Assembly: GCA_001778375.1 (NCBI GenBank)
Contig: MFGV01000074.1
Coordinates: 9,651 to 73,650, forward strand
Direction of reading: 5' to 3'
Source of the DNA: Candidatus Firestonebacteria bacterium RIFOXYD2_FULL_39_29
Lineage (GTDB): Bacteria; Oederibacteriota; D2-FULL-39-29
DNA length: 64,000 nt
A program made the position numbers and the translations under genes. Below the pieces are notes generated by a model. That model worked only from the letters and a program-made list of their open reading frames with translations. It did no database searches and was not told where the DNA came from. This document shows, piece after piece, positions 1 through 64,000 of the stretch. How positions within the stretch are numbered: position 1 is the first letter of the stretch; every line of letters begins with the position of its first letter.

Positions 1-1268
1 ATCTGGTGTATCTTATTCAGCAGGAACCTCCGGAGATTGTTTCTCTTATTATGACTTATTTAAGCCAGGAGGAGGCTGCAGAGGTTATGTCGGCGCTTCC
101 GCTGGAGCAGCAGGCTAAAGTTGCGCTTGCTATGGCGCAGGTAAAGCAGGCAACTGCGGAGAGTGTGATAAAAGCGGAGGAAGAAATAAAAAGAAAGATA
201 GACTTTCTGGTCGGCGGTGTTGAAAGATTTATCGGGATACTGGATCGCCTGGATAAGACAACCAGAGATGAGATTTTAGAGGCCCTGGAGAAAGAAAGTC
301 CCGCGCTTGCGGAAAAGATCAGGAAAGAAGTATTCGCCTTTGAAAATGTTGTTGACCTTGAGGATGCTGCGCTCCAGCTTGTCCTTAGAGAGATAAAAAC
401 AGATGTACTTGCCAAAGGTTTGACCAGTGCGCCTGTTGAAATAGTTGAAAAAGTAAAAAAGAACATATCTACCGGCGCTCAAACCCTGCTCCAGGAAGAA
501 ATGAACCTCGTGGGTTACTTGACCCCGATGCAAATAGAAGAAGAACGCGCAAAAATTGTCAATTCCATTAAAAAACTTGAAAAAGAAGGAAAGATCTCTC
601 TGGGTAAAGGCAAGAAAAGGCGTATGGATAAAATAGGCCGTATTGAAAAACTAGATGCAAGTTTAATAAAAAATGAAGAGGAACAGGCTGTTGCGGATGA
701 AGCTGCTGTGGGCGGAGAAAATACCCCTTCTAGAACTGATTTTAGCGAAAAGAAAGTAAGCATAAAAGATTATGAGGGTAAGAATACCGGAAAAGTGCTT
801 TCAATGGTCAATATCTTTAGACAGGTGGAAAATACCCCTGCAGAGAAGACGGAAGCAAAAGCAGGAGGGGAAGTAAAAGAAGAAAAAGAAGGATTGTTTG
901 TCTCGAAAAAGACGGCAGCAGGGGGCCAGAGGACGGAGGTCGGAGGGCAGAAACCTGCGGCGGCCGCGCCGGCACAGGGCGCTGCAAAAGCAACCGGGCC
1001 TGAAGATATGACCACGGTATATAATAGAGGCATAACCGCCTATAAAGAAAAAAGATTTGATGATGCTATTAAGGACTTCCAAAAATGTCTGGCTTTGAAT
1101 CCAAATCTCTGGCAGATTTATCAATATATCGGGAATTGTTTTTACGCGAAGAAAAATTTAGTAGAAACAGTGCGGGCGTATCAGAAATCTCTTAGTATTA
1201 ATCCGAATAACCCGCAGCTTTCCGCCTGGATGAAGGATTACAACGCGAGGAACAAGACGGCTTTATAG
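1..1268 (+). CDS. FliG-like protein (middle and C-terminal FliG domains) with a K/E/A/P-rich linker and C-terminal TPR repeats; 5'-truncated at the window edge
   Basis: The frame is open from the window start. The stretch IRKEVFAFENVVDLEDAALQLVLREIKTDVLAKGL...EEMNLVGYLTPMQIEEERAKIVNSIKKLEKEGKI matches the FliG C-domain consensus (FVFEDL...IQLVLREVD...LREDLE.LGPVR). The C-terminus carries TPR-like repeats (YNRGITAYKEKRFDDAIKDFQKCLALNPNLWQIY...). Confidence 0.6.
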   Translation, partial: LVYLIQQEPPEIVSLIMTYLSQEEAAEVMSALPLEQQAKVALAMAQVKQATAESVIKAEEEIKRKIDFLVGGVERFIGILDRLDKTTRDEILEALEKESPALAEKIRKEVFAFENVVDLEDAALQLVLREIKTDVLAKGLTSAPVEIVEKVKKNISTGAQTLLQEEMNLVGYLTPMQIEEERAKIVNSIKKLEKEGKISLGKGKKRRMDKIGRIEKLDASLIKNEEEQAVADEAAVGGENTPSRTDFSEKKVSIKDYEGKNTGKVLSMVNIFRQVENTPAEKTEAKAGGEVKEEKEGLFVSKKTAAGGQRTEVGGQKPAAAAPAQGAAKATGPEDMTTVYNRGITAYKEKRFDDAIKDFQKCLALNPNLWQIYQYIGNCFYAKKNLVETVRAYQKSLSINPNNPQLSAWMKDYNARNKTAL

Positions 1269-1420
1269 ATGCGCGGAAGCGCAGAGGCTCAGAGGCTCAG
1301 AGGCGTAGCAAGAATAGAACGGATGCTTGGATGCTCGGATGCTCGGATGCGCAGCAAGAACAAAAAGATGAGAGTTTTAAGGTTTAGGATTTAGTGCTTA
1401 GTTATTAGTGATTTGCTTTT

Positions 1421-4400
1421 ATGGAGGTTTTTGTGGTTGATGACATGGGCTTACCGCCTATGCCGGAAGGCGAAGAGAAGCAAAACGGCGGACCGGCTTT
1501 GCCGGATTTTCCTTCGGAAGGTGCAGATGCGTCCGGAATAGGATTTCCGTCTATGGATCCAAGTTTACCTGTTGAGACCCCTTCTATGGAAATACCTTCT
1601 GATTTGTCTAAAGTTTCCGGTTTTGCAGCTAAAACAGAAACCGATAATCCCTTTCTGGATAATTCCTTCTTTAAAGCACCTGTTTCCCTTCAAAGAGAAA
1701 AAGATCTTGCGGATAAACTTATAACGACACAGAGCAGTTTGCAGAAGAAAGAACTTGAAATAAATGAAGTAAAAGAAAAACTGCAGAGAGAGCTGGAAGA
1801 ATCAAGAATCAAATTTGACGCGCAAAAACAGGAGCTCAAGAAAGAGATTGATACTTACCGTCAGAAACTTGAAAAGGACAAAGAGCAGTGGAGTAAAGTT
1901 GTTACCGAAAAAGAAAATGAAGTAAGACGGATCAGAGATACTCTGAACAATAAAGATCAGCTGGTGAACGATAAAATAATCGAAGTAGAAACTGAGCTGA
2001 AAAGCAAAATGAGCAGAGAGCACTCCCGCCTGGCTGAAGAGAAAAAATCTCTTGAGAAAAAGAATACCGAGCTGGAAAGCCGGCTTAAAGAAATAGAAGG
2101 CGGCTGGAAGAAAAAAGAACAGGAAGTGCGGGACCTTCAAGAAAAGGCTTTGAACGAACTTAGAAATGCGGAGGAGAAGCTTCAGGAAGAACGGGAAAAA
2201 ACCTGGTTGAAGACTTTAAAGGCAAAAGAAGACGAGATAAATTCCATGAAAGTCGAAATTACTCTTCAGGAATCCAAAATCCGCGCAGTACTTGAAAAAA
2301 AACAGGACGAAGTCAGGGATATTGAGGAAAAAACAGGCAGAACAATAAAGGATAAAACGGAGAAAATTGGAAAAGAAAAAGAAAATATCCTTGAAGTGCT
2401 TGCGGCCCGGGAGAAAGAGATAAACACTCTTAAAGAGGCTTTTGCCGACAGGGAGAAATATCTGGCGGGGAAAGTTGAAGATGCGGAGATGGATGGCAAG
2501 CTTGCCCTTGCTAAGTTTGATCAGGAACTAAAAGAGAGGGAAAAAAACCTCTGGGTGGAGCGTGAAGAATGGATTACGGTACTAAAGGCCCAGTTTAAAG
2601 AAAAAGAACGGGAATTAAAAGAGCAGCTGGAAAAAGAAAGAATTTCCCTTGCCGGTGAAGAACAGGAATTGAAAGGGGCTTTTGAGAAAGAAAGAACAGG
2701 TTTGAAAGAGCAGCTGGAAAAAGAAAGGGTTATTCTTAAGGAAAAAGAGCTTGAACTGAAAGAAGCGTTTGAAAAAGAAAAAGCGGGGTTAAAAGAAAAA
2801 GAAAATTCTTTTGGCCATGAACGGGATAAACTTCTTGAGCTTTTAAATGCCAAGGACGGGGAAATTAAAGCAATTAGTAATGAACTTAAAACCGTGCTGG
2901 ATAATCGCGAGAAAGAATTCGAAGCGCTGCGAAAAGAAATAAGTATCGCTGCAAAAATTAAAGAAACGGAGCTTCTGGCGATCAGGCAGGAATACTCCAG
3001 TGTGACCGAAGGGCGCGACAAAGAAATTGAAGTGCTTAAGTCTGAAATTAGAAATGTTCTTTCGGCCAGGGATAGAGAAGTTGCCGCAACAAAAGCGGAA
3101 GCCAGAGCTCTGCTGGAAAAAAAGGAAATAGAAATTAAAGTATTTACTGAAGAAAAGGATAGAGAGATTAAAGAGGCGAAAGACGGACTTCTGGCTTTGG
3201 GTGAGCTTAAGGAAAAAGAAAAGGCCGGGCTTGTTAGGGATTTCCTGGATAAAGAGGCGGAATTAAGGCGGAAGGCCTATGAACTGGAAGCGCGTGCGCT
3301 GGATGCGGTTAAAAAGGTAAGTGATAACGATGAACTCTGGAAACAAAGGATAACTCTGAAAGAAGCGGAGTTGACGGCGCTAAAAAGCGAGCTATCAAGA
3401 CAGGAAGCAGCGTTTAACGAGGCGTTTCTGCAGAAAGGGCGCGAGTTGAAAGAATTTGAGGAAACCTTTCTTGCGGAAAAGGCCGCGCTTGCCGAAAAGC
3501 TTTCGCTGAAGGATTATGAGTTCTCTTCTGAAATAGCAAAAAAAGAACAGGTGCTTGCTTCGCTGGAAGAAAAAATAAAAGAGAGTGAAGGTGTCTGGCA
3601 GTCCCGTCTTGAACAACAGAAAAAACAGCTTTATGACAGACTGAGTGAAAAAGACGAAAGTGCTTTTAAACAAATGGAAGAGAACCGGCTTCTGATAATT
3701 AAATTGAAAACAGAAGAAGACGAGCTGCTCCGTAAAGAACAGGAATACCGGTTCTTTATATCTCAATATGAAGAAAAAGAGAAACAATATAAGAAACTTC
3801 TGGAGGAGCAGATCCTGAATCTTCGTAAACTTGAAGAAGACCGTGCGGCGGATTTTGGAAGAACCCAGGAGCGTCTTAAAAACCTGGAAAATACTATAAC
3901 GGAAAAGGACAATGAAAAGCGGCGTCTGGAAACTGAACTTAACATCAGAAACGGCGTTATTTTTGAAAAAGAAGAGAAGCTCCGTGAACTTGAACTTTTT
4001 ATGCGCCGGCTTGAACATGATAAACAGTTGCTTTCCGAGGACCTGGAAAGAAGCAGAGCAGAGGTAAACAGGGTGAAAGAAGGCACTTTGTATGAGTTAT
4101 CCGGACTTAAGGAAGATAATGAAAGACTGCAAAAAGCTCTGGCAGAGAAAAGTATTGCGATAGAAAGCTTAAGAAGTACCCTTTTCAAGTTAAATGAAGA
4201 AAGCGCAAACGTGGAAAGAGAGTATAATGTCGAAACTTCCGGTAAAGCAGCGCTTCTTTCTGAACTCGAAAGGGTAAAAGTAGAACTTAAGGTACTGAAA
4301 GAACAGGGCCAGAGCGGTAATCTTTCTTCTCAGATGAAAGACAAAGATACTATAATAATAAGTTTAAACGATACTATATCTAAAATAGAAAAAGAAAAAG

Positions 4401-5935
4401 CTGCTATCAAAGAGCTTATCCTGGAAAAGAGTAAAGCTGAGGAAACAAAAGATAAAGAACTGAAAGATCTTATGTATACGGTTTCAAATCTGACAGAAGA
4501 TAAGAATAAGTTTGAGTTTAAGACCAAAGAACTTGAATCAGATCGCGAAAATGCGCTTAATGAATTAAATATTGCGCAAAAAGAGCTGATCAGGCTTCAA
4601 ACAGAAGCTGATACTTTGAAACTTTCCTATGAGGAAAAGCTGGATAATGAACGTAATAATCTTGGATTGGAAATAGAAAGAGTGAAAAGAGAGACGGAAG
4701 AGTTTAGCAGTATTTCCTGTCTTCAATTTGATACGGAGAAAAACCGGCTGCTTCAGGAGATTGACAGCTTGAAAGCGGAGCTGATAACGACAGGTAATGT
4801 TCTTGATGCGGTTAAAAAAGAAAACCAGATGAAACTGGAAGAACAAAAAAGATGTTTGGAAGAGGAATTAAATAATAAAGTGAAAGCGCTGGCTGATGAG
4901 AAAGAGGAAATTATCCGCAATCTGACGGAAGAAATAAATAGAAATCTTGAGGAAAAAGAAACCTCTGCCGGAAATTATGAAGAACGCCTGATGCAGTTGA
5001 AAGAAGAGATAGACAGGAGGGATGTTGAACTTAACAGGATAAAGAGCGGAATAGATTCCAATCTGTCCAAGCTGGATGAGCAGAACAGGTATATTGAAGA
5101 GCTTAAGAATGAAGTTGCGGCTGCAGGTGACAATCTAAGATCAAAAGAGGAAGAGACAGCTGCGGTAAAAGAAATTATAAAGAATAAAGAAGTTGATAAT
5201 CAGAAACTTCAGGTGGAGCTCGGAGGACTTCTTACAAGGTCGGACGAACTTTCAAAGCTTGCAGGGGAAAAGGATAATCAGATTAACAATCTTACTCAGG
5301 ACTTCAATGGGAAGCTTGAGGCTTTGGCGGAAGTTTTGAAAGTTAAAGAAAGAGATCTTGAAACAGCAAAAGAAAAGGCTGTCGAGCTTGAGAATCGGAT
5401 AAAAAATGATTACGAGATGAAGGAAGAAGAACTAAAACTTGCTATAGGCCGGCTTCAGATGCAGCTGAAAGAGATTACAGGAAGACACGAAACGGAGCTT
5501 AAAGCTGAAAAACAAAAACTTCAGTCTATTCAGGCTGAATACGCTCTTCGCGAGGCCCAGTGGAGTTCACAAAAAGATAAGGAAAAAGAGACCAGAGGTC
5601 AGATGGCCGATATGGAAGCGTCTTACATGAAACTAAAAAAAGATTCTTCAGATAATACCGCTAAGTTTACCTCTGAACTGGAAAGTGCGCAGTTAAGTAT
5701 TTCTGCTTTTGAAGTCCGCATAAGGGAAAGCGAAGAAAAAATACAAAAGCTGGATAAAGAAAATGATGTTCTTGCCGATCAGCTTATGAAAGAGACGGAA
5801 GAAAAAGAAAAGTTGTTAAAAATACATATGGATATAGAGTCCCGGCTTAAAGTGCTCAGTGTTTCCCTGAAAGATCTTCGTAAAAGATTCAAATTTGTTT
5901 TATGGCTGTGGTACCCGAATGAACCGAGAAACTAA
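1421..5935 (+). CDS. Giant coiled-coil protein (1504 aa), with a Pro-rich acidic N-terminus followed by about 1400 aa of E/K/L heptad-like sequence
   Basis: A single uninterrupted ORF. Composition is dominated by E, K, L and R with a heptad-like periodicity throughout. No Walker motifs are seen, so it is not SMC-like. The antisense ORFs across this span are low-complexity artefacts. Confidence 0.6.
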   Translation: MEVFVVDDMGLPPMPEGEEKQNGGPALPDFPSEGADASGIGFPSMDPSLPVETPSMEIPSDLSKVSGFAAKTETDNPFLDNSFFKAPVSLQREKDLADKLITTQSSLQKKELEINEVKEKLQRELEESRIKFDAQKQELKKEIDTYRQKLEKDKEQWSKVVTEKENEVRRIRDTLNNKDQLVNDKIIEVETELKSKMSREHSRLAEEKKSLEKKNTELESRLKEIEGGWKKKEQEVRDLQEKALNELRNAEEKLQEEREKTWLKTLKAKEDEINSMKVEITLQESKIRAVLEKKQDEVRDIEEKTGRTIKDKTEKIGKEKENILEVLAAREKEINTLKEAFADREKYLAGKVEDAEMDGKLALAKFDQELKEREKNLWVEREEWITVLKAQFKEKERELKEQLEKERISLAGEEQELKGAFEKERTGLKEQLEKERVILKEKELELKEAFEKEKAGLKEKENSFGHERDKLLELLNAKDGEIKAISNELKTVLDNREKEFEALRKEISIAAKIKETELLAIRQEYSSVTEGRDKEIEVLKSEIRNVLSARDREVAATKAEARALLEKKEIEIKVFTEEKDREIKEAKDGLLALGELKEKEKAGLVRDFLDKEAELRRKAYELEARALDAVKKVSDNDELWKQRITLKEAELTALKSELSRQEAAFNEAFLQKGRELKEFEETFLAEKAALAEKLSLKDYEFSSEIAKKEQVLASLEEKIKESEGVWQSRLEQQKKQLYDRLSEKDESAFKQMEENRLLIIKLKTEEDELLRKEQEYRFFISQYEEKEKQYKKLLEEQILNLRKLEEDRAADFGRTQERLKNLENTITEKDNEKRRLETELNIRNGVIFEKEEKLRELELFMRRLEHDKQLLSEDLERSRAEVNRVKEGTLYELSGLKEDNERLQKALAEKSIAIESLRSTLFKLNEESANVEREYNVETSGKAALLSELERVKVELKVLKEQGQSGNLSSQMKDKDTIIISLNDTISKIEKEKAAIKELILEKSKAEETKDKELKDLMYTVSNLTEDKNKFEFKTKELESDRENALNELNIAQKELIRLQTEADTLKLSYEEKLDNERNNLGLEIERVKRETEEFSSISCLQFDTEKNRLLQEIDSLKAELITTGNVLDAVKKENQMKLEEQKRCLEEELNNKVKALADEKEEIIRNLTEEINRNLEEKETSAGNYEERLMQLKEEIDRRDVELNRIKSGIDSNLSKLDEQNRYIEELKNEVAAAGDNLRSKEEETAAVKEIIKNKEVDNQKLQVELGGLLTRSDELSKLAGEKDNQINNLTQDFNGKLEALAEVLKVKERDLETAKEKAVELENRIKNDYEMKEEELKLAIGRLQMQLKEITGRHETELKAEKQKLQSIQAEYALREAQWSSQKDKEKETRGQMADMEASYMKLKKDSSDNTAKFTSELESAQLSISAFEVRIRESEEKIQKLDKENDVLADQLMKETEEKEKLLKIHMDIESRLKVLSVSLKDLRKRFKFVLWLWYPNEPRN

Positions 5936-6120
5936 AACAAACTCGAAATTTTAAATTCGAAATTCGAAGAAAAAGCAAGCGTAAAAAAAAGAAAAAAAGT
6001 GCTTTAAATGTGAGTTTTTTGTTGCTCTTTTTTAAGGTTTAGAATTTTCCGCCTTTGGCGAGATCTCGCTTTCAGCGGACGAGTTTAGTACTTCGAATTT
6101 ATTTGTTTACCGGGGGGTTG

Positions 6121-6834
6121 ATGTCTAAAATTAATACAAATATCAAAGACAAGATTATAGTGGCTCTCGATTATTCTGATGAAAAGACTGCGTTAAGTAT
6201 TGCGGAGAAAGTTGCGCCTTATGTCGGAGTTTTTAAAGTTGGGTTTGAACTTTTCATTTCAGCAGGACCTTCCATCGTAAGTAAAATTCATTCTTTGGGC
6301 GGAAAAGTATTTTTGGATTTAAAATTTCATGATATTCCCAATACGGTGGCAAAAGCAGCGGCTTCCGCGGCAGATATGAATGTTTTTATACTTAATGTTC
6401 ATGCTTCCGGAGGGCTTGAGATGATGAAAAAAGCGGCGGAAGAAATTAAAAAATCAAAAAATCATCCTATACTTATTGCGGTAACAGTTCTAACCAGTAT
6501 GAATAGCGGGATTTTAAAAAACGAATTAAATATAGCGTCAACAGCCGCAGAACAGGTTGTGCGTCTTGCAAAACTGGCAAAAGAAGCGGGACTTTCGGGT
6601 GTTGTCGCCTCCGGAGAAGAAATAACATCGATAAAAAATGCTTGTGGTAAGGATTTCAAAGTGATTGTTCCGGGTGTCAGACCGGATTGGTCTGCTAAAA
6701 ATGACCAGAAACGCATAGTCACTCCGGAAGAAGCCATAGAAAGAGGCGCGGATTTCATAGTTGTAGGCCGACCCATTACCGGAGCAGAAAATGTTGTTGA
6801 AGCGGCAAAAAAAATACTCTCGGAAATATCCTGA
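6121..6834 (+). CDS. pyrF: Orotidine 5'-phosphate decarboxylase
   Basis: IIVALDYSDEKTALSIAEKVAPYVGVFKVGFELF...LDLKFHDIPNTV...VVGRPIT are canonical PyrF motifs. The start is taken at the internal ATG (MSKINTN) rather than the 6055 start in the ORF track. Confidence 0.85.
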   Translation: MSKINTNIKDKIIVALDYSDEKTALSIAEKVAPYVGVFKVGFELFISAGPSIVSKIHSLGGKVFLDLKFHDIPNTVAKAAASAADMNVFILNVHASGGLEMMKKAAEEIKKSKNHPILIAVTVLTSMNSGILKNELNIASTAAEQVVRLAKLAKEAGLSGVVASGEEITSIKNACGKDFKVIVPGVRPDWSAKNDQKRIVTPEEAIERGADFIVVGRPITGAENVVEAAKKILSEIS

Positions 6835-6946
6835 CTTTTGGTGGATATTCTTAGAAAACCCGCTGTAGTCTTTGCATTGTAAAAGTCATAAGAATGCATG
6901 ATATTCGTCAATCTTAATATGTGATTAAAATCACCAAATTGGAGCA

Positions 6947-6975
6947 TTGACAAAACCCTTCTTCTATAATATACT
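6947..6975 (+). promoter_or_regulatory. Sigma70-like promoter (TTGACA, 17-nt spacer, TATACT) upstream of the FecR-domain gene
   Basis: TTGACA lies at 6947-6952 and TATACT at 6970-6975. An AAGGAGG ribosome-binding site precedes the ATG at 7011. Confidence 0.45.
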
Positions 6976-7010
6976 TAATATAATAAACTATTAAATCAAG
7001 GAGGAACTTT

Positions 7011-8867
7011 ATGAGAAAAGTTTTAGTTCTGGTGTTAATGTTCTGTTTAACCACGGCTGCTTTTGCCGTTGAGCTTTCTACTGCTAAAATATCGGCGGTA
7101 ACAGGCGTTGCGGAAACTTCAAAGATAGATGAAAATAAAAAACAGGTATGGTCTCCTGTCAAGGTTGATCTGGTTCTGAACCAGGGGGATGAAATAAGGA
7201 CTAGAGAAGGGAAAGTTGAGCTTACGTTTGAGGACGGAAGTAAAATTAATCTAAAAGAAAATACATCGCTCTCTCTTAATAAGCTTAAAGATAAGGATCA
7301 GACCGGAGATACGATTGTAAAGCTTTGGATAGGCAAGATTAGATCAAAGTTTACGATTCAAAAAGATGATTCTACTTTTCAGGTTCAGACAAAAAATATA
7401 ATAGCGGCGGTAAAAGGTACGGATTTTAGTTTGGATGCCGACACTAACGGGTCAGATCTTGTTGTATTTGACGGTATTGTTTCAATGAAAGATCCGATTG
7501 GTAAAAAAGAAATATTTGTAAAAGCCGGAGAAAAGGCTTCTTTTGCGGGTGCTTTTGAAGGGAAACCGGAGGAAATGTCAAAGGAAGAAAAAGAAAAGCA
7601 GGATGAAGAGTGGAAGGATAAACCAAAGGAAGAAAAAAAAGAAGAGAAGAAAGCAGAAGAAAAAAAAGATGAGGAAAAGAAAGCAGAAGCTCCTGTAGTG
7701 CCGCCAAAAGAAGCGGCTAAAGCTCCCGAGAATGCGGGTGATGCTGGTTTTGGCGGAAGTTTTGGAGCTGTTTCCATTGATGGCAAGACTTATTATATGA
7801 TGAGTTTCCTTTATGAACTTACGCTTGGAAAATTTGGAGCGGGCTTTGATATCAGATTACTTTGGAATGATGATGGAGTAAAAGAGGATGATTGGAAAGA
7901 CTGGCAGAAGTCGGCTCAAAATATGTTTAAATACATCCGTTACGGCTTAAAGGGAGAACCTCTTTATGTTAAACTTGGAGTGCTTAACGATTCCACTCTT
8001 GGTCATGGATTCTTAGTCCGGAGATATTCAAATATCGGAATAGATCTGAATAAAAGGACTTTTGGATTGGAGTTAGACATTAAACAGGGCGCTATAGGTT
8101 TGGAAGGTCTGACAAATGATATTATGAAGAGAAGATTATATGCAGGACGTTTGTATTATGATATAATCCCTAATTTCCTTCAGGCAGGTGTTTCCGGAGT
8201 TTATGATATTAATCCGGCAGAGGATAAATATCAACTGGTCGGTACAGATAAAGTGGCTCTGCCTGAAGCCGGTCCGCTGGTAGAATATGGCGCGGATGTG
8301 GGAATATCTCTTATTAAAACACCTATATTAAGTGCCTTGATTTATGCGGATTATGGTATCTTTCGTGACGGCGGGGAAGGTTTTGCGGCTCCCGGCATTA
8401 TGGGGAAAATTGCAATTTTTGATTACCAGCTTGAATACAGGTCGCTTCAATCTAACTTCGTAGCGGGTCTTTTTGATTATGTTTATGAAGATAGTCGTCC
8501 TGCAGTGTTACCTTCTGCCGGAGGAGATCGTTTAAGGGGTGTCTTTGGACAGCTTGGTGCGAATCCAGTACCCTGGTTGAAAATAGTTGCAGCTTATGAG
8601 CAGTATGAAGGTTCATTACCTTATATTAGGGCAGAAGCTTCTTATAGAGGCAATTTCATTCCGAAGATTTCTGAAGTAGCAGTCGGTTATGAACAAAAAG
8701 ACATTGATATGGTTACCATAAAAAGTCCAAATACCGTGGCTTACGGAAGAGTTGGAATGGAAATGGCCCCGGGTGTTATCTTTCTTTTCACAGTACGGCA
8801 GACATATGATCCGCTGTTGGATCTTTTTAAGAGATCCACGATGATGGCAATGCAGATGAAATTCTAA
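7011..8867 (+). CDS. Secreted FecR-domain protein with a K/E-rich linker and a large C-terminal beta-rich domain (possible outer-membrane barrel; the C-terminal residue is F)
   Basis: It has a signal peptide (MRKVLVLVLMFCLTTAAFA). A FecR-like segment is present (VELTFEDGSKINLKENTSLSLNKL...AAVKGTDFSLDAD). There is an EEKKxEEKK low-complexity linker. The C-terminus ends ...AMQMKF. Confidence 0.5.
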   Translation: MRKVLVLVLMFCLTTAAFAVELSTAKISAVTGVAETSKIDENKKQVWSPVKVDLVLNQGDEIRTREGKVELTFEDGSKINLKENTSLSLNKLKDKDQTGDTIVKLWIGKIRSKFTIQKDDSTFQVQTKNIIAAVKGTDFSLDADTNGSDLVVFDGIVSMKDPIGKKEIFVKAGEKASFAGAFEGKPEEMSKEEKEKQDEEWKDKPKEEKKEEKKAEEKKDEEKKAEAPVVPPKEAAKAPENAGDAGFGGSFGAVSIDGKTYYMMSFLYELTLGKFGAGFDIRLLWNDDGVKEDDWKDWQKSAQNMFKYIRYGLKGEPLYVKLGVLNDSTLGHGFLVRRYSNIGIDLNKRTFGLELDIKQGAIGLEGLTNDIMKRRLYAGRLYYDIIPNFLQAGVSGVYDINPAEDKYQLVGTDKVALPEAGPLVEYGADVGISLIKTPILSALIYADYGIFRDGGEGFAAPGIMGKIAIFDYQLEYRSLQSNFVAGLFDYVYEDSRPAVLPSAGGDRLRGVFGQLGANPVPWLKIVAAYEQYEGSLPYIRAEASYRGNFIPKISEVAVGYEQKDIDMVTIKSPNTVAYGRVGMEMAPGVIFLFTVRQTYDPLLDLFKRSTMMAMQMKF

Positions 8868-8932
8868 AGATAGGTTCCTGGGTTCTAGGCTCTGGATGCT
8901 AGGAAAGCAATGCGAATTAAAAAGATTACTCA

Positions 8933-8967
8933 AACTCCGGGTTCGATTAGAATCCGGAGTTTGTTTG
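8933..8967 (+). terminator. Rho-independent terminator
   Basis: AACTCCGG-gttcgattagaa-TCCGGAGTT forms a hairpin and is followed by TTGTTTG. Confidence 0.5.
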
Positions 8968-9033
8968 ATAAATATAATACCATAAATAGTCACTAGTCAT
9001 TAGTCGTTAGTCATTTTTTTTTTTGGAGCTAGC

Positions 9034-9363
9034 ATGAAAAAGGCAGCCGATCTTCGGGGAAAAATATTTAATACTAAAGCTTTTGTTGAATATCAGAAAT
9101 CGGCAGTGGTAAGCCGTGAGTTAATAAACAAAAAAACGGGCACTGTAACAGTTTTTTCCTTTGATAAAGGAGAAGGCTTAAGTGAGCATACTGCTCCTTT
9201 TGATGCGCTTGTTTGTGTTCTGGACGGGAAAGTGTCGATAACTATTTCCGGTAAGTCATATGTTCTTATGCAAGGTGAATTTCTTGTGCTTCCCGCGGGT
9301 AAGCCCCATGCGCTAAAATCAATAACAAAATTTAAGATGATGCTTGTAATGATCAGGTCATAA
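9034..9363 (+). CDS. Cupin-domain protein
   Basis: A small two-motif cupin signature: GEGLSEHTAPFDALVCVLDGKVSITISGKSYVLMQGEFLVLPAGKPHAL. Confidence 0.55.
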   Translation: MKKAADLRGKIFNTKAFVEYQKSAVVSRELINKKTGTVTVFSFDKGEGLSEHTAPFDALVCVLDGKVSITISGKSYVLMQGEFLVLPAGKPHALKSITKFKMMLVMIRS

Positions 9364-9370
9364 GGATATT

Positions 9371-9607
9371 GTGAAACCAAATCTCGGAGCGTTCGATAGA
9401 AAAATCAGGCTGGGGGCAGGAATAATTTTAATTCTTATATCAATTCTACTGCCTTTTTTTGCTGCCGCAATACTTGGGGTATATGCTCTGCTTACAGGGC
9501 TTATGGGCTGGTGTCCTTTTAACGGCTTGTTTAGCATAAATACGATTCCTGCCATAAAAAATAACTCTGAAAATACCATTCTACCGGATTCAAACGAGCG
9601 GAAATAA
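9371..9607 (+). CDS. Small inner-membrane protein, DUF2892/YgaP-like
   Basis: GTG start. The protein has two TM helices and the ...GLMGWCPFNGLF motif typical of DUF2892. Confidence 0.45.
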   Translation: MKPNLGAFDRKIRLGAGIILILISILLPFFAAAILGVYALLTGLMGWCPFNGLFSINTIPAIKNNSENTILPDSNERK

Positions 9608-10822
9608 ATGGAAGACTTTATTGTAGTAGGCGGAGGTCCTGCCGGAATAATGGCGGCAATAACCGCTTCAGATAATAAAAAAAATATATTGCTTCTAAAT
9701 AAAAATCCCGCCCTTGGACGTAAAATCCGCGTATCAGGAAACGGAAAATGCAATATTACCAATTCAGATTTAAATACAGATAAATACTGCGGTGATAAAA
9801 CCTTTCTGAAAAAAGTATTTGAGGAGTTTGACAACAAAAACCTGATTGCTTTCTTTGAAAAACGAGGGGTAATGCTAAAAACAGAAAGTTTTGGCAGGGT
9901 ACTGCCTGTGACTGAAAACTCGGCAAGTATTATTGATTGTCTGGAAGAAGAATTGATTTCTAATAAAGTTGCGGTCAAAAACGGAGAGCAAGTGCTTTCT
10001 ATAGTTAAAAATGAGAACAGTTTTTCGGTAAAGACCGGAAAAACTGTTTATGAAACGAAAAATGTACTTATATCCTCCGGAAGTTGTGCCTATCCCCAGT
10101 TGGGAGGCAGCAGTTCGGGATATGAACTTGCCGGGGAGCTTGGGCACACCATAATCCCGCTTAGACCTGCTATAGTGCCGGTTGAACTTGCCGGGAATTG
10201 GTTTTATAAGCTTCAGGGTGTGAGGGTGGAAGCAGAGCTTCAAATTTGCATGAAAAATGCAAAAAAAATATACAGAGGAGAGCTGCTTTTTACAAAGTAT
10301 GGGATATCCGGACCTTTAACTTTAGATGCTTCGTGCAGAATAATTGATGAAATTAAGAATAATGCGGAAGTATTTATCAATTTTCTCCCGTTTTATAAGA
10401 ATTCTACAGGTGAAGCTATAAGTGCCGCCTGGGATTTCAGGCCTGAAAAAACAGTATTTACTTTTCTTTCGGGTTTTCTTCCGAAGAAAATTGCTTTAGT
10501 TCTTCTTCCGCTTCTGGGTGTTAATATCTCAAAAAAATGTAAAGAACTAACAATAAAAGAAAGGGAAAATATAATATTATCTCTTTCAAAATGGCCGGTT
10601 ACTATAAAAGGTCCAAAAACCTACAAAGAAGCTATGGCCGTAGCCGGAGGAGTGGCGACAGAGGAAATAGATCCCTTAACTATGGAGTCAAAAAAAATTC
10701 CCGGACTGTATTTTGCTGGAGAAGTAATTGATGTGGCGGGTGAATCAGGCGGTTACAATATGCAGTTCGCGTTTTCCAGCGGATATATTGCCGGAATGGC
10801 GATAAAAAACAATAATAGATAA
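9608..10822 (+). CDS. FAD-dependent flavoprotein of the HI0933/BaiN family
   Basis: It has an N-terminal FAD motif (VVGGGPAGIMAA), RVSGNGKCNITN, and C-terminal GGYNMQFAFSSGYIAG. Confidence 0.75.
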   Translation: MEDFIVVGGGPAGIMAAITASDNKKNILLLNKNPALGRKIRVSGNGKCNITNSDLNTDKYCGDKTFLKKVFEEFDNKNLIAFFEKRGVMLKTESFGRVLPVTENSASIIDCLEEELISNKVAVKNGEQVLSIVKNENSFSVKTGKTVYETKNVLISSGSCAYPQLGGSSSGYELAGELGHTIIPLRPAIVPVELAGNWFYKLQGVRVEAELQICMKNAKKIYRGELLFTKYGISGPLTLDASCRIIDEIKNNAEVFINFLPFYKNSTGEAISAAWDFRPEKTVFTFLSGFLPKKIALVLLPLLGVNISKKCKELTIKERENIILSLSKWPVTIKGPKTYKEAMAVAGGVATEEIDPLTMESKKIPGLYFAGEVIDVAGESGGYNMQFAFSSGYIAGMAIKNNNR

Positions 10823-10962
10823 GCTATAAAATATATTATAGATTTATGACAATCGAAAGTTGATGAATATTACCCTTGCTGATTTAATTTAACTTGTTTT
10901 CTTTTCGGTATTATTATATATTGTATTAAAGTGGTAGCCGGAAATTTACGAGGTGTAAAAAA

Positions 10963-11469
10963 TTGAATAATCAAAATTTTAAGAAACTGTATTCGGATTA
11001 TCAGGGATTTGTAAAATATATTGTAAACAAGTTCACAAGTAATAAGGATGATGCGAAGGATTTGCATTCGCAAGTTTGGGAAAAAGCGTTTATTGCAAAA
11101 GATAAATATTCGCAAGATAAAAGTTTTTCAAAATGGATTTCCACGGTTACCCATAATACCTGTGTTGATTTTTTAAGAGGAAAAAAGCCTGTATATACCC
11201 TGGATGAGATTGACGAGTTCGGATATTTTGCTTCCGATAATTCGCTGGAATCAGAACGGTCAGAGAAGTACAGAATCTTAAAAGAAGCACTTTCAAAATT
11301 ACTTGATGAGGAGAAATCCATAATAATATTGTTTTATTTTGAAGATATGTCAATTAAATCTATAAGCAATAAATTTGGGCTGTCTAAAGGTACAGTTAAA
11401 GTCAGACTGCATAGATCAAGAGAAAAACTCCGTAATATCCTGGAAGATTCAGGATATTTTAATAAATAA
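10963..11469 (+). CDS. ECF-type RNA polymerase sigma factor
   Basis: A sigma-2 region (DLHSQVWEKAFIAKDKY...WISTVTHNTCVDFLR) and a sigma-4 HTH (LDEEKSIIILFYFEDMSIKSISNKFGLSKGTVKVRLHRSREKLRN) are present. The start codon is a non-ATG (TTG) as given in the ORF track. Confidence 0.75.
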   Translation: MNNQNFKKLYSDYQGFVKYIVNKFTSNKDDAKDLHSQVWEKAFIAKDKYSQDKSFSKWISTVTHNTCVDFLRGKKPVYTLDEIDEFGYFASDNSLESERSEKYRILKEALSKLLDEEKSIIILFYFEDMSIKSISNKFGLSKGTVKVRLHRSREKLRNILEDSGYFNK

Positions 11470-11568
11470 TCCTCAGTCTGTCAAAATCTCAATATCAGAA
11501 ATAGCGTTCTTTTTATGTATTATTTTAAATATATGTAACCTTTTTGATCTTCAATCGTACTATATAGT

Positions 11569-12759
11569 ATGAAATGCAAAAAAGCAGGGTATTACATAAA
11601 CCTTTTTCTTGATAAAGATTTGTCTGAAAAGAAAAAAATAAATCTCAAAATTCATTTAGAAGCCTGTGATTCATGCCGTAGAGAATTCGATACTTTAAAG
11701 AAAACTCATGAATTGTTGAATGACATTAAATATTCAAGTGAGAGTAAATTCCTATCTGCCATTTCCTCGGCATTACTCCCCAACGAAAAAGCCAAAAGCT
11801 TTTCTTTTTATCGCAAAAAAATAGCTTTTATTTCTGCGGTAAGTGTGTTTTCCCTGATCACTGCATTTTTCACGGTTAAGATTATCGAAAGCCGGGATAA
11901 TTCATTAATGAAGGGGCTGCATTATCTGGAAAAAACACAGAATGAAGACGGTTCATGGAACTCTAATATCTTTCAAAAAAGCATACCGGTGACGTCAATA
12001 ACGCTTTTAAGTATGATGGAAAATAAAACAAAATTTGACAAGGAAAAATATGATAAAATCACCTCAAAAGCAACAGCTTATCTTCTGAGTTCAGTTCAAT
12101 CAAACGGTATTATTATCGGTGATTCAAGAAAACGCGCAACTATACATGATCAGGCATTTGGGATACTGACATTGAGCAGGATTTACAGTCTCAATAAAGC
12201 TGAGGAAATAAAGTTTAAATTGGAATTAGCGGTGAAAGCAGCCGAAGCAAATCAAAAAGAGAAAGGAGGCTGGACATATTATTTTCATAGCTCCGCGGAA
12301 GATGTTATTGTCAGTGCGAATATGATTAAGGCATTGATAAAAGCAAAAGAATCCGGTATTCATTGTAATAATGAAGTAATTAATAAAGGATTGGGATTTA
12401 TTAAAACATATTCAGCCGACGGAAATTATAATTCTTATATTGTAAATGTTTTAGCAAAAAATACGCTGGTGTCAACCGAAAATAAGACAAAAACATTTGA
12501 TTTTAACCGGCACTTAAGCAAAATAACGAATGCTATTGTCGGGAAAGAAAGCGAAAAACCCTGTTTTTATTATCAGGATCTTTTGATCTATGATTATTAT
12601 CTGGACTATGTGAAGAAAAATGCCATGCAGCAAAAAAAAAATATATGCCGGTTTCTTCTGTTGAAACAGGATAAAGAAGGAAGCTGGACGAACTGTTCCG
12701 GAAAAAACTATGCTACCGCTATAGCAACGTATATTTTGGCGAAATACGGCGGCTCATAG
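11569..12759 (+). CDS. Putative zinc-finger (zf-HC2) anti-sigma factor with one TM helix and a periplasmic domain carrying prenyltransferase/terpene-cyclase-like repeats
   Basis: The N-terminus has HLEACDSCRREF. A TM helix lies near aa 85-105. The periplasmic part has repeated EDGSWN / EKGGWTYY / DKEGSWTN motifs. The gene is immediately downstream of the ECF sigma gene. Confidence 0.5.
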   Translation: MKCKKAGYYINLFLDKDLSEKKKINLKIHLEACDSCRREFDTLKKTHELLNDIKYSSESKFLSAISSALLPNEKAKSFSFYRKKIAFISAVSVFSLITAFFTVKIIESRDNSLMKGLHYLEKTQNEDGSWNSNIFQKSIPVTSITLLSMMENKTKFDKEKYDKITSKATAYLLSSVQSNGIIIGDSRKRATIHDQAFGILTLSRIYSLNKAEEIKFKLELAVKAAEANQKEKGGWTYYFHSSAEDVIVSANMIKALIKAKESGIHCNNEVINKGLGFIKTYSADGNYNSYIVNVLAKNTLVSTENKTKTFDFNRHLSKITNAIVGKESEKPCFYYQDLLIYDYYLDYVKKNAMQQKKNICRFLLLKQDKEGSWTNCSGKNYATAIATYILAKYGGS

Positions 12760-12778
12760 TAGATCGTTTGAATAAATC

Positions 12779-14956
12779 ATGAGGGAGAAGATGAAAAGAA
12801 TACTGGTGTTGGTAAGTATGGTGATATTATCAGGTTTTGTGGCTTATGCGCAGCAAGTAGATAAACTTGTTGAAAAAGAACAAATTACTATGGAAAGAAA
12901 AATAGAAGCGAATTCAAAAGATAAGATTGCGGCGGATATATCAGATGCAAAAAAAGAAAAAATATATCTTAGTCTTCCCGAAATTACAATTACGGCAACA
13001 CGTATAATAGATGATACATTTAATGTTTCCAAACCGGTCAGTGTTACCGGAGGGGATAGTTCTGTAATTCAAAAATCAATTATGATGAATGAAGCGCTTG
13101 ATGAATCTCCCGGAGTATTTATGCAAAAAACAACGCAGGGTCATGGATCACCTATCATAAGGGGTTTTATCGGAAGGGAAAATCTTGTTCTGATCGACGG
13201 TATAAGACTGAATAATTCCACATTAAGAAGCGGTCCTGTACAATATATGAACACTGTAGATAATTTTATGGTAGATAGAATTGAAATTGTAAGAGGTCCC
13301 GGCTCTTCTCTCTACGGAAGTGATGCTTTGGGTGGTGTGATAAATATAATAACGGAAAATCCTGTTTCCACTGTTCCATTCACGGCGAAAATAATAAGCA
13401 GGGGTGACAGCAGTGTTAATGGTACTGCAACAAGGCTAGAAGCAAACGGAAAAGCAGGGGAGTTTAATTATTTATTTGGAGGCACTTATAAAAATATAGG
13501 GAATTTACGGGCCGGAGGAAATTTTGGGGTTCTTACTCCAACCGGGTTTAATGAGCAGGATGCTAATGGAAAAATAAGTTATAATATTTCGAAAGATGCT
13601 GATGTTACTTTGAATTATCAATATACAAGGCAAAATGAGGTTCCTCGCTATGATTCATACAAAGGAGCAAGGATGTTCAGCGGAACCGGCGGATATGAAA
13701 AATATATTTACAACCCCCAGGAGAGGCATCTGGGTTGGATTAAGTATGAACAGCAAAATGTGTCTTCTTGGATGGATTCTTTCTCCGTTGCTGCCTCGTT
13801 TCAGCGTCAGTTTGAAGGAAGACAATTACAAAAGACGGGAAAAACAACAGTATCTGAATATGAAGATAATGTGGATACTCTGGGATTTACTCCGCAATTT
13901 ACTTCAAAAATAGATAATAATAAATTAGTTTATGGGTTTGAATACTACCAGGATTATGTCCAAAGCCGGTATTGGGATTATAATACCAATACTCAGTCAA
14001 GAGCGGAAGATTCTCTTAAAAGTACCTTTCCTGATGGTTCAAAATACAATACTGCAGGTGTGTTTTTGGCGGATGAATGGCAAGTTTCGGAAAATTTCAA
14101 GTTTATCCCGGAAGCAAGGTACAGCAGGTTCGAATATAACTCTATAATACGAGGGAACCCCGTAGTCAGTAATATTGGGGAGGTCTTTCAGAACATTACC
14201 GGAAATTTGGGGGCGATGTATAAAATCACAAAGGGTGTAAATTTATGCGGAAATATTTCCCAGGGTTTTAGAGCTCCAAATCTTGATGATCTTGTGACAC
14301 TTCGAGTCGAGAATCTGGGTATCGATGTTCCTAATTATGATCTAAGACCGGAAAAAAATACCAATATAGAAATAGGTGTCAAAGGTGAATTTGAAAGGAT
14401 AAATTGGTCGGCATTTTACTATTTTTCAGATGTTACCGACAAAATAGACAGAAAACCGGGAGATTATAACGGAGTTACTGTTATAGACGGAAAACCGGTT
14501 TATCAGAAGTTCAATATTGGAAAAGGACAGTTGCAGGGCTCGGAGCTAAACGGCAGGCTTTTCATTGACGATATGTTTAATTGGAGCATATATGGTAACC
14601 TTACATGGACTGAGGGCAAAAATCTGACCGATTGCGAGCCTTTAAGCCGGGTTCCTCCGTTAAACGGCATGCTTGGAGTTCGCTATGAAATTTCCGATTG
14701 GGGTTTGGAAGCTTATACAAAATTTGCAGGAAGACAGGATGCTCTGTCTACAAGAGATAAAACCGATTCAAGGATGGATCCAAACGGAACACCGGCCTGG
14801 TTTACATTAAATGCTCGCGGTAATCTAAAAATAAATGATAGTATAAAGATTAATAGCGGAGTGGAAAATATACTTGACCGGGGATACCGTCTTCATAGTT
14901 CGGGAGTTGATGCGTCAGGGATAAATTTCTTTTTGGGTATTGAAGCAAAATATTGA
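12779..14956 (+). CDS. TonB-dependent outer-membrane receptor
   Basis: It has a signal peptide and a plug domain (DESPGVFMQ...GSPIIRGF...VLIDGIRLN). GSDALGGVINIIT is present. The C-terminal barrel ends in an aromatic residue (Y). Confidence 0.8.
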   Translation: MREKMKRILVLVSMVILSGFVAYAQQVDKLVEKEQITMERKIEANSKDKIAADISDAKKEKIYLSLPEITITATRIIDDTFNVSKPVSVTGGDSSVIQKSIMMNEALDESPGVFMQKTTQGHGSPIIRGFIGRENLVLIDGIRLNNSTLRSGPVQYMNTVDNFMVDRIEIVRGPGSSLYGSDALGGVINIITENPVSTVPFTAKIISRGDSSVNGTATRLEANGKAGEFNYLFGGTYKNIGNLRAGGNFGVLTPTGFNEQDANGKISYNISKDADVTLNYQYTRQNEVPRYDSYKGARMFSGTGGYEKYIYNPQERHLGWIKYEQQNVSSWMDSFSVAASFQRQFEGRQLQKTGKTTVSEYEDNVDTLGFTPQFTSKIDNNKLVYGFEYYQDYVQSRYWDYNTNTQSRAEDSLKSTFPDGSKYNTAGVFLADEWQVSENFKFIPEARYSRFEYNSIIRGNPVVSNIGEVFQNITGNLGAMYKITKGVNLCGNISQGFRAPNLDDLVTLRVENLGIDVPNYDLRPEKNTNIEIGVKGEFERINWSAFYYFSDVTDKIDRKPGDYNGVTVIDGKPVYQKFNIGKGQLQGSELNGRLFIDDMFNWSIYGNLTWTEGKNLTDCEPLSRVPPLNGMLGVRYEISDWGLEAYTKFAGRQDALSTRDKTDSRMDPNGTPAWFTLNARGNLKINDSIKINSGVENILDRGYRLHSSGVDASGINFFLGIEAKY

Positions 14957-15027
14957 TCAGTAATTATCAGAAACAATTGTCTTAAAATATAGAAAAATAA
15001 AATGAAGAGTATTTCACTTTACTTGAT

Positions 15028-15190
15028 TGGACCCACATCTTGTATCAGTGTCCACCTTTGGTGAGATCTCGTCCGCAACAATAGTTTGTTGCGAGACCTC
15101 GCTATTGGGCGGGCTAAAGGCGGAGAATCCTGTAGCTCTGTAATCTCATCAAAAGATCCGCCAAATATAACTGGCGGAAGTGGAATTTTT
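15028..15190. repeat. Intergenic MITE/REP-like composite repeat, with a GAGATCTCG...CGAGACCTC palindrome and a GATCCGCC-N10-GGCGGAAG hairpin module
   Basis: It shares 25-40-nt blocks with 21035-21095, 27876-27960, 34071-34215, 35330-35400 and 35596-35672. Confidence 0.6.
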
Positions 15191-15210
15191 TTCGAAAAGG
15201 AGAATTAAAA

Positions 15211-15888
15211 ATGGAAAATAATAATTTCGACGGAAAAAGTAGTTCTAAAAGTGTATGGATTACCTGTCTTGTTGTTTTTCTATTCTTCGTACTCCAGCAT
15301 TACTTCAGGCGTTTTGGCCAGCCTATTCCAAATATATTTTTGAACGTAATGAATAAATCAATAGCTTTTACTTCTTTTACTATGATCTCTGCAGCGATCT
15401 TAACAGGCTCATTTGTAAAGATTTGGCCGAAAAAGTGGGAAAGCAAAGTACATTATATTAAAAGCTTTGGGATCCTAGGGTTTATCTTAAGTTTTATTCA
15501 TATCTTGATTTCTGTCATGATGTTTTCGGCCTCTTACTATCCGGATTATTTTACTCCTGAAAATAAAATGACTGCAGTATTTGCCCTTTCTTTGCTTCTG
15601 GGTTCGGCAGCTTTTGTATATTTTATGGCGGTAAGCTTTAATTTATTATCAAATATTATACAAAAGCACGGAACTATTAAAGCGCTTAATAATATTATCT
15701 ATATATTTTTACTCGGGCATATTTTTATATTAAAGTACGATGAATTGCTGGATAAAAACAGCTGGGCTAACGGGTTGCCCTCGGGCCATTTCGTCGGATT
15801 TCTTCTAACTATTGTTGTAATAATATTTTATGTGACAGCAATGTTTAAAGGCAAAAGTAAATCCGATAAAACCAAAGAGAATAGATGA
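15211..15888 (+). CDS. Polytopic membrane protein (about 6 TM) with conserved His residues in the TM helices; possibly a haem-b-binding ferric-reductase-like/MsrQ-like domain
   Basis: This rests on the hydrophobicity pattern and His residues in predicted helices (FIHILISVMMF, LGHIFIL). It lies between the TonB receptor and a porin-like gene. Confidence 0.3.
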   Translation: MENNNFDGKSSSKSVWITCLVVFLFFVLQHYFRRFGQPIPNIFLNVMNKSIAFTSFTMISAAILTGSFVKIWPKKWESKVHYIKSFGILGFILSFIHILISVMMFSASYYPDYFTPENKMTAVFALSLLLGSAAFVYFMAVSFNLLSNIIQKHGTIKALNNIIYIFLLGHIFILKYDELLDKNSWANGLPSGHFVGFLLTIVVIIFYVTAMFKGKSKSDKTKENR

Positions 15889-16994
15889 GAAAAATATTTG
15901 CGATAATAAGACTGGTTCTCTTGTTTACTCTTGGTGTTTATGCCCAGCAAAGTGAAATAGTAGTTGATAAAAGTGCGTCTGATACAAAAGAAAAGAAATC
16001 CGGAGAAGCATCAAAAGTACCTGCGCAAGTCAAGATTTCCGGGTTTACCCAGTTTTCCTACACTTCGGATCCGACATTAGGAGGGATAGAACCTTTTGCC
16101 GTAAAGACAGCCCGGGTGGGATTTAGCTGGAAGTTTAATGATTGGGCGGAGTTTAAAATTCAGCCGGATTTTTACGGTTTTGCCACTTCGACTTCAATAA
16201 CAACGGTAACTAACATATCAAATAAAGCTGTATCTGTAATTGCCGCGGTTCCGACAGTAAATTTTAAAGAGTTATGGGCGGAATTTATTGCCGATAAGGA
16301 TTTGTTAAGGGTAAAGGTCGGACAATACTTAGTTCCTTTTAGTTTTGAGAATAATTATCCGGCATCAAAAGCCAAAGTATTTGATACCCCTCAATTTTTA
16401 TCCAAAACAATTATTGCCAAATATGATTATGGTATTCAGCTTTGCGGTAATCTTCCGGGGGATAATATGAAAAACCTTCTTTCCTGGAGAGTGGGTATTC
16501 TTAACGGAACAACTTATGGCTCGGAAACGGATGGGATGAAAGATTTCTCCGGATATTTTGTTACAAAACCTATAAATGATTTTGAGTTCGGTATCTCTGC
16601 TTATACACGTCATATTGCCGCCTGCAATAAATATGAAACGCATTACGGATTTTACGGAAAATATGAAACAGAAGGCACATTGCCGTTGTTTACGACTTTT
16701 GAGTATATTGCCGGAAAAGATACGTCAGGCGTAAAGGATATTATGGATTTTGTATTTACTGTGGAAGCCAAGCCTTTTGTGATGTTTTTACCGTCACTTT
16801 CCTGTCTGGCTCCTGTTTTTAGATTTGAAAGATGGGATGAGAATATTTGGGACGGCAGTTATGTGTCATATTATACTGTTGGCTTGAACATTTACGCGGA
16901 CAAGTCCGTAAGGTTCCTGGCTGATTACGTGATAAAAAGTGATACTATCCCCGATAATAATAAATTTAACACCATGGTGCAAATAAATTATTAG
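15885..16994 (+). CDS. Outer-membrane beta-barrel porin-like protein (OprO/P-like?)
   Basis: It has a signal peptide (MRKIFAIIRLVLLFTLGVYAQ). Amphipathic beta-strands alternate through the sequence. The C-terminus is ...QINY. Confidence 0.4.
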   Translation: MRKIFAIIRLVLLFTLGVYAQQSEIVVDKSASDTKEKKSGEASKVPAQVKISGFTQFSYTSDPTLGGIEPFAVKTARVGFSWKFNDWAEFKIQPDFYGFATSTSITTVTNISNKAVSVIAAVPTVNFKELWAEFIADKDLLRVKVGQYLVPFSFENNYPASKAKVFDTPQFLSKTIIAKYDYGIQLCGNLPGDNMKNLLSWRVGILNGTTYGSETDGMKDFSGYFVTKPINDFEFGISAYTRHIAACNKYETHYGFYGKYETEGTLPLFTTFEYIAGKDTSGVKDIMDFVFTVEAKPFVMFLPSLSCLAPVFRFERWDENIWDGSYVSYYTVGLNIYADKSVRFLADYVIKSDTIPDNNKFNTMVQINY

Positions 16995-17170
16995 CAGGCT
17001 GCTGAAAAAATCTTAAAAAGAGTTTTTCATCAACCTGTTAGATTTCAGATAGACGGGTATCCTTCTTTGGATTTTGAATATGATATTTCTGTAGCCTTTA
17101 ATTTGAAAGTGTTGTATTATTGATACAGCTTCACTTTAGACTTGTCTTTTGGAATAGAGGAGAAACTAAT

Positions 17171-17914
17171 ATGTTGAAAGTATTTTCTGCAAGAGCCTGC
17201 GCTTTTCCGCTTATTGATGCGGCAAAAGAATTTGAAATATTGAATAAAGTTAAGGTCCAAATCGATGTTTGCAACAGGGGCTGTGTAAAACAATACAGTG
17301 AAGTTACTTCCGATGAGGGAGCTCCGAAAGCCGGACAGCCTGAGACTTTTCTTCAGGAGATAAGCAGGGGCGAAAATTACGATTTAGTGATAGGAAGTGC
17401 TGAGTATCTTCTTGATGACGGCGAATATCTGGGGTTAGTGCTGCCTGATATGAGAAAGACGATCGGATACCGCCGTTCTGTCTTGATAGTCCCGAAAGGT
17501 AATCCGAAAAAGATTAAAACCCTTGAAGATTGCGCAAAATCCGGAGTAAAGATCGGCATTTCATTGATAGATTGTTTGAAAGGGCTCTGGGAAGATGTAT
17601 CGGGAAGAGCAATGCTTATTGAACCGGTCCGAAAGAATATTACTCTGCATGTAAACGGATGCATCCATCTGGTTGACGCTGTCGCTGCCGGAAAGGTGGA
17701 TGTCGCTTTCGGGTGGAACACTTTTAATGAACTCTCTCCCGATCTGGAAATAGTCGAACTTGAAGAAAAATACCGGATATTTCGCGGTACATCTATTGCC
17801 GCTCTTAAATTCATCAAAGATAAAGAACTCGGAAAAAAGTTTATTGCCTTTTTAACTTCCGGAGCGGGGCTTGAACATTATAGAAAGCACGGCTGGGTTA
17901 TTCCGTCCAAGTAA
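17171..17914 (+). CDS. ModA-like periplasmic-binding-fold protein without a signal peptide (cytoplasmic molybdate/tungstate-binding paralogue?)
   Basis: It is paralogous to the products of 17932-18678 and 20146-20913 (...VPKGNPKKIKTLEDCAKSGVKIGI...VDVAFGWN...). A GAGGAG ribosome-binding site precedes the ATG at 17171. The N-terminus aligns to the mature end of ModA, not to a leader peptide. Confidence 0.45.
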   Translation: MLKVFSARACAFPLIDAAKEFEILNKVKVQIDVCNRGCVKQYSEVTSDEGAPKAGQPETFLQEISRGENYDLVIGSAEYLLDDGEYLGLVLPDMRKTIGYRRSVLIVPKGNPKKIKTLEDCAKSGVKIGISLIDCLKGLWEDVSGRAMLIEPVRKNITLHVNGCIHLVDAVAAGKVDVAFGWNTFNELSPDLEIVELEEKYRIFRGTSIAALKFIKDKELGKKFIAFLTSGAGLEHYRKHGWVIPSK

Positions 17915-17931
17915 ATTAGAAGGAGAAAAAA

Positions 17932-18678
17932 ATGCGTAAAATATTATTACCGGTAATATTCTGTCTTATCCTTGCCGGATTTGGCTGCGCGCGGTCAAAT
18001 CAAAAAGCTTTATTTGTTTACTGCGGGAACACGATGAGGCCGGCAATGGAACTTTTGGCAAAATCTTATGAAAAAAAGACAGGAGTTAAACTGGAGTTTA
18101 GTTTTGGCGATTCAAGCGAAATCTTTGCCCAGGTAAAGCTTTCGAAAAAAGGCGATATATTTATTGTTCATGAACCTTATATGGAACAATTTGCGAAGCA
18201 GGACCTTATTCTTGACTACAAGGATGCGGCATTTCTTCAACCCGTGCTGGTGGTTGCCGCCAATAATCCAAAAAATATAGAAGGGTTTAAGGATCTTGCA
18301 AAAAAAGGCATGCGTTTGGGATGGGGAGAACCGGAATTTTCTCTTGCGGGGAAATTAACTGAGGAGTATCTTAAAAAAGAAAAGATGTATAAAGAGCTTG
18401 CAATCAATGTTAAGGTGAAAACAAGAAGCAGTTCCGAACTCGCTAATGCGATAAAACTCGGGGCTATAGACGCGGCTTTTATCTGGAATGCTTCAGCAAA
18501 ACAATTCGAGAGTACATTGAAGGTTATAAAGCTGAAAAATGAGATTCAGGGAGCAAGGGTCTCTATTGCGGTGCTTAAGAGTTCTGAAAATCTCAAAGAG
18601 GCGGAAAAATTCCTTTCTTATGCTGTCTCTGATGAAGGGAAGCCGGCGTTTACTTCTTCGGGCTATAAAACAAAGTGA
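17932..18678 (+). CDS. Molybdate/tungstate ABC transporter substrate-binding protein (ModA/WtpA-like)
   Basis: It has a signal peptide with a lipobox-like GFGC. It carries FVYCGNTMRPAMEEL, GDIFIVHEP and AIDAAFIWNA, as in ModA. Confidence 0.6.
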   Translation: MRKILLPVIFCLILAGFGCARSNQKALFVYCGNTMRPAMELLAKSYEKKTGVKLEFSFGDSSEIFAQVKLSKKGDIFIVHEPYMEQFAKQDLILDYKDAAFLQPVLVVAANNPKNIEGFKDLAKKGMRLGWGEPEFSLAGKLTEEYLKKEKMYKELAINVKVKTRSSSELANAIKLGAIDAAFIWNASAKQFESTLKVIKLKNEIQGARVSIAVLKSSENLKEAEKFLSYAVSDEGKPAFTSSGYKTK

Positions 18679-19460
18679 ACATGGAAAAAATATTCCGCGG
18701 GACATTTTTCGGGCTGCTTGGAATCTACTTTCTTATAATAATGATACTGTTGCTCGGGGATATCGGGTATATCAGTATTTCTAATTTTAGGGAAGCCTTG
18801 GCGGCTCCAGAGATTCAATATGCTATAAAGCTTAGCCTTTTAACTTCCCTTGTTACCGCGGTTCTTTCCTTGATTGTCTCTGTGCCTGCGGCTTATGCGC
18901 TCGTAAGATTCAGATTTTTTGGAAGTAACTTTGTAGATGCTGTGCTGGATTTGCCTATTATCGTGCCTCCATTGGTTATCGGAATAAGCCTTCTGGTGTT
19001 TTATCAGACAGGGTTAGGCAATATTTTAAAATCTCATGGTTTTGATTTTGTCTATACAATACCCGGAATTGTGATAGCCCAGTTTGTCATCTCCTGCGCG
19101 TTCTGTCTTAAAACCATAAAAACCGCTTTTGAGGGAATGGATTCCCGGCTTGAGGATGTCGCAAAGACTTTGGGTTGTAATTCCTGGCAGGTCTTTTTCT
19201 GGATAACTCTTCCCATTGCCAAAAAGGGAGTTGTCGCTGCCGGAATAATTGCCTGGGCAAAAGCTATAGGAGAATTCGGCCCGGTTCTCGTATTTTGCGG
19301 TTCAACCAGATTTAAAACGGAGGTATTACCTACAACTATATTTCTGGAGCTTTCTATAGGCCGGATAGAGAGCGCCCTTGCCGTTTCGCTCCTTCTGGTA
19401 GGGTTCAGCATAGTTTCGTTAATGATCTTGAGATTATTTTTAAAAAGAGGGATACAATGA
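18675..19460 (+). CDS. ABC transporter permease (ModB-like)
   Basis: A polytopic protein with an EAA-like loop (AKAIGEFGPVLVFCGS). It overlaps both neighbours, in operon fashion. Confidence 0.65.
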   Translation: MNMEKIFRGTFFGLLGIYFLIIMILLLGDIGYISISNFREALAAPEIQYAIKLSLLTSLVTAVLSLIVSVPAAYALVRFRFFGSNFVDAVLDLPIIVPPLVIGISLLVFYQTGLGNILKSHGFDFVYTIPGIVIAQFVISCAFCLKTIKTAFEGMDSRLEDVAKTLGCNSWQVFFWITLPIAKKGVVAAGIIAWAKAIGEFGPVLVFCGSTRFKTEVLPTTIFLELSIGRIESALAVSLLLVGFSIVSLMILRLFLKRGIQ

Positions 19461-20176
19461 TTCAACTTCAGAAAATATTTTTTAGACAGGCAAATTTTGA
19501 ACTCAAAAATATATCCGCGGAGATTGATAATGAATATTGTGTTTTAATAGGTCCTCCGGGCGCCGGCAAGACAACATTACTGGAAGTTTTATGCGGACTT
19601 AGACAGATAAAATCAGGAAAAATATTATTAAACAAATCGGATATTTCGCTCCTTGCTCCGGGAAAAAGGGGTATCGGTTATATGCCTCAGGATTATGCTC
19701 TATTTCCGCATATGTCTGTTAAAGATAATATAGGCTTTGGTTTAAAGGTTTTGAAATACGACAGGATTTCCGCTGAGAAGAAAATAACGGAGATCTGCGA
19801 GCTTTTAGAGATTACTCATCTGCTTGAAAGACAGCCAAAGACCTTAAGCGGAGGGGAAGGTCAAAGGGTTGCGATGGCGCGGGCGCTTATAATTTCTCCG
19901 AAGCTGCTGCTTTTGGACGAACCTCTCTGCGCTTTGGATGAGAAAACCAGAGAAAAATTGATAGGTAAATTAAAAAAAATGCAAAAGCAGATGGATATCC
20001 CCTTCCTTCATATCTGTCACTTTTATGACGAAATGGACCGTCTGGCTGATAAAGTTCTCGTTCTATGGAACGGGGAAATAATCCAACAGGGCAAACTTAA
20101 GGAAATAAAAAAACACCCTGCGGATAAAAGGGTGGCAGATTTCCTGTGCAAAGGAGAGACGTTATGCGTAAAGTAA
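19457..20176 (+). CDS. ABC transporter ATP-binding protein (ModC-like)
   Basis: Walker A (GPPGAGKTT), the ABC signature (LSGGEGQRVAMARAL) and Walker B (LLLLDEP) are all present. Confidence 0.75.
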   Translation: MIQLQKIFFRQANFELKNISAEIDNEYCVLIGPPGAGKTTLLEVLCGLRQIKSGKILLNKSDISLLAPGKRGIGYMPQDYALFPHMSVKDNIGFGLKVLKYDRISAEKKITEICELLEITHLLERQPKTLSGGEGQRVAMARALIISPKLLLLDEPLCALDEKTREKLIGKLKKMQKQMDIPFLHICHFYDEMDRLADKVLVLWNGEIIQQGKLKEIKKHPADKRVADFLCKGETLCVK

Positions 20177-20913
20177 TTACTTTTTTGTTTATCTTCTTTT
20201 TCTCCGGTGTATTATATTCTGCTGATTTGATTGTTTATTGCGGAGCGGGTACACGGCCTCCTATGGAAGAGATCGCAGCAGCTTACACCAAAGAAAATAA
20301 CACAAAGATAAAATATAATTTCGGCGGCTCCGCTCAAATGCTTGCTCAGATAGAATTGTCCGGTAAAGGGGACGTCTTTATTCCCGGAGAAGAGTTATAT
20401 ATTGAGATTGCAAAGAAAAAGAAGCTTATTTCGGGCGAACCGTTAATAATAGCGTATTGGATGCCTGTTATACTTGTGCAAAAAGGTAATCCAAAAAATA
20501 TCAGGAATCTTTCTGATTTAGAGGGAGAAGGTATTAAGCTTGGGGTCGGGGACGAACGCGTATGCGCAATAGGTATTGTAACTAAAAGTGTGCTGGAAAA
20601 AAACAAGCTTTTTGAAAAAATAGAAAAAAATATCATTGTAAAGACCTCAACGGCTAATGAACTCGGAAACGCGGTAAAATTAAAAACAGTGGATGCTGTT
20701 ATCGTGTGGGATTCTATTGCGTATATGTATCCTGATTCCGGCGATGTGGTTGATATACCCGTGAAGGAAAATGAGATAAGCAAAATTCCCGCGGCTGTTC
20801 TTAAAAACTCTTTAAACAAAGAAGAAGCAGAAAAGTTTATAATATTCCTTAAAAGCGAAAAAGGCAGAGAGATTTTTAATAAACATCATTATAAAACGTC
20901 AGCAGTAAAATAA
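20146..20913 (+). CDS. Second secreted ModA/WtpA-like substrate-binding protein
   Basis: It has a signal peptide. It carries LIVYCGAGTRPPMEEIAAAY, GDVFIPGEE and VDAVIVWDS. It is a paralogue of the 17932 product. Confidence 0.6.
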   Translation: MQRRDVMRKVITFLFIFFFSGVLYSADLIVYCGAGTRPPMEEIAAAYTKENNTKIKYNFGGSAQMLAQIELSGKGDVFIPGEELYIEIAKKKKLISGEPLIIAYWMPVILVQKGNPKNIRNLSDLEGEGIKLGVGDERVCAIGIVTKSVLEKNKLFEKIEKNIIVKTSTANELGNAVKLKTVDAVIVWDSIAYMYPDSGDVVDIPVKENEISKIPAAVLKNSLNKEEAEKFIIFLKSEKGREIFNKHHYKTSAVK

Positions 20914-21034
20914 TTAAAAGAATATCATCGCAGGCAAAACAAAGACGGTCTAAAAATCATACCGGTGTTTGGAATTTCACTTCTTATTGAATTATGACGT
21001 TATGTCAAAGAAAACCCCGAGCATCCTGTCCGTC

Positions 21035-21095
21035 AGAGTTTCTGCCGAGATCTCGCCCTTAGCGGATCCGCCAATCATTTAGGCGGAGAAGCTCG
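21035..21095. repeat. Partial MITE/REP-like repeat copy (GAGATCTCGCCC...GATCCGCCAATCATTTAGGCGGAG)
   Basis: Its hairpin core and GAGATCTCG block are shared with 15028-15190 and 35330-35400. Confidence 0.5.
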
Positions 21096-21517
21096 GAGAG
21101 GTTCATAATAAAGTTGTGTATAGCTGGTCTCATTTAAAAACACTGCACGCGATTGGCGGGGGAATTGCCGCTCTTCTTCTTATCGGTACACCAGCTTGGA
21201 TTTTTATCTACAAAAGGCAAGGACTCTTTAAGACCCTGGCACAGAATATTTGGCCGGATAACGGCAGTTCTTGCCCTATTAGTTCTTTTAACAGGAATTA
21301 TCAAGCTTTTAGAATCCCTGGGAATAATGAAGGATTAGGTTTTGCCGGAAAAATAAAACATGAAAATACCTTGAAAAACAATGCTATTTATGAGGAATTG
21401 TAAATAATCGTATTAGATAATCGTTTGAAAAGATATTTTGGAACATTTTTTGACTTGAAATTGTCTTTAAATTTGGTAAAATACTTTTGCAAAATATAAA
21501 TGTTTGGGTGCAAAATT

Positions 21518-22450
21518 ATGATAGAAGTAAAAGATTTATCAAAAAAATACGATAAGCTCCTTGCAGTAGATAATATTTCATTTAGTATAACAAAAAGTGA
21601 AATAGTCGGATTTCTGGGTCCTAATGGAGCCGGGAAAACAACTACTTTAAAGATTGTTACCTGCTACATTCCGCCGACTTCAGGCAGTATTAAAGTGGCC
21701 GGATTTGATATTTTCGAAAATTCTCTAGAAGTAAGAAAAAATATAGGTTACCTGCCTGAATCAAATTCTCTGTATTACGAGATGGGTGTAGTCGAATATC
21801 TGGAATTTATTGCAAATTTACGTCATATAGAAAAAAATAAAGTTAAATCACGGATAAAAGAAGTAGCAGAAGTCTGCGGTCTTGTTGATGTAATAAAAAA
21901 AGATATAGGAGAACTTTCTAAAGGCTACAAACAAAGAGTTGGGATAGCGCAGGCTATTATTCATGACCCTCCTATTCTCATTCTGGATGAGCCTACCTCA
22001 GGACTTGATCCTAACCAAATAGTACAAATAAGGGAGCTTATTAAAAAACTGGGCAGGGAAAAGACAGTTGTTTTAAGTACCCATATTCTGTCGGAAGTCC
22101 AGGCAACATGTGACAGGGCAATTATAATAAATAAGGGAAAAATAGTTGCTGACGGAAAAACTGACGAACTGCACGGGATGATAGAAGGTAAGGATAAAGT
22201 GTACATTAAATTAAAAGGCCCGGAAGAAAAAGTGGTGAAATTGTTAAAAGCAGTCCCAAATGTGGAAGGCGTTGAGGTTCAAGATAAAGAAGGTCCGGCA
22301 AGAGGTTACCAGTTACAGATCTCTAAAGGTGTTGATATGAGGGAGGAATTGTATAATTTTTCAGTTACAAATAAATGGCCTCTTTTAGAATTAAAAAGAG
22401 AGGTGGTAAGTCTCGAAGATGTATTTAGGGAATTAACGGCAGGGGAGTAA
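21518..22450 (+). CDS. ABC-2-type transporter ATP-binding protein (GldA-like)
   Basis: Walker A (GPNGAGKTT), the signature LSKGYKQRVGIAQA, and Walker B (ILILDEPTSGLD) are present. The start is taken at MIEVKD. Confidence 0.75.
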   Translation: MIEVKDLSKKYDKLLAVDNISFSITKSEIVGFLGPNGAGKTTTLKIVTCYIPPTSGSIKVAGFDIFENSLEVRKNIGYLPESNSLYYEMGVVEYLEFIANLRHIEKNKVKSRIKEVAEVCGLVDVIKKDIGELSKGYKQRVGIAQAIIHDPPILILDEPTSGLDPNQIVQIRELIKKLGREKTVVLSTHILSEVQATCDRAIIINKGKIVADGKTDELHGMIEGKDKVYIKLKGPEEKVVKLLKAVPNVEGVEVQDKEGPARGYQLQISKGVDMREELYNFSVTNKWPLLELKREVVSLEDVFRELTAGE

Positions 22451-22452
22451 TT

Positions 22453-23175
22453 ATGGGAATTAGCTTTGACAATATAAAAACTATACTGCGCAGGGAACTC
22501 AGAGGGTATTTTAATTCACCTATCGCATACATAGTAGTTGTGATATTTCTGATCATCAACGGCTGGTTCTTTGCGTCCAGCATATTTCTTATAAATGAAG
22601 TTACCTTGGATAATTTTCTGGGTAATATGCCTCTATTATTTATATTCTTCATTCCTGCTATGACGATGGGGCTTTTTTCGGATGAAATAAAAAGCGGAAC
22701 AATAGAAATTCTTGCGACCATGCCTTTAAAAGATGAAGAAATAATAATAGGTAAGTTTCTTTCTGCTTTCAGTTTAATGGCTGTCGCGATCTCGCTTACT
22801 CTAATACATCCTATAACTTTGATGTTCCTTGGTAAGGTTGACATGGGGCAGGTAATTGGTTCATATTCAGGGCTATACCTGCTAAGCGCATCTTTTGTTT
22901 CTGCCGGGGTATTTTGTTCGGCTCTGACGAAAAATCAGATTGTTGCTTTTATAATAAGTTTTATAATATGCTTTGTATCCTTTATGTTTGGCAAAATACT
23001 GAGTTTTGTCCCGGCATTTATCGTCTCATTCATTGAATACTTAAGTATAGATTATCATTTTGGCAATATTTCCAAAGGAATCATAGATTCAAGGGACCTT
23101 ATATATTATTTCAGCGTTATTTTATTCTTCTATTACATGACTGTTTCTGTTTTAGGCAGCAGGAGATGGAAATGA
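22453..23175 (+). CDS. ABC-2-type permease (GldF-like)
   Basis: A six-TM protein sitting directly after the ATPase. Confidence 0.6.
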   Translation: MGISFDNIKTILRRELRGYFNSPIAYIVVVIFLIINGWFFASSIFLINEVTLDNFLGNMPLLFIFFIPAMTMGLFSDEIKSGTIEILATMPLKDEEIIIGKFLSAFSLMAVAISLTLIHPITLMFLGKVDMGQVIGSYSGLYLLSASFVSAGVFCSALTKNQIVAFIISFIICFVSFMFGKILSFVPAFIVSFIEYLSIDYHFGNISKGIIDSRDLIYYFSVILFFYYMTVSVLGSRRWK

Positions 23176-24809
23176 AGATAGGAAAAATAGAAATTAAAAC
23201 AAGCAAGAAAACGATATTATCTTTGGTTTCACTTCCGATACTGCTCGGTATTATTATCGTAATTAATTATCTCTCCTATCATATATTTTGCCGGCTGGAT
23301 CTTACGCAGGGCGGTATATATTCTTTGTCCAAAGCAAGCAAGGATCTTGTGAGAAAGCTCGACGATAGAATTATAATAAAGGCATATTTTAATAAAAATC
23401 TGCCGGCCCCGTATAACAGCAACAGAAAATATTTTGAGGATCTTCTCGCGGAATATAAGACATATTCAAAAGGCAAGATTAGTTATGAATTTATAGATCC
23501 TGCGGGGGATGAAAAGCTTCAACAGGAAGCGCGTTCCGGGGGCATTGCGCCTGTGAATATCACCCAGGTAAAGAACGACAAGTATGAACAGGAAATAAGC
23601 TATATGGGGGCGATGTTTTTGTACGGGGACAAAAAAGAGATACTGCCTTTTGTCAAACAAACAGTCGGCCTTGAATACGATGTTACAAGCCGTATAAAAA
23701 AACTTACCCAGGAAGTCAGGAAAAAAGTCGGATTTCTTGCCGGGCATAAAGAGCCGGATCCCTTTACTGATCTTGGCGGGGTATATGAAAGACTAAGCGA
23801 ACAATATGAACTCCGGACTGTATCGGTTAAGGATGGAACAGCGGTTCCCGAGGATCTGGACGCTCTGGTCGTACTTTCACCGGAGGAAAAGATCAGTGAA
23901 AGGGAAAAATATGAGGTGGATCAATTTATCATGAAAGGTAAACCTGTGGCCTTTCTGATAGACAGTGTAAATGTGAATTTGACCAATTTTATGGGCAACA
24001 AGATAGAACATAACCTTAATAATCTGTTGTCAAATTATGGTGTTGAAATAACGCCGGGGCTGGTATTAGACCGTCAGTGCCAGCGTATTTCCGTGCAACA
24101 GCGGCAAGGTTTCTTCACTATACAGAATATTATTGAGTACCCGCTTCTGCCTGTTGCCACGGTTTTTCGCAAAGAAAATCCTATTGTAAGGGAATTGGAA
24201 AAAGTATCTCTTCCTTTTGCAAGTCCGCTCATACTTAAAGATGTTCCTGACGGCAAAATAAAACCCGAGTGGCTTATAAAATCATCGGAGAATAGTTGGC
24301 AAAAAGATGATGTATATTTTCTTAGCCCCCTGCAAAATTTTCCAACACAGAATCTTACAAAGAAAGGTCCTTATATTCTCGCGGCTACAGTTACCGGAAA
24401 GTTCAAGAGTTTCTATTCCGATAAGGAGGTTCCTGCTGTTGAGAGCGCGGATAAAACAAAAAAAGATAAAAAAGACGAGAAAAAAAGCGAGACTATAAAG
24501 GAAAGCCCGGATAATCGCATTATAATAGTCGGGAACGGAAGAATAATGAGAGGTGATTTTTTAAAAGATCCTATGTCCGGTACTTTCTTTTTTAACATTG
24601 TTGACTGGCTGGCTCAGGATACCGGGCTTATATCAATACGTTCAAAAGGGATAGAATACAGACCGTTGAAAGAAACGAGTAAAGAAACCAGGAATATTAT
24701 TAAATGGCTGAACGTATTGCTTGTTCCTGCCGGGTTTATTGTATATGGAATAATTCGCTGGAGAATAAGAAAAATAAAAAGGAAAGGGTTGACTTTAAAT
24801 GAATATTAA
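23166..24809 (+). CDS. GldG-like ABC-transporter auxiliary component
   Basis: It has N- and C-terminal TM anchors around a large extracytoplasmic domain, the architecture typical of the GldG / ABC_transp_aux family. It follows the GldA/F-like pair. Confidence 0.55.
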   Translation: MEMKIGKIEIKTSKKTILSLVSLPILLGIIIVINYLSYHIFCRLDLTQGGIYSLSKASKDLVRKLDDRIIIKAYFNKNLPAPYNSNRKYFEDLLAEYKTYSKGKISYEFIDPAGDEKLQQEARSGGIAPVNITQVKNDKYEQEISYMGAMFLYGDKKEILPFVKQTVGLEYDVTSRIKKLTQEVRKKVGFLAGHKEPDPFTDLGGVYERLSEQYELRTVSVKDGTAVPEDLDALVVLSPEEKISEREKYEVDQFIMKGKPVAFLIDSVNVNLTNFMGNKIEHNLNNLLSNYGVEITPGLVLDRQCQRISVQQRQGFFTIQNIIEYPLLPVATVFRKENPIVRELEKVSLPFASPLILKDVPDGKIKPEWLIKSSENSWQKDDVYFLSPLQNFPTQNLTKKGPYILAATVTGKFKSFYSDKEVPAVESADKTKKDKKDEKKSETIKESPDNRIIIVGNGRIMRGDFLKDPMSGTFFFNIVDWLAQDTGLISIRSKGIEYRPLKETSKETRNIIKWLNVLLVPAGFIVYGIIRWRIRKIKRKGLTLNEY

Positions 24810-25803
24810 AAAAATATTTATCCTGCTGCTCGTTTTTACGGCGCTTATAGGGCTAAGCTTTATTTATACAAAAATAAAATATGCTCCTGCAGGTTCGGAA
24901 TATTATAAAGGAATAAAGAAAGAAGATATTAACAAATTTGATATTACAAAGAACAATAAGGATACCTGCACTTTTGAAAAGAAGGATAATAAATGGAGGA
25001 TAACAGCTCCGGTTTTGTACCCTGCAAATAAGATTTATATTGATGAAATTCTGGGTAAAGTTGCCGGTTTAAAAATTGGTGAAGTAATTTCAACAAACAA
25101 AGCAAAACATGAAAGTTTTGAGATTACCGATGAAAAAGGAATTATGCTTACCATTTACAGATCAGGAAAAGCATGTCAACCGGTTATCTTCGGTAAAATG
25201 GCAGGAGACTTTTGCAGTATATATGCAAGATATCCAAAAAAAGATGAGGTATATCTTGCACAGGGTCCTGGCAGTGATGAATTAAGAAGAGAACTTAATG
25301 AATGGAGAGATAAATCTATTTTTTCATTTAGTAAAGACAATGTGGATGAAATAGAAATTGATTTTAAAGGTGAAAAATATGAACTTATCAGGAAAGAGGA
25401 GTGGTATCTGGGCGCGCCTGACAAAAATAATAAAATAACAAATCCGAATGACATTGATACATTTTTAACGGAACTTTCAGGTTTGACTGCCGATGAATTT
25501 GTTGACAAAGAAGAAGAAAAAAAGAATGACAAAAGAACAGGTTTAAACAAGCCCGAGCTTAATGTAAAGATCCACTTTGCGGATGGTAAAGAAGAAATAT
25601 TTAAAGCCGGCAAGAAAGATACTGCGAAAAACCGGTATTATGTTTCCGGAAACCGGGAACCTGCGGTATTTCTTGTGCAGGCAAGTAATGTTGAAAAGCT
25701 CCAAAAGAAAAAATCTGATTTCAAAATAGAAAAAGCGGCCGGCGATAAGAAACCTGCAGAAAATAAAGATATCACACCGGAAATCCGTCCATCGCAAAAA
25801 TAA
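24799..25803 (+). CDS. DUF4340-like protein (the usual partner of GldG-type components)
   Basis: It has an N-terminal TM helix and overlaps the upstream gene in operon fashion. The order GldA/F/G then DUF4340 is the typical synteny. Confidence 0.45.
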   Translation: MNIKKIFILLLVFTALIGLSFIYTKIKYAPAGSEYYKGIKKEDINKFDITKNNKDTCTFEKKDNKWRITAPVLYPANKIYIDEILGKVAGLKIGEVISTNKAKHESFEITDEKGIMLTIYRSGKACQPVIFGKMAGDFCSIYARYPKKDEVYLAQGPGSDELRRELNEWRDKSIFSFSKDNVDEIEIDFKGEKYELIRKEEWYLGAPDKNNKITNPNDIDTFLTELSGLTADEFVDKEEEKKNDKRTGLNKPELNVKIHFADGKEEIFKAGKKDTAKNRYYVSGNREPAVFLVQASNVEKLQKKKSDFKIEKAAGDKKPAENKDITPEIRPSQK

Positions 25804-25899
25804 TGCTTATAAAACAAAGAGATATCCGTAATATTGCAATACCATAGTAATGCTGGGAGTTCTTGTTGTTTTGTAACTGATTATGGTAAAATATATGCA

Positions 25900-26430
25900 A
25901 TGAAACAAATAATGAAGAAAACGTTTTATACTCTTTCCCTTGTCTTAATCCCTCTTTTTCTCTATTCCGATGTTATCAGAAAGCTTGAAATAGCCGCGGA
26001 TGGTGCGGTAAAGGCGGCTGTATTTTTTGACGGCAAAAAAGAGGTAGCCCGGGAAATATTTAATGACAATCTTGATATAATAAAAAAAACCGGAAAGATC
26101 CCGGACGGAATTGTGAAACAATATTATGAAAGCGGGCAGTTATATGCGGAATATAATTATAAAAATAATTTTCTTGACGGTCTGACCAAGACATATTATG
26201 AGGACGGAAAAATAATGACAGAGGACATTTACAAAAGAGACAGTTTGAACGGATTAAGCAGGCAATACTATCCGTCAGGCGCTCTCAAAGCTGAGGAGAA
26301 TTATAAAAACAACCTCAGGGACAGTATTTGCAGTGTGTTTAATGAAGACGGCAGCATAAAGACTGTTAAAATTTATAAAGACGGGAAAGTTCAGAACGAC
26401 AAAAATCAGATGGCCGAAGTAATAAAATAG
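25900..26430 (+). CDS. Secreted MORN-variant/YwqK-family repeat protein
   Basis: It has a signal peptide and repeated Y-x-x-G-[KQ]-h units (YYESGQLYAEYNYKNNFLDGLTKTYYEDGKIM...). The start is taken at the internal MKQIMKK. Confidence 0.55.
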   Translation: MKQIMKKTFYTLSLVLIPLFLYSDVIRKLEIAADGAVKAAVFFDGKKEVAREIFNDNLDIIKKTGKIPDGIVKQYYESGQLYAEYNYKNNFLDGLTKTYYEDGKIMTEDIYKRDSLNGLSRQYYPSGALKAEENYKNNLRDSICSVFNEDGSIKTVKIYKDGKVQNDKNQMAEVIK

Positions 26431-26460
26431 AATACGGGTCTGGGGCTGACGGCTGAAAAA

Positions 26461-27192
26461 ATGCTAAAAAACAGGGTAACAATCATAACCGGAGGTGCTT
26501 CAGGTATTGGCCTGGCGACGGCAGAAAAATTTTTAGCTGCCCAAGCCATTGTTGTTTTAACAGATATCAATGTGAAAAAAGGATGCGCCGCTGCAGCTGG
26601 ACTTGAAAACAAAGGCAGAATATTATTTGTCAGATGTGATGTTGCGTCTGAGACGGATATTAAGAAGCTGGTTTCCATAACGGTAAAGAATTACCGGCGT
26701 ATTGATATTATTATCAACAATGCCGGTATCGGGGACTGGCGCTCTATGGAAAAGCGCCCGATGAAAGTATTTAACCGGATTCTTGCGGTAAACCTTACGG
26801 CCCAATACATGCTTGTTAAATATGCATCCCGTTATATGCCTGCCGGAAGTTCTGTCGTAAATATAAGTTCAACCAGAGCCATTATGTCGGAACCGGGTTC
26901 CGAACCCTACGCAGCCGGCAAAGCCGGAATTATCGGGCTTACACATGCGCTTGCGTCAAGCCTCGCGGAGAGAAGAATACGCGTCAATGCGGTAAGTCCG
27001 GGCTGGATAAATGTCTCCGGCTATACCGAAACGAAAACCGACCGGGCGCAGCATTTTGTAAAACGCGTCGGACGGGGCACAGATATAGCAGAAGCCTGCG
27101 CCTTTCTTGCCGATGAAGAAAAAAGCGGTTTTATTACCGGCCAGAATTTAATAGTCGACGGCGGTATGACCAGAAAGATGATATATCTCTAG
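26461..27192 (+). CDS. Short-chain dehydrogenase/reductase (SDR) oxidoreductase
   Basis: TGGASGIG (Rossmann fold), NNAG, and the catalytic Y-x3-K (YAAGKAG) are present. Confidence 0.8.
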   Translation: MLKNRVTIITGGASGIGLATAEKFLAAQAIVVLTDINVKKGCAAAAGLENKGRILFVRCDVASETDIKKLVSITVKNYRRIDIIINNAGIGDWRSMEKRPMKVFNRILAVNLTAQYMLVKYASRYMPAGSSVVNISSTRAIMSEPGSEPYAAGKAGIIGLTHALASSLAERRIRVNAVSPGWINVSGYTETKTDRAQHFVKRVGRGTDIAEACAFLADEEKSGFITGQNLIVDGGMTRKMIYL

Positions 27193-27195
27193 TGC

Positions 27196-27240
27196 GGGGA
27201 CAGACAACGTGTTTTTATGGTGTCTGTCCCCAATTAAAAA
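27196..27240 (+). terminator. Rho-independent terminator
   Basis: GGGGACAGACA-acgtgtttttatgg-TGTCTGTCCCC is followed by an A/T-rich stretch. The GTGTCTGTCCCC motif recurs in the terminator at 33271-33315. Confidence 0.55.
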
Positions 27241-27269
27241 GAAAAATATTCTAAAAAAAGGGGGACGAT

Positions 27270-27827
27270 ATGGTATATTTCGTAATCGGAATGGTATTGC
27301 TGTGTTGTATAATTTTGCTCAGCATTGTGATCAGGATTTACAATAATCTTATTATGGTTAAGAATAATGTTGATGCCGCCTGGAAAAATATTGATGTTTT
27401 TCTTCTGCAAAGACACGATGAATTGCCCAAGTTAGTAGATGTATGCAAGGGGTATATGAAGCATGAGAGCAGTGTCCTGGAAAACATAGTTAAATTGCGT
27501 TCAAATTATAAGGAATCCGGTACTCCGGAGGAAAAGGCGCGCATTGAAAACGAAATAAGCAGGGCTTTAACCGGGTTGCGTGTTGTATTTGAAAAATATC
27601 CCAACTTAAAAGCGAATGATAATTTTATCAAAATTATGGAGAGGGTAACTGCGCTTGAATCGAAGATCGCGGGCCAGCGAGAGAGTTTTAATGATAAGAC
27701 TAATATTTATAATATTCAAATAGAAAAATTTCCGGATTATATTATTGCCGGGCCGATGAATTATAAAAGGCGTGAATTCCTTGAAGTTCCGGAAGATTTG
27801 AAAGAAGACGTGAAAATCAATATTTAA
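27270..27827 (+). CDS. LemA-family protein
   Basis: N-terminal TM helix. LemA signature: NNLIMVKNNVDAAWKNIDVFLLQRHDELPKLV... Confidence 0.7.
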   Translation: MVYFVIGMVLLCCIILLSIVIRIYNNLIMVKNNVDAAWKNIDVFLLQRHDELPKLVDVCKGYMKHESSVLENIVKLRSNYKESGTPEEKARIENEISRALTGLRVVFEKYPNLKANDNFIKIMERVTALESKIAGQRESFNDKTNIYNIQIEKFPDYIIAGPMNYKRREFLEVPEDLKEDVKINI

Positions 27828-27875
27828 GAATGCTATTTATCTTGAAGTATGGGAAAGTATGGAAATAAAGATGAG

Positions 27876-27960
27876 GAGATTTTCGGATTTTAGTTCATTG
27901 GAACAATATCTTGTATCAGTGGAATCCGATAGTTTTGTAATCAGTGAAATCGCTTTTTCA
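27876..27960. repeat. MITE-like repeat, module 1 (GAGATTTTCGGATTTTAGTTCATTGGAAC...TCAGTGGAATCC...)
   Basis: Near-identical to 34071-34135. Confidence 0.55.
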
Positions 27961-27995
27961 CTCTGTATAGTTAAGGTATTACTACAGGTGCTCTA

Positions 27996-28673
27996 TTGAA
28001 AAAAATAATATTTTGGACAATGGTAGCTTTTGTTATTGCCGTTTTAATAGTATCCGTGTTGCAAATACTGGGTTTTAATCTCTTGATGGCGGCTGCAGAA
28101 ACAAGAATTACCGGTCTATGGCTGCTTTCAGGGATCTTACTATTAATACTGACGATCGTGGTTCTGGTGTGGGTAATAAGCATTTTTAACAGTCTGATCC
28201 AAGTGCGTAATAACATAATGAAAGCCTGGAAAAATATCGATGTTGTACTGCTTCAGAGACATGATGAACTTTCAAAGTTGGTGGAAGCATTTAAAATATA
28301 TACTGATTATGAGCAGCATGTATTATTGGCAATTACGCAACTCCGCGTTGCCTACCGGCAAAAAAAAGATTCAGCGCAAAAAACAACGGTTGAAAATGAT
28401 CTGAATTTCAAGGCAAATGATCTGTTTGCCGGTTTTGAGAAATATCCGGAACTTAAAGCAAATGAAAATTCCGTGCGTATAATGGATTCTATTTCCAGTC
28501 TTGAATCGATCATTGCCGGTCGAAGGGTGTTTTTCAACGATACCGTAAAGGTGTACAACGCGCAGATTGAAACTTTTCCTTACTTTGTTTTTGCAGGGAT
28601 AATGGGTCTGCGTTCACACCCCTACCTGGATGATTTTGAGACTGCGGAAAAATTCCGGGGGAATTCTAAGTGA
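27996..28673 (+). CDS. LemA-family protein (second paralogue, with a longer N-terminal membrane region)
   Basis: NSLIQVRNNIMKAWKNIDVVLLQRHDELSKLV... Confidence 0.7.
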   Translation: MKKIIFWTMVAFVIAVLIVSVLQILGFNLLMAAAETRITGLWLLSGILLLILTIVVLVWVISIFNSLIQVRNNIMKAWKNIDVVLLQRHDELSKLVEAFKIYTDYEQHVLLAITQLRVAYRQKKDSAQKTTVENDLNFKANDLFAGFEKYPELKANENSVRIMDSISSLESIIAGRRVFFNDTVKVYNAQIETFPYFVFAGIMGLRSHPYLDDFETAEKFRGNSK

Positions 28674-30442
28674 TAGTACTCATCTCTGCAATTGCCTGTT
28701 TATTGTGCTTTTTGATATTATTTGTAAAGATTGTCAGGGAAATAAACGAATCTGAAATAATAATAAAAGCGATTATAGCCATATTTATACTGACCGTTTT
28801 CTATATCTTCTCCGGTTTTTTGCCTTATATAGCACTGGCGCCCCTGCTGCTTGTTCTTATAGCAGAAATAAAATTAAAACTGCCGTTTCATAAAATATTG
28901 TTTTCCCTTATCAAAGTATCTGTGTACTCTGTCGGTGTACTTGTCCCGTTTTTTGCCGTAACGGTCTTTTTGAAATGCTGGCACGGCAGATTTGACTATT
29001 CTATAAATCATTATATAACATATTCAAAGTTTCCTTCAGAGCTAATCGGGTTATTCGGAATGATATTTGCGGCGACAAAAGGAATACCCTGCATAATAGA
29101 GCTAATAAAGCAATTACGCACTATTCAGAACTTACCCACTTCTGCCATAGGTTCTGCTGCCTCCGGGCTGAATGAATTCAAAGGTATTATCAGGCCTGTG
29201 AATGAAATGCCGTTCAATGATAAAAAGGACTGTTTTCCGTTCTATCTTGAAGACGGGACGGGCAAGCTGCTTGTAGATCCGGAAAATGTAAAGAATTATC
29301 CGGGATTCTGGGATATAGTTTTTAACAGTAATATATCCGGGATACATCGCGGAGGTAAAAATAAATATTTCACACCGGGCACAGAAGCTTATCTGCTTGG
29401 TAATCTCAGAAAAGACGGTATTGCGGAAGATATGGTGATAAAACCCAAAGCGGAAAAACACAAGCGTTCGTTTATAGAGTGGGTTGTGTCGTCTGACCCG
29501 AAAAACGTTGATGATCCTGTATTCTGGCTCAGCACTGCAAAAGAAGAAAGCATAATAAGGCATATACGGTATTCAATATTTCTCAATATACTGCTCCTGT
29601 TACTATGGCTATTTATTTCTTTTGCACTTCAAACGACTGTTATCAGTAACGGTAACGGGAAGCTCTCCTGGAGTTACGACCTTTTCAAGGTGAAGGACCT
29701 CCTTCCTCAGTCGATGCTTGATAAGATATATTCAAAACCCCCTTCGTTAAATGTCCCTGAGAATAATTATAAGACCTGGACTTCTGACAGGGCCGGCACC
29801 CCGCCTATCATACGTCTTAATTTCAATGATAATATAAAGAATCTGGGGACCCTAAAGGTAACACCCGTGGAAAGATACGGTATTATCAAGTACCAGCCCG
29901 GGATAGAGGGTAAAGCGGGGTATTTTGACGGTACATACTATCTGGACCTATTCAGTGAAACTCCGGTCGATTTTGGAGGTTCCTTCACGATTGAGTTCTG
30001 GTTCAAGCCTGACAGGGCAAAAGCGTGGGACGATACTCTCACCAGGTATATCCTTCTTTCAAATTTTACCCCGGACTTTCTTTCGGCAAGCCTTGCTTTT
30101 CAGGGGCCGGTAAACAAAAAAATAGTTTCCCTGGTTACGGGTAACCTGAAGCACGGGACGGCACAGGAAATAAAAGAATGGTATAAGGTCACTGATAACC
30201 TGTATGAAATGAGGTGGTACCATTTCTTCGTATCTTACGACAGAAACAGGGATAAACTGGCATATTACCTGGATGGGAAAGCCTTGTGGCTTTCAGAGGG
30301 CGGGCAGCCGGCATTTAAAATTCCGGAGAGGATAGAAAATCTGAGTATCGGCCAGACGTATTCCTACAGTTCAAAACGCGATAATTTCAGGGGATGGGTG
30401 GACGAATTTTACTTTTATGATTATGCCAGACCGGTTGAGTGA
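28670..30442 (+). CDS. Large polytopic membrane protein with a C-terminal LamG/concanavalin-A-like lectin-fold domain (a GIDE-like LemA partner?)
   Basis: Several N-terminal TM helices are predicted. The C-terminal segment GYFDGTYYLDLFSETPVDFGGSFTIEFWFKP...WYHFFVSYDRNRDKLAYYLDGKAL...NFRGWVDEFYFYDY is typical of LamG-like jelly-roll domains. It overlaps the upstream LemA gene. Confidence 0.4.
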   Translation: MIVLISAIACLLCFLILFVKIVREINESEIIIKAIIAIFILTVFYIFSGFLPYIALAPLLLVLIAEIKLKLPFHKILFSLIKVSVYSVGVLVPFFAVTVFLKCWHGRFDYSINHYITYSKFPSELIGLFGMIFAATKGIPCIIELIKQLRTIQNLPTSAIGSAASGLNEFKGIIRPVNEMPFNDKKDCFPFYLEDGTGKLLVDPENVKNYPGFWDIVFNSNISGIHRGGKNKYFTPGTEAYLLGNLRKDGIAEDMVIKPKAEKHKRSFIEWVVSSDPKNVDDPVFWLSTAKEESIIRHIRYSIFLNILLLLLWLFISFALQTTVISNGNGKLSWSYDLFKVKDLLPQSMLDKIYSKPPSLNVPENNYKTWTSDRAGTPPIIRLNFNDNIKNLGTLKVTPVERYGIIKYQPGIEGKAGYFDGTYYLDLFSETPVDFGGSFTIEFWFKPDRAKAWDDTLTRYILLSNFTPDFLSASLAFQGPVNKKIVSLVTGNLKHGTAQEIKEWYKVTDNLYEMRWYHFFVSYDRNRDKLAYYLDGKALWLSEGGQPAFKIPERIENLSIGQTYSYSSKRDNFRGWVDEFYFYDYARPVE

Positions 30443-30473
30443 ATGCTTAACAAAATACGGGGAGGAACATTAA

Positions 30474-31019
30474 ATGAGCGATAAGCAATATAGCGAGAAT
30501 CAAACCAGGTTTACAAAATTTATAGCCATTGTTGCCGCAGTCATTGTTGTTTTCATTATATGGGGAGTAATTGTATTTCTCAATGAAAAAAAAGATGAGC
30601 AGCCGGTTGCGGTAAAGAAAAATGAAAGTATTGTAACGGAGCATGTCCACCGGGTTGAACCAAAAAAAGATATTAATGTTGCCGGCAATATAGAGAAAAT
30701 AAAGATCATTTCAAACGGGGAAGAAGTTGATATTAAAGAATATGTCGGGAACGGGTACGTGGTCATTATCGATTTTTACGCGGACTGGTGCGGTCCCTGC
30801 CTGGCATTGGCTCCTAAAATAGAAGAGCTGGTTAAAGAGAATGATGATGTGATTCTAAGAAAAGTAAATATTGTAAAATGGGGCAGTCCGGTGGCAAGGC
30901 AATACGGAATAAACTCCATACCGGATGTCAGGGTTTTTGACAAGAAGGGGAATATGATAGAAAGCCCTTCGGCTACATATTCCAGAATAGAGGGATACGT
31001 GAAGGCTGCTAAAAGATAA
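30474..31019 (+). CDS. Membrane-anchored thioredoxin-family protein
   Basis: N-terminal TM helix. WCGPC active site (FYADWCGPCLALAPKIEEL). Confidence 0.75.
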   Translation: MSDKQYSENQTRFTKFIAIVAAVIVVFIIWGVIVFLNEKKDEQPVAVKKNESIVTEHVHRVEPKKDINVAGNIEKIKIISNGEEVDIKEYVGNGYVVIIDFYADWCGPCLALAPKIEELVKENDDVILRKVNIVKWGSPVARQYGINSIPDVRVFDKKGNMIESPSATYSRIEGYVKAAKR

Positions 31020-31064
31020 ATAGATATCAGATAACATGGAGACAGGAGAGTCAACACTAATAAA

Positions 31065-31538
31065 ATGAAAAGAACAAAAATAGCCATAAAAAATCCCCGT
31101 ATAGGAAAAATTGCAGAGCTGGCGAAGAAAATTAATCATAAGACACTGGCAACGTGGGGACTTGATTGTGCCGAGCGCGTCCTGCCATATTTTGAGAGTA
31201 AATATACGAGAGACAAACGCCCTAAAGCTGCAATTGAAGCGGGACGGGAATGGGTAAGAACCGGCGTGTTTAGCATGGCCGTTATTCGTAAAGCGTCACT
31301 TGATTCTCACGCCGCGGCGCGGGATGTTATGGCTGATGATGTTGCGCGTTCAGCCGCACGTGCCGCAGGACAGGCAGTGGCTGCGGCGCATGTTCCCGCT
31401 CACGCCCTTGCCGCTGCAGCTTCCGCAGCTACAGTTATCCGCGACTCTGTTGATTCGGTTAAAGCAGATGCCGCCGTAACCAAAGAACGAGCATGGCAAT
31501 TAAAACATTTGATAAAAATTAGAAAAAGGAACAAATAG
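31065..31538 (+). CDS. Hypothetical Ala-rich alpha-helical protein (possibly an immunity-protein-like fold)
   Basis: An ORF with locally elevated GC and Ala-rich codons over 31290-31500. No confident family assignment. Confidence 0.3.
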   Translation: MKRTKIAIKNPRIGKIAELAKKINHKTLATWGLDCAERVLPYFESKYTRDKRPKAAIEAGREWVRTGVFSMAVIRKASLDSHAAARDVMADDVARSAARAAGQAVAAAHVPAHALAAAASAATVIRDSVDSVKADAAVTKERAWQLKHLIKIRKRNK

Positions 31539-31940
31539 AAAAATCCACGCCTGATAATTTTTGCAGAGGCTTCTTTTAATATAATATGGAATAATACGGA
31601 ATTGGCTTGACAATACATGGTTTTTAAATTATATTGTATTTATATGGTTGTAAGAATAATAATTTGAGGGTGCAGGCCTCAAATTTGATAAAGATAAATA
31701 AAGGGGAGTCCATTATTGTTGATTTGACCGTTGGAGCCTGTTTGACTCCGGCAAGTACTCTTTTGGGGTGCCGTGATACCGTGGTAACCTATAATAAACT
31801 CCCTATGGATTTAGGAAGCAGAATTTCACACAAAGTCTATGATGGTTTTGCTTTAACAGGCTTCAAGAAAACTACAGAATAGCCGGCGTGCTTTTTATGG
31901 AATTTTATAAGTAATATCTAATGTCTAGTGGAGGGTGGGT

Positions 31941-32084
31941 ATGAAAAAATTGAAGGTGGTTTTGTATCTGGCGGTGGTAGTTTTGCTTCTGCATGTGATG
32001 TTTGTTGTAGGGTGCGGCAGGAATCCGTTTGTCAGTGTGCTGGGCGGCGGCAATACTGTGAATGTCGGAGTGGGAAAGCTGTAA
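31941..32084 (+). CDS. Possible small lipoprotein (47 aa). It is absent from the ORF track because it is shorter than 60 aa.
   Basis: A GGAGG ribosome-binding site precedes the ATG. MKKLKVVLYLAVVVLLLHVMFVVGC is a lipoprotein-type signal with a lipobox (VVGC). Confidence 0.3.
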   Translation: MKKLKVVLYLAVVVLLLHVMFVVGCGRNPFVSVLGGGNTVNVGVGKL

Positions 32085-32194
32085 AGAATCAGGAAGGGAA
32101 GGGCAAGAAGGAAGAGAAGAAAAGGAAAGACAAATATTCAGTCCCTAGTTATGCGGGATCTGCCGGCGTACTCTGCCGGAAAAAGGAGTTTAAA

Positions 32195-33220
32195 ATGACA
32201 GACAAAATTCTAAAGATACTTAAAGCTGTAATTACCGTACAACTGGTAGTTATTGGCATTCTTTATACGGCGGGTAAATACAAGGCGGAGCCTCTATTTG
32301 CCTTGGCCTTTAAGGCGCATAGCGCGAGTTCTCCGGATAACTATATTATCCCGGTAACCCAGATAAGCCTGCAAAAAGAAGACGGTAATTTTGTGACTCT
32401 GTGGTCCGGTAATCAGGACGTAGACCTGGCAACTCTTTCGGGGCTTTCGGATTTCACTTCTTTCAACTGCAGCGTGCCGCCCGGAAAATACAAGAGAATT
32501 AATATTTTTTGCGGCCCGGCAAACGGTGTAAATATCAGAGTAAAAGGAACCGTAGTATCCGGTGCGACCACCTATTATACAAAAGCGAGCCATACCGGGC
32601 ATGCTACCGGCCCGGCGGAGATAGAAGAGTTCAGCTCCACTGCGCTAGTTGAAGGATATTATGCTCTTACTCAGGATTATTCCCCTGCGATCGAGATCGG
32701 AGGTTCCTCAACAGTTTCTGATATTGTAGCTCTCGTAGATATCTCAGATTCTCTGATTTATTATGACGGGAGCGGAACGGACCCCCTTGCAAAACCTTGG
32801 CTGCCGGCGAAGACGGCGGGTATGTATCTGCAAGGCTGCGGTTACGCCGTTACTTTGGGGATACCCGGGAGTAAAGAGATTTATGATTTTGATACCGGCG
32901 TATCCGCCGACAGAGGCAGGTTGACAATAGTCTATGACGGGACGGGTAATGTTATAGGTGCTAATGCCAGGTTGGTTCTTACAAATAGCAGTTTTGGCAA
33001 CAATTTGTTACCGACCACGGCTCCCGCTCAATGCATTTTCACCGATAACGGTAATGGGACCTATAATCTTCTAATCCGTTTCGGAAGCATGGGAACATTT
33101 GATGATTCAAATACCCTTACACTTCAGAATTTCTCAAAAGCCACTCATTCCGGCACCTACAGTAAGTTCTTTAATAACGCGACCACAACCGGTTCGTATA
33201 ACTGCACAAGGTTACCATAA
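32195..33220 (+). CDS. Membrane-anchored/secreted protein of unknown function
   Basis: A strong AAGGAG ribosome-binding site sits 6 nt upstream of the ATG at 32195. The N-terminal hydrophobic anchor is MTDKILKILKAVITVQLVVIGILYTAGK. The 31928 extension in the ORF track lacks a ribosome-binding site and reads through the small lipoprotein ORF. Confidence 0.5.
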   Translation: MTDKILKILKAVITVQLVVIGILYTAGKYKAEPLFALAFKAHSASSPDNYIIPVTQISLQKEDGNFVTLWSGNQDVDLATLSGLSDFTSFNCSVPPGKYKRINIFCGPANGVNIRVKGTVVSGATTYYTKASHTGHATGPAEIEEFSSTALVEGYYALTQDYSPAIEIGGSSTVSDIVALVDISDSLIYYDGSGTDPLAKPWLPAKTAGMYLQGCGYAVTLGIPGSKEIYDFDTGVSADRGRLTIVYDGTGNVIGANARLVLTNSSFGNNLLPTTAPAQCIFTDNGNGTYNLLIRFGSMGTFDDSNTLTLQNFSKATHSGTYSKFFNNATTTGSYNCTRLP

Positions 33221-33270
33221 AAAAAGAGAAAGTCAGATTTACCAATTAACGTATAGGGAGGCAATAGTCA

Positions 33271-33315
33271 GGGGATAGATAACGGGCTTTGCCGGTGTCT
33301 GTCCCCGTTTTATAT
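33271..33315 (+). terminator. Rho-independent terminator
   Basis: GGGGATAGATAACGG-gctttg-CCGGTGTCTGTCCCC forms a hairpin (with G-U wobbles) and is followed by GTTTTATAT. Confidence 0.5.
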
Positions 33316-33329
33316 AACAGGAAAAATAA

Positions 33330-34034
33330 TTGATAAATTCCGACTCCAAAATAATTGAAATAGACGGTATTTGTATTAATGTTATCCATAAGAACATCAG
33401 AAATATTCATTTGCGGGTACGGCCCCCGGGGTTGGTGACGGTTTCAGCTCCGCTTAGAATGGAGTCGGGAAAAATCAGAGAATTTTGTACCTCAAAGCTT
33501 GAGTGGATAAAAAAACATCATGAAAAGATGAAAGCTCTAAAATATGAGCCTGCCAAAGAATATACTAGCGGTGAAGTGCATTTTTACCTGGGGAAGAAGT
33601 ACAAACTGGAAGTGACTGAAGGCAACACCCGCCGTAAGGTGATTCTTGTCAATGATACCCTTCATATATATGTACACCGGGGAGAGGGAAAGAAAAACAG
33701 GAAAGATCTCCTGGAAAAATGGTATAAAGCACGGCTTAAGGAGCTTATTTTACCGCACATTTCGAGATTAGAAAGCGTAATGAATGTGAAAGTAGAAAAG
33801 TTAACTATCCGGACAATGAAATCAAGATGGGGAACATGCAATTATCGAGAAAGAAAGATATGTCTGAACACCGAGCTTGCAAAAAAACCTTTCGAAAGTA
33901 TTGAATATGTCCTTATCCATGAGCTGGCGCATTTACTGGAAAGAGGCCACCAGAAAGAGTTTAAAGCTGTCATGGACAAATTCGCCCCTGATTGGCGCTC
34001 CTTGCGTAAAGAGCTTAAAAAAGCTAAGCATTAA
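33330..34034 (+). CDS. YgjP/DUF45-family metal-dependent hydrolase (SprT/WLM-like)
   Basis: It has the HExxH motif in the canonical context (IEYVLIHELAHLLERGH) and matches the N-terminal DUF45 pattern. Confidence 0.7.
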   Translation: MINSDSKIIEIDGICINVIHKNIRNIHLRVRPPGLVTVSAPLRMESGKIREFCTSKLEWIKKHHEKMKALKYEPAKEYTSGEVHFYLGKKYKLEVTEGNTRRKVILVNDTLHIYVHRGEGKKNRKDLLEKWYKARLKELILPHISRLESVMNVKVEKLTIRTMKSRWGTCNYRERKICLNTELAKKPFESIEYVLIHELAHLLERGHQKEFKAVMDKFAPDWRSLRKELKKAKH

Positions 34035-34070
34035 CTTAAATTTAGTTGTAAGTGGAACTCCACGCCCTAT

Positions 34071-34215
34071 GGAGAGATTTTCAGATTTTAGTTCATTGGA
34101 ACCATCTCTTATCAGTGAAATCCTGTAGTTTTGCAATCTCATCGAAAGATCCGCCCTATATCACTGGCGGATCATCAAAAGATCCGCCTAATATCACTGG
34201 CGGAAGTGAAATTGC
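34071..34215. repeat. Most complete MITE/REP-like composite element: module 1, then two tandem copies of the hairpin module (GATCCGCC-CTATATCACT-GGCGGATC)
   Basis: Each hairpin is an 8-bp perfect inverted repeat with a 10-nt loop. Module 1 is near-identical to 27876-27960. This element generates the spurious ORFs 33877-34128, 34052-34327 and 33933-34142. Confidence 0.65.
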
Positions 34216-34219
34216 TTTT

Positions 34220-34654
34220 TCAAAAATTACCGTTTATGAATACCATAAAGGGGAAAGGGGCGCCGGTTCTGATTATGTTGATCAGGCCTATCTGAAAGCC
34301 ATGCATTGTGTCGGTCACATTAATTAAACCTATCTGAATGCCGACGAAGGATTGGGACTGGTTATATAGTCCCCACTGAATACCTGTAGCACTGTTGCTG
34401 ATATTTACAAGACCGAGTTGAATTCCTGACAGTCTGTCTGTGCCGCTGTAAAGCCAGGATACCTGAAAACCATTCACTTCCTGAACGCTGTCCGCGATCA
34501 AGCCTATGTCAATTCCTATCACTACATTATCCCCCGGGATACTGATACCCGGAAGCAATGAAAGCCTTAACGGGGTTGCTGCCGAAACCTCCTGACTCAT
34601 ACCGGACAGTGCAAATACCGCCAACAACAAAACAAAAGCTATTTTGCTTCTCAT
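34220..34654 (-). CDS. Secreted protein built from short GIQxGLxN-type repeats
   Basis: It has a signal peptide (MRSKIAFVLLLAVFALSGMSQEVSA). The units GIQLGLVN / GIQWGLYN / GIQIGLIN / GFQIGLIN repeat. The C-terminal residue is F. Confidence 0.45.
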   Translation of the reverse strand: MRSKIAFVLLLAVFALSGMSQEVSAATPLRLSLLPGISIPGDNVVIGIDIGLIADSVQEVNGFQVSWLYSGTDRLSGIQLGLVNISNSATGIQWGLYNQSQSFVGIQIGLINVTDTMHGFQIGLINIIRTGAPFPFMVFINGNF

Positions 34655-34682
34655 ATGTTTTTTCTCCTTGTTGTCCTGTTAA

Positions 34683-35216
34683 TTACTTTTTAGTGCCATA
34701 TAAAACCTTCAGTTGTTCTACGGTAGGGAATTCCTTGTATAACTCGCCTTGCGGCCCGGTAAAACCTTCCTTAACTTTTTTTATTATAACAGCCGTATAC
34801 CCTCCCTTTGAGTTGGGGATATTTATGGTATAAACATCTTTTTGTATTGTTACCTGAGCAGTTGCGATAGGTTCAGCAGGCTTTGGCGTAACCGGAATAA
34901 CTATTGAAGGGGCCTCGACTACTAAAAAGCCGTTGTTGTTGTACGTCTGGAAATATACATTATTGTAATAATAGTATTGATGACCTCTGACTATAACGGT
35001 GGTATAGCCTAAGGGTAGTGTGCGAACGATCGCGCCGATAGCAAGAGTGGGAACAATTGCATCAAACCAAAACCATCTCTGTCTATACCAGCTGCCTCTA
35101 GTATAATAATGTCTCCCGTTTCCGCGGCTAAAAGCAAAGATATCGGATGAATATAGTAATGCAAAAACAAGAAAAACACCCAGAACCACCCGGAATTTCA
35201 AAAATTTCTTTAACAT
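34683..35216 (-). CDS. Secreted protein of unknown function
   Basis: Signal peptide. A Tyr/Asn-rich segment (GHQYYYYNNVYFQTYNNNGF). Confidence 0.4.
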   Translation of the reverse strand: MLKKFLKFRVVLGVFLVFALLYSSDIFAFSRGNGRHYYTRGSWYRQRWFWFDAIVPTLAIGAIVRTLPLGYTTVIVRGHQYYYYNNVYFQTYNNNGFLVVEAPSIVIPVTPKPAEPIATAQVTIQKDVYTINIPNSKGGYTAVIIKKVKEGFTGPQGELYKEFPTVEQLKVLYGTKK

Positions 35217-35329
35217 GTTATCTCCTCCTTTGATGAATTCTTATATAATTAATATAAACTTATCAGCGATTTTTAGATATGTCGGATTTCGTCTTTTTAT
35301 TGACTGGAATCTGAGGGGAGGAAGGCGGA

Positions 35330-35400
35330 GGACAGAGGACGGAAGGCAGATGGATGCTTGGAGGTTTGCCCGCCAATCATATAGGGCGGATCTTTGGTAG
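35330..35400. repeat. Simple-sequence tract plus an inverted-orientation hairpin copy of the REP-like core (CCCGCCAATCATATAGGGCGGATC)
   Basis: Same core as 21061-21085. The simple repeats (GGAGGACAGAGGACGGAAGG, GGATGCTTGG) resemble those at 1269-1400 and 8880-8900. Confidence 0.4.
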
Positions 35401-35595
35401 AGATGGTTAGAGGCTTAGCGAAAGAATAAAAGCAAGATGGTTTACCAACCGAAGCTTTATGCGCAGGCTGGTTGGCTGGAGCGGGAGAGAAAGAAAAAGC
35501 TGAAAGTTCGGGGAGAAAAAAATATTAAAAAACAGTCAACCCCAAAAAACGAAGTAGAACTATTTAAACTAGAACTTAATAAAATCTTAGTGTTT

Positions 35596-35672
35596 ATTGT
35601 AGAATCAGTGGAATCCAATAGCTTTGCAATCTCATCAAAAGATCCGCCCTATATCACTGGTGGAAGCGGAAT
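35596..35672. repeat. MITE/REP-like repeat copy (AATCAGTGGAATCC...GCAATCTCATCAAAAGATCCGCCCTATATCACTGGTGGAAG)
   Basis: Same family as 15121-15185 and 34120-34210. It generates the spurious ORF 35437-35676. Confidence 0.6.
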
Positions 35673-35812
35673 CTAACTCGAAATCCCTCTAAACTTTAAT
35701 ATTATACAATCAAATAATGACATGCTTTCTACTTCGGATTTCGGGTCAACAATGGCTATTGCCAGACCACGATTAATCCCGTATAATCAGGTCGTATATG
35801 GGGGAAGTGTAA

Positions 35813-37132
35813 TTGCAGATAAAATTGAAAGTATTCAGGTTTGCGGGTATTGCGGCTCCGGTTCTGTTCAGCTTTTTTATATTGCTGGGCGGATATATAA
35901 ATCCGGATTATAGCTCATTTCGTGAGACAATAAGCACTCTTATTCAGAGAGGCGCGCCGAATAAAATGTTCCTTGATATCGGCATTATTATTAGTAACTC
36001 ATTACTTGCGCTTTTTGGGTACGGAATATTCAGGATAGGAAGGAATGAAGCGAATAAGTACAAGTTCATTTCAGGCCTTACACTTATAGCCGGAGGTATC
36101 GCAGGTATTCTAATCATTTTATTACCCAAGGACTTGGACAGCGTAAGCGCCATGAGTGTAACAGGTTATTTGCATCATATTATAGCCGCGTTCCTGACCA
36201 TTCTTGCCATGCTGAGCATTATTTTTTTCGAGTTCGGACAGTTCCGTAACCGGAAATTCAAAATATATTCAACTATTTCTCTGATCTTTATTCTCATCTC
36301 CGCGGTTGTCACAGTAATTTCGGGAATGTCAAAAGTTTCTCTTGTCGGGATGTTCGAGCGGATAACACTGATCCTGTACTTTCAATGGGTAATCGTAATG
36401 TCCGGTCTGGCGCTTAAACACAGCGTCAGTAAAAAGACCTCAAAAAAGATCTCAGAGCTTTCAAAGAAGATCATCGCTAAGACAGAGCAGAAGGTGCCGC
36501 GAAGGATGAAGATAGTCTATGCAGTCGCCGGGATCATCGCGCCGGTAATGTACAGCGGTTTTGTGCTGCTCGGCGGGTTTCTAAGACCTGATTACGCCCC
36601 GCTTTCCCATACGATAAGCACTCTGGTCCAGGCCGGCGCGCCAAATAGAATAATTCTCCGGGCCGGTTTTATTTTAAGTAACATCTGCCTCATTCTATTC
36701 GGATACGGGTTATTTGCTATAAGCAGGAACGTCAAAAAAAAATACAGGGCCTGGTCCGGTCTGTCCCTCATCGGAGCGGGGGTAACCGGGATACTGATAA
36801 TTATATTCCCCAAAGACCCGGAAAATATAAGGATGACCTTCTCCGGTTTTACCCATCATTTTTTTATTGCGATACTGGCGGTCTTTACCATAATCAGCAC
36901 GCTGTTCTTTGAGTTCGGCGAGGATCATAACAGAAAGCTCAGGGCCTACTCGAAAATATCTCTCTTCTTCATATTGGGCTTCGCTCTCATTACCGTAATT
37001 GCAGGGCTTTCCGGCTTTTATTACGCAGGGCTTTTTGAAAGGATATCAATAATAGCTTACCTTCAATGGGTTCTGGTAATAGCCGTTGTTTTCCTAAAAC
37101 AAAAGAGTCAGCACCATTTAACAAACCGGTGA
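35813..37132 (+). CDS. Polytopic membrane protein formed by a tandem internal duplication (possibly DUF998-like)
   Basis: Two homologous halves: ...FSFFILLGGYINPDYSSFRETISTLIQRGAPNKMFLDIGIIISNSLLALFGYGIF... and ...YSGFVLLGGFLRPDYAPLSHTISTLVQAGAPNRIILRAGFILSNICLILFGYGLF... Confidence 0.5.
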   Translation: MQIKLKVFRFAGIAAPVLFSFFILLGGYINPDYSSFRETISTLIQRGAPNKMFLDIGIIISNSLLALFGYGIFRIGRNEANKYKFISGLTLIAGGIAGILIILLPKDLDSVSAMSVTGYLHHIIAAFLTILAMLSIIFFEFGQFRNRKFKIYSTISLIFILISAVVTVISGMSKVSLVGMFERITLILYFQWVIVMSGLALKHSVSKKTSKKISELSKKIIAKTEQKVPRRMKIVYAVAGIIAPVMYSGFVLLGGFLRPDYAPLSHTISTLVQAGAPNRIILRAGFILSNICLILFGYGLFAISRNVKKKYRAWSGLSLIGAGVTGILIIIFPKDPENIRMTFSGFTHHFFIAILAVFTIISTLFFEFGEDHNRKLRAYSKISLFFILGFALITVIAGLSGFYYAGLFERISIIAYLQWVLVIAVVFLKQKSQHHLTNR

Positions 37133-37392
37133 AGCATTGTAATTATCTGTCCTGAAATAATCGAGCCGCAAAATGGAAATAATGGCCGTTGACCCCATTT
37201 TAGATATAACCCCATATGCTCAACAATTATACTGCTCTGAGATGAAACTACGAAAATTCTTTACAGCACCTCTAATAATATGTTGGCAGATAAAAGTCAA
37301 TTAACTGCGGGATTAGACAATTTAGGTGTTTTGAAAAATAGAATAAAATTATAAGTAATTATACAAATCGGAAATAGGATTATTAAAAATAT

Positions 37393-38262
37393 ATGATTAC
37401 GAAAATAAAACTTAAAAATAAGATTAGCAGGGATTGGGCGATATTTAGTATCACTGTCAAGAAGTTTTTGCGGTTAAACGGGGGACAGTGGGCAGGATCG
37501 TTTGCTTTTGATCTCTTTTTTTCTATATTTCCGTTAATTGTCCTTTTCGTCACCATTGCCTCGTTTTTTGTTGATCCGGTCGTAGCAGGGAAAGAGATCA
37601 TTGTCTATATGCAAAGATATGTCCCGATCAGAGGTGAAATGCAGGATCAAGTATTCAACACCATTGCAGGTGTGGTCAAAGCTCGGGGGCATGTAGGTGT
37701 TATTTCGTTTTTCATATTGATCTGGGGCGCCATCCAATGTTTCTCTACCCTCATCTTCGCTGCCAATCTTGCCTGGGATACTCCGGTTAGAAAGTGGTGG
37801 CGTCTGCCGCTGAAAAGCCTGGTGATGCTCGGCGTAACAGCAGGCGTGGTCTTCCTCGGCATGGTGGCACCTGTCCTCTTAAAAATGACAGAGGGAAGGC
37901 TTTTTACAGTACCTGACTTTGCTTTCTGGATATATGCCTTGGGAATCTTCTTTATCCCTCTGCTGGTGATATTCTTCGGCCTGAGCCTTTTTTACATGCT
38001 GGCTCCGCAACAGTTCGTGCGTTTTTCCCGGGTGTGGATTGCCGCCCTGTATGCGACAGTTTTACTGCAGGCGGTAGAAAGTTTATTTGTTATCTATGTT
38101 AAGAACTTTGCCTCGTTAAATCTAGTCTATGGAGCGTTCGGCGGGATCATGGCACTCCTTATGTGGATCTATCTTTCCGGCTGTATTTTTATATTCGGCT
38201 CCTGCCTGTGCGCCGCCCAGGCAGAAACCCGTTCATTGCCGACAAAAAATATCATTAAATAA
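37393..38262 (+). CDS. YihY/BrkB-family inner-membrane protein
   Basis: Its six-TM topology and the motifs GSFAFDLFFSIFPLIVLFVTI and YGAFGGIMALLMWIYLSG are typical of YihY. Confidence 0.65.
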   Translation: MITKIKLKNKISRDWAIFSITVKKFLRLNGGQWAGSFAFDLFFSIFPLIVLFVTIASFFVDPVVAGKEIIVYMQRYVPIRGEMQDQVFNTIAGVVKARGHVGVISFFILIWGAIQCFSTLIFAANLAWDTPVRKWWRLPLKSLVMLGVTAGVVFLGMVAPVLLKMTEGRLFTVPDFAFWIYALGIFFIPLLVIFFGLSLFYMLAPQQFVRFSRVWIAALYATVLLQAVESLFVIYVKNFASLNLVYGAFGGIMALLMWIYLSGCIFIFGSCLCAAQAETRSLPTKNIIK

Positions 38263-38405
38263 AGTATAAGGCAGAAGAACGGAAAGGGGAAATGATGGAC
38301 CAGCCGTCCCTTTTTACCTATCTTCGCGGGAAGCCCTTTTGACAAAATTACATGGTTGTATAATAATGCCTTGACAATATTATATACATGTGTAATAATG
38401 TCAAC

Positions 38406-39641
38406 ATGAGTAAGCGAATAGAAAGATATATAGAGGAAACAGCGTTTTCCGAGAGATTCTCAAGGCAGATGCGGTTTATCTCCGGACCCAGGCAATCAGG
38501 AAAGACTACAATTGCCAAAAGTGCGCTTGAAAAGAACAAAAGCGGGCTTTATTATTATAACTGGGATAGAAGAGAGTTGCGGGAGAGATACAGAAATGAA
38601 ATTGATTTTCTTGCAAACGACCTGCTGAAAAATGGAGACAGAGGAAGGAAGATCAGTGTTTGTTTTGACGAGATACACAAGTATCCTAAATGGAAGAATA
38701 TTCTAAAAGATTTCTTTGATACCTATGAAACTAAACTGAATATCATTGTTACAGGAAGCGCAAGGCTTGATATGTTTAACAAGGCAGGGGATAGCCTTGC
38801 AGGCCGCTATTTCCTCTTCAGATTAAATCCCCTGATACTTGCCGAAGTGTTGGGAAAAAAATATGAGAACATATTGCCGGACAAAACGGCACTGAAATAT
38901 GTAGAGAAAAACATTTCCGGAAACAGATTTGAACAAAAAGCAATGGAGACCCTTATGCAATTCAGCGGATTCCCTGAACCATTTTTAAATCAGGATGCTG
39001 TCTTTTCAAAAAGCTGGCATGCGGAATATCTTGAAAAAACTGTCAAAGAAGACTTAAGAGACTTATCCGCCATACATCAGCTTCAAAAAGTATCCGATCT
39101 CGACTACTTGCTGCTCTCCAAAATAGCGGCCCCTTTATCGATAAATTCACTCAGGGAGGATCTTGAGCTCAATTTCAATACCGTTAAAAATTATGTAAAA
39201 TATCTCACACTTTCGTACGCTATATTTGAGGTGCCGCCTTATTACAAAAAAGGCAATCGCCTTGTTAAAAAGGAAAAGAAGGTATATTTCTATGACTGGG
39301 TTTCAGTGAAAGGAGATGCGGAGAAATTTGAGAATTATGTGGCTGTTGAACTTAAATCCAGAGTGGATCTTTGGAATAGTACTCTCGCCGATACATATGC
39401 GCTATATTTTGTTAAAGCCAGAGGTGAGACCGAAACTGATTTTATGATAACTAAGAACTCTACGCCTTATTTGTTAGTTGAAGCCAAACTTTCTTCAGAA
39501 AAAATAGAGAAGCATCATTATCAACACTCTACAATGTTCGATGATATTCCCTACGTTCAGTTGGTGGCAAGCGAGAATATACTGAAAGTTGAGCAGGAGA
39601 GGTTTTTTGTGGTATCGGCATCAAGGTTTTTTGCCGGATAA
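38406..39641 (+). CDS. AAA-family ATPase with a C-terminal DUF4143-type domain
   Basis: Walker A (GPRQSGKTT) and Walker B (VCFDEIHK) are present. The length and C-terminal region fit the AAA_14+DUF4143 architecture. The start is taken at MSKRIE. Confidence 0.6.
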   Translation: MSKRIERYIEETAFSERFSRQMRFISGPRQSGKTTIAKSALEKNKSGLYYYNWDRRELRERYRNEIDFLANDLLKNGDRGRKISVCFDEIHKYPKWKNILKDFFDTYETKLNIIVTGSARLDMFNKAGDSLAGRYFLFRLNPLILAEVLGKKYENILPDKTALKYVEKNISGNRFEQKAMETLMQFSGFPEPFLNQDAVFSKSWHAEYLEKTVKEDLRDLSAIHQLQKVSDLDYLLLSKIAAPLSINSLREDLELNFNTVKNYVKYLTLSYAIFEVPPYYKKGNRLVKKEKKVYFYDWVSVKGDAEKFENYVAVELKSRVDLWNSTLADTYALYFVKARGETETDFMITKNSTPYLLVEAKLSSEKIEKHHYQHSTMFDDIPYVQLVASENILKVEQERFFVVSASRFFAG

Positions 39642-39806
39642 AATAATAGGACATTTGCCGAGACTGTCGGGGTTAACAAGATAACAAAAAAAGCTGCAAA
39701 ACTGTTCTTGATAAAAACATTTTTGGGTGCTACAATATTTTTGTTGATTGCTTTGAAGGATTTTACTTTATAAACCTTAAAAGCATTATAAACATCGTTT
39801 ACGGCT

Positions 39807-39843
39807 GCGGGCGTAATTCAGCGGTAGAATGCCACCTTCCCAA
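39807..39843 (+). repeat. 37-nt direct repeat of the tRNA-Gly 5' half (acceptor stem, D arm, anticodon stem and loop). This is the left attachment site of the integrative element.
   Basis: GCGGGCGTAATTCAGCGGTAGAATGCCACCTTCCCAA is identical to 59424-59460. The identity stops at the 3' end of the anticodon loop. Confidence 0.75.
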
Positions 39844-40263
39844 AGCGTTTAGACCGATAGCTGTTCTCCTTGTATCCAAATGATTTTCTGATTCTAAAAG
39901 GACTTCTCTTGAAATCGTGAGTCTCACCCGAGCCCAGATTTACTCATCCAGGTGCATCCGTCAGGCACATTTTGGGCACACTTTTGTTTTGCCAGAAGGT
40001 GACTGGGATCACCCTAAGAAACCGTGTTATTTTTGGTTTGAAAGGGTTATTTAAAAGTTATAATATAAAATTATATTGGAATAGCTAAAGGAAGGAATAA
40101 CCCCGTTTGCGATGGAAATGAACCCGTTTAACATTTGGGCTGTTCCGTTACAATCAAAAACCTGATTTCCCTTTATAAAGAAGATTAATACTGCTATAAT
40201 TGTTAAAAGAGACGGCCATAAGAAGAGTATTTTGTATGGGCTGAATAACTGGAGCAATCTTAT

Positions 40264-41913
40264 ATGCCAAAAGAAGATTTTAGTAGCTGGTCAAGAGAAG
40301 AATTATTAACAGAAATTAAAAAGCTAAGGAAGCGAAAAAAATATGGTATGGTGTGGGAAGATAAACCGGAGCAAGTTGCCGAGCTTTGTAAAAACAAACT
40401 CCCTGTCTTAATAGAACAACACGATAAAATAATAGAAACCAATAAAGACCTCCCTGTTAATATTTTAATTGAAGGTGACAATTATCATGCCTTGTCAGTC
40501 TTAAATTATACACATAAAAATAAAATCGATGTCATATATATAGATCCTCCTTATAATACTCGAGCAAAGGATTGGAAATATAATAACGACTACGTTGATG
40601 AAAACGATGATTATAGGCATAGCAAATGGCTCTCGATGATGAATAAAAGAATAATTTTAGCTAAGAATCTCTTAAGAAGGGACGGAGTTCTAATAGCAAC
40701 AATTGATGATCATGAATTATTGGGGTTGCTCGGATTGTTAGAAGGTGTAAATGCCAAGAATATTGGTATAGTTTCAATTTGTATTAAACCTGAAGGAAGA
40801 CGTCAAAGCAAATATATAATGGAAGCACACGAATATGCATTATTTGTAACATGGGGTACCCCGATTACCAGAGGTCTAAATGTAGACTTTGGTTTAGATT
40901 TTCCAGAAAAAGATCCGGTATCCAATTTCCGATGGGAAGGGTTGATGCGAAGAGACGCTTCGCGTGAGGACAGAGGGTCAGACTACTGGTATGCATTCCA
41001 TGTTTCTAAAGAAGGTAAAATATTTTTTGAGCCAGGTAAAGGAACGAGTGAAGTTTGGCCAATAAATGTTAAAGGGATTGAGAGGGTTTGGCTTTGGGAC
41101 AAACAAAGAGCAAAAGACAATGTGGGCGAGCTTAGTGCTGTTGTTCGAAAAGAAAGAATAACTATCTATTACAAACGTCGTGAACTTGGTCGTGTAAAAC
41201 CAACATCGTTTTGGCATGGAAGTAAGTATAATGCTAATGCATACGGCACGCGTCTTTTAAAGACGATCCTCCCAGAAACAAATTTTGATTACCCTAAAAG
41301 CTTGTACTCTGTTATGGATTGCATAGATTTGTTTCTTCCGAAGAATGGTATAGTTCTGGATTATTTTGCAGGATCTGGAACCACTGGTCATGCTGTCTTA
41401 ATGCTTAATAATGAAGACAAGGGTAGTAGAAAATTTATTGTCTGCACTAATAATGAAAATAAAATTGCAGAAGGTGTATGCTATCCAAGAATAAAAAGAG
41501 TAATAAAAGGTCTTAAAGGGCACGATGATATAACTGGAATGCCTGCAAATTTAAAGTATTATAAGACAGATTTTGTGGACGCTTCTCCGACTGATAAGAG
41601 TAAAAAGATGTTAGTTGATAAATCAACGGAAATGTTGTGTCTAAAAGAATATTGTTTTGAGGAAGTAAAAAAAGGTAAAGAATATAGAATATTCAAAGAT
41701 TCACAAAATAAGCATTTAGGTATAGTTTATGATGATGAGGGAATTGAGGATATTAAGAAGGAAATAAGAAAGATTAATAAATTAGTTGTTATATACGTTT
41801 TCTCACTTGACGAGAATGCGAGGGAAGAGGAATTTGAAGACATAAAACATCTTGTAGAATTAAAACCTATACCAGCAGTAATTTTGAATGTTTATAAGAG
41901 GATATTCAAATGA
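40264..41913 (+). CDS. mod: Type III restriction-modification system methyltransferase (Mod subunit; N6-adenine beta-class)
   Basis: Motif IV (DPPYN) precedes motif I (FAGSGTTGHA), which is the beta-class order. The gene overlaps the downstream res gene by 4 nt. Confidence 0.8.
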   Translation: MPKEDFSSWSREELLTEIKKLRKRKKYGMVWEDKPEQVAELCKNKLPVLIEQHDKIIETNKDLPVNILIEGDNYHALSVLNYTHKNKIDVIYIDPPYNTRAKDWKYNNDYVDENDDYRHSKWLSMMNKRIILAKNLLRRDGVLIATIDDHELLGLLGLLEGVNAKNIGIVSICIKPEGRRQSKYIMEAHEYALFVTWGTPITRGLNVDFGLDFPEKDPVSNFRWEGLMRRDASREDRGSDYWYAFHVSKEGKIFFEPGKGTSEVWPINVKGIERVWLWDKQRAKDNVGELSAVVRKERITIYYKRRELGRVKPTSFWHGSKYNANAYGTRLLKTILPETNFDYPKSLYSVMDCIDLFLPKNGIVLDYFAGSGTTGHAVLMLNNEDKGSRKFIVCTNNENKIAEGVCYPRIKRVIKGLKGHDDITGMPANLKYYKTDFVDASPTDKSKKMLVDKSTEMLCLKEYCFEEVKKGKEYRIFKDSQNKHLGIVYDDEGIEDIKKEIRKINKLVVIYVFSLDENAREEEFEDIKHLVELKPIPAVILNVYKRIFK

Positions 41914-44102
41914 TCGAATTAAAGGAGTATCAAAAAATAGCTATAGAAGGTCTTAAGAATAAAACAGAAAAGCTATTAAGATCTCCAGAAAATGAAGTGA
42001 TCATTTTTCAAGCTCCTACAGGCTCTGGAAAAACTGTAATGGTGTCAGAGCTGTTAAAAGAAATAGTGCGGAATAAGAAGGGTGATAAAAGTTATTCATT
42101 TGTCTGGGTGTCAGTTAGAATGCTTCATGAACAAAGCAAAGAAAAGTTAGAAAAATATTACGAAGATGATAGGCTAATAAAGTGCTCATACTTTGAAGAC
42201 TTGGAAGACAGGAAGATAAACGAAAATGAAATTTTGTTTATTAACTGGCACAGCATAAACAAGAAAGACATAAATATATTTGTAAAAGAAAATGAGCGAG
42301 ATAATAATTTGAATAGTATTATTCGGAACACAAAAGAGGAAGGAAGAACTGTAATATTAGTTATTGACGAAAGCCATCATTCCGCAAATTCAGAGAAGTC
42401 AAAAGAATTAATAGAAGTTATTGGCCCTAAAGTAACCATAGAGGTTTCTGCTACACCTCATCTAACTGACAAAGTCTCTGAGATTGAGAAAGTCCATTTA
42501 ACTGATGTTAAATCTGAAGAAATGATTAAGATGGAAATTGTTGTTAATCCTGAATTTAAAAGTATCCAAGTCGGGTCAAAAAGTGCTGACGAACTGGTAA
42601 TTGATCAGGCATTAAAGAAGAGAAAAGATTTGAAATTAATGTTCGAGAACGAAGGTTCAAATATTAATCCGCTTGTGTTAATTCAATTGCCAGACAGTAA
42701 AGGAGATTTGATTAACAAAAAAGAAGATGTGGAAAAAATTCTAGAATCAAAAGGAATTACTGAAAAGAACGGGAAATTAGCAATATGGTTGTCAGAAGAA
42801 AAAACTGATACTTTACCAAATATAGAAAAAAATGATAATGACGTAGAGGTCTTGGTATTTAAGCAAGCTATTGCGTTAGGTTGGGATTGCCCAAGAGCAT
42901 CAATTCTGGTGATATTTAGAGAATTGAAAAGTTTTGTTTTTACTATACAGACGATCGGCAGGATTATGAGAATGCCAGAGTTGCGTTATTATGTTAAGAA
43001 TGAGGAACTGAATAAAGGATTTGTTTTTACAAATCTGCCAAGCATTGAAATAACAGAGGATTACGCAAAAGACTATATATCAATATATGAAGGTAAAAGA
43101 GATAACAAGTTGTATGAGGAATTAGCCTTGTCATCAGTTTTCATGAAAAGGCAAAGAGAAAGAACACGTTTGTCAGGGGCCTTTACGAGAATATTTGTGA
43201 CGGTGGCTGATGTGAACAAATTACAAAATAAAATTAATGTGGACAAATCTAAAATTATCAATCCAATAATATCAGATGGGAAGATAAAAGATGTGGATAA
43301 ACCTGGGAAGATAGAGGACAAGGGCCAGGTGTATTTGACTTTAAGTGAGAAGGAATTGCAAGAAAAATTTGATAGATTTATCATTCAGAATTGTTCTCCT
43401 TATGCTCCAGTTGATTCAAGTGATAGAATGAAAACAGCTATATACCAATACTTTAAGCAAAAATACAAAATAGAAAAGTATGATCCAAAGGTTCAGGGTA
43501 TAGTCTTAGGGAAGGAGAATGAACAAGCATTTGTGGATGTTATAAACCTTGCAAAGGAGCGATACAAAAAAGAAGTCATAGAAAAACTATCCGAAACAAA
43601 GGAAAAGGAAGAGACGCCGGAATGGGAAGTTCCAATAGTCATTAACTATAACAAAAGGTATAAAAAAGAAGACCATGAGAAGTCTATTATTAAACCATTC
43701 TATGTGTCTGAACAAAGTGATCCCGAGAGAAAGTTTGTAGAATTGCTTGACAAATCTAGTAAGGTAAAATGGTGGTATAAGAACGGAGAGGGCGAGGTTA
43801 AATATTTTGCAGTACCGTACAAGGATGAGAATGGCATAGAAAGAAGTTTTTATGTTGATTTTGTAGTTAAATTTAAAGATGGCAGGATTGGACTATTTGA
43901 TACTAAAAGCGGAATGACAGCAGAACAGGCTGGCCCAAGAGCGGAAGGCTTACAAAAATACATTAAGAAGGAATTGAAAAAAGTAAAAAAGCTTGAGGGT
44001 GGAATAGTCATATCTGTTAAAAATAGTTGGAGAGTTAATAGTAACGATAAGTACAAATATAATAAAGATGACCTCTCGGAATGGAAAATCTTGGACATAT
44101 AG
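41910..44102 (+). CDS. res: Type III restriction enzyme Res subunit (SF2 helicase-like, DEAH-box)
   Basis: Walker A (QAPTGSGKT), the DEAH-like motif (VIDESHH), and helicase motif VI (QTIGRIMR) are present. It sits immediately after mod. Confidence 0.8.
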   Translation: MIELKEYQKIAIEGLKNKTEKLLRSPENEVIIFQAPTGSGKTVMVSELLKEIVRNKKGDKSYSFVWVSVRMLHEQSKEKLEKYYEDDRLIKCSYFEDLEDRKINENEILFINWHSINKKDINIFVKENERDNNLNSIIRNTKEEGRTVILVIDESHHSANSEKSKELIEVIGPKVTIEVSATPHLTDKVSEIEKVHLTDVKSEEMIKMEIVVNPEFKSIQVGSKSADELVIDQALKKRKDLKLMFENEGSNINPLVLIQLPDSKGDLINKKEDVEKILESKGITEKNGKLAIWLSEEKTDTLPNIEKNDNDVEVLVFKQAIALGWDCPRASILVIFRELKSFVFTIQTIGRIMRMPELRYYVKNEELNKGFVFTNLPSIEITEDYAKDYISIYEGKRDNKLYEELALSSVFMKRQRERTRLSGAFTRIFVTVADVNKLQNKINVDKSKIINPIISDGKIKDVDKPGKIEDKGQVYLTLSEKELQEKFDRFIIQNCSPYAPVDSSDRMKTAIYQYFKQKYKIEKYDPKVQGIVLGKENEQAFVDVINLAKERYKKEVIEKLSETKEKEETPEWEVPIVINYNKRYKKEDHEKSIIKPFYVSEQSDPERKFVELLDKSSKVKWWYKNGEGEVKYFAVPYKDENGIERSFYVDFVVKFKDGRIGLFDTKSGMTAEQAGPRAEGLQKYIKKELKKVKKLEGGIVISVKNSWRVNSNDKYKYNKDDLSEWKILDI

Positions 44103-44299
44103 GGTTTGCCCTTCCTTTTGTAATCCCTTAATATAAAATTATATTAAAACTATTTTAACGTGTAAAAACGGCGTTTGCTCTCGAAATTGCCCCGTTAAAG
44201 TGTTGACTACTAAGCCATTATCTCGTTAAGGTCAAAATACCTTATTTTGATATTGAGATTATACGGGAAGTAATATATAATTATATTAAGGTAAATGAA

Positions 44300-44542
44300 A
44301 TGAAAAAGAATGAAGTTTTTAAAGTACACGTGCCAATGAACGCGGAACTAACTAAGTGGTTAGAGAATATTGGTATTGATGCCAGAGAACTTGGTGGGTT
44401 CAGGATACCAAAAACCTCAATAATTAAGGCTTGTATAAGAGCGGTTATGAAGTACGATATAGACCTGAGCAAAGTTAAGACCGAAGAAGACTTAGTAAAG
44501 AAAATTGAAAAAGCTATAGAAGTCAGTAAAAAGAAGCGATAG
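44300..44542 (+). CDS. Small hypothetical protein (80 aa; possible regulator)
   Basis: An ORF with a ribosome-binding site. Its promoter region contains the third copy of the AATATA-AA-TTATATT palindrome. Confidence 0.4.
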   Translation: MKKNEVFKVHVPMNAELTKWLENIGIDARELGGFRIPKTSIIKACIRAVMKYDIDLSKVKTEEDLVKKIEKAIEVSKKKR

Positions 44543-44576
44543 AGGACTCTGTTATTCGGAGTCCTCTATTTTTTTA
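44541..44576 (+). terminator. Rho-independent terminator
   Basis: AGAGGACTC-tgttattcg-GAGTCCTCT forms a 9-bp stem and is followed by ATTTTTTTAT. Confidence 0.7.
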
Positions 44577-44622
44577 TAAAGACAATATGCCCATTAGGGC
44601 AGATGGGCAAGGAGACGGATAG

Positions 44623-45645
44623 ATGAAGTCAAAAACGGTACTACTTAATAAAGGAGAGATGAAATATGTTGATAACATAGATAAAACTATTAAAGATAAT
44701 AACGGTAAAGGAATAGGTAAAGGCAAGGTAATAAGAGCCATCATAAAAGCAGTTAAAAGCAAAGAGCTTGGAAATGTCGCCATTAAGAAAGCCAAGAATA
44801 TTTTAACCCTATTAATACTTACCTTCCTTTTGACCGGAATAGGTTTTGCTGAGGAAAAGATAAATGTTGCAGTGTTAAGCTTTGAGTCGAAGAATGTATC
44901 AGAGACTGACACTTCAATATTTGTAAGTTTATTTAGACACGATCTTTACAGGACAAATAAATACTTAGTGATAGGAAGAGACAAGATGGAGGATGTTTTA
45001 AAAGAACAGAAGCTCCAGATGACAGGGTGTACCTCAAGCGAGTGTGCAGTGGAAGTCGGCAAGTTACTTAATGTTCGAAAGATATTTATTGGCGACATAA
45101 ACGAGTTAGGCGGAATCTATTATATTACAGTTAGACTTCTTGACGTAGAAAGCGGTAGCGTAGATAAGTCAGAAAGAATCAGGTGCGAATCAAAAAATGA
45201 CTTCGAAGAATGTAGCGTTAAACTGGCATCTAATATTACAGGGGTTCAATTAAAATATGAACGTATGAAAACAAGTCAATATTTGTCTGAAACAAATAAA
45301 TATTCAGAGATAGTTAAGCCCTCGAAACCTTTAGACGCATGGGCATGGATAGCTGGCGGATTTGCTATTGCAACAGCAGGGAGCTACTTAAATGCTTCTA
45401 ATGAATATGATTTATATCAAAAGGCGCAGAGTAATGAGTCAGCACTTGATCATAAAACTAAAACGCAGACATGGGATACGGCAACGCTGGCATGCGGAAT
45501 TGGGACAGGGGTGTTTGGGTTGATTGCATTAATTACTAATACATCAACAGAAAGTAATGTGTCGGAATTGGATAATGACAAAATACATTTAGTATGCAAA
45601 CCTTCCTTTGACGGAATAAGCATAGCATTATGCGGGAGGTTTTAA
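44623..45645 (+). CDS. Membrane-anchored protein with a periplasmic TolB-N/CsgG-like domain (uncertain) and C-terminal TM helices
   Basis: The N-terminus has a basic cytoplasmic tail, then a TM helix. The segment INVAVLSFESKNVSETDTSIFVSLFRHDL...GKLLNVRKIFIGDINELGGIYYITVRLLDVESGSV resembles TolB-N/CsgG-type periplasmic modules. Confidence 0.35.
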   Translation: MKSKTVLLNKGEMKYVDNIDKTIKDNNGKGIGKGKVIRAIIKAVKSKELGNVAIKKAKNILTLLILTFLLTGIGFAEEKINVAVLSFESKNVSETDTSIFVSLFRHDLYRTNKYLVIGRDKMEDVLKEQKLQMTGCTSSECAVEVGKLLNVRKIFIGDINELGGIYYITVRLLDVESGSVDKSERIRCESKNDFEECSVKLASNITGVQLKYERMKTSQYLSETNKYSEIVKPSKPLDAWAWIAGGFAIATAGSYLNASNEYDLYQKAQSNESALDHKTKTQTWDTATLACGIGTGVFGLIALITNTSTESNVSELDNDKIHLVCKPSFDGISIALCGRF

Positions 45646-45646
45646 A

Positions 45647-46024
45647 GTGAAGCCAATTAATAGAATAACGGTAGTACTAATATTAAGCGTTTTGATAGGT
45701 GTTGGATGTACCCGTAGTTGGAACAATCCTTATGATTCAATAAATCTCGCAACAAAAATACAGGCATACAAACCGAATATAACTACGATTGGAAATACTT
45801 CAACCACTATGAGATTAACTTGGAATATAAAATATGGGGAAGAATGGACAAGCTCATATACGAGTAACATCTATAGAGATGGGGTGAAAATAGGAACAAC
45901 CACTGCAACATATTATGAGGATTATCCAGTTGTTATCGGGACGACATATTCTTATCAAAGGACTATTTCTGGAGAAGGGGTAGAAAGTTTAAAAAGTGAC
46001 GTCGCAATCTATAAAGCGAATTAA
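45647..46024 (+). CDS. Small lipoprotein (FN3-like beta-rich)
   Basis: Lipobox LIGVGC. Confidence 0.4.
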   Translation: MKPINRITVVLILSVLIGVGCTRSWNNPYDSINLATKIQAYKPNITTIGNTSTTMRLTWNIKYGEEWTSSYTSNIYRDGVKIGTTTATYYEDYPVVIGTTYSYQRTISGEGVESLKSDVAIYKAN

Positions 46025-46038
46025 GAATGAGGTGCGTT

Positions 46039-46734
46039 ATGAGTAGAAAAGATGTTGGCTTGTTTATATTAGGGCTAGTAATTGTATTTGTTGGAGGTTG
46101 TGGACAAGGTGAAATTGAAAAACTAAAATCAGAGAATGCTTCATTGAAGAATGAGATCAAGTGTTTAAAAGAGACGGCAGATTATCATTATAAGGAAGGT
46201 GTTTTATTATTGAAGGATAAGTCATATTATAATGCGAAAACGGAGTTTGAAGCTGTAATTGAGAAGTATCCAACGAGTTCTTTAGTTGCATCTTCAAGGG
46301 AGCGTTTAACTGAAATTAATAGGGAGTTGGTAAGGGTCGAGGCGGAAAGGATCGCTGGAGAAAAGCGTAGACAAGAAGAAGAAAAATACAAGCCAAAAGA
46401 AGATCGGGATGCAAAAGATGAATGGGTCAACTTTCGTAGTGCTGAGGAAAAATACAAAGGAACCGTTACAACTTGGAGATTTAAAGTGAGTTACATTTCA
46501 AGGGAAAATCCCTTGGGTCGTCTGGCTTCGAGTTACAGGGATAATAATAGCTATAGTGTTAGTGTTCTTGGTCCAGAGGGGTATACATATCAATGTGCTG
46601 TTATGTTAAAAAAAGTTCCAGAAGTTAAGGAAGACGATTGGATGGTCGTTACTGGGAAATTTGAATACGTTTCTTCAGACAACGTTGTAGTACTAAGTCC
46701 TATTAAGGTAATTAACGAAGGTTTCAAGAAATAA
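46039..46734 (+). CDS. Lipoprotein with a coiled-coil and TPR-like region
   Basis: Lipobox FVGGC. The YYNAKTEFEAVIEKYP motif is BamD/YbgF-like. Confidence 0.4.
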   Translation: MSRKDVGLFILGLVIVFVGGCGQGEIEKLKSENASLKNEIKCLKETADYHYKEGVLLLKDKSYYNAKTEFEAVIEKYPTSSLVASSRERLTEINRELVRVEAERIAGEKRRQEEEKYKPKEDRDAKDEWVNFRSAEEKYKGTVTTWRFKVSYISRENPLGRLASSYRDNNSYSVSVLGPEGYTYQCAVMLKKVPEVKEDDWMVVTGKFEYVSSDNVVVLSPIKVINEGFKK

Positions 46735-47155
46735 AGTAGAACAAAACAAGACAGTTTAAATTTAAGAGCCTTGAGGGTTAAAAGCCCAAGAGGCTCTTTC
46801 TATTTGGAGCCAAGAAGAATGCGAGAAAAAGAAGAGTTGGAGACGGAAGCAATCGAGTTGGTGGATATCATGGTTAATGTTTTGAAAGATATGGGCTTCT
46901 CGTATTCAAGGGCGGTGACGGACATTTTAAAAGTAGAGGTATATTGTCACCTTTTTGCCAAGTACGGGAAAAGTAAAGGAAGGATCAATTATAAACGGGC
47001 AAATACGCGAGCAAACGGGGCTTAAGCATGAGATCTCGGATCGCTATAACCAAATATATTATAAGAATAAGAAGAGAAGGAAAACGGGGGTTTAAACGTG
47101 AAAAAGAATGTTTTTAATATAATGGAAGTAAAAATCGTATTTTTAAGGAGCAGAT

Positions 47156-48808
47156 ATGCAAAAGATCGGAGAGCTGATAAAGACTATCAGTATCAAAGAA
47201 AAGAATGACCTGAGGGAGCACATGGAAACGCAGGTTAAACAAGATAGCATAATAAACGCCGTAGATGAAAAACTGGCAAGCATAGCAAAGATGGGGGATG
47301 TTGAAAAAGGTAGAGAAATTAAGAGCCTGTTGTTTGAGGTCGCAGTCTGGTTGGATGGGGTCGAGTTAGAGATTATCAAGAAGAAGATTATCTCCCAGTT
47401 AGGAATGTCAAGCAAGGTAATAAACGAGTATCTATACGATTGCAGAAAGCAGAGAGTTAAACCCGACAAAGAGATACCTGCCCATATCGTCTGGGAAGAG
47501 CCTAGAATATTTTGTCCCGCCTTGGATTTCATCAACGAAACCGCCTATGTAACAATAACCCTCTATAAGGAAGTAAAAGGTGAGTATTTTGAAGTCCCAT
47601 ATGTTATTGCCAGTAACCGTGAATGTTTCCCGTTAACCAAGGAAGAGATGTATAAGCGGAAACTGATTTATTCGGGATCAACGTATTTACCTGAAAGCAG
47701 GTGGAAGTCCGAAAGTATCCAGAAGTTTTTAAAGAATGAAGAAGGCGAGATTAACGCCTATCAGGTGTTCAATGAAATAAAGGAGTTATACAAACAGTAT
47801 TTAGATTTTGAAGAGACGGCTCTATACGATTTCTTTTCGATATGGTGCATAGGTACATACTTTCATCCATTGTTTTCATCATTCCCTTATTGTTTCCTTT
47901 CAGGGACGAGAGAAAGTGGGAAGTCAAAGTGTTTAAAACTAACGTCAAGATTTGCATTTAACGCAGAGTTTACGGCAAGTTTAAGCACGGCTTCAACGTT
48001 TAGGATAGTAGAAGCCAATCGGAGCAGTTTAATGATTGATGAAATGGAAAATATCAATAGCGGTGATAATCCAGAGTTTAGGAGCGTAATTCTTTCAGGG
48101 TATGAGGCAGGAGCCAGTGTACTAAGGTGTGGAGAAAGAAAAGACGGATTCGAGATACAAAGATTTAGAAGTTATTCACCGAAGGTATTTGCCAATATTG
48201 CAGGGGTGGAAGATGTTCTAGGTAGCAGGGTTATCTATATCACTATGAGCAGGAGTGGCAATAAGGAGATTTCAGAAAGGGAGATATATTTGTTGGATCC
48301 AAAATTTCAAGCTGTAAGAAACAATCTATACTTATTGTTAATGAAACATCATATTGAAATAAAAGACCTGTATATGAATATCCATAACGAGATGAGTTTC
48401 TCCGGTAGGGAATGGCAATTATGGAAGTCAATTTTTACCATAGCAACATTCTTGGATAAGATGGCAGGAACGGACGAGGTGTTTAGAACAATGTTTGACT
48501 TGGCTACGAAAAAGTATGATGAGAAATCCCAGATAGGTGAGGATGAGATGGAGCATCTTATAATCAGTGGATTAATGGAAATGATAGAGGATGTAAAGGA
48601 AGTTCAAGCAACAGAGTTATTCGAGTTCTTTAAACAAAGAAATCCTGACGAGATGTTAGAACTGACCCAGACAAAGTTCGGGAATGTTTTAAGGAGGTTA
48701 AAATGTTTTGAAAAGAAGAGGATGCTAAACGGAAAGAATTACTATTTGTTTAACAGGATAAGATTGGCGGATTTAGCAAAACGCTACCATATTGAAGGAG
48801 GGCAATGA
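47156..48808 (+). CDS. P-loop NTPase of the SF3/P4-primase C-terminal type
   Basis: Walker A (LSGTRESGKSK), Walker B (LMIDEME), then ...ILSGYEAGASVLRCGER...YSPKVFANIAG. This parallels the motif order of the 55570 protein. Confidence 0.45.
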   Translation: MQKIGELIKTISIKEKNDLREHMETQVKQDSIINAVDEKLASIAKMGDVEKGREIKSLLFEVAVWLDGVELEIIKKKIISQLGMSSKVINEYLYDCRKQRVKPDKEIPAHIVWEEPRIFCPALDFINETAYVTITLYKEVKGEYFEVPYVIASNRECFPLTKEEMYKRKLIYSGSTYLPESRWKSESIQKFLKNEEGEINAYQVFNEIKELYKQYLDFEETALYDFFSIWCIGTYFHPLFSSFPYCFLSGTRESGKSKCLKLTSRFAFNAEFTASLSTASTFRIVEANRSSLMIDEMENINSGDNPEFRSVILSGYEAGASVLRCGERKDGFEIQRFRSYSPKVFANIAGVEDVLGSRVIYITMSRSGNKEISEREIYLLDPKFQAVRNNLYLLLMKHHIEIKDLYMNIHNEMSFSGREWQLWKSIFTIATFLDKMAGTDEVFRTMFDLATKKYDEKSQIGEDEMEHLIISGLMEMIEDVKEVQATELFEFFKQRNPDEMLELTQTKFGNVLRRLKCFEKKRMLNGKNYYLFNRIRLADLAKRYHIEGGQ

Positions 48809-49134
48809 GTATGTGGGCAAAACCATCAAAAGAAGAGCTTGAAAGCGTTCCAAAGCTGTATGAGCAAGACGGAGAAGGAACTGCTGAGAAAATAGTTTAC
48901 ATGCATTTCTTTGTAGCAAACTGTGACTGGTATATAACCGAGTACGATAGGGTGGATACGTTTTTTGGATTTGCAATTTTAGGCGATCCAGAAATGGCTG
49001 AGTGGGGTTATATAAGCTTCATGGAATTAAAGAATCTGAAAGTATCTTGGCTCGAAGTGGATACGGATAAACATTGGCAAGTCAGGAAAGTAAAAGAAGT
49101 ACCAAAGATCGTCCAAGCTAACGGTTCTTGGTGA
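48805..49134 (+). CDS. DUF2958-domain protein
   Basis: LYEQDGEGTAEKIVYMHFFVANCDWYITEYDRVDTFFGFAILGDPEMAEWGYISFMEL matches the DUF2958 consensus (LYSQDGKG...YAKFF...WYATE...TFFGYV...ELGYFSL.EL). This family is frequent on plasmids and integrative elements. Confidence 0.6.
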   Translation: MSMWAKPSKEELESVPKLYEQDGEGTAEKIVYMHFFVANCDWYITEYDRVDTFFGFAILGDPEMAEWGYISFMELKNLKVSWLEVDTDKHWQVRKVKEVPKIVQANGSW

Positions 49135-49203
49135 GATATTTGCAATAGAGGGTTAGTAGGCAGTTTAAAGATAGTTCAATAGAGGGTTTACGAGGTACCC
49201 AAA

Positions 49204-49653
49204 ATGGTTAAATTATATTTTAAAAGGGCAATTCTAAGAAATAATAGTGGGATAGGTAGTTTATATGAAAAGATAGGATTTGAGAATATTCTATCAGGAG
49301 AAATACGGCACCCTGTTAAAAGGAGAAAAACTATCTCGACCTTATATTCTTATTTATTTAATTATTGTTTCAGGGAGAAACCACCTATTCAACTATCTAT
49401 GAAACCCTATGAAACTATCTATTTTTACAAATCCCAGAAAAACCTACTCTTTATAATATTTGTTCCTAAAAACTTGGGACAAATAGGAAGAAAGTTAACT
49501 CATGGCATAAAGCAGACGGGAGAGGACGGATTAAAATTTACTCAAGAAGGGGGTGTGATAAATATTTCGGGTTATAGATTGTTAGTGATCATCACTAATG
49601 AGCAAGGGTTTACGGATAAGACTATACCAAAGGAAGTTTTGGTTTTGTTCTAA
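49204..49653 (+). CDS. Hypothetical protein
   Basis: ORF only. A direct repeat (CAATAGAGGGTT twice) lies just upstream. Confidence 0.3.
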   Translation: MVKLYFKRAILRNNSGIGSLYEKIGFENILSGEIRHPVKRRKTISTLYSYLFNYCFREKPPIQLSMKPYETIYFYKSQKNLLFIIFVPKNLGQIGRKLTHGIKQTGEDGLKFTQEGGVINISGYRLLVIITNEQGFTDKTIPKEVLVLF

Positions 49654-49720
49654 AAAGGAGGGGTTTTGTTATAGAAAACCAAAGGATACTTGGGGTGTAC
49701 TATAGACGGGACGGATAGGC

Positions 49721-50263
49721 ATGGATAAGAAAATGCGTATAACGGGGGTAAAGATGACAAAAAAGGATAGAATCGAATGGAGCGTGGCAAAAGAACTGGC
49801 GGATAGGGTCTGTAAAGAGCTTGAACCTTGGTGTGAAAGGATAGTTGTGGCAGGGTCTATAAGGCGGATGAAACCAATAGTCGGAGACATTGATTTGATT
49901 GCAAAAACAAAGCAAGAATATACCAGAGAGTTTGTAATGCAAAAGTTCTGCGTTTTAGGAGAACAGATAATAATGAGCGGGATAGTAAAAAGCTCGATAG
50001 TCAAGGAAGGCAAGCAAATTGATTTGAACCTGCTCTTAAGTAATAACAATTGCTCTGGTGCATTTATTCTTCATCACACAGGAGGGTGGATCTCAAATAT
50101 GAAGCTAAGGCAAGTAGCAAAGAACAAGGGTCTAATGTTAAGCCAGTACGGTGTGTTTAAAGTAAGCCCTGATGGGACTCAGGAATTCATAGCAGGAGAG
50201 ACGGAAGAATCAGTTTACAAAGTGTTGGGGCTTCCGTACGTAATTCCTGAACGGAGAGAATAA
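49721..50263 (+). CDS. Mini family-X DNA polymerase / Pol-beta-like nucleotidyltransferase (palm and thumb only, 180 aa)
   Basis: [16 protein letters not shown] matches GSFRRGAESSGDMDVLL of Pol beta (two catalytic Asp). QIDLNLL matches RIDIRLI (third Asp). [36 protein letters not shown] matches [50 protein letters not shown] matches IFDYIQWKYREPKDRSE. Confidence 0.7.
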   Translation: [180 protein letters not shown]

Positions 50264-50430
50264 AATGGCGAAACATAAGCTAACCTCGTTAATCACTGAA
50301 ATTGAAGGTTATTGTTGGAGCATAAACCAAATATATTATGGGTGGAATGATCGGGTGTATAAACCCCGTTTAAACGAGAATTTGATGGGAGGCATTAAAG
50401 GTATGGAAGGTAATATTGGATACTTAAAAA

Positions 50431-51045
50431 ATGGAGGTGGTTAAGATGTATACAAGGAAGAAAGAAAGTGAATTCTTAACGGAGGATGAGGCAAGGTTGA
50501 TTTGTTCCCTGCCTGATCAAAGGACGGCAGAGGGTAAAAGAGATATGGCAATTCTAACCCTGATGTTAACGACAGGATGTAGAAAAGCCGAAGTCTGTGA
50601 TCTAACGGTAGGGAGTATAAAAGATTACAGGAACCAAAAAATATTGGAGGTTATCGGTAAAGGAAATAAGCTCAGGAGGATTGCTCTAAAGCCAGATACT
50701 TGTGAATTGATTATGAAGTATCACAGGGCAATCGGAAACGGTCATGATCCGAGCCAGCCGTTGTTTCTAACTCTTGGTAAGCACGGGCCATTTAAGAAAC
50801 AAGGGTTAACTCATTGTGCAGTGGATTGTATAGTCTGGAAGTATGCCGAGAAAAGTTGCCTAACAAAAAGAATAACGCCGCATACTTTAAGGCATACGTT
50901 TGCCACGACCTTACTTTCAAAAGGAGTGGATTTAAGGACTGTCCAAGATCTCATGGGTCATTCCGCAATAAGCACGACTGAGTTATATCTTCATACAAAT
51001 GACGACAAAAAGTTTGAAGCTGTCTGGAAACTAAACTTTAATTAA
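50431..51045 (+). CDS. Minimal tyrosine recombinase (catalytic domain only, 204 aa)
   Basis: The catalytic R (TGCRKAEV), H-x-x-R (PHTLRHTFAT) and Tyr (TTELYLHT) are all present. There is no N-terminal core-binding domain. Confidence 0.6.
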   Translation: MEVVKMYTRKKESEFLTEDEARLICSLPDQRTAEGKRDMAILTLMLTTGCRKAEVCDLTVGSIKDYRNQKILEVIGKGNKLRRIALKPDTCELIMKYHRAIGNGHDPSQPLFLTLGKHGPFKKQGLTHCAVDCIVWKYAEKSCLTKRITPHTLRHTFATTLLSKGVDLRTVQDLMGHSAISTTELYLHTNDDKKFEAVWKLNFN

Positions 51046-51057
51046 AGGAGGATAAAA

Positions 51058-51537
51058 ATGTACGGTGTTCGTAAACCAGAAAAGAAAAACGCTGAAAGGA
51101 TGAGGAGACTTAAAATTACGGCTGTTAAGGTTTGGCTGTATCATTACGAGAACGGAAAGCTGATTGAAAGTTATATCCGTTCATTGGATAAGTACGATAG
51201 GCAAGGCAGAGTAATATCTTCAGAGCAGTATAATAATAAAGGCAAGGTTACCTCCAAAAGTATTTACGGGTACTTGAATGACGGGAGGATTACCGAGGTA
51301 AAATATTTACATGGCAAGAAGCTTTGGCAGATGAGCTACCGTTATACAAAGGATAAACAGATTTCTGTGATTAGATTCTTTACTCAGAAAGGCAGGATTA
51401 AGAAGCTCCGAAGATATGTTACAAGGTTTGATGAAAAGGGCAATGTTTTGGAATCAATAACCACCGATCAAAAAGGTAGAAAATATATTCTTGAAAAGTT
51501 CGTCCATGAGTATTCCAAGGAGACGGAGGCGATATGA
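51058..51537 (+). CDS. MORN-variant/YwqK-like repeat protein
   Basis: The units YENGKLIESY / YDRQGRVISSEQY / NNKGKVTSKSIYGY / LNDGRITEVKY repeat. Confidence 0.4.
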   Translation: MYGVRKPEKKNAERMRRLKITAVKVWLYHYENGKLIESYIRSLDKYDRQGRVISSEQYNNKGKVTSKSIYGYLNDGRITEVKYLHGKKLWQMSYRYTKDKQISVIRFFTQKGRIKKLRRYVTRFDEKGNVLESITTDQKGRKYILEKFVHEYSKETEAI

Positions 51538-51779
51538 AGGGTTTGTTGAAGAGGATGAAAGATGGGGATGTCGTGGTGGTTGTTACTGGCAAAGTTACAG
51601 AAAACTTAAGAGGTATTCTAGAGGCATTGGTAAAGCGTAATAATAGTTTAGTTGTAAAAAAGGTTTCAAGAAAGAAGCGCCACATCACGATAAAAGAAGT
51701 ATATGATGATTTGATTGTAAGAAGGGCTGTAATTATCCTTACTGATAAAGCAGAATACGAAGCCATAGTAATTGGATAG
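51534..51779 (+). CDS. Hypothetical small protein
   Basis: ORF only. It overlaps the upstream stop codon. Confidence 0.3.
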   Translation: MKGLLKRMKDGDVVVVVTGKVTENLRGILEALVKRNNSLVVKKVSRKKRHITIKEVYDDLIVRRAVIILTDKAEYEAIVIG

Positions 51780-51820
51780 TTGTCTGTAGACAAAAGGCAA
51801 GTAATGTGTTATACTATAAT
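51780..51820 (+). promoter_or_regulatory. Promoter with an overlapping operator. A perfect 6-2-6 palindrome (TTGTCT-GT-AGACAA) overlaps the -35 TAGACA. A 17-nt spacer leads to a -10 TATACT/TATAAT.
   Basis: The palindrome spans 51780-51793. The -35 is at 51787-51792. The -10 is at 51810-51815, with an overlapping TATAAT at 51815-51820. An AAGGAGG ribosome-binding site follows, then the ATG at 51839. Confidence 0.55.
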
Positions 51821-51838
51821 GGACAAGGAGGGACAACA

Positions 51839-52435
51839 ATGGACAATGCAGATGAATTACCATGTATAGGGGAGATGTTAACTATTGAAGATGTATCGAA
51901 GTATTTAAAGGTAAACAAAAAGACAATTTACAGGATGATTAACTTAAGACAGATACCTGCTTTCAAAGTAAGTAACCAATGGCGATTTAAAAAATGTGAA
52001 CTTGACAAATGGATTGATGAAAGCAATGTTGTAACAGAGATTCCGATTCTAGGAACAGTTGCGGCAGGGAAACCCATGTTTGCAGAGGAAAATTATGAAG
52101 GGATGCTTACAGTAGATAAGTCAATAGTCGGGAAGTCAAAAGATATTTTTGCGCTGAAAGTTAAAGGTTCGAGTATGATCGATGGGAACATAGAAGACGG
52201 GGACTATATTGTTATCCAAAAACAGCCTCAAGTTTTTCAAGGCGAAAGAGCTGTTGTAATTGTAAACGGCGAGGCCACGGTAAAAAAGTACTATGAAGAA
52301 CAAAATATGATCAGATTGCAACCACAAAATGAAACAATGCAACCAATTATTGTTGACCCGAGTACGAATGAAGTTTCTATTGCTGGTAAAGTTAAAGCTG
52401 TCATTAAAAGAAATAAAAAAGTTGTGAGGGATTAA
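51839..52435 (+). CDS. LexA-like self-cleaving repressor: excisionase/MerR-type HTH fused to an S24 peptidase domain
   Basis: The N-terminal HTH_17-like segment is MLTIEDVSKYLKVNKKTIYRMINLRQIPAFKVSNQWRF. The cleavage-site region is GTVAAGKP (LexA VAAGEP). Ser and Lys are in LexA-like contexts (KVKGSSMIDGNIEDGDYIVIQK; ERAVVIVNGEATVKKY). The start is taken at the ribosome-binding-site-supported internal ATG. Its stop (TAA) lies 1 nt before the capV ATG. Confidence 0.7.
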   Translation: MDNADELPCIGEMLTIEDVSKYLKVNKKTIYRMINLRQIPAFKVSNQWRFKKCELDKWIDESNVVTEIPILGTVAAGKPMFAEENYEGMLTVDKSIVGKSKDIFALKVKGSSMIDGNIEDGDYIVIQKQPQVFQGERAVVIVNGEATVKKYYEEQNMIRLQPQNETMQPIIVDPSTNEVSIAGKVKAVIKRNKKVVRD

Positions 52436-52436
52436 A

Positions 52437-53384
52437 ATGAATGATTGTTTTCAAATACTTTCATTAGATGGCGGTGGGATAAAAGGTCTATTCTCGGCAG
52501 TGTTACTTGCTAAGCTTGAAGAAGACCTCAAAATAAAGGTGATTGATCATTTTGATTTAATAGTAGGAACTTCTACCGGAGGTATTATTGCTTTGGGCCT
52601 CGGGTTGGGAATGACGCCAAAGGAGATTGTCGACTTTTATCTTGAGAAAGGCCCAAGGATATTTGCCGGTATCCCTGTTGCTTCATGGTTTAAACATATT
52701 TTATTTAATAAATATGATGGGAAAATACTAGAAGATATTTTAAAAGATGATAAATGTTTTGGTTCGAGATTGCTTGGAGAAAGCAAAAAACGATTGGTAA
52801 TACCATCTTTTGATACTGATTCGGGAGAAGTGTATATTTTTAAGACGGCACACCATGAACGGTTTAAACGAGATTTCAAATATCCTGCTTGGAAAGTAGC
52901 GCGTGCAACAACAGCAGCGCCTTCATTTTTTCCGACATGTAAGTGCATTGATAACATTAGTTTGGTGGATGGAGGATTGTGGGCGAATAATCCGAGTATG
53001 ATTGGCTTGGTTGAGGCAATCAAGGTATTAGAAATACCTATTGATACGATAAAAATATTGAATATCGGGACAACAGAAGAATTATCAAAAAAATCCTTTG
53101 TATTGAAATATTTCGGGGGTTGGTTGCCAAGGGCTTTGCCTGCTATTAAAACGATATTGCAAGCTCAATCTTCCGCGGTTTGTTCTCAATGCAAGTTATT
53201 AATAAAAGATCACTATGTTAGAATTAGTCCAAAAGTACCAGAAGGATTATTCAAATTGGATAAGCTAAACATGCAAGACTTGTATGCTTTTGCTTCAAAG
53301 CATAGCAGAGATAACTCTCCTATTTTTGAGAATGTTTTTTCTGGACACAAGTCAGGAGAGTTTGTCCCAATTCACAAAATATAA
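52437..53384 (+). CDS. capV: Patatin-like phospholipase (CBASS CapV-type effector)
   Basis: Oxyanion hole (ILSLDGGGIKG), GxSxG (VGTSTGG), catalytic Asp (LVDGGLWANNP). Confidence 0.75.
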   Translation: MNDCFQILSLDGGGIKGLFSAVLLAKLEEDLKIKVIDHFDLIVGTSTGGIIALGLGLGMTPKEIVDFYLEKGPRIFAGIPVASWFKHILFNKYDGKILEDILKDDKCFGSRLLGESKKRLVIPSFDTDSGEVYIFKTAHHERFKRDFKYPAWKVARATTAAPSFFPTCKCIDNISLVDGGLWANNPSMIGLVEAIKVLEIPIDTIKILNIGTTEELSKKSFVLKYFGGWLPRALPAIKTILQAQSSAVCSQCKLLIKDHYVRISPKVPEGLFKLDKLNMQDLYAFASKHSRDNSPIFENVFSGHKSGEFVPIHKI

Positions 53385-53401
53385 TGTAGGAGGAAAAGAA
53401 A

Positions 53402-54517
53402 ATGTTAACAGCTGATAGAGTTTTAAAACTTGCGCATGACTTAGATTCAATTGTGGAAAATTTAGATATATCTGAAAGCAGATATTTAGAAGCTGTAAAA
53501 AGATATGAAGCTGTTGGATCATGGTTGAGTAGTGAAAAGTCTCCATTGCTTAAATTAAAGTTCATACCAAGGATATATTCTCAAGGCTCTTTTCGTCTTG
53601 GTACTGTAGTAAGGCCGATCAATAATAAAGATGAGTGCGATATTGACTTGGTATGTTTACTAACAGCAGAAGAGCAGAAAAGCATTACATCGAAAGAACT
53701 AAAAGAAATTGTCGGGGAAAGCCTGAAACAGAATGGGATATACGCAAAGTTGCTCGATAAAGAAGGAAGAAGGTGTTGGACGCTCAATTACGAGAATGAG
53801 TTCCATTTGGATATTTTACCTGCCATATTAGATGTAGAACTAAATAAAGTTGGTGGTTTGTATAAAACAGCGATAAAAATTACCGATAAAGCTGAGAGTG
53901 TGTATAAGTGGGAGCCTAGTAATCCAGATGGATATGCGACATGGTTTTCAGAAAGGCAAAAATTGATATTTGCCAGCTTAAAAAAATCTATGGCTGCATC
54001 TTTAAAAGAGAGTATAGATGAAGTACCAGATTATAAAGTCAGGACACCTCTTCAGAAGAGTGTTCAAGTTCTTAAGCGTCATCGAGATGTATATTTTGAT
54101 GGAAAAGAGAATAAGCCTGCATCTATAATCATTACAACTATATGTGCTGTGTTATACAATGGGCAAGCGGATGTGTATACTGCTTTGCATGACATCTTGA
54201 GTGATTTTGATATTGAACAATATAAGAAGGAAGAAGGCTATTATTTGGCTAATCCGTCCAATATTGCTGAGAATTTTATGGAGAGATGGAATGAAGATGA
54301 CTCCCTTCCATTGGCTTTCTTTGAGTGGTTGGAAGATGCTAAGAATGATTTTTGTGATACAGGATTGATAAGAAAAAGTAGTGCAGATGTAACTACCATT
54401 CTCGAGGCAAAACTTGGAACCACTATAAAGACTACAAGAAATAATCTTGTTAATAGCGTTCCTCTAGTATCAATAAACACTGGGAATGTTAGCAAGAGAC
54501 AGCCATGGGGTTTGTAG
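53402..54517 (+). CDS. cGAS/DncV-like nucleotidyltransferase (CD-NTase)
   Basis: GSFRLGTVVRPINNKDECDIDLV matches GS-x(n)-DxD. The third acidic residue sits in HLDILPA, the hDhhPA strand typical of CD-NTases. A strong ribosome-binding site (AGGAGG) is present. The gene lies between a patatin effector and an E2-like gene. Confidence 0.65.
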   Translation: MLTADRVLKLAHDLDSIVENLDISESRYLEAVKRYEAVGSWLSSEKSPLLKLKFIPRIYSQGSFRLGTVVRPINNKDECDIDLVCLLTAEEQKSITSKELKEIVGESLKQNGIYAKLLDKEGRRCWTLNYENEFHLDILPAILDVELNKVGGLYKTAIKITDKAESVYKWEPSNPDGYATWFSERQKLIFASLKKSMAASLKESIDEVPDYKVRTPLQKSVQVLKRHRDVYFDGKENKPASIIITTICAVLYNGQADVYTALHDILSDFDIEQYKKEEGYYLANPSNIAENFMERWNEDDSLPLAFFEWLEDAKNDFCDTGLIRKSSADVTTILEAKLGTTIKTTRNNLVNSVPLVSINTGNVSKRQPWGL

Positions 54518-55218
54518 ATGTTGACAGTCAATATAAAGAATTAAGGAGTCAATACCCATATTTGTTCTTGAATAAAGATGAGAATGTTTTTCGTATTAGC
54601 GGAACAATTGTTATCAATGTTGCCGAACTAAATGATGCTTTTGAAATTGAGATAGTTATTGATAAAGAATATCCTCTGAAACCACCCTTTGTTAGAGACC
54701 TTGATTCTAAAATACCGAAAGACTACCATCGCATTAAAGGTGGATACTTTTGCTTGGAAACCCCATACACGTTAAATCAAATATTTAAACAGCAACCTAC
54801 ATTGCTTTATTTCGTTAATGAGTTAGTTATTCCGTATTTGTTTAATTATCATATGTTTCAAAAAACAGGGATAATGCCTTTTGGGCAAAGGAATCATGGA
54901 ATTACAGGCATAATGGATGATTTTAAGAATCGGTTAAATGCAAACGACGATATTACTGTAATCAAGCTTATTCAGATGTTAGTGGAAGATAATTATAGGG
55001 GCCATTATGACTGTCCGTGCGGGAGCAAAAAAAGGATTAGAAATTGTCATGCTGATAAATTGTTAAAATTAAAAGTTGAAGGATATAACTTTATGGAAGA
55101 TTATCTCATGATGGTGTTTTCTGTCAAAGATAAAGTAAATATTGTGCCATTGATTTCCAAGAAGGCAAGGCAATTTATTAAGGAGAAGGGAGATTCCCCA
55201 AAGCCAGATAAGCTATAA
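54505..55218 (+). CDS. E2 ubiquitin-conjugating-like protein (CBASS type II-short Cap2-like) with a C-terminal Cys/His cluster
   Basis: UBC-fold signature: FEIEIVIDKEYPLKPPFVRDL...DYHRIKGGYFCLETP (compare YP..PP...HPNI...GRICLDIL). CPCGSKKRIRNCH is a Zn-ribbon-like cluster. It overlaps the end of the CD-NTase gene. Confidence 0.5.
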   Translation: MGFVDVDSQYKELRSQYPYLFLNKDENVFRISGTIVINVAELNDAFEIEIVIDKEYPLKPPFVRDLDSKIPKDYHRIKGGYFCLETPYTLNQIFKQQPTLLYFVNELVIPYLFNYHMFQKTGIMPFGQRNHGITGIMDDFKNRLNANDDITVIKLIQMLVEDNYRGHYDCPCGSKKRIRNCHADKLLKLKVEGYNFMEDYLMMVFSVKDKVNIVPLISKKARQFIKEKGDSPKPDKL

Positions 55219-55397
55219 AACTTCCCTCGTTTTATTACACAAAATATAGTTCAAGAAGAAAATCCCTCCATGGAAACATTAACAAAATCAATAAGTCGGA
55301 AAATCGAGTATGATGGTTATTTCCCTCGTTTTTTATATCAAGTGATTATTATTTGCTGAAAAACCTGATTTGGGGCGAATAAAAATGAATAGGGGTA

Positions 55398-55426
55398 TTG
55401 ACAAAAACAGGAAACAGAGGTATACT
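55398..55426 (+). promoter_or_regulatory. Sigma70-like promoter (TTGACA, 17-nt spacer, TATACT) upstream of the primase/helicase gene
   Basis: TTGACA lies at 55398-55403 and TATACT at 55421-55426. The direct repeat TTCCCTCGTTTT lies upstream at about 55213 and about 55320. Confidence 0.5.
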
Positions 55427-55569
55427 TACAATAAATAGAGCGTGGCTGAATCGCGTCGCGCTGGTTGAATTTGAAGTTACCGAGAAAAACCTTCTATAAA
55501 ACTTCTCATGGTCGAAAGACCGCGAGGAGTTTTTTATTTTGTAGTCAGAAAAATAGAAGGAGTGAATAA

Positions 55570-57279
55570 ATGGAAAAATCTCGGGAAGGCAATCAAAATA
55601 ATACGCACATTGTAAAAGCTGTAAGAATAGAACCTCCTGAAGTTGACGAATATTATCTTATAAGCGAAAGAGAAAAGGTGCAAGTACTGTCTTTGGAAGA
55701 TGATAATTCGGCTGAGGTTCTTTTTCAAAATGAGAAATATCCAAGGGTGGTTAATTACTTTGATGATTGGGAACTGCTCCCCTATGAAAAGATCAAAAAC
55801 CAAATCATCGAAGTAAGAGAACAGAATAAAAGACCTTTTTTGATCAAAAAAGAAGTTGCTTCCTTGGTGATAGAAAGTTTGTGTAAGCACGGATTCTTTG
55901 CTTGGAGCAACGAAGAAAGTTATTACTTTAGAAACAAAGACCACAAGCTTTTCAGTGTTAATTCGATAGCCTTTCAAGCTTTTGTCGAGTTTAGCTTTGG
56001 GTTGAATTCGACCGAAATAGAATATAAGTATTTAATTGAGAGTATCAAAGCCTACGCCTACCGTGAGAAAACAGTAACTGTTTACAACTTCTGCTTCTAT
56101 AATAGATATTTAAGTTGCCTGTATATTTCTAGCTTTGACGGGATGATGTATAGGTTAAACGGATATATAGTTGAGTCGGTTCCAAATGGGACAGACGGTA
56201 TTCTATTCATAGATGATCCAAGTTGGGAGTCATTTGAGTACTTGGGTCAGAATATAAGATCGGGATATGTCTCAGAGCTATTAGTGGATACAATAAATTT
56301 TACTTTATCAACAGAGGTGCTACTCCTTCCAAGTGAACAACGGGGTTTTTGGTTGCTAAATATATTTTCCCTGTTTTTTGAAAGTCTATTGCCTACAAAA
56401 CCACTAACGCTGTTTCTGGGTCAGAAGGGGTCTGGAAAAACCTCAACTTTGTCTTGGATATTGTCGCTTTTTTTTGGAAGCAAGGTGCGAGTTCTTTCTA
56501 TGGGAAAGGATAAAGAAGATGCTTTCCTTGCAAGTATCTGTAACGAATACTTAGTGGTCTATGACAATGTTGATGGCAAGATTCTTTGGCTAAATGACCA
56601 CTTAGCAGCTGTTGCCACGGGATCGGGTATAATTCGCAGAAAATTATACACGACGAATGAAAAGAGTAAAATGTTTCCGCGGGTGTTTATATTTTTGACT
56701 TCAAGGACTCCGAACTTTAAGAGAGATGATTTAGCAGACAGAATGCTCATTTTCAATGTTGAAACATTTAAAGAGTTCAAATCTGAAGAACAATTAAGAA
56801 AGGAAAGAGCAGATAAAAGAAACGAATTGATGACAGAATTGCTGAATGACCTTAACACAATAGTTCAACACTTGAAAACAGATGGGAACCCAGAATTTAA
56901 GACAAACCACAGGATGGCTGATTGGGCTAAATTAGTATGTAGGATAGGCAGAGTTGTAGGGGTGGAAAATAAAATTATTTTGGCATTGGAGAAGCTTCAG
57001 CATGATCAAAGTGAATTCTTGCTTGGGGATGAACCTATAGCACAGGCACTTGAATTGTGGACAGGAATACCGGGGTATGAAGCACGGAGCCTAACTGCGA
57101 AAGAGCTTCTGGATGAACTAGGGTCTGCATTCCCTGAAATAAGGAGCACATATAGGAGTCCGAAAAGTCTTGCTCAGAAACTCACACACATAGAAAAGAA
57201 TTTGAAGATCTACTATGAGATAAAGACGGAAAAGGAGGAGGGCAAAGCTAAAACATATAGTTTTAGTAAACGGAAATAG
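55570..57279 (+). CDS. Phage/plasmid primase-helicase (P4/D5-family SF3 NTPase C-terminal domain)
   Basis: Walker A (GQKGSGKTS), Walker B (LVVYDNVD), then ATGSGIIRRKLYTTNEKSKMFPRVFIFLTSRTP. This matches the LTGGDTITARKKY...FKPTAKLIFATNHLP block of P4-type primases. Confidence 0.6.
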   Translation: MEKSREGNQNNTHIVKAVRIEPPEVDEYYLISEREKVQVLSLEDDNSAEVLFQNEKYPRVVNYFDDWELLPYEKIKNQIIEVREQNKRPFLIKKEVASLVIESLCKHGFFAWSNEESYYFRNKDHKLFSVNSIAFQAFVEFSFGLNSTEIEYKYLIESIKAYAYREKTVTVYNFCFYNRYLSCLYISSFDGMMYRLNGYIVESVPNGTDGILFIDDPSWESFEYLGQNIRSGYVSELLVDTINFTLSTEVLLLPSEQRGFWLLNIFSLFFESLLPTKPLTLFLGQKGSGKTSTLSWILSLFFGSKVRVLSMGKDKEDAFLASICNEYLVVYDNVDGKILWLNDHLAAVATGSGIIRRKLYTTNEKSKMFPRVFIFLTSRTPNFKRDDLADRMLIFNVETFKEFKSEEQLRKERADKRNELMTELLNDLNTIVQHLKTDGNPEFKTNHRMADWAKLVCRIGRVVGVENKIILALEKLQHDQSEFLLGDEPIAQALELWTGIPGYEARSLTAKELLDELGSAFPEIRSTYRSPKSLAQKLTHIEKNLKIYYEIKTEKEEGKAKTYSFSKRK

Positions 57280-57727
57280 GAGATATAAATGGACAAACAC
57301 TATATTATTAAAAAGGGATTCACAATCCGATTATATCGCTTATATTGTTTATTGGTAAAAAAATTTAAAAATATAATATTATATATTTTCACTTCAAATG
57401 AAATAGTGATATATGGAAAATCGGTCTAAATATTTAGGTCATTATGGTTTTCTGTATTATTTCAAAGCTGATGTCTTGCCTCAGCTTATATTACACAGGA
57501 GGTAGTGTATGGCTTTAGAAAAGTTGAGAGAGTATTTTGGGGTTACAGAAATACCACAGAAAGAGGTAGAAAAGGTTCCTGAAAAAGTATCAACAAAAAA
57601 AGGATGTTTGAAAATGGTTCAGGTAGGGCTGGATATGGATGACAACAGCCAATTGGAAAAAGGCAAGGATATAGAGAATTTGCCTGATTGGTTATAAAAA
57701 AAGGAGTATTAGAAGGAGGGCGAGTTT

Positions 57728-58180
57728 ATGGGTAAGGATATTATCGAAGAATTATATAATGTTGACAAAGTTCTAAATATTCCGTTTGTCGGTTTAGGGT
57801 TGATCGGAGAAAAGCTTGTGGTGTCATTTGAAAAAGACGATATGACCACAGAGAGGATGTCCTGCTTTACGGAAGGGCATTACACAGGGAATCCCAGTAT
57901 AAGGCTTCAGGCAGGGGAACGGTTCATTGTTGCCACAAGAGCTCAAAGGCAGGCTCTTACGGTCAAGCCAGAGGCTCTAAGCGTTGAACGGCGTTACTTG
58001 AGCGTGAAAGAATGTGCCGTATATACTGGGGTTAGCGTTAAAACGCTGTATCGGTGGAGCCGTGAGTCCAAAGTCCCTACCAGTAAAATCGGACATATCC
58101 TGCGGTTTGACAGGGCAGAAATAGAGAAGTGGGTAGGCAGGTATAAAAGGAGCGCTACTAATGCTGACCTTTTGGATTGA
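57728..58180 (+). CDS. Excisionase-family HTH protein (Xis-like)
   Basis: C-terminal HTH_17: LSVKECAVYTGVSVKTLYRWSRESKVPTSKIGHILRFDRAEIEKW. It lies immediately upstream of the integrase. Confidence 0.55.
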   Translation: MGKDIIEELYNVDKVLNIPFVGLGLIGEKLVVSFEKDDMTTERMSCFTEGHYTGNPSIRLQAGERFIVATRAQRQALTVKPEALSVERRYLSVKECAVYTGVSVKTLYRWSRESKVPTSKIGHILRFDRAEIEKWVGRYKRSATNADLLD

Positions 58181-58246
58181 AAAGACGGCTACGAAGGGCT
58201 ATTATTGTAGCGGATACAAGGGGACAGCTTTGGTCGAGGAGACCAA

Positions 58247-59329
58247 ATGTTAAATGAAGCTGTTCCATATCCTAACCTGACAAGGCGTAAAAGCGGAGTA
58301 TGGCTTTCCGATTTTATTGATCCGTCAGGTAAGAGGATACGCCGTTCTTTGAAAACGAAAGACTTGCGATTGGCACAAGTAAGAGTCCGAAAGATGATGT
58401 CGGAAGCCTACGAGAAAGGATACTTCGACCTTAAGAGACCAGTAAAGATGTATTTTTCTGAATTGGCTGAGAAAGTTCTTCAATATGCTAAGGACAAAAC
58501 CAGAAGATATAAAAAGGTTTATCTGCCGACTATCAAAACGTTAACAAAACATATTGGCAGGAAAACGCTACGTGAGATTACTAAGGGCGTAGTTCAGGAA
58601 GTTCAAGCAGAGATAAAAGAAAGCATATCGGAAGTCAATTCAAATAATGCGATGGTTGTCTTAAAGCGGATGTTCAATCTAGCGATCGACTGGGAATATA
58701 TAGAAACTAATCCAGTCAGGGGCATCGAGCTTTACAAAGTGCCCAAGAGAAAAGTACGGTTTTTAACAAATGAAGAAATTGAAACTGTACTTGGTTGCTG
58801 TGTAGGGCAGATGAAGGATATCGTTTCAGTGGCTTTGCATACGGGGATGAGGAAAGGGGAAATACTCGGTTTAAAATGGGACAACGTTGACCTGAGTAAC
58901 AGGTTGATAGTCTTAGATAAAACCAAGAATAATAACATAAGAGAAATTCCCATGAGCTCTGACACCTATGGCATGCTACTGAAGAAGTATCAGGAGAGAA
59001 AGCCCCACCGAGAAGACTATGTTTTTCCAAACGCTGATAACGAGCAGTATCGAGATGTGGCGGCGTTTAGGAAGGCGGTAAGCTTGACGGGAATTAAATG
59101 CAGGTTCCATGATTTACGACACACGTTTGCTTCTCAGTTGGTTATGGCGGGCGTTGATCTTGTCACGGTCAAGGAGCTTCTGGGACACTCAGAGCTTGAT
59201 ACAACACTCATCTATGCCCATCTGGCACCGAAGCATAAGAAAGACGCCATAGCTAAGTTGGAGTTGCACTACGATAAAGTGGCGGAAGAAAGTTTTTCGT
59301 ATAGCCCAGATTTGCTCAAGAGGGCGTAA
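58247..59329 (+). CDS. int: Tyrosine site-specific integrase (P4-like, with an arm-binding N-domain)
   Basis: N-terminal LTRRKSGVWLSDFIDPSGKRIRRSL (DUF4102/arm-binding-like). Catalytic R (HTGMRKGEI), HDLRHTFAS, and Tyr (LIYAHL). It is adjacent to a tRNA gene. Confidence 0.8.
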   Translation: MLNEAVPYPNLTRRKSGVWLSDFIDPSGKRIRRSLKTKDLRLAQVRVRKMMSEAYEKGYFDLKRPVKMYFSELAEKVLQYAKDKTRRYKKVYLPTIKTLTKHIGRKTLREITKGVVQEVQAEIKESISEVNSNNAMVVLKRMFNLAIDWEYIETNPVRGIELYKVPKRKVRFLTNEEIETVLGCCVGQMKDIVSVALHTGMRKGEILGLKWDNVDLSNRLIVLDKTKNNNIREIPMSSDTYGMLLKKYQERKPHREDYVFPNADNEQYRDVAAFRKAVSLTGIKCRFHDLRHTFASQLVMAGVDLVTVKELLGHSELDTTLIYAHLAPKHKKDAIAKLELHYDKVAEESFSYSPDLLKRA

Positions 59330-59423
59330 CCGTATGGCACATTTTAGTCACATTTTGAAAAAAAGTAAATTTATCAGATTCAACTTTACAAAACGCCTTG
59401 TAGATGCTAATATAAATTCCAGT

Positions 59424-59498
59424 GCGGGCGTAATTCAGCGGTAGAATGCCACCTTCCCAAGGTGGACGTCGAGGGTTCAAGTCCCTTCGCCCGCTCCA
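59424..59498 (+). tRNA. tRNA-Gly (anticodon CCC), with an encoded 3' CCA
   Basis: GCGGGCG acceptor stem pairs with CGCCCGC. D arm is AGCGGTAGA. Anticodon stem CCACC/GGTGG carries the loop TTCCCAA. T arm is GAGGGTTCAAGTCCCTT. Discriminator is T, followed by CCA. Confidence 0.85.
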
Positions 59499-59691
59499 AA
59501 AATCAAAATACCTGCGCATAAAAATAATAAAATTCTACAAGCATATTTAATATTTGAACCCTCGATGTAAGAGTTGCAGGGGATGTGGAGACCGTAGTAA
59601 AGGGGATAACAGTCCGGCTTTTCGGACGCCATAGGGGGATTTATTTCCCCATTTGGGGAGCGCTAGCGACGGTGCGGGTTTCCGCTACTTT

Positions 59692-59714
59692 GGCGGATCC
59701 CTTCGTCCGCTCCA
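59692..59714 (+). repeat. Degenerate copy of the tRNA-Gly 3' end (GGCGGATCCCTTCGTCCGCTCCA), a possible relic att site
   Basis: It matches 17 of 18 nt of GTCCCTTCGCCCGCTCCA at 59481-59498. Confidence 0.45.
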
Positions 59715-60208
59715 TAATTTTGCACTGTAAAAAATCTAAAAACCTCTAAAAATAACAAAACTGTGCTATAAAGTGAAGCAATAAAACACCGCAATTTGCT
59801 AGACACTAGATCCCTCCCCTCCTAAGATTGGAGGGTCCTTTTTTTTGGCAAAAACATATATTAAGGACAGATTTGAATAAGATACAAAAAGACACTGGGT
59901 CCTTGATTAAAGCCTTCAAGGATGGCATTTTTAGAGGAAAAATAAAATATTTTAATGCCACAAAATAGTCAAAAACATCGGGAAATTGTACAAAAAGGAG
60001 TGAAATTCTCCAGTCTGCCAGAAGACACTGGATCCCCGATTAAAACACTCGGGGACGCCATTTTCTTCTAAAATATTATAAAAAAAATGGCGCTTTTTTT
60101 CTTGACACCAACTACCTATAGTAGTATATTAAAGCCGTCGCACAACAGGTAGTGTTATTTAAAAAAAATTAGAGCCGAAAAAATGGCGGGATATATAGGA
60201 GTGATAGT

Positions 60209-62611
60209 ATGATTCAGAAAACGTTTTTGGATGAAGAATCCAAAACCAACCAGGAAGGAGCTAGGAAAGAAGAAAAGAGCAAAAGGAAATTACCCGAACT
60301 AAAACTTTCGCCCAACTCTTTGACGGTCCTCAAAAAAAGATATTTAAAAAGGATCAGTGATAAGGAAACAGAAAAACCTGAACAGATGTTCTGGCGTGTC
60401 GCGGAAAATATAGCGCAGGCGGAAAAAAAATATACTCCGATGATGTCTCCCGAAAGGCTGAGGGAGATCACGGAAGAATTCTACTCGCTCATGGTAAATA
60501 TGTATTTCCTTCCAAACTCGCCGACTTTGATGAATGCGGGCAGGGACTTGCAGCAGCTCTCCGCATGTTTTGTTCTCCCGGTGGAAGACAAGATGGACGG
60601 GATATTTGAATCCATAAAAAACGCGGCGCTCATTCATAAGAGCGGCGGCGGTACCGGCTTTTCTTTTTCAAGATTAAGACCGAAGGATGACAAAGTAAAA
60701 TCCACGGGCGGGGTTGCGAGCGGTCCGATATCATTCATGAAAGTTTTTAACGCTGCCACTGAAGCCGTAAAACAGGGCGGCACCAGGCGCGGCGCGAATA
60801 TGGGAATTCTTTCCGTAGAGCATCCGGATATTTTGGAGTTCATCACCGCAAAAAATAATACCGGCGAGCTGAATAATTTTAATCTCTCTGTTGCTGTCAC
60901 CGATAAATTTATGGATGCGCTTGCCCGGGATGAAGAGTATGATCTTTTAAATCCGCATACCAGAACACCGATGAAAAAATTAAAAGCAAAAGATGTTTTT
61001 AATCTGGTCGTGGATTCCGCGTGGAAGAACGGGGAACCGGGGGTTATTTTTATAGACAGAATGAACGCCGATAATCCCACTCCTGCGCTTGGCATGATAG
61101 AGAGCACCAATCCTTGCGGTGAGCAGCCTCTTCTTCCTTATGAGGCCTGCAATTTAGGCTCTATCAATATGGCAAAGATGATCACCCATAGAAACGGCAG
61201 AGCGGAAGTGAATTATGAACTTTTAAGAGAAACGATCAAGACCGCTGTCCGCTTCCTGGACGATGTTATAGATATGAACAAATACCCTCTGCCTGAAATA
61301 GACGCGATGGTAAAGGCCAACAGGAAAATAGGCCTTGGCGTTATGGGTTTTGCCGATATGCTTATTGAGCTTGGCGTGCCTTACAGTTCTGACGAAGCGC
61401 TTAAACTGGGTGATTCCGTTATGACTTTTATTGACGAGGAATCAAAAAAGGTTTCCGCTTCCCTGGCAAAAGAAAGAGGCCCTTTTCCTAATTTCGAAAA
61501 ATCGATCTACGGCAAGTATACTCCGATAAGAAATGCCACAACGACTACAATAGCTCCGACCGGGACCCTTTCCATAATTGCCAATGTCAGCAGCGGTATA
61601 GAGCCGATCTTTGCCATCTCCTATATAAGGAACGTAATGGACGGCACAAAGATGATAGAAGTTAACCCGATATTTGAAAAAGTTGCCAGAGACAGGGGTA
61701 TCTTCTCGGACGCGCTTATAGAAAAGATCGCGGAGAAGAACACTCTTCACGGTATGGATGAAATACCTGAGGATATCAAAAAAATATTTGTAACAGCGCA
61801 TGATATAGTACCTGAATGGCATGTTCGTATGCAGGCGGCCTTTCAGAAATCCGTAGATAACGCGGTGAGCAAAACGGTTAACTTCCCGCATGAAGCTACG
61901 AGAGAAGATGTCAGAATGGCCTATGTTCTTGCTTACAAAGAAGGGTGTAAAGGCCTCACGGTTTACCGTGACGGAAGCCGGAGCGAACAGGTTTTAAGCA
62001 CCGGAGCTACCAATACTTCTGCGGCTGTACCGGTCACCACCTCTGCGCCTGTAAGAGAAGGAAGAGAAAAAATAATACCGCGCTCAAGACCGGCGATGAC
62101 TATGGGTGTGACCCAGAAAGTAAGTACCGGCTGCGGGAGTTTGTATGTCACTATTAACTCTGATGAAAAAGGTCTCTGTGAGATATTTGCCCAGATGGGA
62201 AAATCCGGAGGTTGTGCGGCTTCGCAATCAGAAGCTGTGAGCCGTCTTATATCTTTGGCTCTCAGAACCGGCATAGATATAGAATCCGTACTTAAACAGA
62301 TCAAAGGTATCCGTTGTCCGTCTCCTCTCTGGGACAAGGGCAATATGGTACTTTCCTGTCCGGATGCCATTGCCAAGGCAATAGAAAGGTTCATACAGTC
62401 CGGCGGGGTTACAAAAGCTGCTGCTTCTGCCGCTGCAAAAATGGAAGCGCCTGCAGCGCTGCCAAAGAAAAATGATTCAGAATCCCTCTCAGCTAAAGTA
62501 ACAAGCGGTACCAAAGAGCTGGCGGGAATGTGCCAGGATTGCGGTAATATTCTTGAATACGTCGAAGACTGCGTGCTTTGCAGATTCTGCGGCTATTCAA
62601 AGTGCGGTTAA
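60209..62611 (+). CDS. nrdJ: Class II (adenosylcobalamin-dependent) ribonucleotide reductase
   Basis: The active-site region is NPCGEQPLLPYEACNLGSIN. The protein is about 800 aa. The C-terminus carries a CxxC...CxxC zinc ribbon typical of monomeric NrdJ. Confidence 0.85.
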   Translation: MIQKTFLDEESKTNQEGARKEEKSKRKLPELKLSPNSLTVLKKRYLKRISDKETEKPEQMFWRVAENIAQAEKKYTPMMSPERLREITEEFYSLMVNMYFLPNSPTLMNAGRDLQQLSACFVLPVEDKMDGIFESIKNAALIHKSGGGTGFSFSRLRPKDDKVKSTGGVASGPISFMKVFNAATEAVKQGGTRRGANMGILSVEHPDILEFITAKNNTGELNNFNLSVAVTDKFMDALARDEEYDLLNPHTRTPMKKLKAKDVFNLVVDSAWKNGEPGVIFIDRMNADNPTPALGMIESTNPCGEQPLLPYEACNLGSINMAKMITHRNGRAEVNYELLRETIKTAVRFLDDVIDMNKYPLPEIDAMVKANRKIGLGVMGFADMLIELGVPYSSDEALKLGDSVMTFIDEESKKVSASLAKERGPFPNFEKSIYGKYTPIRNATTTTIAPTGTLSIIANVSSGIEPIFAISYIRNVMDGTKMIEVNPIFEKVARDRGIFSDALIEKIAEKNTLHGMDEIPEDIKKIFVTAHDIVPEWHVRMQAAFQKSVDNAVSKTVNFPHEATREDVRMAYVLAYKEGCKGLTVYRDGSRSEQVLSTGATNTSAAVPVTTSAPVREGREKIIPRSRPAMTMGVTQKVSTGCGSLYVTINSDEKGLCEIFAQMGKSGGCAASQSEAVSRLISLALRTGIDIESVLKQIKGIRCPSPLWDKGNMVLSCPDAIAKAIERFIQSGGVTKAAASAAAKMEAPAALPKKNDSESLSAKVTSGTKELAGMCQDCGNILEYVEDCVLCRFCGYSKCG

Positions 62612-62647
62612 GAAAGAGTCTCAAGGTTTTAAAGGAAGATATTTTAA

Positions 62648-62682
62648 GACGGGCGTTCAAGCCGAGCGCCCGTTTCTTTTCT
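62648..62682 (+). terminator. Rho-independent terminator
   Basis: ACGGGCG-ttcaagccgag-CGCCCGT forms a hairpin and is followed by TTCTTTTCT. Confidence 0.6.
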
Positions 62683-62786
62683 CCCGGAAACACGTATTTC
62701 GCCTTATAGATAATCACTTAATGCAAACTTGACAATCTACAAAAAAAAATATTATACTACAATATAGTTTTTCAAATGGAGGAAAA

Positions 62787-63839
62787 ATGAGCGATAAAAA
62801 GTTGGGAGTTGCAATAATAGGAGCAAAATTTGCCGCAGGTCTTCACGCCGAAGCTTATAAGCGTATCCCGGAGGTGGAGATAAAAGCAGTAGCGGATATC
62901 AATCCGGAGGCAGTTGCCGCATTTGCAAAAAAATACGGGATCAAAAAGACATTTACGGACTATAAAGAGATGATCAAGCTTCCTGATGTTGATCTTGTAA
63001 GTATCTGTGCTCCGAATTTTCTTCATAAAGATCTCGGGGTGGAGATAGCAAAAGCAGGTAAGCCTATGATCTGCGAAAAACCGCTGGCTACCACTTTGGA
63101 AGACGGAAAGACACTTTTAAAAACCGTGGAAAAACATAAGGTCAAACTTTTTTACGCAGAAGACTGGATATTTGCTCCGGCATTAAAGAGAGCCCGGGCA
63201 ATATATGATGAAGGAGCTATTGGAGATGTTCTTTTTCTCAAAGCCAAGGAGACGCATTCCGGAACACACTCTCCTTTTGCGCAGAAGAAAAAAACATGCG
63301 GCGGCGGTTCCATGATACATCTTGGTATTCATCCTATCGGCTGGGCGAGATGGTTCAAGGAAAAAGAAGTTGTAGAAGTAACGGCAAAAACGAGCGGCGG
63401 TGGAAATACCAACCTGAAGCATAAAAACTACGAAGTCGAAGATTGGGCTTGCGGTATTTTAAAATTTTCCGACGGGACGTACGCGCTTGTGGAAGGTAAC
63501 TATATTACGGTCGGCGGCTTGGACGACAGCGTGGAACTTTACGGATCAAAAGGCGTCGTGAAGGTTAACTTGTCGCAGGGTTCTCCGGTTTCTGCTTTTA
63601 CACTTTCTGGGTTGAGCTATGCCATTGAAAAAGCAGAGATGACGAACGGCTGGACTAAACCGGCGGTGGATGAAGAGAATGAACTCGGGTATGTGAGCGA
63701 GATAAAGCATTTTGTGGATTGCGCTATTTTAAATAAAGAGTCTGTCTGGGGTTCAAAAGGCATTGACGGCTTAAGGGCTCTTGAAGTAATAGACGCCATA
63801 TACAAGTCTTCTGAGACAGGTAAGGCGGTAAAGCTGTAA
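62787..63839 (+). CDS. Gfo/Idh/MocA-family NAD(P)-dependent oxidoreductase
   Basis: The N-terminal Rossmann segment is LGVAIIGAKFAAGLHAEAY. ICEKPLA is the hallmark EKP motif. Confidence 0.75.
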   Translation: MSDKKLGVAIIGAKFAAGLHAEAYKRIPEVEIKAVADINPEAVAAFAKKYGIKKTFTDYKEMIKLPDVDLVSICAPNFLHKDLGVEIAKAGKPMICEKPLATTLEDGKTLLKTVEKHKVKLFYAEDWIFAPALKRARAIYDEGAIGDVLFLKAKETHSGTHSPFAQKKKTCGGGSMIHLGIHPIGWARWFKEKEVVEVTAKTSGGGNTNLKHKNYEVEDWACGILKFSDGTYALVEGNYITVGGLDDSVELYGSKGVVKVNLSQGSPVSAFTLSGLSYAIEKAEMTNGWTKPAVDEENELGYVSEIKHFVDCAILNKESVWGSKGIDGLRALEVIDAIYKSSETGKAVKL

Positions 63840-63878
63840 AAGACCTGCAAAGTTAAAGAAAAATCAAAAAGAGGTAAA

Positions 63879-64000
63879 ATGGTAAATAAAGAGAACACCA
63901 GTTTTGAGATAAGGAATTTTAAAACAGATACCGCGATCGTGGCTTTTGGAACTACCGAACAGCATTCATCGCACCTTCCGGTGAAAACTGATGCTTTTCT
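63879..64000 (+). CDS. Creatininase-family amidohydrolase (3'-truncated at the window end)
   Basis: FGTTEQHSSHLPVKTD matches the creatininase metal-binding motif (GSTEQHGPHLPLGTD). Confidence 0.5.
   Translation, partial: MVNKENTSFEIRNFKTDTAIVAFGTTEQHSSHLPVKTDAF

Follow-up and report, generated by a model that had tools for sequence, protein, structure and literature searches.

A probable integrative defence island with 5′-half tRNA-Gly(CCC) geometry in the candidate phylum Firestonebacteria

[quoted passage not shown] The island is bounded by two copies of a 37-mer, GCGGGCGTAATTCAGCGGTAGAATGCCACCTTCCCAA, located at 39807–39843 and 59424–59460, and the identity of the left copy to the start of the tRNA-Gly, which had been claimed in an earlier note on this DNA, is exact, with 0 mismatches. 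The preceding T is also identical in the two copies, so that the repeat extends to 38 nt (39806–39843 and 59423–59460). No match to the 37-mer at up to 3 mismatches was obtained in 100 dinucleotide-preserving shuffles. The right copy begins an intact, reconstituted tRNA-Gly(CCC) on the + strand (59424–59498; ARAGORN, and Rfam RF00005 with 65.2 bits), which corresponds to attR, and the left copy, also on the + strand, is the attL core, a displaced and orphan 5′ half that consists of tRNA positions 1–37 and the upstream T. The earlier note had named, as a finding that would speak against an element, that the repeat belongs to a second, complete tRNA; ARAGORN and Rfam each report exactly one tRNA in the window and form no second complete tRNA from the sequence past 39843, and the 3′ half of the tRNA occurs in the window in one copy only. 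A search inside the island at a word size as low as 7 likewise revealed no further stretch of the tRNA.

The end of the repeat coincides with a structural boundary of the tRNA. The anticodon stem of this tRNA-Gly is formed by positions 26–30 (CCACC) and 38–42 (GGTGG) and its loop by positions 31–37 (TTCCCAA); hence the identity, which goes up to tRNA position 37, takes in the whole anticodon loop and no base beyond it, in agreement with what had been noted earlier. The attB core reads CCACC-TTCCCAA-GGTGG, a 7-nt loop between inverted stem arms. The orphan fragment and the tRNA are both on the + strand, with the fragment upstream of the tRNA, which is the arrangement of 5′ fragments in Islander. 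At attR, tRNA positions 38–75 are host DNA and positions 1–37 form the shared identity block; the latter may come from the element, with the crossover falling within this block.

The base composition of the island supports the view that the segment bounded by the repeats is discrete and foreign: its GC content is 0.367, as against 0.416 and 0.44 in the flanks, and the step in GC coincides with the repeats. Independent assemblies are co-linear over its full 19.6 kb, at 100% identity. Its cargo had been described as dominated by defence genes, and PADLOC confirms both of the systems named, viz. type III R-M and CBASS. The first comprises Mod (40264–41913) and Res (41910–44102), adjacent + strand genes with a 4-nt overlap at 41910–41913 (Pfam N6_N4_Mtase and ResIII; PADLOC MTase_III 6.5e-77 and REase_III 2.3e-17). 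The second is an operon on the + strand of three adjacent genes for a patatin phospholipase effector (52437–53384), a CD-NTase (53402–54517) and an E2-like protein (54505–55218), with PADLOC scores of 6.8e-98 (Effector, phospholipase), 2.3e-115 (Cyclase) and 3.7e-89 (E2) and the Pfam domains Patatin, SMODS and DncV-like; no E1 or JAB gene was detected in the Pfam search, and the system is a type II, E2-only CBASS. Directly upstream of it lies a gene for a putative regulator with HTH_17 and S24 peptidase (LexA/CI-like) domains (51806–52435, + strand; Pfam Peptidase_S24 4e-31, HTH_17 3.9e-15). In comparison with type III R-M and E2-only CBASS elsewhere, the Mod and Res pair and the phospholipase, CD-NTase and E2 set fit the models strongly and show nothing unusual.

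The remaining cargo genes, all on the + strand, are less readily assigned. A three-gene block (44623–46734) encodes a CsgG-like lipoprotein (Pfam CsgG 2.3e-6), a 125-aa protein and a BamD/TPR-like 235-aa protein (weak NCBIfam BamD match), and PHROGs assigned no phage function to it. It is followed by genes for a 550-aa protein with a weak C-terminal DUF3874 match and a DUF2958-like 109-aa protein (47156–49134), neither of which matches a family above its curated cut-off, and a 569-aa protein encoded further downstream (55570–57279) has a weak AAA_15 match and no significant family in Pfam, PADLOC, NCBIfam or PHROGs. Between them lie a PolX-like nucleotidyltransferase fragment (49721–50263; Pfam DNA_pol_B_thumb) and a gene for a short tyrosine recombinase of 204 aa that consists of the catalytic domain only (50431–51045; Pfam Phage_integrase, with Xer-/invertase-like NCBIfam matches, all below cut-off); no tRNA fragment is found near this pair, and the reading of the island as a single element leaves the second, short recombinase unexplained. 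Small indels occur in res and in the CsgG-like gene on individual contigs. A prophage was considered and rejected, as Pfam, NCBIfam and PHROGs reveal no virion structural, packaging or lysis genes, and by its predicted gene content the island is non-phage. The sole phage-type match is that of the 125-aa protein, a weak and partial one to a tail-protein PHROG (E=3.4e-6 over 73 residues).

The recombination module is located at the right end of the island. The order of integrase gene and then tRNA, both on the + strand, is as the earlier note had it: a 360-aa tyrosine integrase (58247–59329; Pfam Phage_integrase 3.7e-34 and a SAM-like N-terminal domain) is encoded on the side of the intact tRNA and co-oriented with it, and its stop codon is 94 nt upstream of the tRNA. 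The catalytic residues R202, K227, H288, R291, H314 and Y323 are kept in an alignment of 35 members, so that the RKHRHY set is complete, and 4,949 homologues of this integrase were found at E<=1e-20. The preceding gene (57728–58180, + strand) encodes an excisionase-like HTH_17 protein (Pfam HTH_17 3.8e-10) that matches phrog_66, 'excisionase and transcriptional regulator', at 1.7e-12 and is a putative recombination directionality factor. Inside the left end, a P′-type arm block on the + strand (39931–39985), AGCCCAGATTTACTCA ... GGCACATTTTGGGCACAC, is about 70% identical to and co-linear with its counterpart in the right arm, a P-type block (59303–59357, + strand) that overlaps the end of int, and the arm block is found as well in a sister element, L008. 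The motif GGCACATTTTG, at <=1 mismatch, occurs 6 times as against 1.2 times expected, and three of the six occurrences are inside the arms. These blocks are putative arm-type sites that may bind Int or Xis.

Two promoter-like sites, both on the + strand, bear on the expression of the tRNA. Upstream of the orphan half, a site of the form TTGATA-17-TGcTACAAT (39708–39736; 10/12 in a consensus scan, with an extended -10) resembles a host promoter of tRNA-Gly, and the surrounding sequence (39706–39742) has homologous counterparts ahead of tRNA-Gly(CCC) in three related loci, L185, L186 and L188. This site no longer adjoins the intact tRNA; instead, the orphan 5′ half and the island lie in front of it. 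The second site, TTTACA-17-TGcTAATAT (59385–59413; consensus scan), lies in element DNA, ends 10 nt before tRNA position +1, and is kept in both the sister element and that of L099; it shows homology to native promoters of tRNA-Gly in related species, and likewise to the site at attL. The interval from int to the tRNA has no predicted terminator. The match to consensus and its retention in the sister element give support to the earlier suggestion that the element brought a new promoter for the tRNA, and by their consensus matches either site may be active.

A mechanism consistent with these features can be proposed. Integration into tRNA-Gly(CCC) would have been catalysed by the element's own tyrosine integrase acting on attP, and excision would probably be helped by the adjacent excisionase-like HTH_17 protein. 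Strand exchange would take place in the 7-bp anticodon loop TTCCCAA, between CCACC and GGTGG, and the attP would carry tRNA positions 1–37 with a promoter ahead of them, the mirror of the usual loop-to-3′-end segment. The integrated state would have the intact tRNA on the integrase side, with upstream DNA, including its likely promoter, that is the element's, and the host promoter would be stranded at the far end with the orphan 5′ half, pointing into the co-oriented genes of the island. We infer that cleavage falls within the loop and that the element is still mobile at present.

Comparisons of the same site in other strains and species provide further evidence. A conspecific strain whose NrdJ protein is identical carries the sister element, which occupies the same site with the same orientation; its integrase is 88% identical to that of the window, and its Xis-like protein 59%, and the cargo is unrelated. 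The two elements diverge up to a point 26 nt before the tRNA, beyond which they no longer differ, and downstream of the tRNA the sequences of the strains with the different elements are 100% identical. The earlier note expected an empty site with the order AAA-ATPase gene, tRNA-Gly and nrdJ. This order, without an integrase island, is seen in L186, a locus from related Firestonebacteria in which the tRNA-Gly is 227 nt upstream of nrdJ, but its AAA_14 protein is only 24% identical to that of the window and represents a paralogue. A second locus without an integrase island, L185, also from related Firestonebacteria, contains BrkB, a DUF1016 gene, tRNA-Gly and nrdJ; its BrkB gene has 90% nucleotide identity, its interval from BrkB to nrdJ is 2.3 kb as against 21.9 kb in the window, and its tRNA is inverted relative to nrdJ. 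These unoccupied loci, which belong to other species and are rearranged, support mobility at the level of species only; within the species no empty site was found, and all 17 contigs with an identical BrkB carry the island or stop at its edge. In a further locus from related Firestonebacteria, L188, there is a decayed attL remnant whose break (...CCCAA|AGC) is at the same base as in the window, followed by a homologous left arm of about 100 nt and a Fic gene, without an integrase. The neighbourhood also varies outside the island, with AAA_14/PDC-S01 in the window where L185 has the DUF1016 nuclease, and related species have short repeats of tRNA nt 1–11, both direct and inverted, upstream of the tRNA.

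The absence of a conspecific empty site, together with that of an excised circle or attP junction pattern from the collections scanned, is what would be expected if the island had arrived in the same manner and is now a fixed, immobile remnant, in which the repeat records a past event and strains differ through homologous recombination across conserved flanks and arms, not through continued excision and integration. The decay seen in related loci (L188 without an integrase, and L099 with tandem integrases but no att copy between them) and the indels in res and the CsgG-like gene are in line with such a remnant, which we nevertheless regard as unlikely, since the repeat copies are 100% identical, the integrase is full length with all of its catalytic residues, the Xis-like gene is intact, and a sister element with an integrase diverged by 12% and other cargo occupies the same site beside an identical NrdJ. 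In addition, four assemblies break at the left edge of the island, which argues for recent turnover.

The integrase family to which the window's enzyme belongs is commonly associated with tRNA genes. Family integrases adjoin a tRNA gene in 45 of the 85 related loci, 24 of them co-oriented and 21 convergent, and the integrases that are 45–57% identical all lie 33–71 nt upstream of a co-oriented tRNA (Gly-TCC, Gly-CCC or Ser-TGA). The orientation tracks the integrase tree, with nearest-neighbour concordance in 36 of 44 cases versus 22 expected (p about 0.0005). In the complete convergent relatives L125 (tRNA-Arg) and L171 (tRNA-Met), the repeats start with the first base of the anticodon loop (tRNA position 33), and on the sequences compared this geometry is the mirror image of that of the window element. 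Tandem integrases also occur, in L099–L101.

Such tandem arrangements, the two tyrosine recombinase genes of the island (50431–51045 and 58247–59329) and the hint of rearrangement given by the PolX-like fragment beside the shorter one could point to a composite of two elements, one with the 360-aa integrase and one with the internal 204-aa recombinase, in which the repeats bound an array; this is improbable, as the island has no internal tRNA copy and is co-linear and identical throughout in independent assemblies, and the short recombinase is without N-terminal DNA-binding domains and resembles an Xer/invertase catalytic domain. That the 37-mer is a tRNA pseudogene fragment produced by local duplication or deletion and unrelated to the integrase, in a defence hotspot reshuffled by homologous recombination, would fit the variable neighbourhood and the short tRNA nt 1–11 copies but is very improbable in view of a break placed precisely where loop and stem meet, its recurrence ahead of a homologous arm in L188, the mirror-image break in the complete convergent relatives, the family's adjacency to tRNA genes and the coincidence of the GC step with the repeats. 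Site-specific integration at the anticodon loop, with the element supplying the 5′ portion of the tRNA, as the earlier note proposed, is backed by the break at the end of the loop, the foreign segment, the integrase next to the tRNA and the sister element.

The 5′ geometry looks like the rule rather than the exception in the window's clade of integrases. This generalisation draws on the adjacency to tRNA genes and on the L188 remnant, because no second complete co-oriented element with a 5′-half repeat was recovered within the 10-kb flanks. A broader reading, possible but tentative, is that this clade is found widely among uncultivated phyla (Firestonebacteria, Omnitrophota, Nitrospirota and others) and normally inserts on the 5′ side of tRNAs, that the family has switched repeatedly between 5′-half and 3′-half use of the same symmetric anticodon-loop core, and that its elements systematically swap promoters, such that a captured tRNA promoter would serve the rebuilt tRNA and the strong host promoter would be redirected into the island, to transcribe the orphan half together with genes of the same orientation, which here are anti-phage ones. 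The effects of such a promoter exchange on the expression of the tRNA and of island genes could be studied in this family, and its use of both orientations of one anticodon-loop core could show how integrases change the side of the tRNA. The window element itself yields sequences for attB and attP, identifies tRNA-Gly(CCC) as a two-sided hotspot of defence islands in Firestonebacteria, and represents a cleanly delimited case, with exact att sites, of the minority 5′-half mode of tRNA integration in a phylum known from metagenomes only.

The geometry is rare but known, and nothing is overturned by it. The earlier note was right to call it uncommon: of the 3,919 islands in Islander, 159 (about 4%) have a 5′ tDNA fragment versus 3,760 with a 3′ fragment; anticodon-centred sites are recorded for 2,083 islands (Hudson, Lau & Williams 2015, PMC4383910). 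In the passage of PMC8371274 that cites Williams 2002, 5′-side bacterial cases are termed 'very few exceptions', and the islands at the 5′ end of arg2 in Klebsiella (bioRxiv 10.1101/2020.11.02.365908) are one such rare case. The geometry has been shown experimentally in archaea: for the SSV-type 'suicidal' integrases of the pTN3 kind in Thermococcales, attB is the 5′ half of a tRNA, and the regenerated tRNA, no longer linked to its original promoter, is expressed from the side of the element (Cossu et al. 2017, PMC5495485; reviewed in PMC8371274). The likeness to the window element, in the 5′-half attB and the separation from the promoter, is one of geometry across different domains of life; a suicidal integrase of this kind was rejected for the window, since in pTN3 attP is inside int, which is split, whereas here int is intact (360 aa) and the core is 94 nt past its stop codon. 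In classical anticodon-loop integrases (class I, symmetric sublocation), the tRNA portion carried starts in the loop and extends to the 3′ end. L125 and L171 are of this classical type and belong to the same integrase family as the window's enzyme (34–46% identity), and they share with it an integrase 3′ end that adjoins the tRNA and an identity block with its edge at the 7-nt anticodon loop. However, the orientation of the window element is reversed, its block comprises positions 1–37 rather than 33 to the 3′ end, and it lies upstream of the tRNA, where it replaces the promoter rather than the terminator side. Among the closest counterparts are the Islander 5′-fragment islands, which likewise have an internal tyrosine integrase, an intact tRNA with a co-oriented 5′ fragment upstream, and a tRNA regenerated from element sequence; the window element differs from them in its host, a member of the uncultivated candidate phylum Firestonebacteria, in a 5′ geometry that looks like a rule of its clade, and in a promoter that is visibly homologous to native tRNA-Gly promoters.

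Our analyses indicate that the 19,580 bp of DNA at positions 39844–59423 very probably represent a site-specific integrative island, which was inserted by crossover within the anticodon loop of a tRNA gene and supplied the 5' half of that tRNA. The sole tRNA gene of the window (ARAGORN; Rfam RF00005, 65.2 bits) is a tRNA-Gly(CCC) on the plus strand at 59424–59498, nucleotides 1–37 of which are present again, exactly and on the same strand, at 39807–39843 (38 nt once the preceding T is counted); the 3' half of the tRNA is present in a single copy in the window. Dinucleotide-preserving shuffles produced no matches to the 37-mer, even allowing up to 3 mismatches. The tRNA begins with the acceptor strand GCGGGCG and the D arm, followed by the anticodon stem CCACC, the loop TTCCCAA and the stem GGTGG, and identity therefore ends exactly at position 37, the last base of the loop, as had been claimed in the earlier note. 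That note had also named a second complete tRNA gene at the left repeat as a reason to abandon its reading, and this possibility is ruled out by the finding of only one tRNA in the window by both ARAGORN and Rfam. The reconstructed attB junction reads ...ttataaacatcgtttacggctGCGGGCG...CCTTCCCAAggtggacgtcgaggg... and the reconstructed attP junction ...gatgctaatataaattccagtGCGGGCG...CCTTCCCAAagcgtttagaccgatagctg.... The earlier proposal of an anticodon-loop crossover with the element contributing the 5' part holds with high confidence.

The integrase of the island is a 360-aa tyrosine integrase (58247–59329, plus strand) with all catalytic residues present, and its stop codon is located 94 nt 5' of the tRNA. 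Its closest homologues on long contigs (45–57% identity) all end 33–71 nt 5' of a tRNA on the same strand, viz. tRNA-Gly(TCC) in loci L095, L097 and L098, tRNA-Gly(CCC) in L099–L101, where the site again adjoins nrdJ, and tRNA-Ser(TGA) in L102. A survey of the family covered 85 loci (28–57% identity), 80 of them from a profile-based metagenome scan together with five closest-homologue loci. The tRNA is co-oriented with the integrase in 24 of the 85 loci (about 30–155 nt past the integrase match) and convergent in 21 (about 40–275 nt past the integrase), and no tRNA is found in 40, of which 14 have less than 300 nt left after the gene. Orientation tracks the integrase tree (nearest-neighbour concordance 36/44 vs. 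22 expected; p about 0.0005), and the clade containing the window integrase is wholly co-oriented and targets tRNA-Gly; use of the 5' side appears to be the norm in this clade. No 5'-half repeats were found 5' of the co-oriented relatives inside 10-kb flanks. The relatives on viral contigs are more distant (27–38% identity) and almost all convergent, and they provided no added examples of the 5' geometry.

Two convergent members of the family, L125 and L171, are complete classical elements in which the repeats start at the first anticodon-loop base, tRNA position 33 (loops CTACGAA and CTCATAA), and reach at least as far as the tRNA 3' end. The window repeat, which extends from position 1 to the last base of the loop, is the exact mirror image of this arrangement, and the integrase family thus holds exact mirror-image solutions at the same anticodon loop. 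In both forms the 7-nt loop lies at that edge of the identity block which is distal to the integrase, as expected if, by analogy with the established anticodon-loop att model (PMC8371274), the loop provides the overlap and the stem arms provide the core binding sites. A 55-nt block, AGCCCAGATTTnCTCA ... GGCACATTTT ... CACAnTTT, is present co-linearly on both arms of the window element (39931–39985 and 59303–59357) and also in the sister element, and these blocks are putative arm-type protein-binding sites.

The sister element was identified among contigs with identical NrdJ, which are of two types. The first type is 100% identical to the window, and the second (L008, L009, L012 and L014, including GCA_036779865.1) carries at the same position and in the same orientation an element whose cargo is unrelated and whose integrase and excisionase-like protein are 88% and 59% identical, respectively. 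Nucleotide differences between the two types run up to 26 nt 5' of the tRNA; from that point, across the tRNA and for about the first 200 nt beyond, L008 and L012 are the same as the window, and L012 is 99.7% identical over the full 4.8 kb to the window end. Four independent assemblies (L274–L277, including GCA_001780375.1 contig MFGU01000035.1) stop 41–48 nt past the orphan half, at window 39884–39891, and another contig, L013, begins at 59398, where the window and the sister element first differ. Such contig ends look like strain-level branch points at both island edges, which would be expected to arise from coexistence of the two island types in the sampled populations.

The comparison with relatives lacking the element, which had been proposed earlier, was successful in part: two loci without an integrase, L185 and L186, were found in other species, but no conspecific empty site was found, all contigs with identical BrkB either carrying the same island or ending at its edge. 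No circular (attP) junction was found, including in viral contigs scanned for free attP forms, and a search of metagenomes for a junction of the left flank with the 5' half gave 0 matches in a collection that evidently lacks samples holding the host and is thus uninformative on empty sites. Two contigs carry close homologues of the left-flank AAA ATPase; one (P0123) is non-syntenic and the other (P0122) stops 148 nt past the gene, before the junction. Regarding the nearest NrdJ relatives among reference genomes, L015 has no tRNA 5' of nrdJ and the L016 contig begins inside nrdJ.

In L185 (NrdJ 93%; BrkB 90% identical at the nucleotide level), the gap between BrkB and nrdJ is just 2.3 kb and holds a DUF1016 nuclease gene and a tRNA-Gly(CCC) that is inverted relative to nrdJ. 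In L186 (NrdJ 87%), an identical tRNA-Gly(CCC) is separated by 108 nt from an AAA_14 gene on one side and by 227 nt from nrdJ on the other, the AAA_14 gene being a 24% paralogue of that in the window and not its orthologue. A third locus, L188 (NrdJ 86%), is a decayed relative of the window element. It retains an attL-type junction, with the 5' half broken up by a 25-nt insertion and the identity break at the same place as in the window (...CCTTCCCAA|AGC...). Beyond the break come about 100 nt with homology to the left arm of the window and a Fic gene, and then the intact tRNA, which is preceded by a promoter; L188 has no integrase. In a side comparison, L185 3962–5400 has the DUF1016/YhcG PDDEXK nuclease gene in place of the AAA_14/DUF4143 gene of window 38388–39806, a match to PDC-S01, one of the candidate defence families of PADLOC; this exchange and the inverted tRNA indicate that the slot left of the tRNA varies independently of the island.

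The element DNA also contains a promoter-like site, TTTACA-17-TGcTAATAT, whose end lies 10 nt 5' of tRNA position +1; the stretch from the integrase gene to the tRNA has no predicted terminator. Two other elements, the sister element and that of L099, show conservation of this site, in agreement with the earlier suggestion that the element may supply a new promoter, and this predicted promoter may well drive the rebuilt tRNA. It is homologous to the native tRNA-Gly promoters of L185, L186 and L188, and therefore the element appears, from sequence comparison, to carry a captured copy of a host tRNA-Gly promoter along with the 5' half. A left-end promoter-like site, TTGATA-17-TGcTACAAT (39708–39736), 70 nt 5' of the orphan half, is likewise homologous to the sequence 5' of tRNA-Gly in these three loci, and no terminator is predicted between it and the mod gene. 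The island-free relatives additionally share a conserved leader between promoter and tRNA-Gly, consisting of GCGGGCGTAAT, a hairpin and ATTACGCC(CG) (L186 9637–9677; L188 about 3500–3535; L185 5151–5330, minus strand). In effect, the leader repeats tRNA nucleotides 1–11 in direct and inverted orientation, with several units in L185.

Some observations concern the 3' side of the tRNA. About 200 nt 3' of the intact gene, window 59697–59732 contains a copy of the last 17 nt of the tRNA (16/17) followed by TAATTTTGCAC, which is the native flank directly 3' of the tRNA in L188; the L186 and L185 flanks resemble it in the first few bases only, and the sequence directly 3' of the window tRNA is unrelated to it. 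This copy has the appearance of a scar left by a classical element with the tRNA 3' end as its target, so that tRNA-Gly(CCC) would have been used from both sides. Short 3'-end fragments located just 3' of the tRNA in two loci with co-oriented integrases, L099 (11548–11569, 22 nt; 11637–11654, 18 nt) and L139 (1606–1638, 33 nt), suggest further scars of 3'-side elements. L099 8640–11284 also encodes tandem integrases (73% mutual identity) 5' of tRNA-Gly(CCC) and nrdJ, with no tRNA fragment between them; the same arrangement is present in L100 and L101, and these loci, from another Firestonebacteria-like organism, have a type IIG/Alw26I-like R-M system further upstream. The window spacer between the tRNA and the B12-dependent nrdJ (59499–60208, 710 nt) gave no Rfam match at the gathering threshold and hence no sign of a cobalamin riboswitch; parts of this spacer (59888–59961 and from 60022) are conserved in L185.

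The GC content of the island is 0.367 vs. 0.416 in the left flank (DUF998, BrkB and AAA_14/DUF4143 genes) and 0.44 in the right flank (nrdJ and a GFO/IDH oxidoreductase), and the source names of integrase homologues and the NrdJ relatives identify the host as a Candidatus Firestonebacteria bacterium. All of the sizeable island genes are on the plus strand. Two defence systems are encoded, type III R-M (Mod and Res; PADLOC 6.5e-77 and 2.3e-17) and CBASS (phospholipase, CD-NTase and E2; PADLOC 6.8e-98, 2.3e-115 and 3.7e-89). The other genes encode a CsgG-like lipoprotein block, an HTH_17-S24 peptidase, several proteins of no known family including one of 569 aa, an excisionase-like protein with HTH_17 (1.7e-12 to the PHROG 'excisionase and transcriptional regulator') and the integrase. 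There is also a PolX-like nucleotidyltransferase fragment followed by a 204-aa tyrosine recombinase (49721–51045), which consists of the catalytic domain alone and is similar to Xer recombinases and invertases. The PADLOC matches to both systems confirm the defence-gene cargo (type III R-M, CBASS) that had been described. No tRNA fragment was found inside the island, and we therefore rejected a tandem array in which a further att copy lies internally. We likewise rejected a prophage, as the annotation searches, PHROGs included, found no phage structural genes; the element is accordingly classed as an integrative defence island. Several variants were also observed. In L278 (8000–8041), 42 nt replace 8 nt inside res (window 43362–43369), so that Res is divided between two ORFs (497 aa and 251 aa), which could be an inactivating or phase-variable change in the type III restriction gene. 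The CsgG-like gene has a 157-nt deletion (window 45344–45500) in L004 and L281, and in L004 1–934 a DPP-IV-like gene is fused to the interior of BrkB at window 38076, owing either to a rearrangement or to chimeric assembly of the contig.

The geometry is uncommon, as had been stated, but it is already catalogued. The Islander definition permits a 5' fragment upstream of the tDNA, which is the configuration of the window element, and Islander lists 159 islands with a 5' tDNA fragment vs. 3,760 with a 3' fragment; anticodon-centred sites, the sublocation that the window element fits, are listed for 2,083 islands (PMC4383910). A review of archaeal recombinases describes use of the tRNA 5' side as 'seldomly encountered in bacteria' (PMC8371274), and a Klebsiella survey reports islands at the arg2 5' end (bioRxiv 10.1101/2020.11.02.365908). 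Our additions are modest, viz. the apparent norm of the 5' mode in one integrase clade, the mirror-image solutions within one family, and an element promoter homologous to the native ones. In pTN3 the rebuilt tRNA is cut off from its original promoter (Cossu et al., PMC5495485); the window integrase gene is not split, and the element is therefore not pTN3-like.

Follow-up and report, generated by a model that had tools for sequence, protein, structure and literature searches.

The smallest DNA polymerase known, as it was still cited in 2026, is the African swine fever virus (ASFV) Pol X, the one natural Pol X that consists of palm and thumb only (PMC13252658). This product of a eukaryotic virus gene (O174L, 174 aa; PDB 1jaj, 5hrb) retains the catalytic palm and the C-terminal subdomain, without the 8-kDa, HhH and exonuclease domains, and the virus additionally encodes a partner ligase and an AP endonuclease. 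In bacteria and archaea, PolX1, represented by the Thermus (PDB 3au2) and B. subtilis (YshC) enzymes, combines the 8-kDa domain, the polymerase core and the PHP domain. PolX2 lacks the N-terminal 8-kDa and PHP domains, has a conserved polymerase active site and carries an extra alpha-helical domain C-terminal to the core (PMC12926913). A survey of about 3000 complete bacterial genomes recognized only PolX1, PolX2 and PolX-like proteins (PMC12926913), and the recent surveys of prokaryotic PolX include no palm+thumb-only form (PMC9226535, PMC12926913). PolX proteins are also encoded by cultured phages, namely, Escherichia phage IME392 (252 aa, with the gene adjoining that of a DNA ligase), Yersinia phage YerA41 (298 aa) and Cobetia phage Carin-5. 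The literature searched contains no description of a prokaryotic or phage PolX reduced to palm and thumb; most subscription-journal papers lie outside this search, so this absence is not proof.

Here we describe a gene for such a protein, mini Pol X, in a 64,000-nucleotide stretch of the genome of Candidatus Firestonebacteria bacterium RIFOXYD2_FULL_39_29 (hereafter, the window). The key features of the locus are listed in Table 1. The 180-codon open reading frame reported in the preliminary description of the window is present at its coordinates on the forward strand, and only the start had to be moved: translation probably begins at M12, because the homologues align only from about residue 13 onward, the NCBI annotation gives a 169-aa product (OGF45109.1), and a GGGGG run resembling a Shine-Dalgarno sequence lies upstream of this ATG. 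The predicted product has a mass of about 19 kDa and a computed pI of about 8.9.

By sequence and predicted structure, mini Pol X is a family X DNA polymerase that consists solely of the catalytic palm and the C-terminal "thumb" (in the Pfam naming). The Pfam thumb model (DNA_pol_B_thumb, PF14791) scores 59.9 bits (E=2.2e-16; cut-off 25) on residues 116-180, to which positions 2-63 of its 63 align, and the palm model (DNA_pol_B_palm) matches residues 19-70 at a score slightly below its cut-off (E=2.6e-4; 21.6 bits against 25). The Pfam search detected no 8-kDa, HhH "fingers" (again in the Pfam naming) or PHP domain, and no other Pfam domain. Among the proteins in the PDB, mini Pol X matches Thermus thermophilus PolX (residues 176-315, E=4e-17, 65 bits, 33% identity) and ASFV Pol X, of which residues 31-173 of 174 align with residues 38-179 of the query (E=3.7e-7, 33 bits). 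A profile of the mini family recovers Thermus PolX (1e-41), Pol lambda (4e-27), ASFV Pol X (6e-24) and Pol beta (2e-19); because the last match covers residues 147-334 of 335, mini Pol X spans the region from the palm to the C-terminus of Pol beta, which corresponds to residues 27-173 of ASFV Pol X. The AlphaFold2 model (pLDDT 91.3, pTM 0.83) superposes on solved Pol X structures, with Thermus PolX 3auo as the best Foldseek match (TM 0.80, rmsd 1.9 Å), and the top 50 matches are all Pol X, lambda or beta. PHROGs yielded no match for the polymerase, the helicase encoded upstream or the small open reading frames.

The palm carries the family X signature hG[GS]x9-13Dh[DE]h and the third carboxylate (G45-S46...D56-I-D58, D101), and the thumb carries the T120, G121, N126 and R130 residues of the [YF]TGS...N...R motif. 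These positions correspond one-to-one to those of Pol beta (numbered according to PMC13252658 and general knowledge): G45-S46-I-R48-R49 to G179-S180-F-R-R183, D56 and D58 to D190 and D192, D101 to D256, and T120-G121...N126...R130 to T273-G274...N279...R283. G45, S46, R48, D56, D58, T120 and G121 are invariant in all 123 mini PolX sequences, of which 121 have N126 and 96 have R130. The third catalytic position is Asp in the window protein and its close relatives, and Asn in 66 of the 123 sequences. Because the equivalents of N279 and R283, which contact the nascent base pair, are both retained in the window protein, the sequence argues for templated synthesis.

The preliminary description thus holds on several points: the alignment with Pol beta including all three catalytic Asp residues, the thumb that ends where Pol beta ends, the lack of 8-kDa and fingers domains, and the resulting ASFV Pol X-like architecture on a mobile element, which is backed by the sequence, profile and predicted-structure comparisons alike. 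An MNT/KNTase-type minimal nucleotidyltransferase without a thumb, a finding that the description had named as fatal to its assignment, is rejected: the thumb is the highest-scoring domain, the C-terminal subdomain aligns with those of true Pol X enzymes, and no MNT or KNTase is among the top Foldseek matches.

With ASFV Pol X, mini Pol X shares the two-subdomain layout, the size (169-180 aa, in the class of about 20 kDa), the three catalytic Asp residues, the GS-RR and TG motifs and an end-to-end alignment, but it retains N126, the equivalent of N279 in Pol beta, where the viral enzyme has Leu. Specific common descent of the two is not indicated (33 bits for ASFV vs 65 for Thermus; BLOSUM distances of 0.80 and 0.65, respectively): in sequence, mini Pol X is nearer to bacterial PolX, and a crude NJ tree suggests that reduction to the minimal form was probably an independent event inside the PolX radiation of bacteria and archaea. 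Bacterial and archaeal PolX is the closest group by both sequence and structure, but the 8-kDa, HhH "fingers" and PHP exonuclease/AP-endonuclease domains of PolX1 are all missing from the window protein, and its match to the PolX1 equivalog of NCBIfam (PRK08609) covers only positions 148-315 of 571, with a score (63.6 bits) far below the cut-off of 426. Nor does the protein belong to PolX2, because its sequence ends together with the thumb model. The PolX proteins of cultured phages are 28-34% identical to mini Pol X over the palm and thumb but are longer by 70-130 residues, N-terminally.

The gene resides in a 19.6-kb island flanked by perfect 38-nt direct repeats derived from tRNA-Gly, the only RNA found on the island by Rfam. 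The excisionase-like and integrase pair at the right end also terminates a related island on a metagenome contig (L003). The Type III restriction-modification and CBASS companions that the preliminary description had reported are both present on the island (PADLOC scores of the CBASS genes range from 1e-89 to 1e-115). The primase gene it placed there is not: family searches detected neither a primase nor any other polymerase on the island, and the 550-aa neighbor in question is a primase-less SF3 helicase. PADLOC found no match for the polymerase (at E <= 1e-3), the helicase, the DUF2958 protein, the short recombinase, a 159-aa open reading frame or an AAA_15 protein; a LexA-like protein of the island matched only mad1, through the HTH region.

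Table 1. Features of the mini Pol X locus and of the island that contains it (window coordinates)
Feature	Coordinates	Strand	Evidence and remarks
Left island boundary, 38-nt copy of the 5' half of tRNA-Gly(CCC)	39806..39843	+	Perfect direct repeat
Cargo: Type III restriction-modification (methylase, Res helicase subunit)	40264..44102	+	Family search
SF3 (D5-like) replicative helicase/NTPase, 550 aa, primase-less (predicted)	47156..48808	+	Conserved upstream partner; model and Foldseek
DUF2958 protein, 109 aa	48805..49134	+	Pfam PF11171, 21.3 bits vs cut-off 21; start overlaps helicase stop
Spacer upstream of the polymerase gene	49135..49720	.	Clustered short direct and inverted repeats (repeat scan)
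Unsupported 149-aa ORF in the spacer	49204..49653		No family match; "hypothetical" in NCBI
Mini Pol X gene	49721..50263	+	180-aa ORF; start probably 49754 (M12), giving 169 aa
GS-RR and first two catalytic Asp codons (G45-S46-I-R48-R49...G55-D56-I-D58)	49853..49894	+	dNTP-triphosphate-binding motif; codons read directly
D101 codon, third catalytic Asp (Pol beta D256; ASFV D100)	50021..50023	+	Alignments
T120-G121-G-W-I-S-N126-M-K-L-R130 codons	50078..50110	+	Nascent base-pair and minor-groove contacts; Pol beta T273-G274...N279...R283
Short tyrosine recombinase, 204 aa, catalytic domain only	50431..51045	+	Pfam Phage_integrase E=1.4e-32; conserved downstream partner
Cargo: type II-short CBASS (patatin phospholipase, CD-NTase, E2-like protein)	52437..55218	+	Family search, PADLOC
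Excisionase-like HTH_17 protein (57728..58180) and full-length tyrosine integrase (58247..59329)	57728..59329	+	Right island end
Right island boundary, second 38-nt repeat (59423-59460) inside intact tRNA-Gly(CCC) gene (59424-59498)	59423..59498	+	Repeat and tRNA call

The helicase, PolX (60-62% identical) and the short recombinase are found in the same order in L003 and in a second metagenomic island (L004-L006), with the helicase and the recombinase being, respectively, 69-73% and 69-77% identical in L003 and L004. The cargo varies, with restriction-modification and CBASS in the window, and an RNase H-like protein, a MORN protein and a DnaG-helicase fusion in L003. Because the three genes recur in these two islands with different cargo, mini Pol X is, judging from these comparisons, a gene of the island backbone rather than defence cargo. 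Metagenome contigs are the only known source of the close clade, given that the alignment search with it found no relatives in GTDB species genomes or IMG/VR. The preliminary description had proposed to look for co-occurrence of the polymerase with DUF2958 and SF3-type NTPase genes, and both adjoin PolX in the window and in L004-L006, where the DUF2958 protein is 72% identical; in L003, the NTPase is present and no DUF2958 homolog is detectable.

The polymerase appears to be co-transcribed with the helicase, the DUF2958 gene and the short recombinase gene. A scan from helicase to recombinase yielded fewer promoter-like sites than shuffled sequences and no convincing terminator; a single operon is compatible with this outcome, which says little either way. 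The assignment of the helicase to SF3 is a prediction from an AlphaFold model with a pLDDT of 80 and from low-TM Foldseek matches to ASFV PrimPol, the C-terminal region of NrS-1, MPXV E5, vaccinia D5 and the SaPI5 primase-helicase; the Walker-A lysine (K256) is invariant in the alignment, and a sequence search of the PDB found nothing. Some homologs of this helicase possess an N-terminal DnaG primase. No PolX is encoded near three more distant helicase homologs (30-35% identity, one of them archaeal), which confines the helicase-PolX linkage to the close clade. The repeat-rich spacer that precedes the polymerase gene may serve as an origin or as a site for a recombinase.

The window protein is a member of what is apparently a large, undescribed group of mini PolX in phages and mobile elements. 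Stand-alone PolX proteins of 152-200 aa number in the hundreds in metagenomes; the homologs of this size that we collected comprise 122 independent ones, some of them shorter than ASFV Pol X. About ten neighborhoods were read, with long contigs preferred, which is not a statistical survey; among these, all four loci of minis with the canonical catalytic triad (DDD) are on phage-like contigs, and two clearly belong to replication/recombination modules. The gene order in one of these four is RecT, AAA protein, PolX, Rep_O and DnaC-like loader (L019); in the others, the mini is immediately downstream of a DnaC-like loader (L013), lies amid proteins with DnaA domains (L018), or adjoins the terminase in a prophage (L011). 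The repair-gene neighbors that we found (DenV, NAD ligase, UvdE, Fpg) accompany minis of the D-D-N subgroup; the window protein is in the DDD subgroup. No annotated PolX of 150-200 aa turned up in 50,697 phage records, in which the sole mini is an unannotated 170-aa open reading frame of an uncultured 462-kb phage.

Taken with the intact active site, this context makes it reasonably likely, in our assessment, that mini Pol X is an active, template-directed polymerase that fills short gaps and serves the replication or recombination of its element. The predicted protein of about 19 kDa, with its palm and its C-terminal subdomain that would select nucleotide and template, should be catalytically competent. 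It would fill short gaps in a template-directed manner on the DNA of its own tRNA-Gly island, in an episomal replication or recombination phase that we infer for this element, and would play a Pol I-like finishing role there. The gaps in question could be those that remain after primer removal, strand annealing or repair, and the host ligase would then seal the nick.

Several observations count against gap filling. Family searches detected no ligase, AP endonuclease or glycosylase on the island that would define a repair pathway, in contrast to the partner enzymes of ASFV. The repair-gene contexts are confined to the D-D-N subgroup, and the distant helicase homologs are not linked to PolX. In the pairwise alignment, K128 and P172 replace R125 and T166, which we take to be residues of the 5'-phosphate pocket of ASFV Pol X. 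In Pol beta, gap recognition is provided by the 8-kDa and HhH domains, and mini Pol X has neither.

The lack of both these duplex-binding domains, together with the template-independent synthesis by an engineered palm+thumb-only truncation of Faustovirus PolX (PMC13252658), would fit a TdT-like terminal transferase that adds untemplated nucleotides to the 3' ends of element or invader DNA. We consider this unlikely, because the compact palm of the AlphaFold model has no Loop1-like insertion, the residues with which Pol beta reads the nascent base pair in templated synthesis are conserved, and the protein is most closely related to bacterial PolX enzymes, which are templated. The repeated, tight linkage to a replicative-type helicase without the primase domain of its relatives raises another alternative, that the island uses mini Pol X as a replicative or priming polymerase of its own, in a self-replicating element with an SF3 helicase analogous to pipolins or casposons but based on Pol X. 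No other polymerase or primase is present on the island, at least two of the four canonical-triad minis reside in phage replication/recombination modules, and the repeat-rich spacer could be the origin. Known Pol X enzymes, however, fill gaps distributively and do not proofread, we identified no feature for clamp binding or strand displacement in mini Pol X, helicase homologs at 30-35% identity occur without PolX, and the helicase could be served by the host DnaG and Pol III; on balance, this role is improbable. Still less probable is that mini Pol X would be the dedicated DNA-synthesis enzyme of unrecognized tRNA-integrating, self-replicating islands, starting or extending chains together with the SF3 helicase at an origin in the spacer. 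If so, a family X polymerase would be seen for the first time in a replicative or priming role, and no natural DNA polymerase known would be smaller than the stand-alone relatives of 152-171 aa.

The preliminary description had also considered that the protein might modify nucleotides as part of a defence or anti-defence system. Nucleotidyltransferases with the Pol beta fold are common in defence systems, and the gene shares the island with Type III restriction-modification and CBASS, but there is no PADLOC match, PolX has stayed with the backbone while the defence cargo was replaced in L003, and the C-terminal subdomain is Pol X-specific, unlike the CD-NTase or MNT architecture; this alternative has therefore become very unlikely. 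Degraded polymerase sites do occur among bacterial PolX genes (PMC9226535). That mini Pol X is a functionless fragment of a full-length bacterial PolX is nevertheless hardly credible: the open reading frame is complete and its orthologs have matching ends, all catalytic residues are intact, the 122 stand-alone homologs are independent, and dN among orthologs at 60-62% identity is about 0.3, with synonymous sites saturated, so that dN/dS is not quantifiable.

The gene in the window indicates that the minimal palm+thumb layout also exists in bacteria-associated mobile DNA. If active, the mini PolX would be new scaffolds of very small size for DNA synthesis, whether enzymatic or mirror-image, and the minis whose third catalytic Asp is replaced by Asn would raise a clear question for biochemistry. 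Activity would also point to a common, overlooked gap-filling function in the replication modules of phages and islands.

The gene of mini Pol X, a family X DNA polymerase consisting of a palm and a C-terminal 'thumb', is a real open reading frame (ORF) of 180 residues, as the preliminary description had it, and residues are numbered on this ORF. The homologs align only from about residue 13 onward, a GGGGG run precedes the ATG at 49754, whereas 49721 has no comparable ribosome-binding site, and the NCBI annotation is a 169-aa product (OGF45109.1); judging from the sequence, the actual product is likely this 169-aa form (start 49754; 19.2 kDa, pI 8.9). Among the Pfam models, both with a cut-off of 25 bits, the Pol beta 'thumb' matches residues 116-180 over model positions 2-63 of 63 (E=2.2e-16, 59.9 bits), and the palm matches residues 19-70 with 21.6 bits, slightly below the cut-off. 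The Pfam 'thumb' is the C-terminal subdomain that is often called 'fingers' or N-subdomain in the current Pol beta literature; we follow Pfam here, as did the preliminary description.

Only positions 148-315 of the 571 in the NCBIfam bacterial PolX model are covered by mini Pol X. Among solved structures, its sequence comes closest to Thermus thermophilus PolX (residues 176-315, E=4e-17) and to African swine fever virus (ASFV) Pol X, the latter near end to end (query 38-179 to 31-173 of 174, E=3.7e-7). A family profile built from 28 stand-alone homologs matches Thermus PolX (E 1e-41, span 159-315), Pol lambda (E 4e-27, 145-329 of 330), ASFV Pol X (E 6e-24, 27-173 of 174) and Pol beta (E 2e-19, 147-334 of 335). 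Given these spans, mini Pol X begins at the start of the Pol beta palm and stops at the Pol beta end, which leaves no space for 8-kDa, HhH and PHP domains. The motif G45-S46-I-R48-R49...G55-D56-I-D58 matches G179-S180-F-R-R183...G189-D190-M-D192 of Pol beta without gaps and, in the alignment, D101 corresponds to D256 and T120-G121...N126...R130 to T273-G274...N279...R283; the codons of D56, D58 and D101 were checked directly in the DNA. The Pol beta numbering of these motifs is the standard one and comes in part from PMC13252658.

The AlphaFold2 model, derived from 62 homologs, has a mean pLDDT of 91.3 and a pTM of 0.83, with values below 50 at residues 1-6 only. In a Foldseek comparison with the PDB, the top 50 matches are all true Pol X enzymes, starting with the Thermus PolX ternary complex 3auo (query-normalised TM 0.80, rmsd 1.9 Å, 32% identity) and followed by Pol lambda and Pol beta, which argues against a KNTase/MNT-type nucleotidyltransferase lacking a DNA-binding subdomain. 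In a comparison with predicted viral structures, PolX proteins of 250-360 aa from phages and giant viruses score best, and only ASFV-type proteins and one Harvfovirus protein (174 aa) are of similar length. Sequence, profile and predicted structure all support the main reading of the preliminary description, a minimal Pol X with the ASFV Pol X architecture on a mobile element.

ASFV Pol X shares the architecture of mini Pol X, which would work alike, but is not its specific kin, scoring 33 bits compared with 65 bits for Thermus PolX; furthermore, the equivalent of N279 is retained in mini Pol X, whereas ASFV Pol X has Leu. Two known prokaryotic forms do not fit: mini Pol X has neither the 8-kDa nor the PHP domain of PolX1 and lacks the extra C-terminal helical domain of PolX2 as described in PMC12926913. 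No palm+thumb-only form is described in the 2022 and 2026 surveys of prokaryotic PolX (PMC9226535, PMC12926913), and in a 2026 paper ASFV Pol X is still the smallest DNA polymerase known (PMC13252658). In the literature covered, with most subscription journals outside it, we found no description of a prokaryotic palm+thumb-only PolX group.

Such a group emerges from database searches. Searching 1.84 billion cluster representatives exhaustively with HMMER yields 4847 matches at E <= 1e-3, of which 872 reach E <= 1e-10; 31 of the best 150 are at most 200 aa long, and nearly all of the latter begin with Met and end no more than a few residues from the C-terminal P-x-x-R motif. A profile search of a larger protein collection adds 94 stand-alone short PolX, some automatically labelled 'DNA polymerase (family 10)' by JGI, for a total of 122 proteins of 152-200 aa. 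In a crude, not robust neighbor-joining tree, the short forms group largely apart from full-length bacterial PolX, which hints at a single lineage or a small number of them, not at truncations arising here and there. Among 50,697 phage records, a single mini was found, an unannotated 170-aa ORF (L017 3986-4498) of a 462-kb uncultured phage (LR756500.1), in which the first motif is G-D-L-N, with Asn at the second catalytic Asp. Cultured phages encode longer PolX (IME392, 252 aa, adjoining a ligase; YerA41, 298 aa).

The third catalytic residue splits the set of 123 sequences (the window protein and 122 relatives) into D-D-D (53, including the window protein and its close relatives) and D-D-N (66, with Asn for the third Asp). 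The D-D-N members (among them the relatives P0243, P0183, P0210 and P0119) belong mostly to a 173-182-aa group and commonly have Gln in place of R49 and Pro where Pol beta has S275, the remaining site being conserved. The neighborhoods of the two subgroups differ among the loci read. Two D-D-N genes (L007 8001-8531, L012 8001-8531) lie on large T4-like phage contigs, adjoining a DenV-type pyrimidine-dimer glycosylase and a helicase, and a third (L009 8001-8504) is directly 3' of an NAD-dependent ligase and close to UvdE and Fpg. The D-D-D minis sit on phage-like contigs, and two of the four loci read are clearly replication/recombination modules: the gene is found between RecT and an AAA protein on one side and Rep_O and a DnaC-like loader on the other (L019), directly 3' of a DnaC-like loader (L013), among proteins with DnaA domains (L018), or in a prophage, adjoining the terminase (L011).

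In the window, part of a Candidatus Firestonebacteria metagenome-assembled genome, the gene lies in a 19.6-kb island, with all large ORFs on the + strand, between perfect 38-nt direct repeats that represent the 5' half of a tRNA-Gly(CCC) gene (see the table). Islands usually follow the 3' end of a tRNA; here the order is reversed, the island being upstream of the intact gene, and the tRNA-Gly promoter would come from the island end.

Features of the island (window coordinates)
Feature	Coordinates	Strand	Remarks
38-nt direct repeat	39806-39843
Type III restriction-modification	40264-44102
Three putative lipoproteins	44623-46734		consecutive; one weak CsgG match, one weak YfiO match
550-aa protein	47156-48808		putative SF3/D5-like helicase
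DUF2958	48805-49134
Repeat-rich spacer	49135-49720		unsupported 149-aa ORF, no family match
mini Pol X	49721-50263	+	180-residue ORF
59-aa ORF	50265-50444
204-aa tyrosine recombinase	50431-51045		catalytic domain only
Two small ORFs	51058-51779
LexA-like S24 peptidase	51806-52435		HTH_17 domain
CBASS operon	52437-55218		type II-short; patatin effector, CD-NTase, E2
AAA_15 protein	55570-57279		569 aa, weak AAA_15 match
Excisionase-like protein	57728-58180
Full-length integrase	58247-59329
38-nt direct repeat	59423-59460
tRNA-Gly(CCC), intact	59424-59498

Several island genes merit brief comment. The S24 peptidase-HTH_17 fusion lies directly 5' of the CBASS operon and may regulate either this operon or the island in response to damage. 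Between CBASS and the excisionase lies the AAA_15 protein, possibly encoded by a defence gene not yet characterised; neither PADLOC nor PHROG contains a match to it. The short recombinase, in which the R, K, HxxR, H and Y residues are visible, is present besides the full-length integrase and may be a dimer-resolution enzyme. The spacer between DUF2958 and mini Pol X contains clustered short repeats, AGATAGTTCAATAG at 49169 with inverted copies at 49384-49400 and 49406-49422, and two copies each of CAATAGAGGGTT (49143, 49177) and GGTTTTGTTNTANAAA (49641, 49662), and might serve as a replication origin or as a target of the short recombinase.

In the 550-aa protein, Pfam detects nothing but a weak DUF3874 tail. 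The Walker-A lysine is invariant in its family, relatives carry an N-terminal DnaG-type primase, and its structural model (pLDDT 80) matches SF3 helicases with probability 1.0 (ASFV PrimPol, the NrS-1 C-terminal region, MPXV E5, vaccinia D5 and the SaPI5 primase-helicase), the TM-scores being low, as expected of a flexible multi-domain protein; together, these features point to a replicative helicase of the SF3/D5-like type that has no primase domain. This family (also L003 11045-13777 and P0309-P0312), for which there is no Pfam model, includes proteins of about 920 aa with the primase and others of about 550 aa without it, and some homologs are on archaeal contigs (with a TBP gene in L014).

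In a collection of 5.8 billion proteins, mini Pol X has only two close relatives, P0002 (62% identical) and P0152 (60%), apart from the 99%-identical cluster containing the window protein. Both loci keep the window order of helicase (69-73% identical), PolX and short recombinase (69-77%). DUF2958 is 72% identical in the related loci L004-L006 and absent in L003, and the first lipoprotein resembles proteins of L003 and L004 in its N-terminal 60 residues alone. L003 ends with the same excisionase-integrase pair but carries different cargo: an RNase H-like protein, a MORN-repeat protein and a DnaG-helicase fusion. The conserved order alongside differing cargo places mini Pol X in the replication/recombination backbone of the island rather than in its exchangeable defence cargo. 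The linkage with the helicase stops at close relatives: none of the three helicase homologs checked at 30-35% identity has a PolX nearby.

Mini Pol X keeps every residue that serves Pol X enzymes in dNTP triphosphate binding, two-metal coordination and nascent base-pair contact and, on an integrative island, has retained its place next to a replicative helicase and a recombinase. It is probably active, copying a template in distributive fashion to fill short gaps in the DNA of the island. Gap-filling would occur during the excised, replicating phase of the island, with primer removal, strand annealing or damage processing as possible gap sources, and a host ligase would seal the nick; dRP-lyase and proofreading activities are not expected because the domains carrying them are absent.

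That the protein, with its nascent base-pair contacts retained, is a template-independent transferase seems unlikely. Replication or priming by mini Pol X together with the primase-less helicase is similarly improbable. The restriction-modification and CBASS genes named in the preliminary description are present on the island; no primase gene was found there. Despite these defence neighbors, a defence or anti-defence role, the alternative raised in the preliminary description, appears very unlikely, given that mini Pol X has no PADLOC match and goes with the backbone. The prospect of a non-functional remnant is slimmer still in our estimate; among the orthologs, dN is about 0.3 with saturated synonymous sites, which fits purifying selection.

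Mini Pol X is thus a further minimal Pol X rather than a new kind of enzyme, and the added result is the large, unstudied group of such proteins in phages and mobile elements. The chemistry is the expected one; what deserves specialist attention is the size record and the practical value of very small polymerases, as well as the D-D-N subgroup and the tie, within the backbone, to a helicase that lacks a primase.

What the first reader, a model, noticed from the sequence alone, without database searches (positions are those of the whole stretch)
51780..55218. CBASS-like operon translationally coupled to a LexA-type self-cleaving repressor with a swapped (excisionase-type) HTH
The operon order is repressor, patatin effector (CapV), CD-NTase, then an E2-only protein. 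The first gene has a LexA cleavage loop (VAAGKP) and the Ser/Lys dyad context. Its DNA-binding domain is an excisionase/MerR-type HTH rather than LexA's winged helix. Its stop is 1 nt from the capV start, so all four genes should share the promoter at 51787-51820. That promoter's -35 is overlapped by a perfect TTGTCT-GT-AGACAA palindrome. Known CBASS regulators are the two-protein CapH (HTH) / CapP (metallopeptidase) pair. A single fused S24-peptidase repressor would instead tie CBASS expression directly to RecA*/DNA-damage signals. That is a regulatory architecture I cannot place among described CBASS regulators.
Basis: partly seen in the sequence, partly recalled or inferred. Interest (0 to 1): 0.8.

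Follow-up and report, generated by a model that had tools for sequence, protein, structure and literature searches.

The report
LexA-like self-cleaving repressor heading defence operons
A four-gene anti-phage CBASS operon on a 19.6-kb genomic island is headed by a LexA-like self-cleaving repressor with an excisionase-type DNA-binding domain; I found no published description of its regulator family, which elsewhere heads restriction-modification operons and probably switches them on after DNA damage.

Summary
Window 51839-52435 encodes an HTH_17 domain fused to a LexA-type S24 peptidase domain. It has an Ala76-Gly77 cleavage site and a Ser112/Lys149 dyad. One nucleotide downstream begin capV, a CD-NTase and an E2-only gene, which together form a type II-short CBASS.

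- **The regulator is not CBASS-specific.** At least 120 protein clusters share the architecture at 46-64% identity. In every other informative locus I could read, the gene leads a restriction-modification operon or is fused to an MNT nucleotidyltransferase.
- **The palindrome is not conserved.** Twelve independent loci instead share an alignable promoter. It has GACAA in the -35 and two to four forward GACAA-like repeats at exactly 10-nt spacing between the -10 and the start codon. This fits the N-domain's BldC/Xis-like fold, a class that binds direct repeats head-to-tail.
- **Known CBASS regulators also include CapW and CapK/CapS.** None is S24-based.

The most likely mechanism is an autoregulated repressor inactivated by RecA*-stimulated self-cleavage. 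This is inferred, not shown. My literature searches found no description of such a family. I rate it a new variant of a known kind, with interest about 0.66.

The parts
51780..51785 (+). TTGTCT, the inverted copy of AGACAA.
   Evidence: Read and unique in the window. None of the 11 other loci has an inverted copy at this position.
51787..51793 (+). TAGACAA: the -35 hexamer TAGACA plus the first GACAA site
   Evidence: Promoter scan scores 10 of 12. GACA is invariant at this column in the 12-locus alignment A5.
51807..51815 (+). Extended -10 element, TGtTATACT
   Evidence: Promoter scan shows TG before the second hexamer. The region aligns with TATAAT/TATACT in all 12 loci.
51820..51846 (+). 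Three phased direct repeats: TGGACAA (51820-26), GGGACAA (51830-36) and TGGACAA (51840-46). They lie at 10-nt spacing, cover the expected transcription start, and overlap the RBS (AAGGAGG, 51825-31) and the start codon. This is the proposed main operator.
   Evidence: GACA-N6-GACA occurs only here in 64 kb. The same 10-nt phased forward repeats occur in 12 of 12 loci. GACAA was seen 24 times against 1.3 expected in 9 x 100 nt.
51839..52435 (+). Regulator gene: HTH_17 (aa 13-61, nt 51875-52021) fused to a LexA-type S24 domain (aa 69-185, nt 52043-52393). Cleavage site A76-G77 is at 52064-52069, Ser112 at 52172-52174 and Lys149 at 52283-52285.
   Evidence: Domains and residues. AlphaFold models and fold searches.
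52437..53384 (+). capV, the patatin-like phospholipase effector. It starts 1 nt after the regulator's stop codon.
53402..54517 (+). CD-NTase (SMODS / DncV-like nucleotidyltransferase)
54505..55218 (+). E2-only Cap2-like protein. It overlaps the end of the CD-NTase gene by 13 nt.
   Evidence: PADLOC E2 at 3.7e-89. Coordinates.
39806..39843 (+). Left copy of a 38-nt direct repeat, taken as the att site and left boundary of the island that carries the operon
   Evidence: 100% identical to 59423-59460.
59423..59460 (+). Right copy of the 38-nt repeat. It is the 5' part of tRNA-Gly(CCC) (59424-59498), next to the integrase gene at 58247-59329.

Best explanation
The first gene encodes an autoregulated transcriptional repressor of its own four-gene operon (regulator, capV, CD-NTase, E2).

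**Proposed mechanism.**
- The N-terminal BldC/Xis-like winged helix binds forward-oriented GACAA sites. One lies in the -35. Three phased at one helical turn cover the transcription start, the RBS and the start codon. Binding is probably cooperative and head-to-tail, stabilised by dimerisation of the LexA-type C-terminal domain.
- This keeps the toxic CBASS operon at a low level.
- DNA damage, or phage-generated ssDNA, creates RecA* filaments. These stimulate self-cleavage at Ala76-Gly77 by the Ser112/Lys149 dyad.
- Cleavage separates the DNA-binding domain from the dimerisation domain, and the operon is derepressed.

The regulator, its promoter and its operator form a portable cassette. In other genomes this cassette heads restriction-modification operons. 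Here it has been joined to a CBASS.

**Shown.** Domain architecture, conserved catalytic and cleavage residues, operon layout, conserved repeat architecture, and diversity of cargo.

**Inferred.** DNA binding to the repeats, repression, RecA* dependence, and induction.
For: **Self-cleavage module.**
- The C-terminal domain is closer to LexA (E 2e-30) than to UmuD (1e-13) or lambda CI (2e-5). It aligns over LexA residues 75-198.
- It passes the NCBIfam lexA cut-off: 119.9 bits against 110.95.
- A76, G77, S112 and K149 are invariant in 37 relatives, and also in 47 sequences that include homologues at 33-37% identity.
- Fold search of the AlphaFold model puts LexA first (E 9e-12).

**DNA-binding domain.**
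- The N-domain model (pLDDT 82) best matches BldC (TM 0.76-0.83, rmsd 1.4-1.5 A). RacA, the RdfS excisionase, Tn916 Xis and Pukovnik Xis follow.
- BldC binds DNA direct repeats as cooperative multimers (PMC5859096).

**Operator.**
- Twelve independent loci share an alignable promoter. GACA is invariant in the -35, and forward repeats at exactly 10-nt spacing lie downstream of the -10.
- A position downstream of the -10 fits repression rather than activation.
- In the 64-kb window the phased repeat occurs only at this promoter.

**Co-transcription.**
- In 10 of 12 loci the next gene follows on the same strand within 25 nt: -4 to 25 nt, and 1 nt here. The other two gaps are 51 and 150 nt.
- No promoter-like site on the + strand lies between 51847 and the capV start.

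**Link to DNA damage.** Homologues at 36-40% identity with an HTH-S24 layout sit next to Y-family polymerase genes, the classic SOS mutagenesis context.
Against: - There are no experimental data of any kind.
- The AlphaFold confidence for the C-terminal domain is only 60-78, so the active-site geometry was not checked.
- A symmetric LexA-type dimer binding direct rather than inverted repeats is structurally awkward and has no precedent that I know of.
- The -35 'site' may simply be the promoter hexamer TTGACA.
- Some LexA-like proteins are processed independently of RecA, for example IrvR (PMC7101444 abstract).
- I could not verify that the host has recA or a canonical lexA. No other LexA-like gene lies in the 64-kb window.
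- Same-strand genes lie directly upstream (51058-51779) with no predicted terminator, so read-through could add to expression.
- For CapW, induction was not needed for defence (PMC9122588 abstract). The physiological role of such induction is therefore open.
Confidence: 0.6

Rival explanations
1. The regulator works like a restriction-modification controller (C) protein. It is a copy-number and establishment timer for a mobile defence cassette. On entry into a naive cell there is no repressor, so the operon fires and is then shut down. The S24 domain serves mainly as a dimerisation domain. Any cleavage is RecA-independent or irrelevant.
For: - Almost all relatives lead type II R-M operons, usually with the methyltransferase first.
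- The cassette sits in unrelated genomic neighbourhoods and on an integrative island, so it is mobile.
- An autoregulatory layout, with the operator at the regulator's own promoter, is shared with C proteins.
Against: - Strict invariance of the Ala-Gly site and the Ser/Lys dyad in 37-47 sequences argues that cleavage is under selection.
- Dimerisation alone would not need these residues.
- This view does not exclude damage induction. The two roles can coexist.
Confidence: 0.17
2. The gene is the master repressor of the 19.6-kb integrative island, in the manner of CI or SetR. It controls excision or transfer, and CBASS is merely cargo that happens to lie downstream.
For: - The operon lies inside an island bounded by 38-nt repeats at tRNA-Gly.
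- The island has two integrase genes and an excisionase-like HTH_17 gene.
- S24 repressors commonly control mobile elements.
Against: - The phased GACAA repeats occur nowhere else in the window. In particular they are absent upstream of the 55570 gene and of the xis-like and int genes.
- In other genomes the same regulator and operator sit with only an R-M operon between housekeeping genes, with no integrase.
- The regulator is co-directional with the cargo and 1 nt from it, not divergent from a lytic or transfer operon.
Confidence: 0.08
3. The gene is the host's own SOS master repressor, as the NCBI record names it ('repressor LexA', OGF45114.1). In this lineage LexA would simply have a non-canonical DNA-binding domain, as in Bacteroidetes.
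For: - It passes the NCBIfam lexA cut-off.
- Non-canonical LexA proteins with swapped N-domains are known (PMC8565304).
- No other LexA-like gene is present in the 64 kb.
- Distant HTH-S24 relatives sit beside Y-family polymerase genes or holA.
Against: - The gene lies inside a horizontally acquired island.
- Its closest relatives come from several phyla and are always tied to a defence cargo.
- The operator-like repeats are found only at its own promoter in the window.
- The lexA cut-off is reached through the C-terminal domain alone.
Confidence: 0.05
4. One reading: a dimer binds the TTGTCT-GT-AGACAA palindrome over the -35, as LexA binds an SOS box.
For: - The palindrome is perfect and overlaps the -35.
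- LexA-type dimers normally bind inverted repeats.
- In six other loci a second site lies 7-8 nt from the -35 site, but in direct orientation. A pair of sites at the -35 therefore seems to be part of the design.
Against: - It is not conserved in any of the 11 other loci. Almost all GACA-type sites there are forward-oriented.
- 30 perfect 6-N2-6 palindromes occur in the window by the same criterion.
- The best structural matches of the N-domain, BldC above all, bind direct repeats.
Confidence: 0.1

Closest known systems
LexA (SOS repressor, S24 peptidase family)
   Same: The C-terminal domain aligns over LexA residues 75-198. It has the Ala-Gly cleavage site and the Ser/Lys dyad. It passes the NCBIfam lexA cut-off, and LexA is the top fold match.
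   Different: The N-terminal domain is HTH_17 (BldC/Xis-like), not the LexA winged helix. The gene is on a mobile island. Operator-like sites are direct repeats at its own promoter only, not palindromic SOS boxes spread over a regulon.
CapH + CapP (CBASS-associated HTH repressor plus ssDNA-activated metallopeptidase)
   Same: The logic is the same: a proteolytically inactivated repressor encoded at the head of an immune operon. It is also found with several kinds of defence system.
   Different: CapH+CapP is two proteins. Its protease is a zinc metallopeptidase that senses ssDNA itself. Here one polypeptide would cleave itself with a Ser/Lys dyad, presumably using host RecA* as the sensor.
CapW/BrxR (wHTH-WYL-WCX) and CapK+CapS (kinase plus STAS repressor)
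   Same: These are DNA-damage-responsive repressors encoded next to diverse immune operons.
   Different: They have no proteolysis. Their domains are unrelated, and none of those domains is present here.
Controller (C) proteins of type II restriction-modification systems
   Same: They are small autoregulatory DNA-binding proteins encoded as the first gene of R-M operons. Most relatives of this regulator occupy exactly that position.
   Different: C proteins are XRE-type HTH proteins of about 80-100 aa that bind C-boxes with dyad symmetry (from my own knowledge of the family). They have no peptidase domain.
MAD1, first gene of the MADS methylation-associated defence system
   Same: The N-domain scores 73.3 bits on the NCBIfam MAD1 model (cut-off 80) and 3e-8 on PADLOC mad1. 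Both are the leading gene of a defence operon.
   Different: MAD1 is an HTH-only protein (its models are 49-60 positions long) of untested function. Deleting it had limited effect on defence. It has no S24 domain.
BldC and excisionases (RdfS, Tn916 Xis, Pukovnik Xis)
   Same: These are the best structural matches of the N-domain. BldC binds direct repeats as cooperative multimers, which matches the 10-nt phased repeats found here.
   Different: They are single-domain proteins with no dimerisation or peptidase domain, and they have different biological roles.
Phage CI and ICE SetR-type S24 repressors
   Same: They are mobile-element-encoded, self-cleaving repressors with a non-LexA DNA-binding domain.
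   Different: Their N-domains are XRE/CI-type. They control lysis-lysogeny or transfer genes and are usually divergently transcribed. The C-terminal domain here is much closer to LexA than to CI.

Membership tests
LexA | S24 C-terminal domain with an Ala-Gly cleavage site and a Ser/Lys catalytic dyad | tested here: met
   A76-G77, S112 and K149 align with LexA A84-G85, S119 and K156. They are invariant in the family.
LexA | N-terminal LexA_DNA_bind winged helix (PF01726) | tested here: not met
   Pfam finds HTH_17 and not PF01726. The fold matches BldC/Xis.
LexA | Curated whole-protein score (NCBIfam TIGR00498) | tested here: met
   119.9 bits against a cut-off of 110.95, but only model positions 75-202 are matched.
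LexA | Controls a dispersed SOS regulon through palindromic boxes | tested here: inconclusive
   Only 64 kb could be searched. The repeat array occurs solely at the gene's own promoter. The whole genome was not available.
LexA | RecA*-stimulated autocleavage | not testable with these tools
   This needs biochemistry.
CBASS type II (short) | CD-NTase, an effector and an E2-only Cap2, without E1 or JAB | tested here: met
   PADLOC cyclase 2e-115, phospholipase effector 7e-98 and E2 4e-89. The best E1-E2 model hit covers only an E2-length stretch, and no JAB was found.
CapH+CapP | Separate HTH repressor plus a zinc metallopeptidase | tested here: not met
   No metallopeptidase is present in or beside the operon. 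The regulator is a single S24 fusion.
CapW/BrxR | wHTH-WYL-WCX architecture | tested here: not met
   No WYL match in Pfam or PADLOC.
CapK+CapS | Anti-sigma-like kinase plus a STAS-domain repressor | tested here: not met
   Neither domain was found in the flanking genes.
R-M controller (C) proteins | Small XRE-type HTH protein | tested here: not met
   The domain is HTH_17, not XRE, and the protein is 198 aa with a peptidase domain.
R-M controller (C) proteins | First gene of an R-M operon with the operator at its own promoter | tested here: met
   This is true of the relatives. In the window the cargo is CBASS instead.
MAD1 (MADS) | NCBIfam NF047737 cut-off of 80 bits | tested here: not met
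   73.3 bits, just below the cut-off. The match covers the whole 49-position model.
HTH_17 / excisionase-BldC class | Pfam HTH_17 and TIGR01764 'excise' domain scores | tested here: met
   56.4 bits (cut-off 27) and 46.2 bits (cut-off 28.8).
HTH_17 / excisionase-BldC class | Binds phased direct repeats as head-to-tail multimers | tested here: inconclusive
   Conserved 10-nt phased forward repeats are present. Binding itself is untested.

The most novel reading that the evidence does not exclude
HTH_17-LexA(CTD) fusions are a fourth, so far undescribed family of portable regulators of immune operons. They would be the first to use host RecA* and self-cleavage as the signal, and the first LexA-type repressors to read phased direct repeats through an excisionase/BldC-like domain. 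They would put restriction-modification operons, and here a CBASS, under direct SOS-type control. For R-M systems, where the methyltransferase gene usually comes first, this could act as a feedback loop that answers self-restriction damage with more methylase.
Probability: 0.4. Interest if true: 0.8.

Novelty: new variant of a known kind. Interest (0 to 1): 0.66.

Why it matters
How toxic abortive-infection systems are kept silent and then switched on is an active question. A 2026 paper counts three families of DNA-damage-responsive regulators encoded next to immune operons: CapW/BrxR, CapH+CapP and CapK+CapS (PMC13373217). All three detect single-stranded DNA themselves.

A self-cleaving LexA-type regulator would add a fourth solution. 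It would plug defence operons straight into the host RecA* signal. It would also be the first such regulator found mainly with restriction-modification systems, whose known controllers are simple C proteins.

The family offers a compact, transferable promoter-operator-repressor cassette. It also raises a structural question: how does a LexA-type dimer read direct repeats? Finally, database records name these proteins 'repressor LexA', which hides the association.

Tried and rejected
- **Viral contigs.** The scan found no full-length relative.
- **Phage and plasmid collections.** tblastn gave only distant (<35% identity) CI-like or LexA hits, so there is no annotated close relative.
- **Genome and metagenome scans.** Only a few full-length HTH_17-S24 loci came out. 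I reused the remaining loci as a control set.
- **N-domain against PDB by sequence.** Nothing significant was found. The best hit was Tn916 Xis at E about 1.
- **Regulator models in PADLOC.** There is no regulator model for this protein other than mad1.
- **Unidentified cargo genes.** Several stayed without a family: the 112-aa and 671-aa genes of L001, the 306-aa and 163-aa genes of L009, and the 289-aa gene of L187.
- **L172/L173.** The downstream gene is cut after about 55 aa and is uninformative.
- **Repeat scan of 51500-55600.** It found nothing that marks cassette borders.
- **Literature.** Ten searches found no paper on S24 or LexA-like regulators heading CBASS or R-M operons. The library lacks most subscription journals, so absence is not proof.

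Full report
**1. What is in the sequence**

The 198-aa product of 51839-52435 starts at an ATG 7 nt after AAGGAGG. It matches Pfam HTH_17 (aa 13-61, 3.5e-15) and Peptidase_S24 (aa 69-185, 4.2e-31), and it has no LexA_DNA_bind domain.

Three genes follow on the same strand:
- capV at 52437-53384 (PADLOC effector 7e-98; NCBIfam CBASS_lipase 255 bits, above its cut-off);
- a CD-NTase at 53402-54517 (PADLOC cyclase 2e-115);
- an E2-only protein at 54505-55218 (PADLOC E2 4e-89).

This is a type II-short CBASS. The regulator's stop codon and the capV ATG are 1 nt apart, with a Shine-Dalgarno sequence inside the regulator gene. The promoter is TAGACA-17-TATACT with an upstream TG, at 51787-51815. The palindrome TTGTCTGTAGACAA lies at 51780-51793.

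**2. The C-terminal domain is LexA-like and looks active**

A 37-sequence family profile hits E. coli LexA at 2e-30 over LexA residues 75-198. UmuD scores 1e-13 and lambda CI 2e-5. A76-G77, S112 and K149 correspond to LexA A84-G85, S119 and K156. They are invariant in 37 close relatives, and also in a 47-sequence set that includes homologues at 33-37% identity.

The protein passes the NCBIfam lexA cut-off (119.9 against 110.95 bits) through this domain alone. This explains why its NCBI record, OGF45114.1 from Candidatus Firestonebacteria bacterium RIFOXYD2_FULL_39_29, is named 'repressor LexA'. The AlphaFold model (pLDDT 70) finds LexA structures first (E 9e-12).

**3. The N-terminal domain is a BldC/excisionase-type winged helix**

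A separate model of residues 1-68 (pLDDT 82, core above 90) best matches BldC (TM 0.76-0.83, rmsd 1.4-1.5 A). RacA, the RdfS excisionase, Tn916 Xis and Pukovnik Xis follow. BldC binds DNA direct repeats as cooperative multimers (PMC5859096).

By sequence, the domain is closest to MAD1, the HTH-only first gene of the MADS defence operon. It scores 73.3 bits on NCBIfam NF047737 (cut-off 80) and 3e-8 on PADLOC mad1. The function of MAD1 is untested, and deleting it had limited effect on defence.

**4. The regulator is a family, and CBASS is its unusual cargo**

A profile search returned 120 listed clusters. All carry PF12728+PF00717 and are 46-64% identical to the window protein. Named sources include Firestonebacteria, Flavobacterium and Ignavibacteriales.

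I could read these gene neighbourhoods. In every case the cargo is downstream on the same strand.

| Relative (identity to window) | Locus | Downstream cargo |
|---|---|---|
| P0002 (64%) | L001 | two unknown genes, D12 and N6_N4 methyltransferases, SIR2_2 |
| P0003 (63%) | L174/L175 | D12 methyltransferase (contig end) |
| P0201 (58%) | L186 | RadC-methyltransferase, methyltransferase, RE_AlwI (REase_II 4e-127) |
| P0005-7 (56%) | L002-L004 | N6_N4 methyltransferase, RE_EcoO109I |
| P0009 (56%) | L005-L008 | 835-aa methyltransferase (2e-229), REase_II (4e-108) |
| P0204 (53%) | L187 | unknown gene, methyltransferase (3.5e-132) |
| P0016 (49%) and unnamed relatives | L009/L010, L011, L091 | D12 + N6_N4 methyltransferases plus two unknown genes |
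| P0184 (49%) | L183-L185 | HNH nuclease plus two methyltransferases |
| P0040, P0219 and an unnamed relative | L012 | regulator fused to an MNT nucleotidyltransferase (PADLOC PDC-S09) |

Several of these cassettes lie between ordinary housekeeping genes with no integrase. Gaps to the next gene are -4 to 25 nt in 10 of 12 loci.

As a control, I searched about 150 loci centred on canonical LexA or distant S24 genes, using eleven methyltransferase queries and the three CBASS proteins. A methyltransferase next to the S24 gene turned up only in three LexA-methyltransferase fusions. No CBASS gene turned up outside a second copy of this same island. I therefore saw the CBASS association only here. 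My sample of neighbourhoods is small, about 11 of at least 120 clusters.

**5. The operator is probably phased direct repeats, not the palindrome**

The regions upstream of the regulator in 12 independent loci can be aligned. GACA is invariant in the -35. A conserved -10 block follows. After it come two to four forward-oriented [A/G/T]GAC[A/T]N sites at exactly 10-nt spacing, reaching towards the start codon.

In nine loci GACAA occurs 24 times in 9 x 100 nt against 1.3 expected. The maximum in 2000 shuffles was 8. Only two of those nine upstream regions hold a reverse-oriented site, one each; the window's is the left arm of its palindrome.

In the window the sites are:
- TAGACAA at 51787-93;
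- TGGACAA at 51820-26;
- GGGACAA at 51830-36;
- TGGACAA at 51840-46.

GACA-N6-GACA occurs nowhere else in the 64 kb. No other locus has an inverted copy at the palindrome's position. By the same criterion, 30 perfect 6-N2-6 palindromes occur in the window. Sites that cover the transcription start and RBS argue for repression. Their direct orientation and one-turn phase fit the BldC/Xis fold.

**6. Genomic setting**

A 38-nt direct repeat, 39806-39843 and 59423-59460, bounds a 19.6-kb island. The right copy is the 5' part of tRNA-Gly(CCC). The island carries:
- an integrase (58247-59329);
- an excisionase-like HTH_17 gene (57728-58180);
- a short second integrase (50431-51045);
- a type III-like methyltransferase/helicase pair (40264-44102);
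- the CBASS operon.

The GACAA array is absent from the other intergenic regions of the island that I read. This argues against the regulator being the island's master repressor.

**7. Mechanism and rivals**

The best-supported reading (confidence about 0.6) is an autoregulated repressor of its own operon. It binds the repeats cooperatively. RecA*-stimulated self-cleavage at Ala76-Gly77 then inactivates it, so DNA damage or phage-derived ssDNA raises CBASS expression. Elsewhere the same switch would raise R-M expression.

Homologues at 36-40% identity with an HTH-S24 layout lie next to Y-family polymerase genes, which supports a link to DNA damage.

The binding, the repression and the RecA* dependence are all inferences. 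The rivals are:
- a C-protein-like establishment timer with the S24 domain used mainly for dimerisation (0.17);
- an island master repressor (0.08);
- the host's own non-canonical LexA (0.05).

**8. Comparison with what is known, and novelty**

A June 2026 paper counts three families of DNA-damage-responsive regulators next to immune operons: CapW/BrxR, CapH+CapP and CapK+CapS. It names C proteins for R-M systems and mentions no LexA or S24 regulator (PMC13373217). The CapH/CapP and CapW papers do not mention one either. Six further full-text searches turned up no description. Most subscription journals are outside that library.

Self-cleaving S24 repressors and damage-induced defence operons are both familiar ideas. 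I therefore rate this a new variant of a known kind rather than something categorically new.

The new elements are:
- the domain combination;
- the apparent direct-repeat operator;
- the portability across R-M operons and a CBASS.

Interest is about 0.66.

Noticed in passing
L039:6890-8794, L102:152-1999, L121 (match 6001-6516, cut at the contig end): These are single open reading frames in which a canonical LexA is fused in frame to a DNA methyltransferase. The LexA part has LexA_DNA_bind and S24 domains with AAG, GNSM and LKK/LKR intact. The methyltransferase part is N6_N4_Mtase or N6_Mtase/Eco57I-like. This looks like a second, independent link between LexA-type modules and DNA methylation.
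   Followed up: partly
L012:7001-8026; proteins P0040 and P0219: Here the HTH_17-S24 regulator is fused at its C-terminus to an MNT-type nucleotidyltransferase (NTP_transf_2; PADLOC candidate system PDC-S09). A 121-aa gene follows. This may be a damage-cleavable antitoxin.
   Followed up: partly
L093:5920-6537 with 7102-8427; L099:1168-1827 with 2383-3795: Homologues at 36-40% identity that align over nearly the full length lie about 0.5 kb upstream of Y-family (impB/umuC-like) polymerase genes. This is an SOS-mutagenesis-type context. Their N-terminal domains were not checked against Pfam.
   Followed up: partly
L028, L043, L072, L103 (Treponema / Spirochaetia): Homologues at 30-39% identity that align over nearly the full length sit immediately upstream of holA (DNA polymerase III delta) in several spirochaete genomes. 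They may be a lineage-specific chromosomal regulator.
   Followed up: no
window 39806-39843 and 59423-59460: A 38-nt perfect direct repeat, whose right copy is the 5' part of tRNA-Gly(CCC), delimits a 19.6-kb integrative island. The island combines a type III-like R-M pair (40264-44102), the CBASS operon, two integrase genes and an excisionase-like gene.
   Followed up: partly
L171 (ERZ28563820 scaffold_2174) against window 52291-52333 and 50785-50883: A second assembly of the same island is 99.9-100% identical, but it lacks about 43 nt inside the regulator gene and about 100 nt in the short integrase gene. The regulator is thereby truncated to 150 aa. This could be a real variant with a crippled repressor or an assembly artefact.
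   Followed up: partly
window 57728-58180: This is a second HTH_17 protein (150 aa) whose C-terminal part also matches MAD1 and 'excise' models. It lies just upstream of the island's integrase and is probably the recombination directionality factor.
   Followed up: no
window 54505-55218 (aa about 168-183): The E2-only protein carries a C-terminal CPCGSKKRIRNCH motif resembling a SEC-C-type metal-binding motif.
   Followed up: no
window 51058-51779: Two small same-strand genes of unknown function (159 aa and 81 aa) end right at the palindrome, with no predicted terminator. The 81-aa product has a weak Cas2-like PADLOC hit (E 0.003). Read-through into the CBASS operon is possible.
   Followed up: no
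window 55222-55233 and 55321-55332: A 12-nt exact direct repeat, TTCCCTCGTTTT, lies 99 nt apart just downstream of the E2 stop codon. Its meaning is unknown.
   Followed up: no
window 49721-50263: A 180-aa DNA polymerase beta-like nucleotidyltransferase (thumb and palm domains) lies inside the island, upstream of the short integrase.
   Followed up: no
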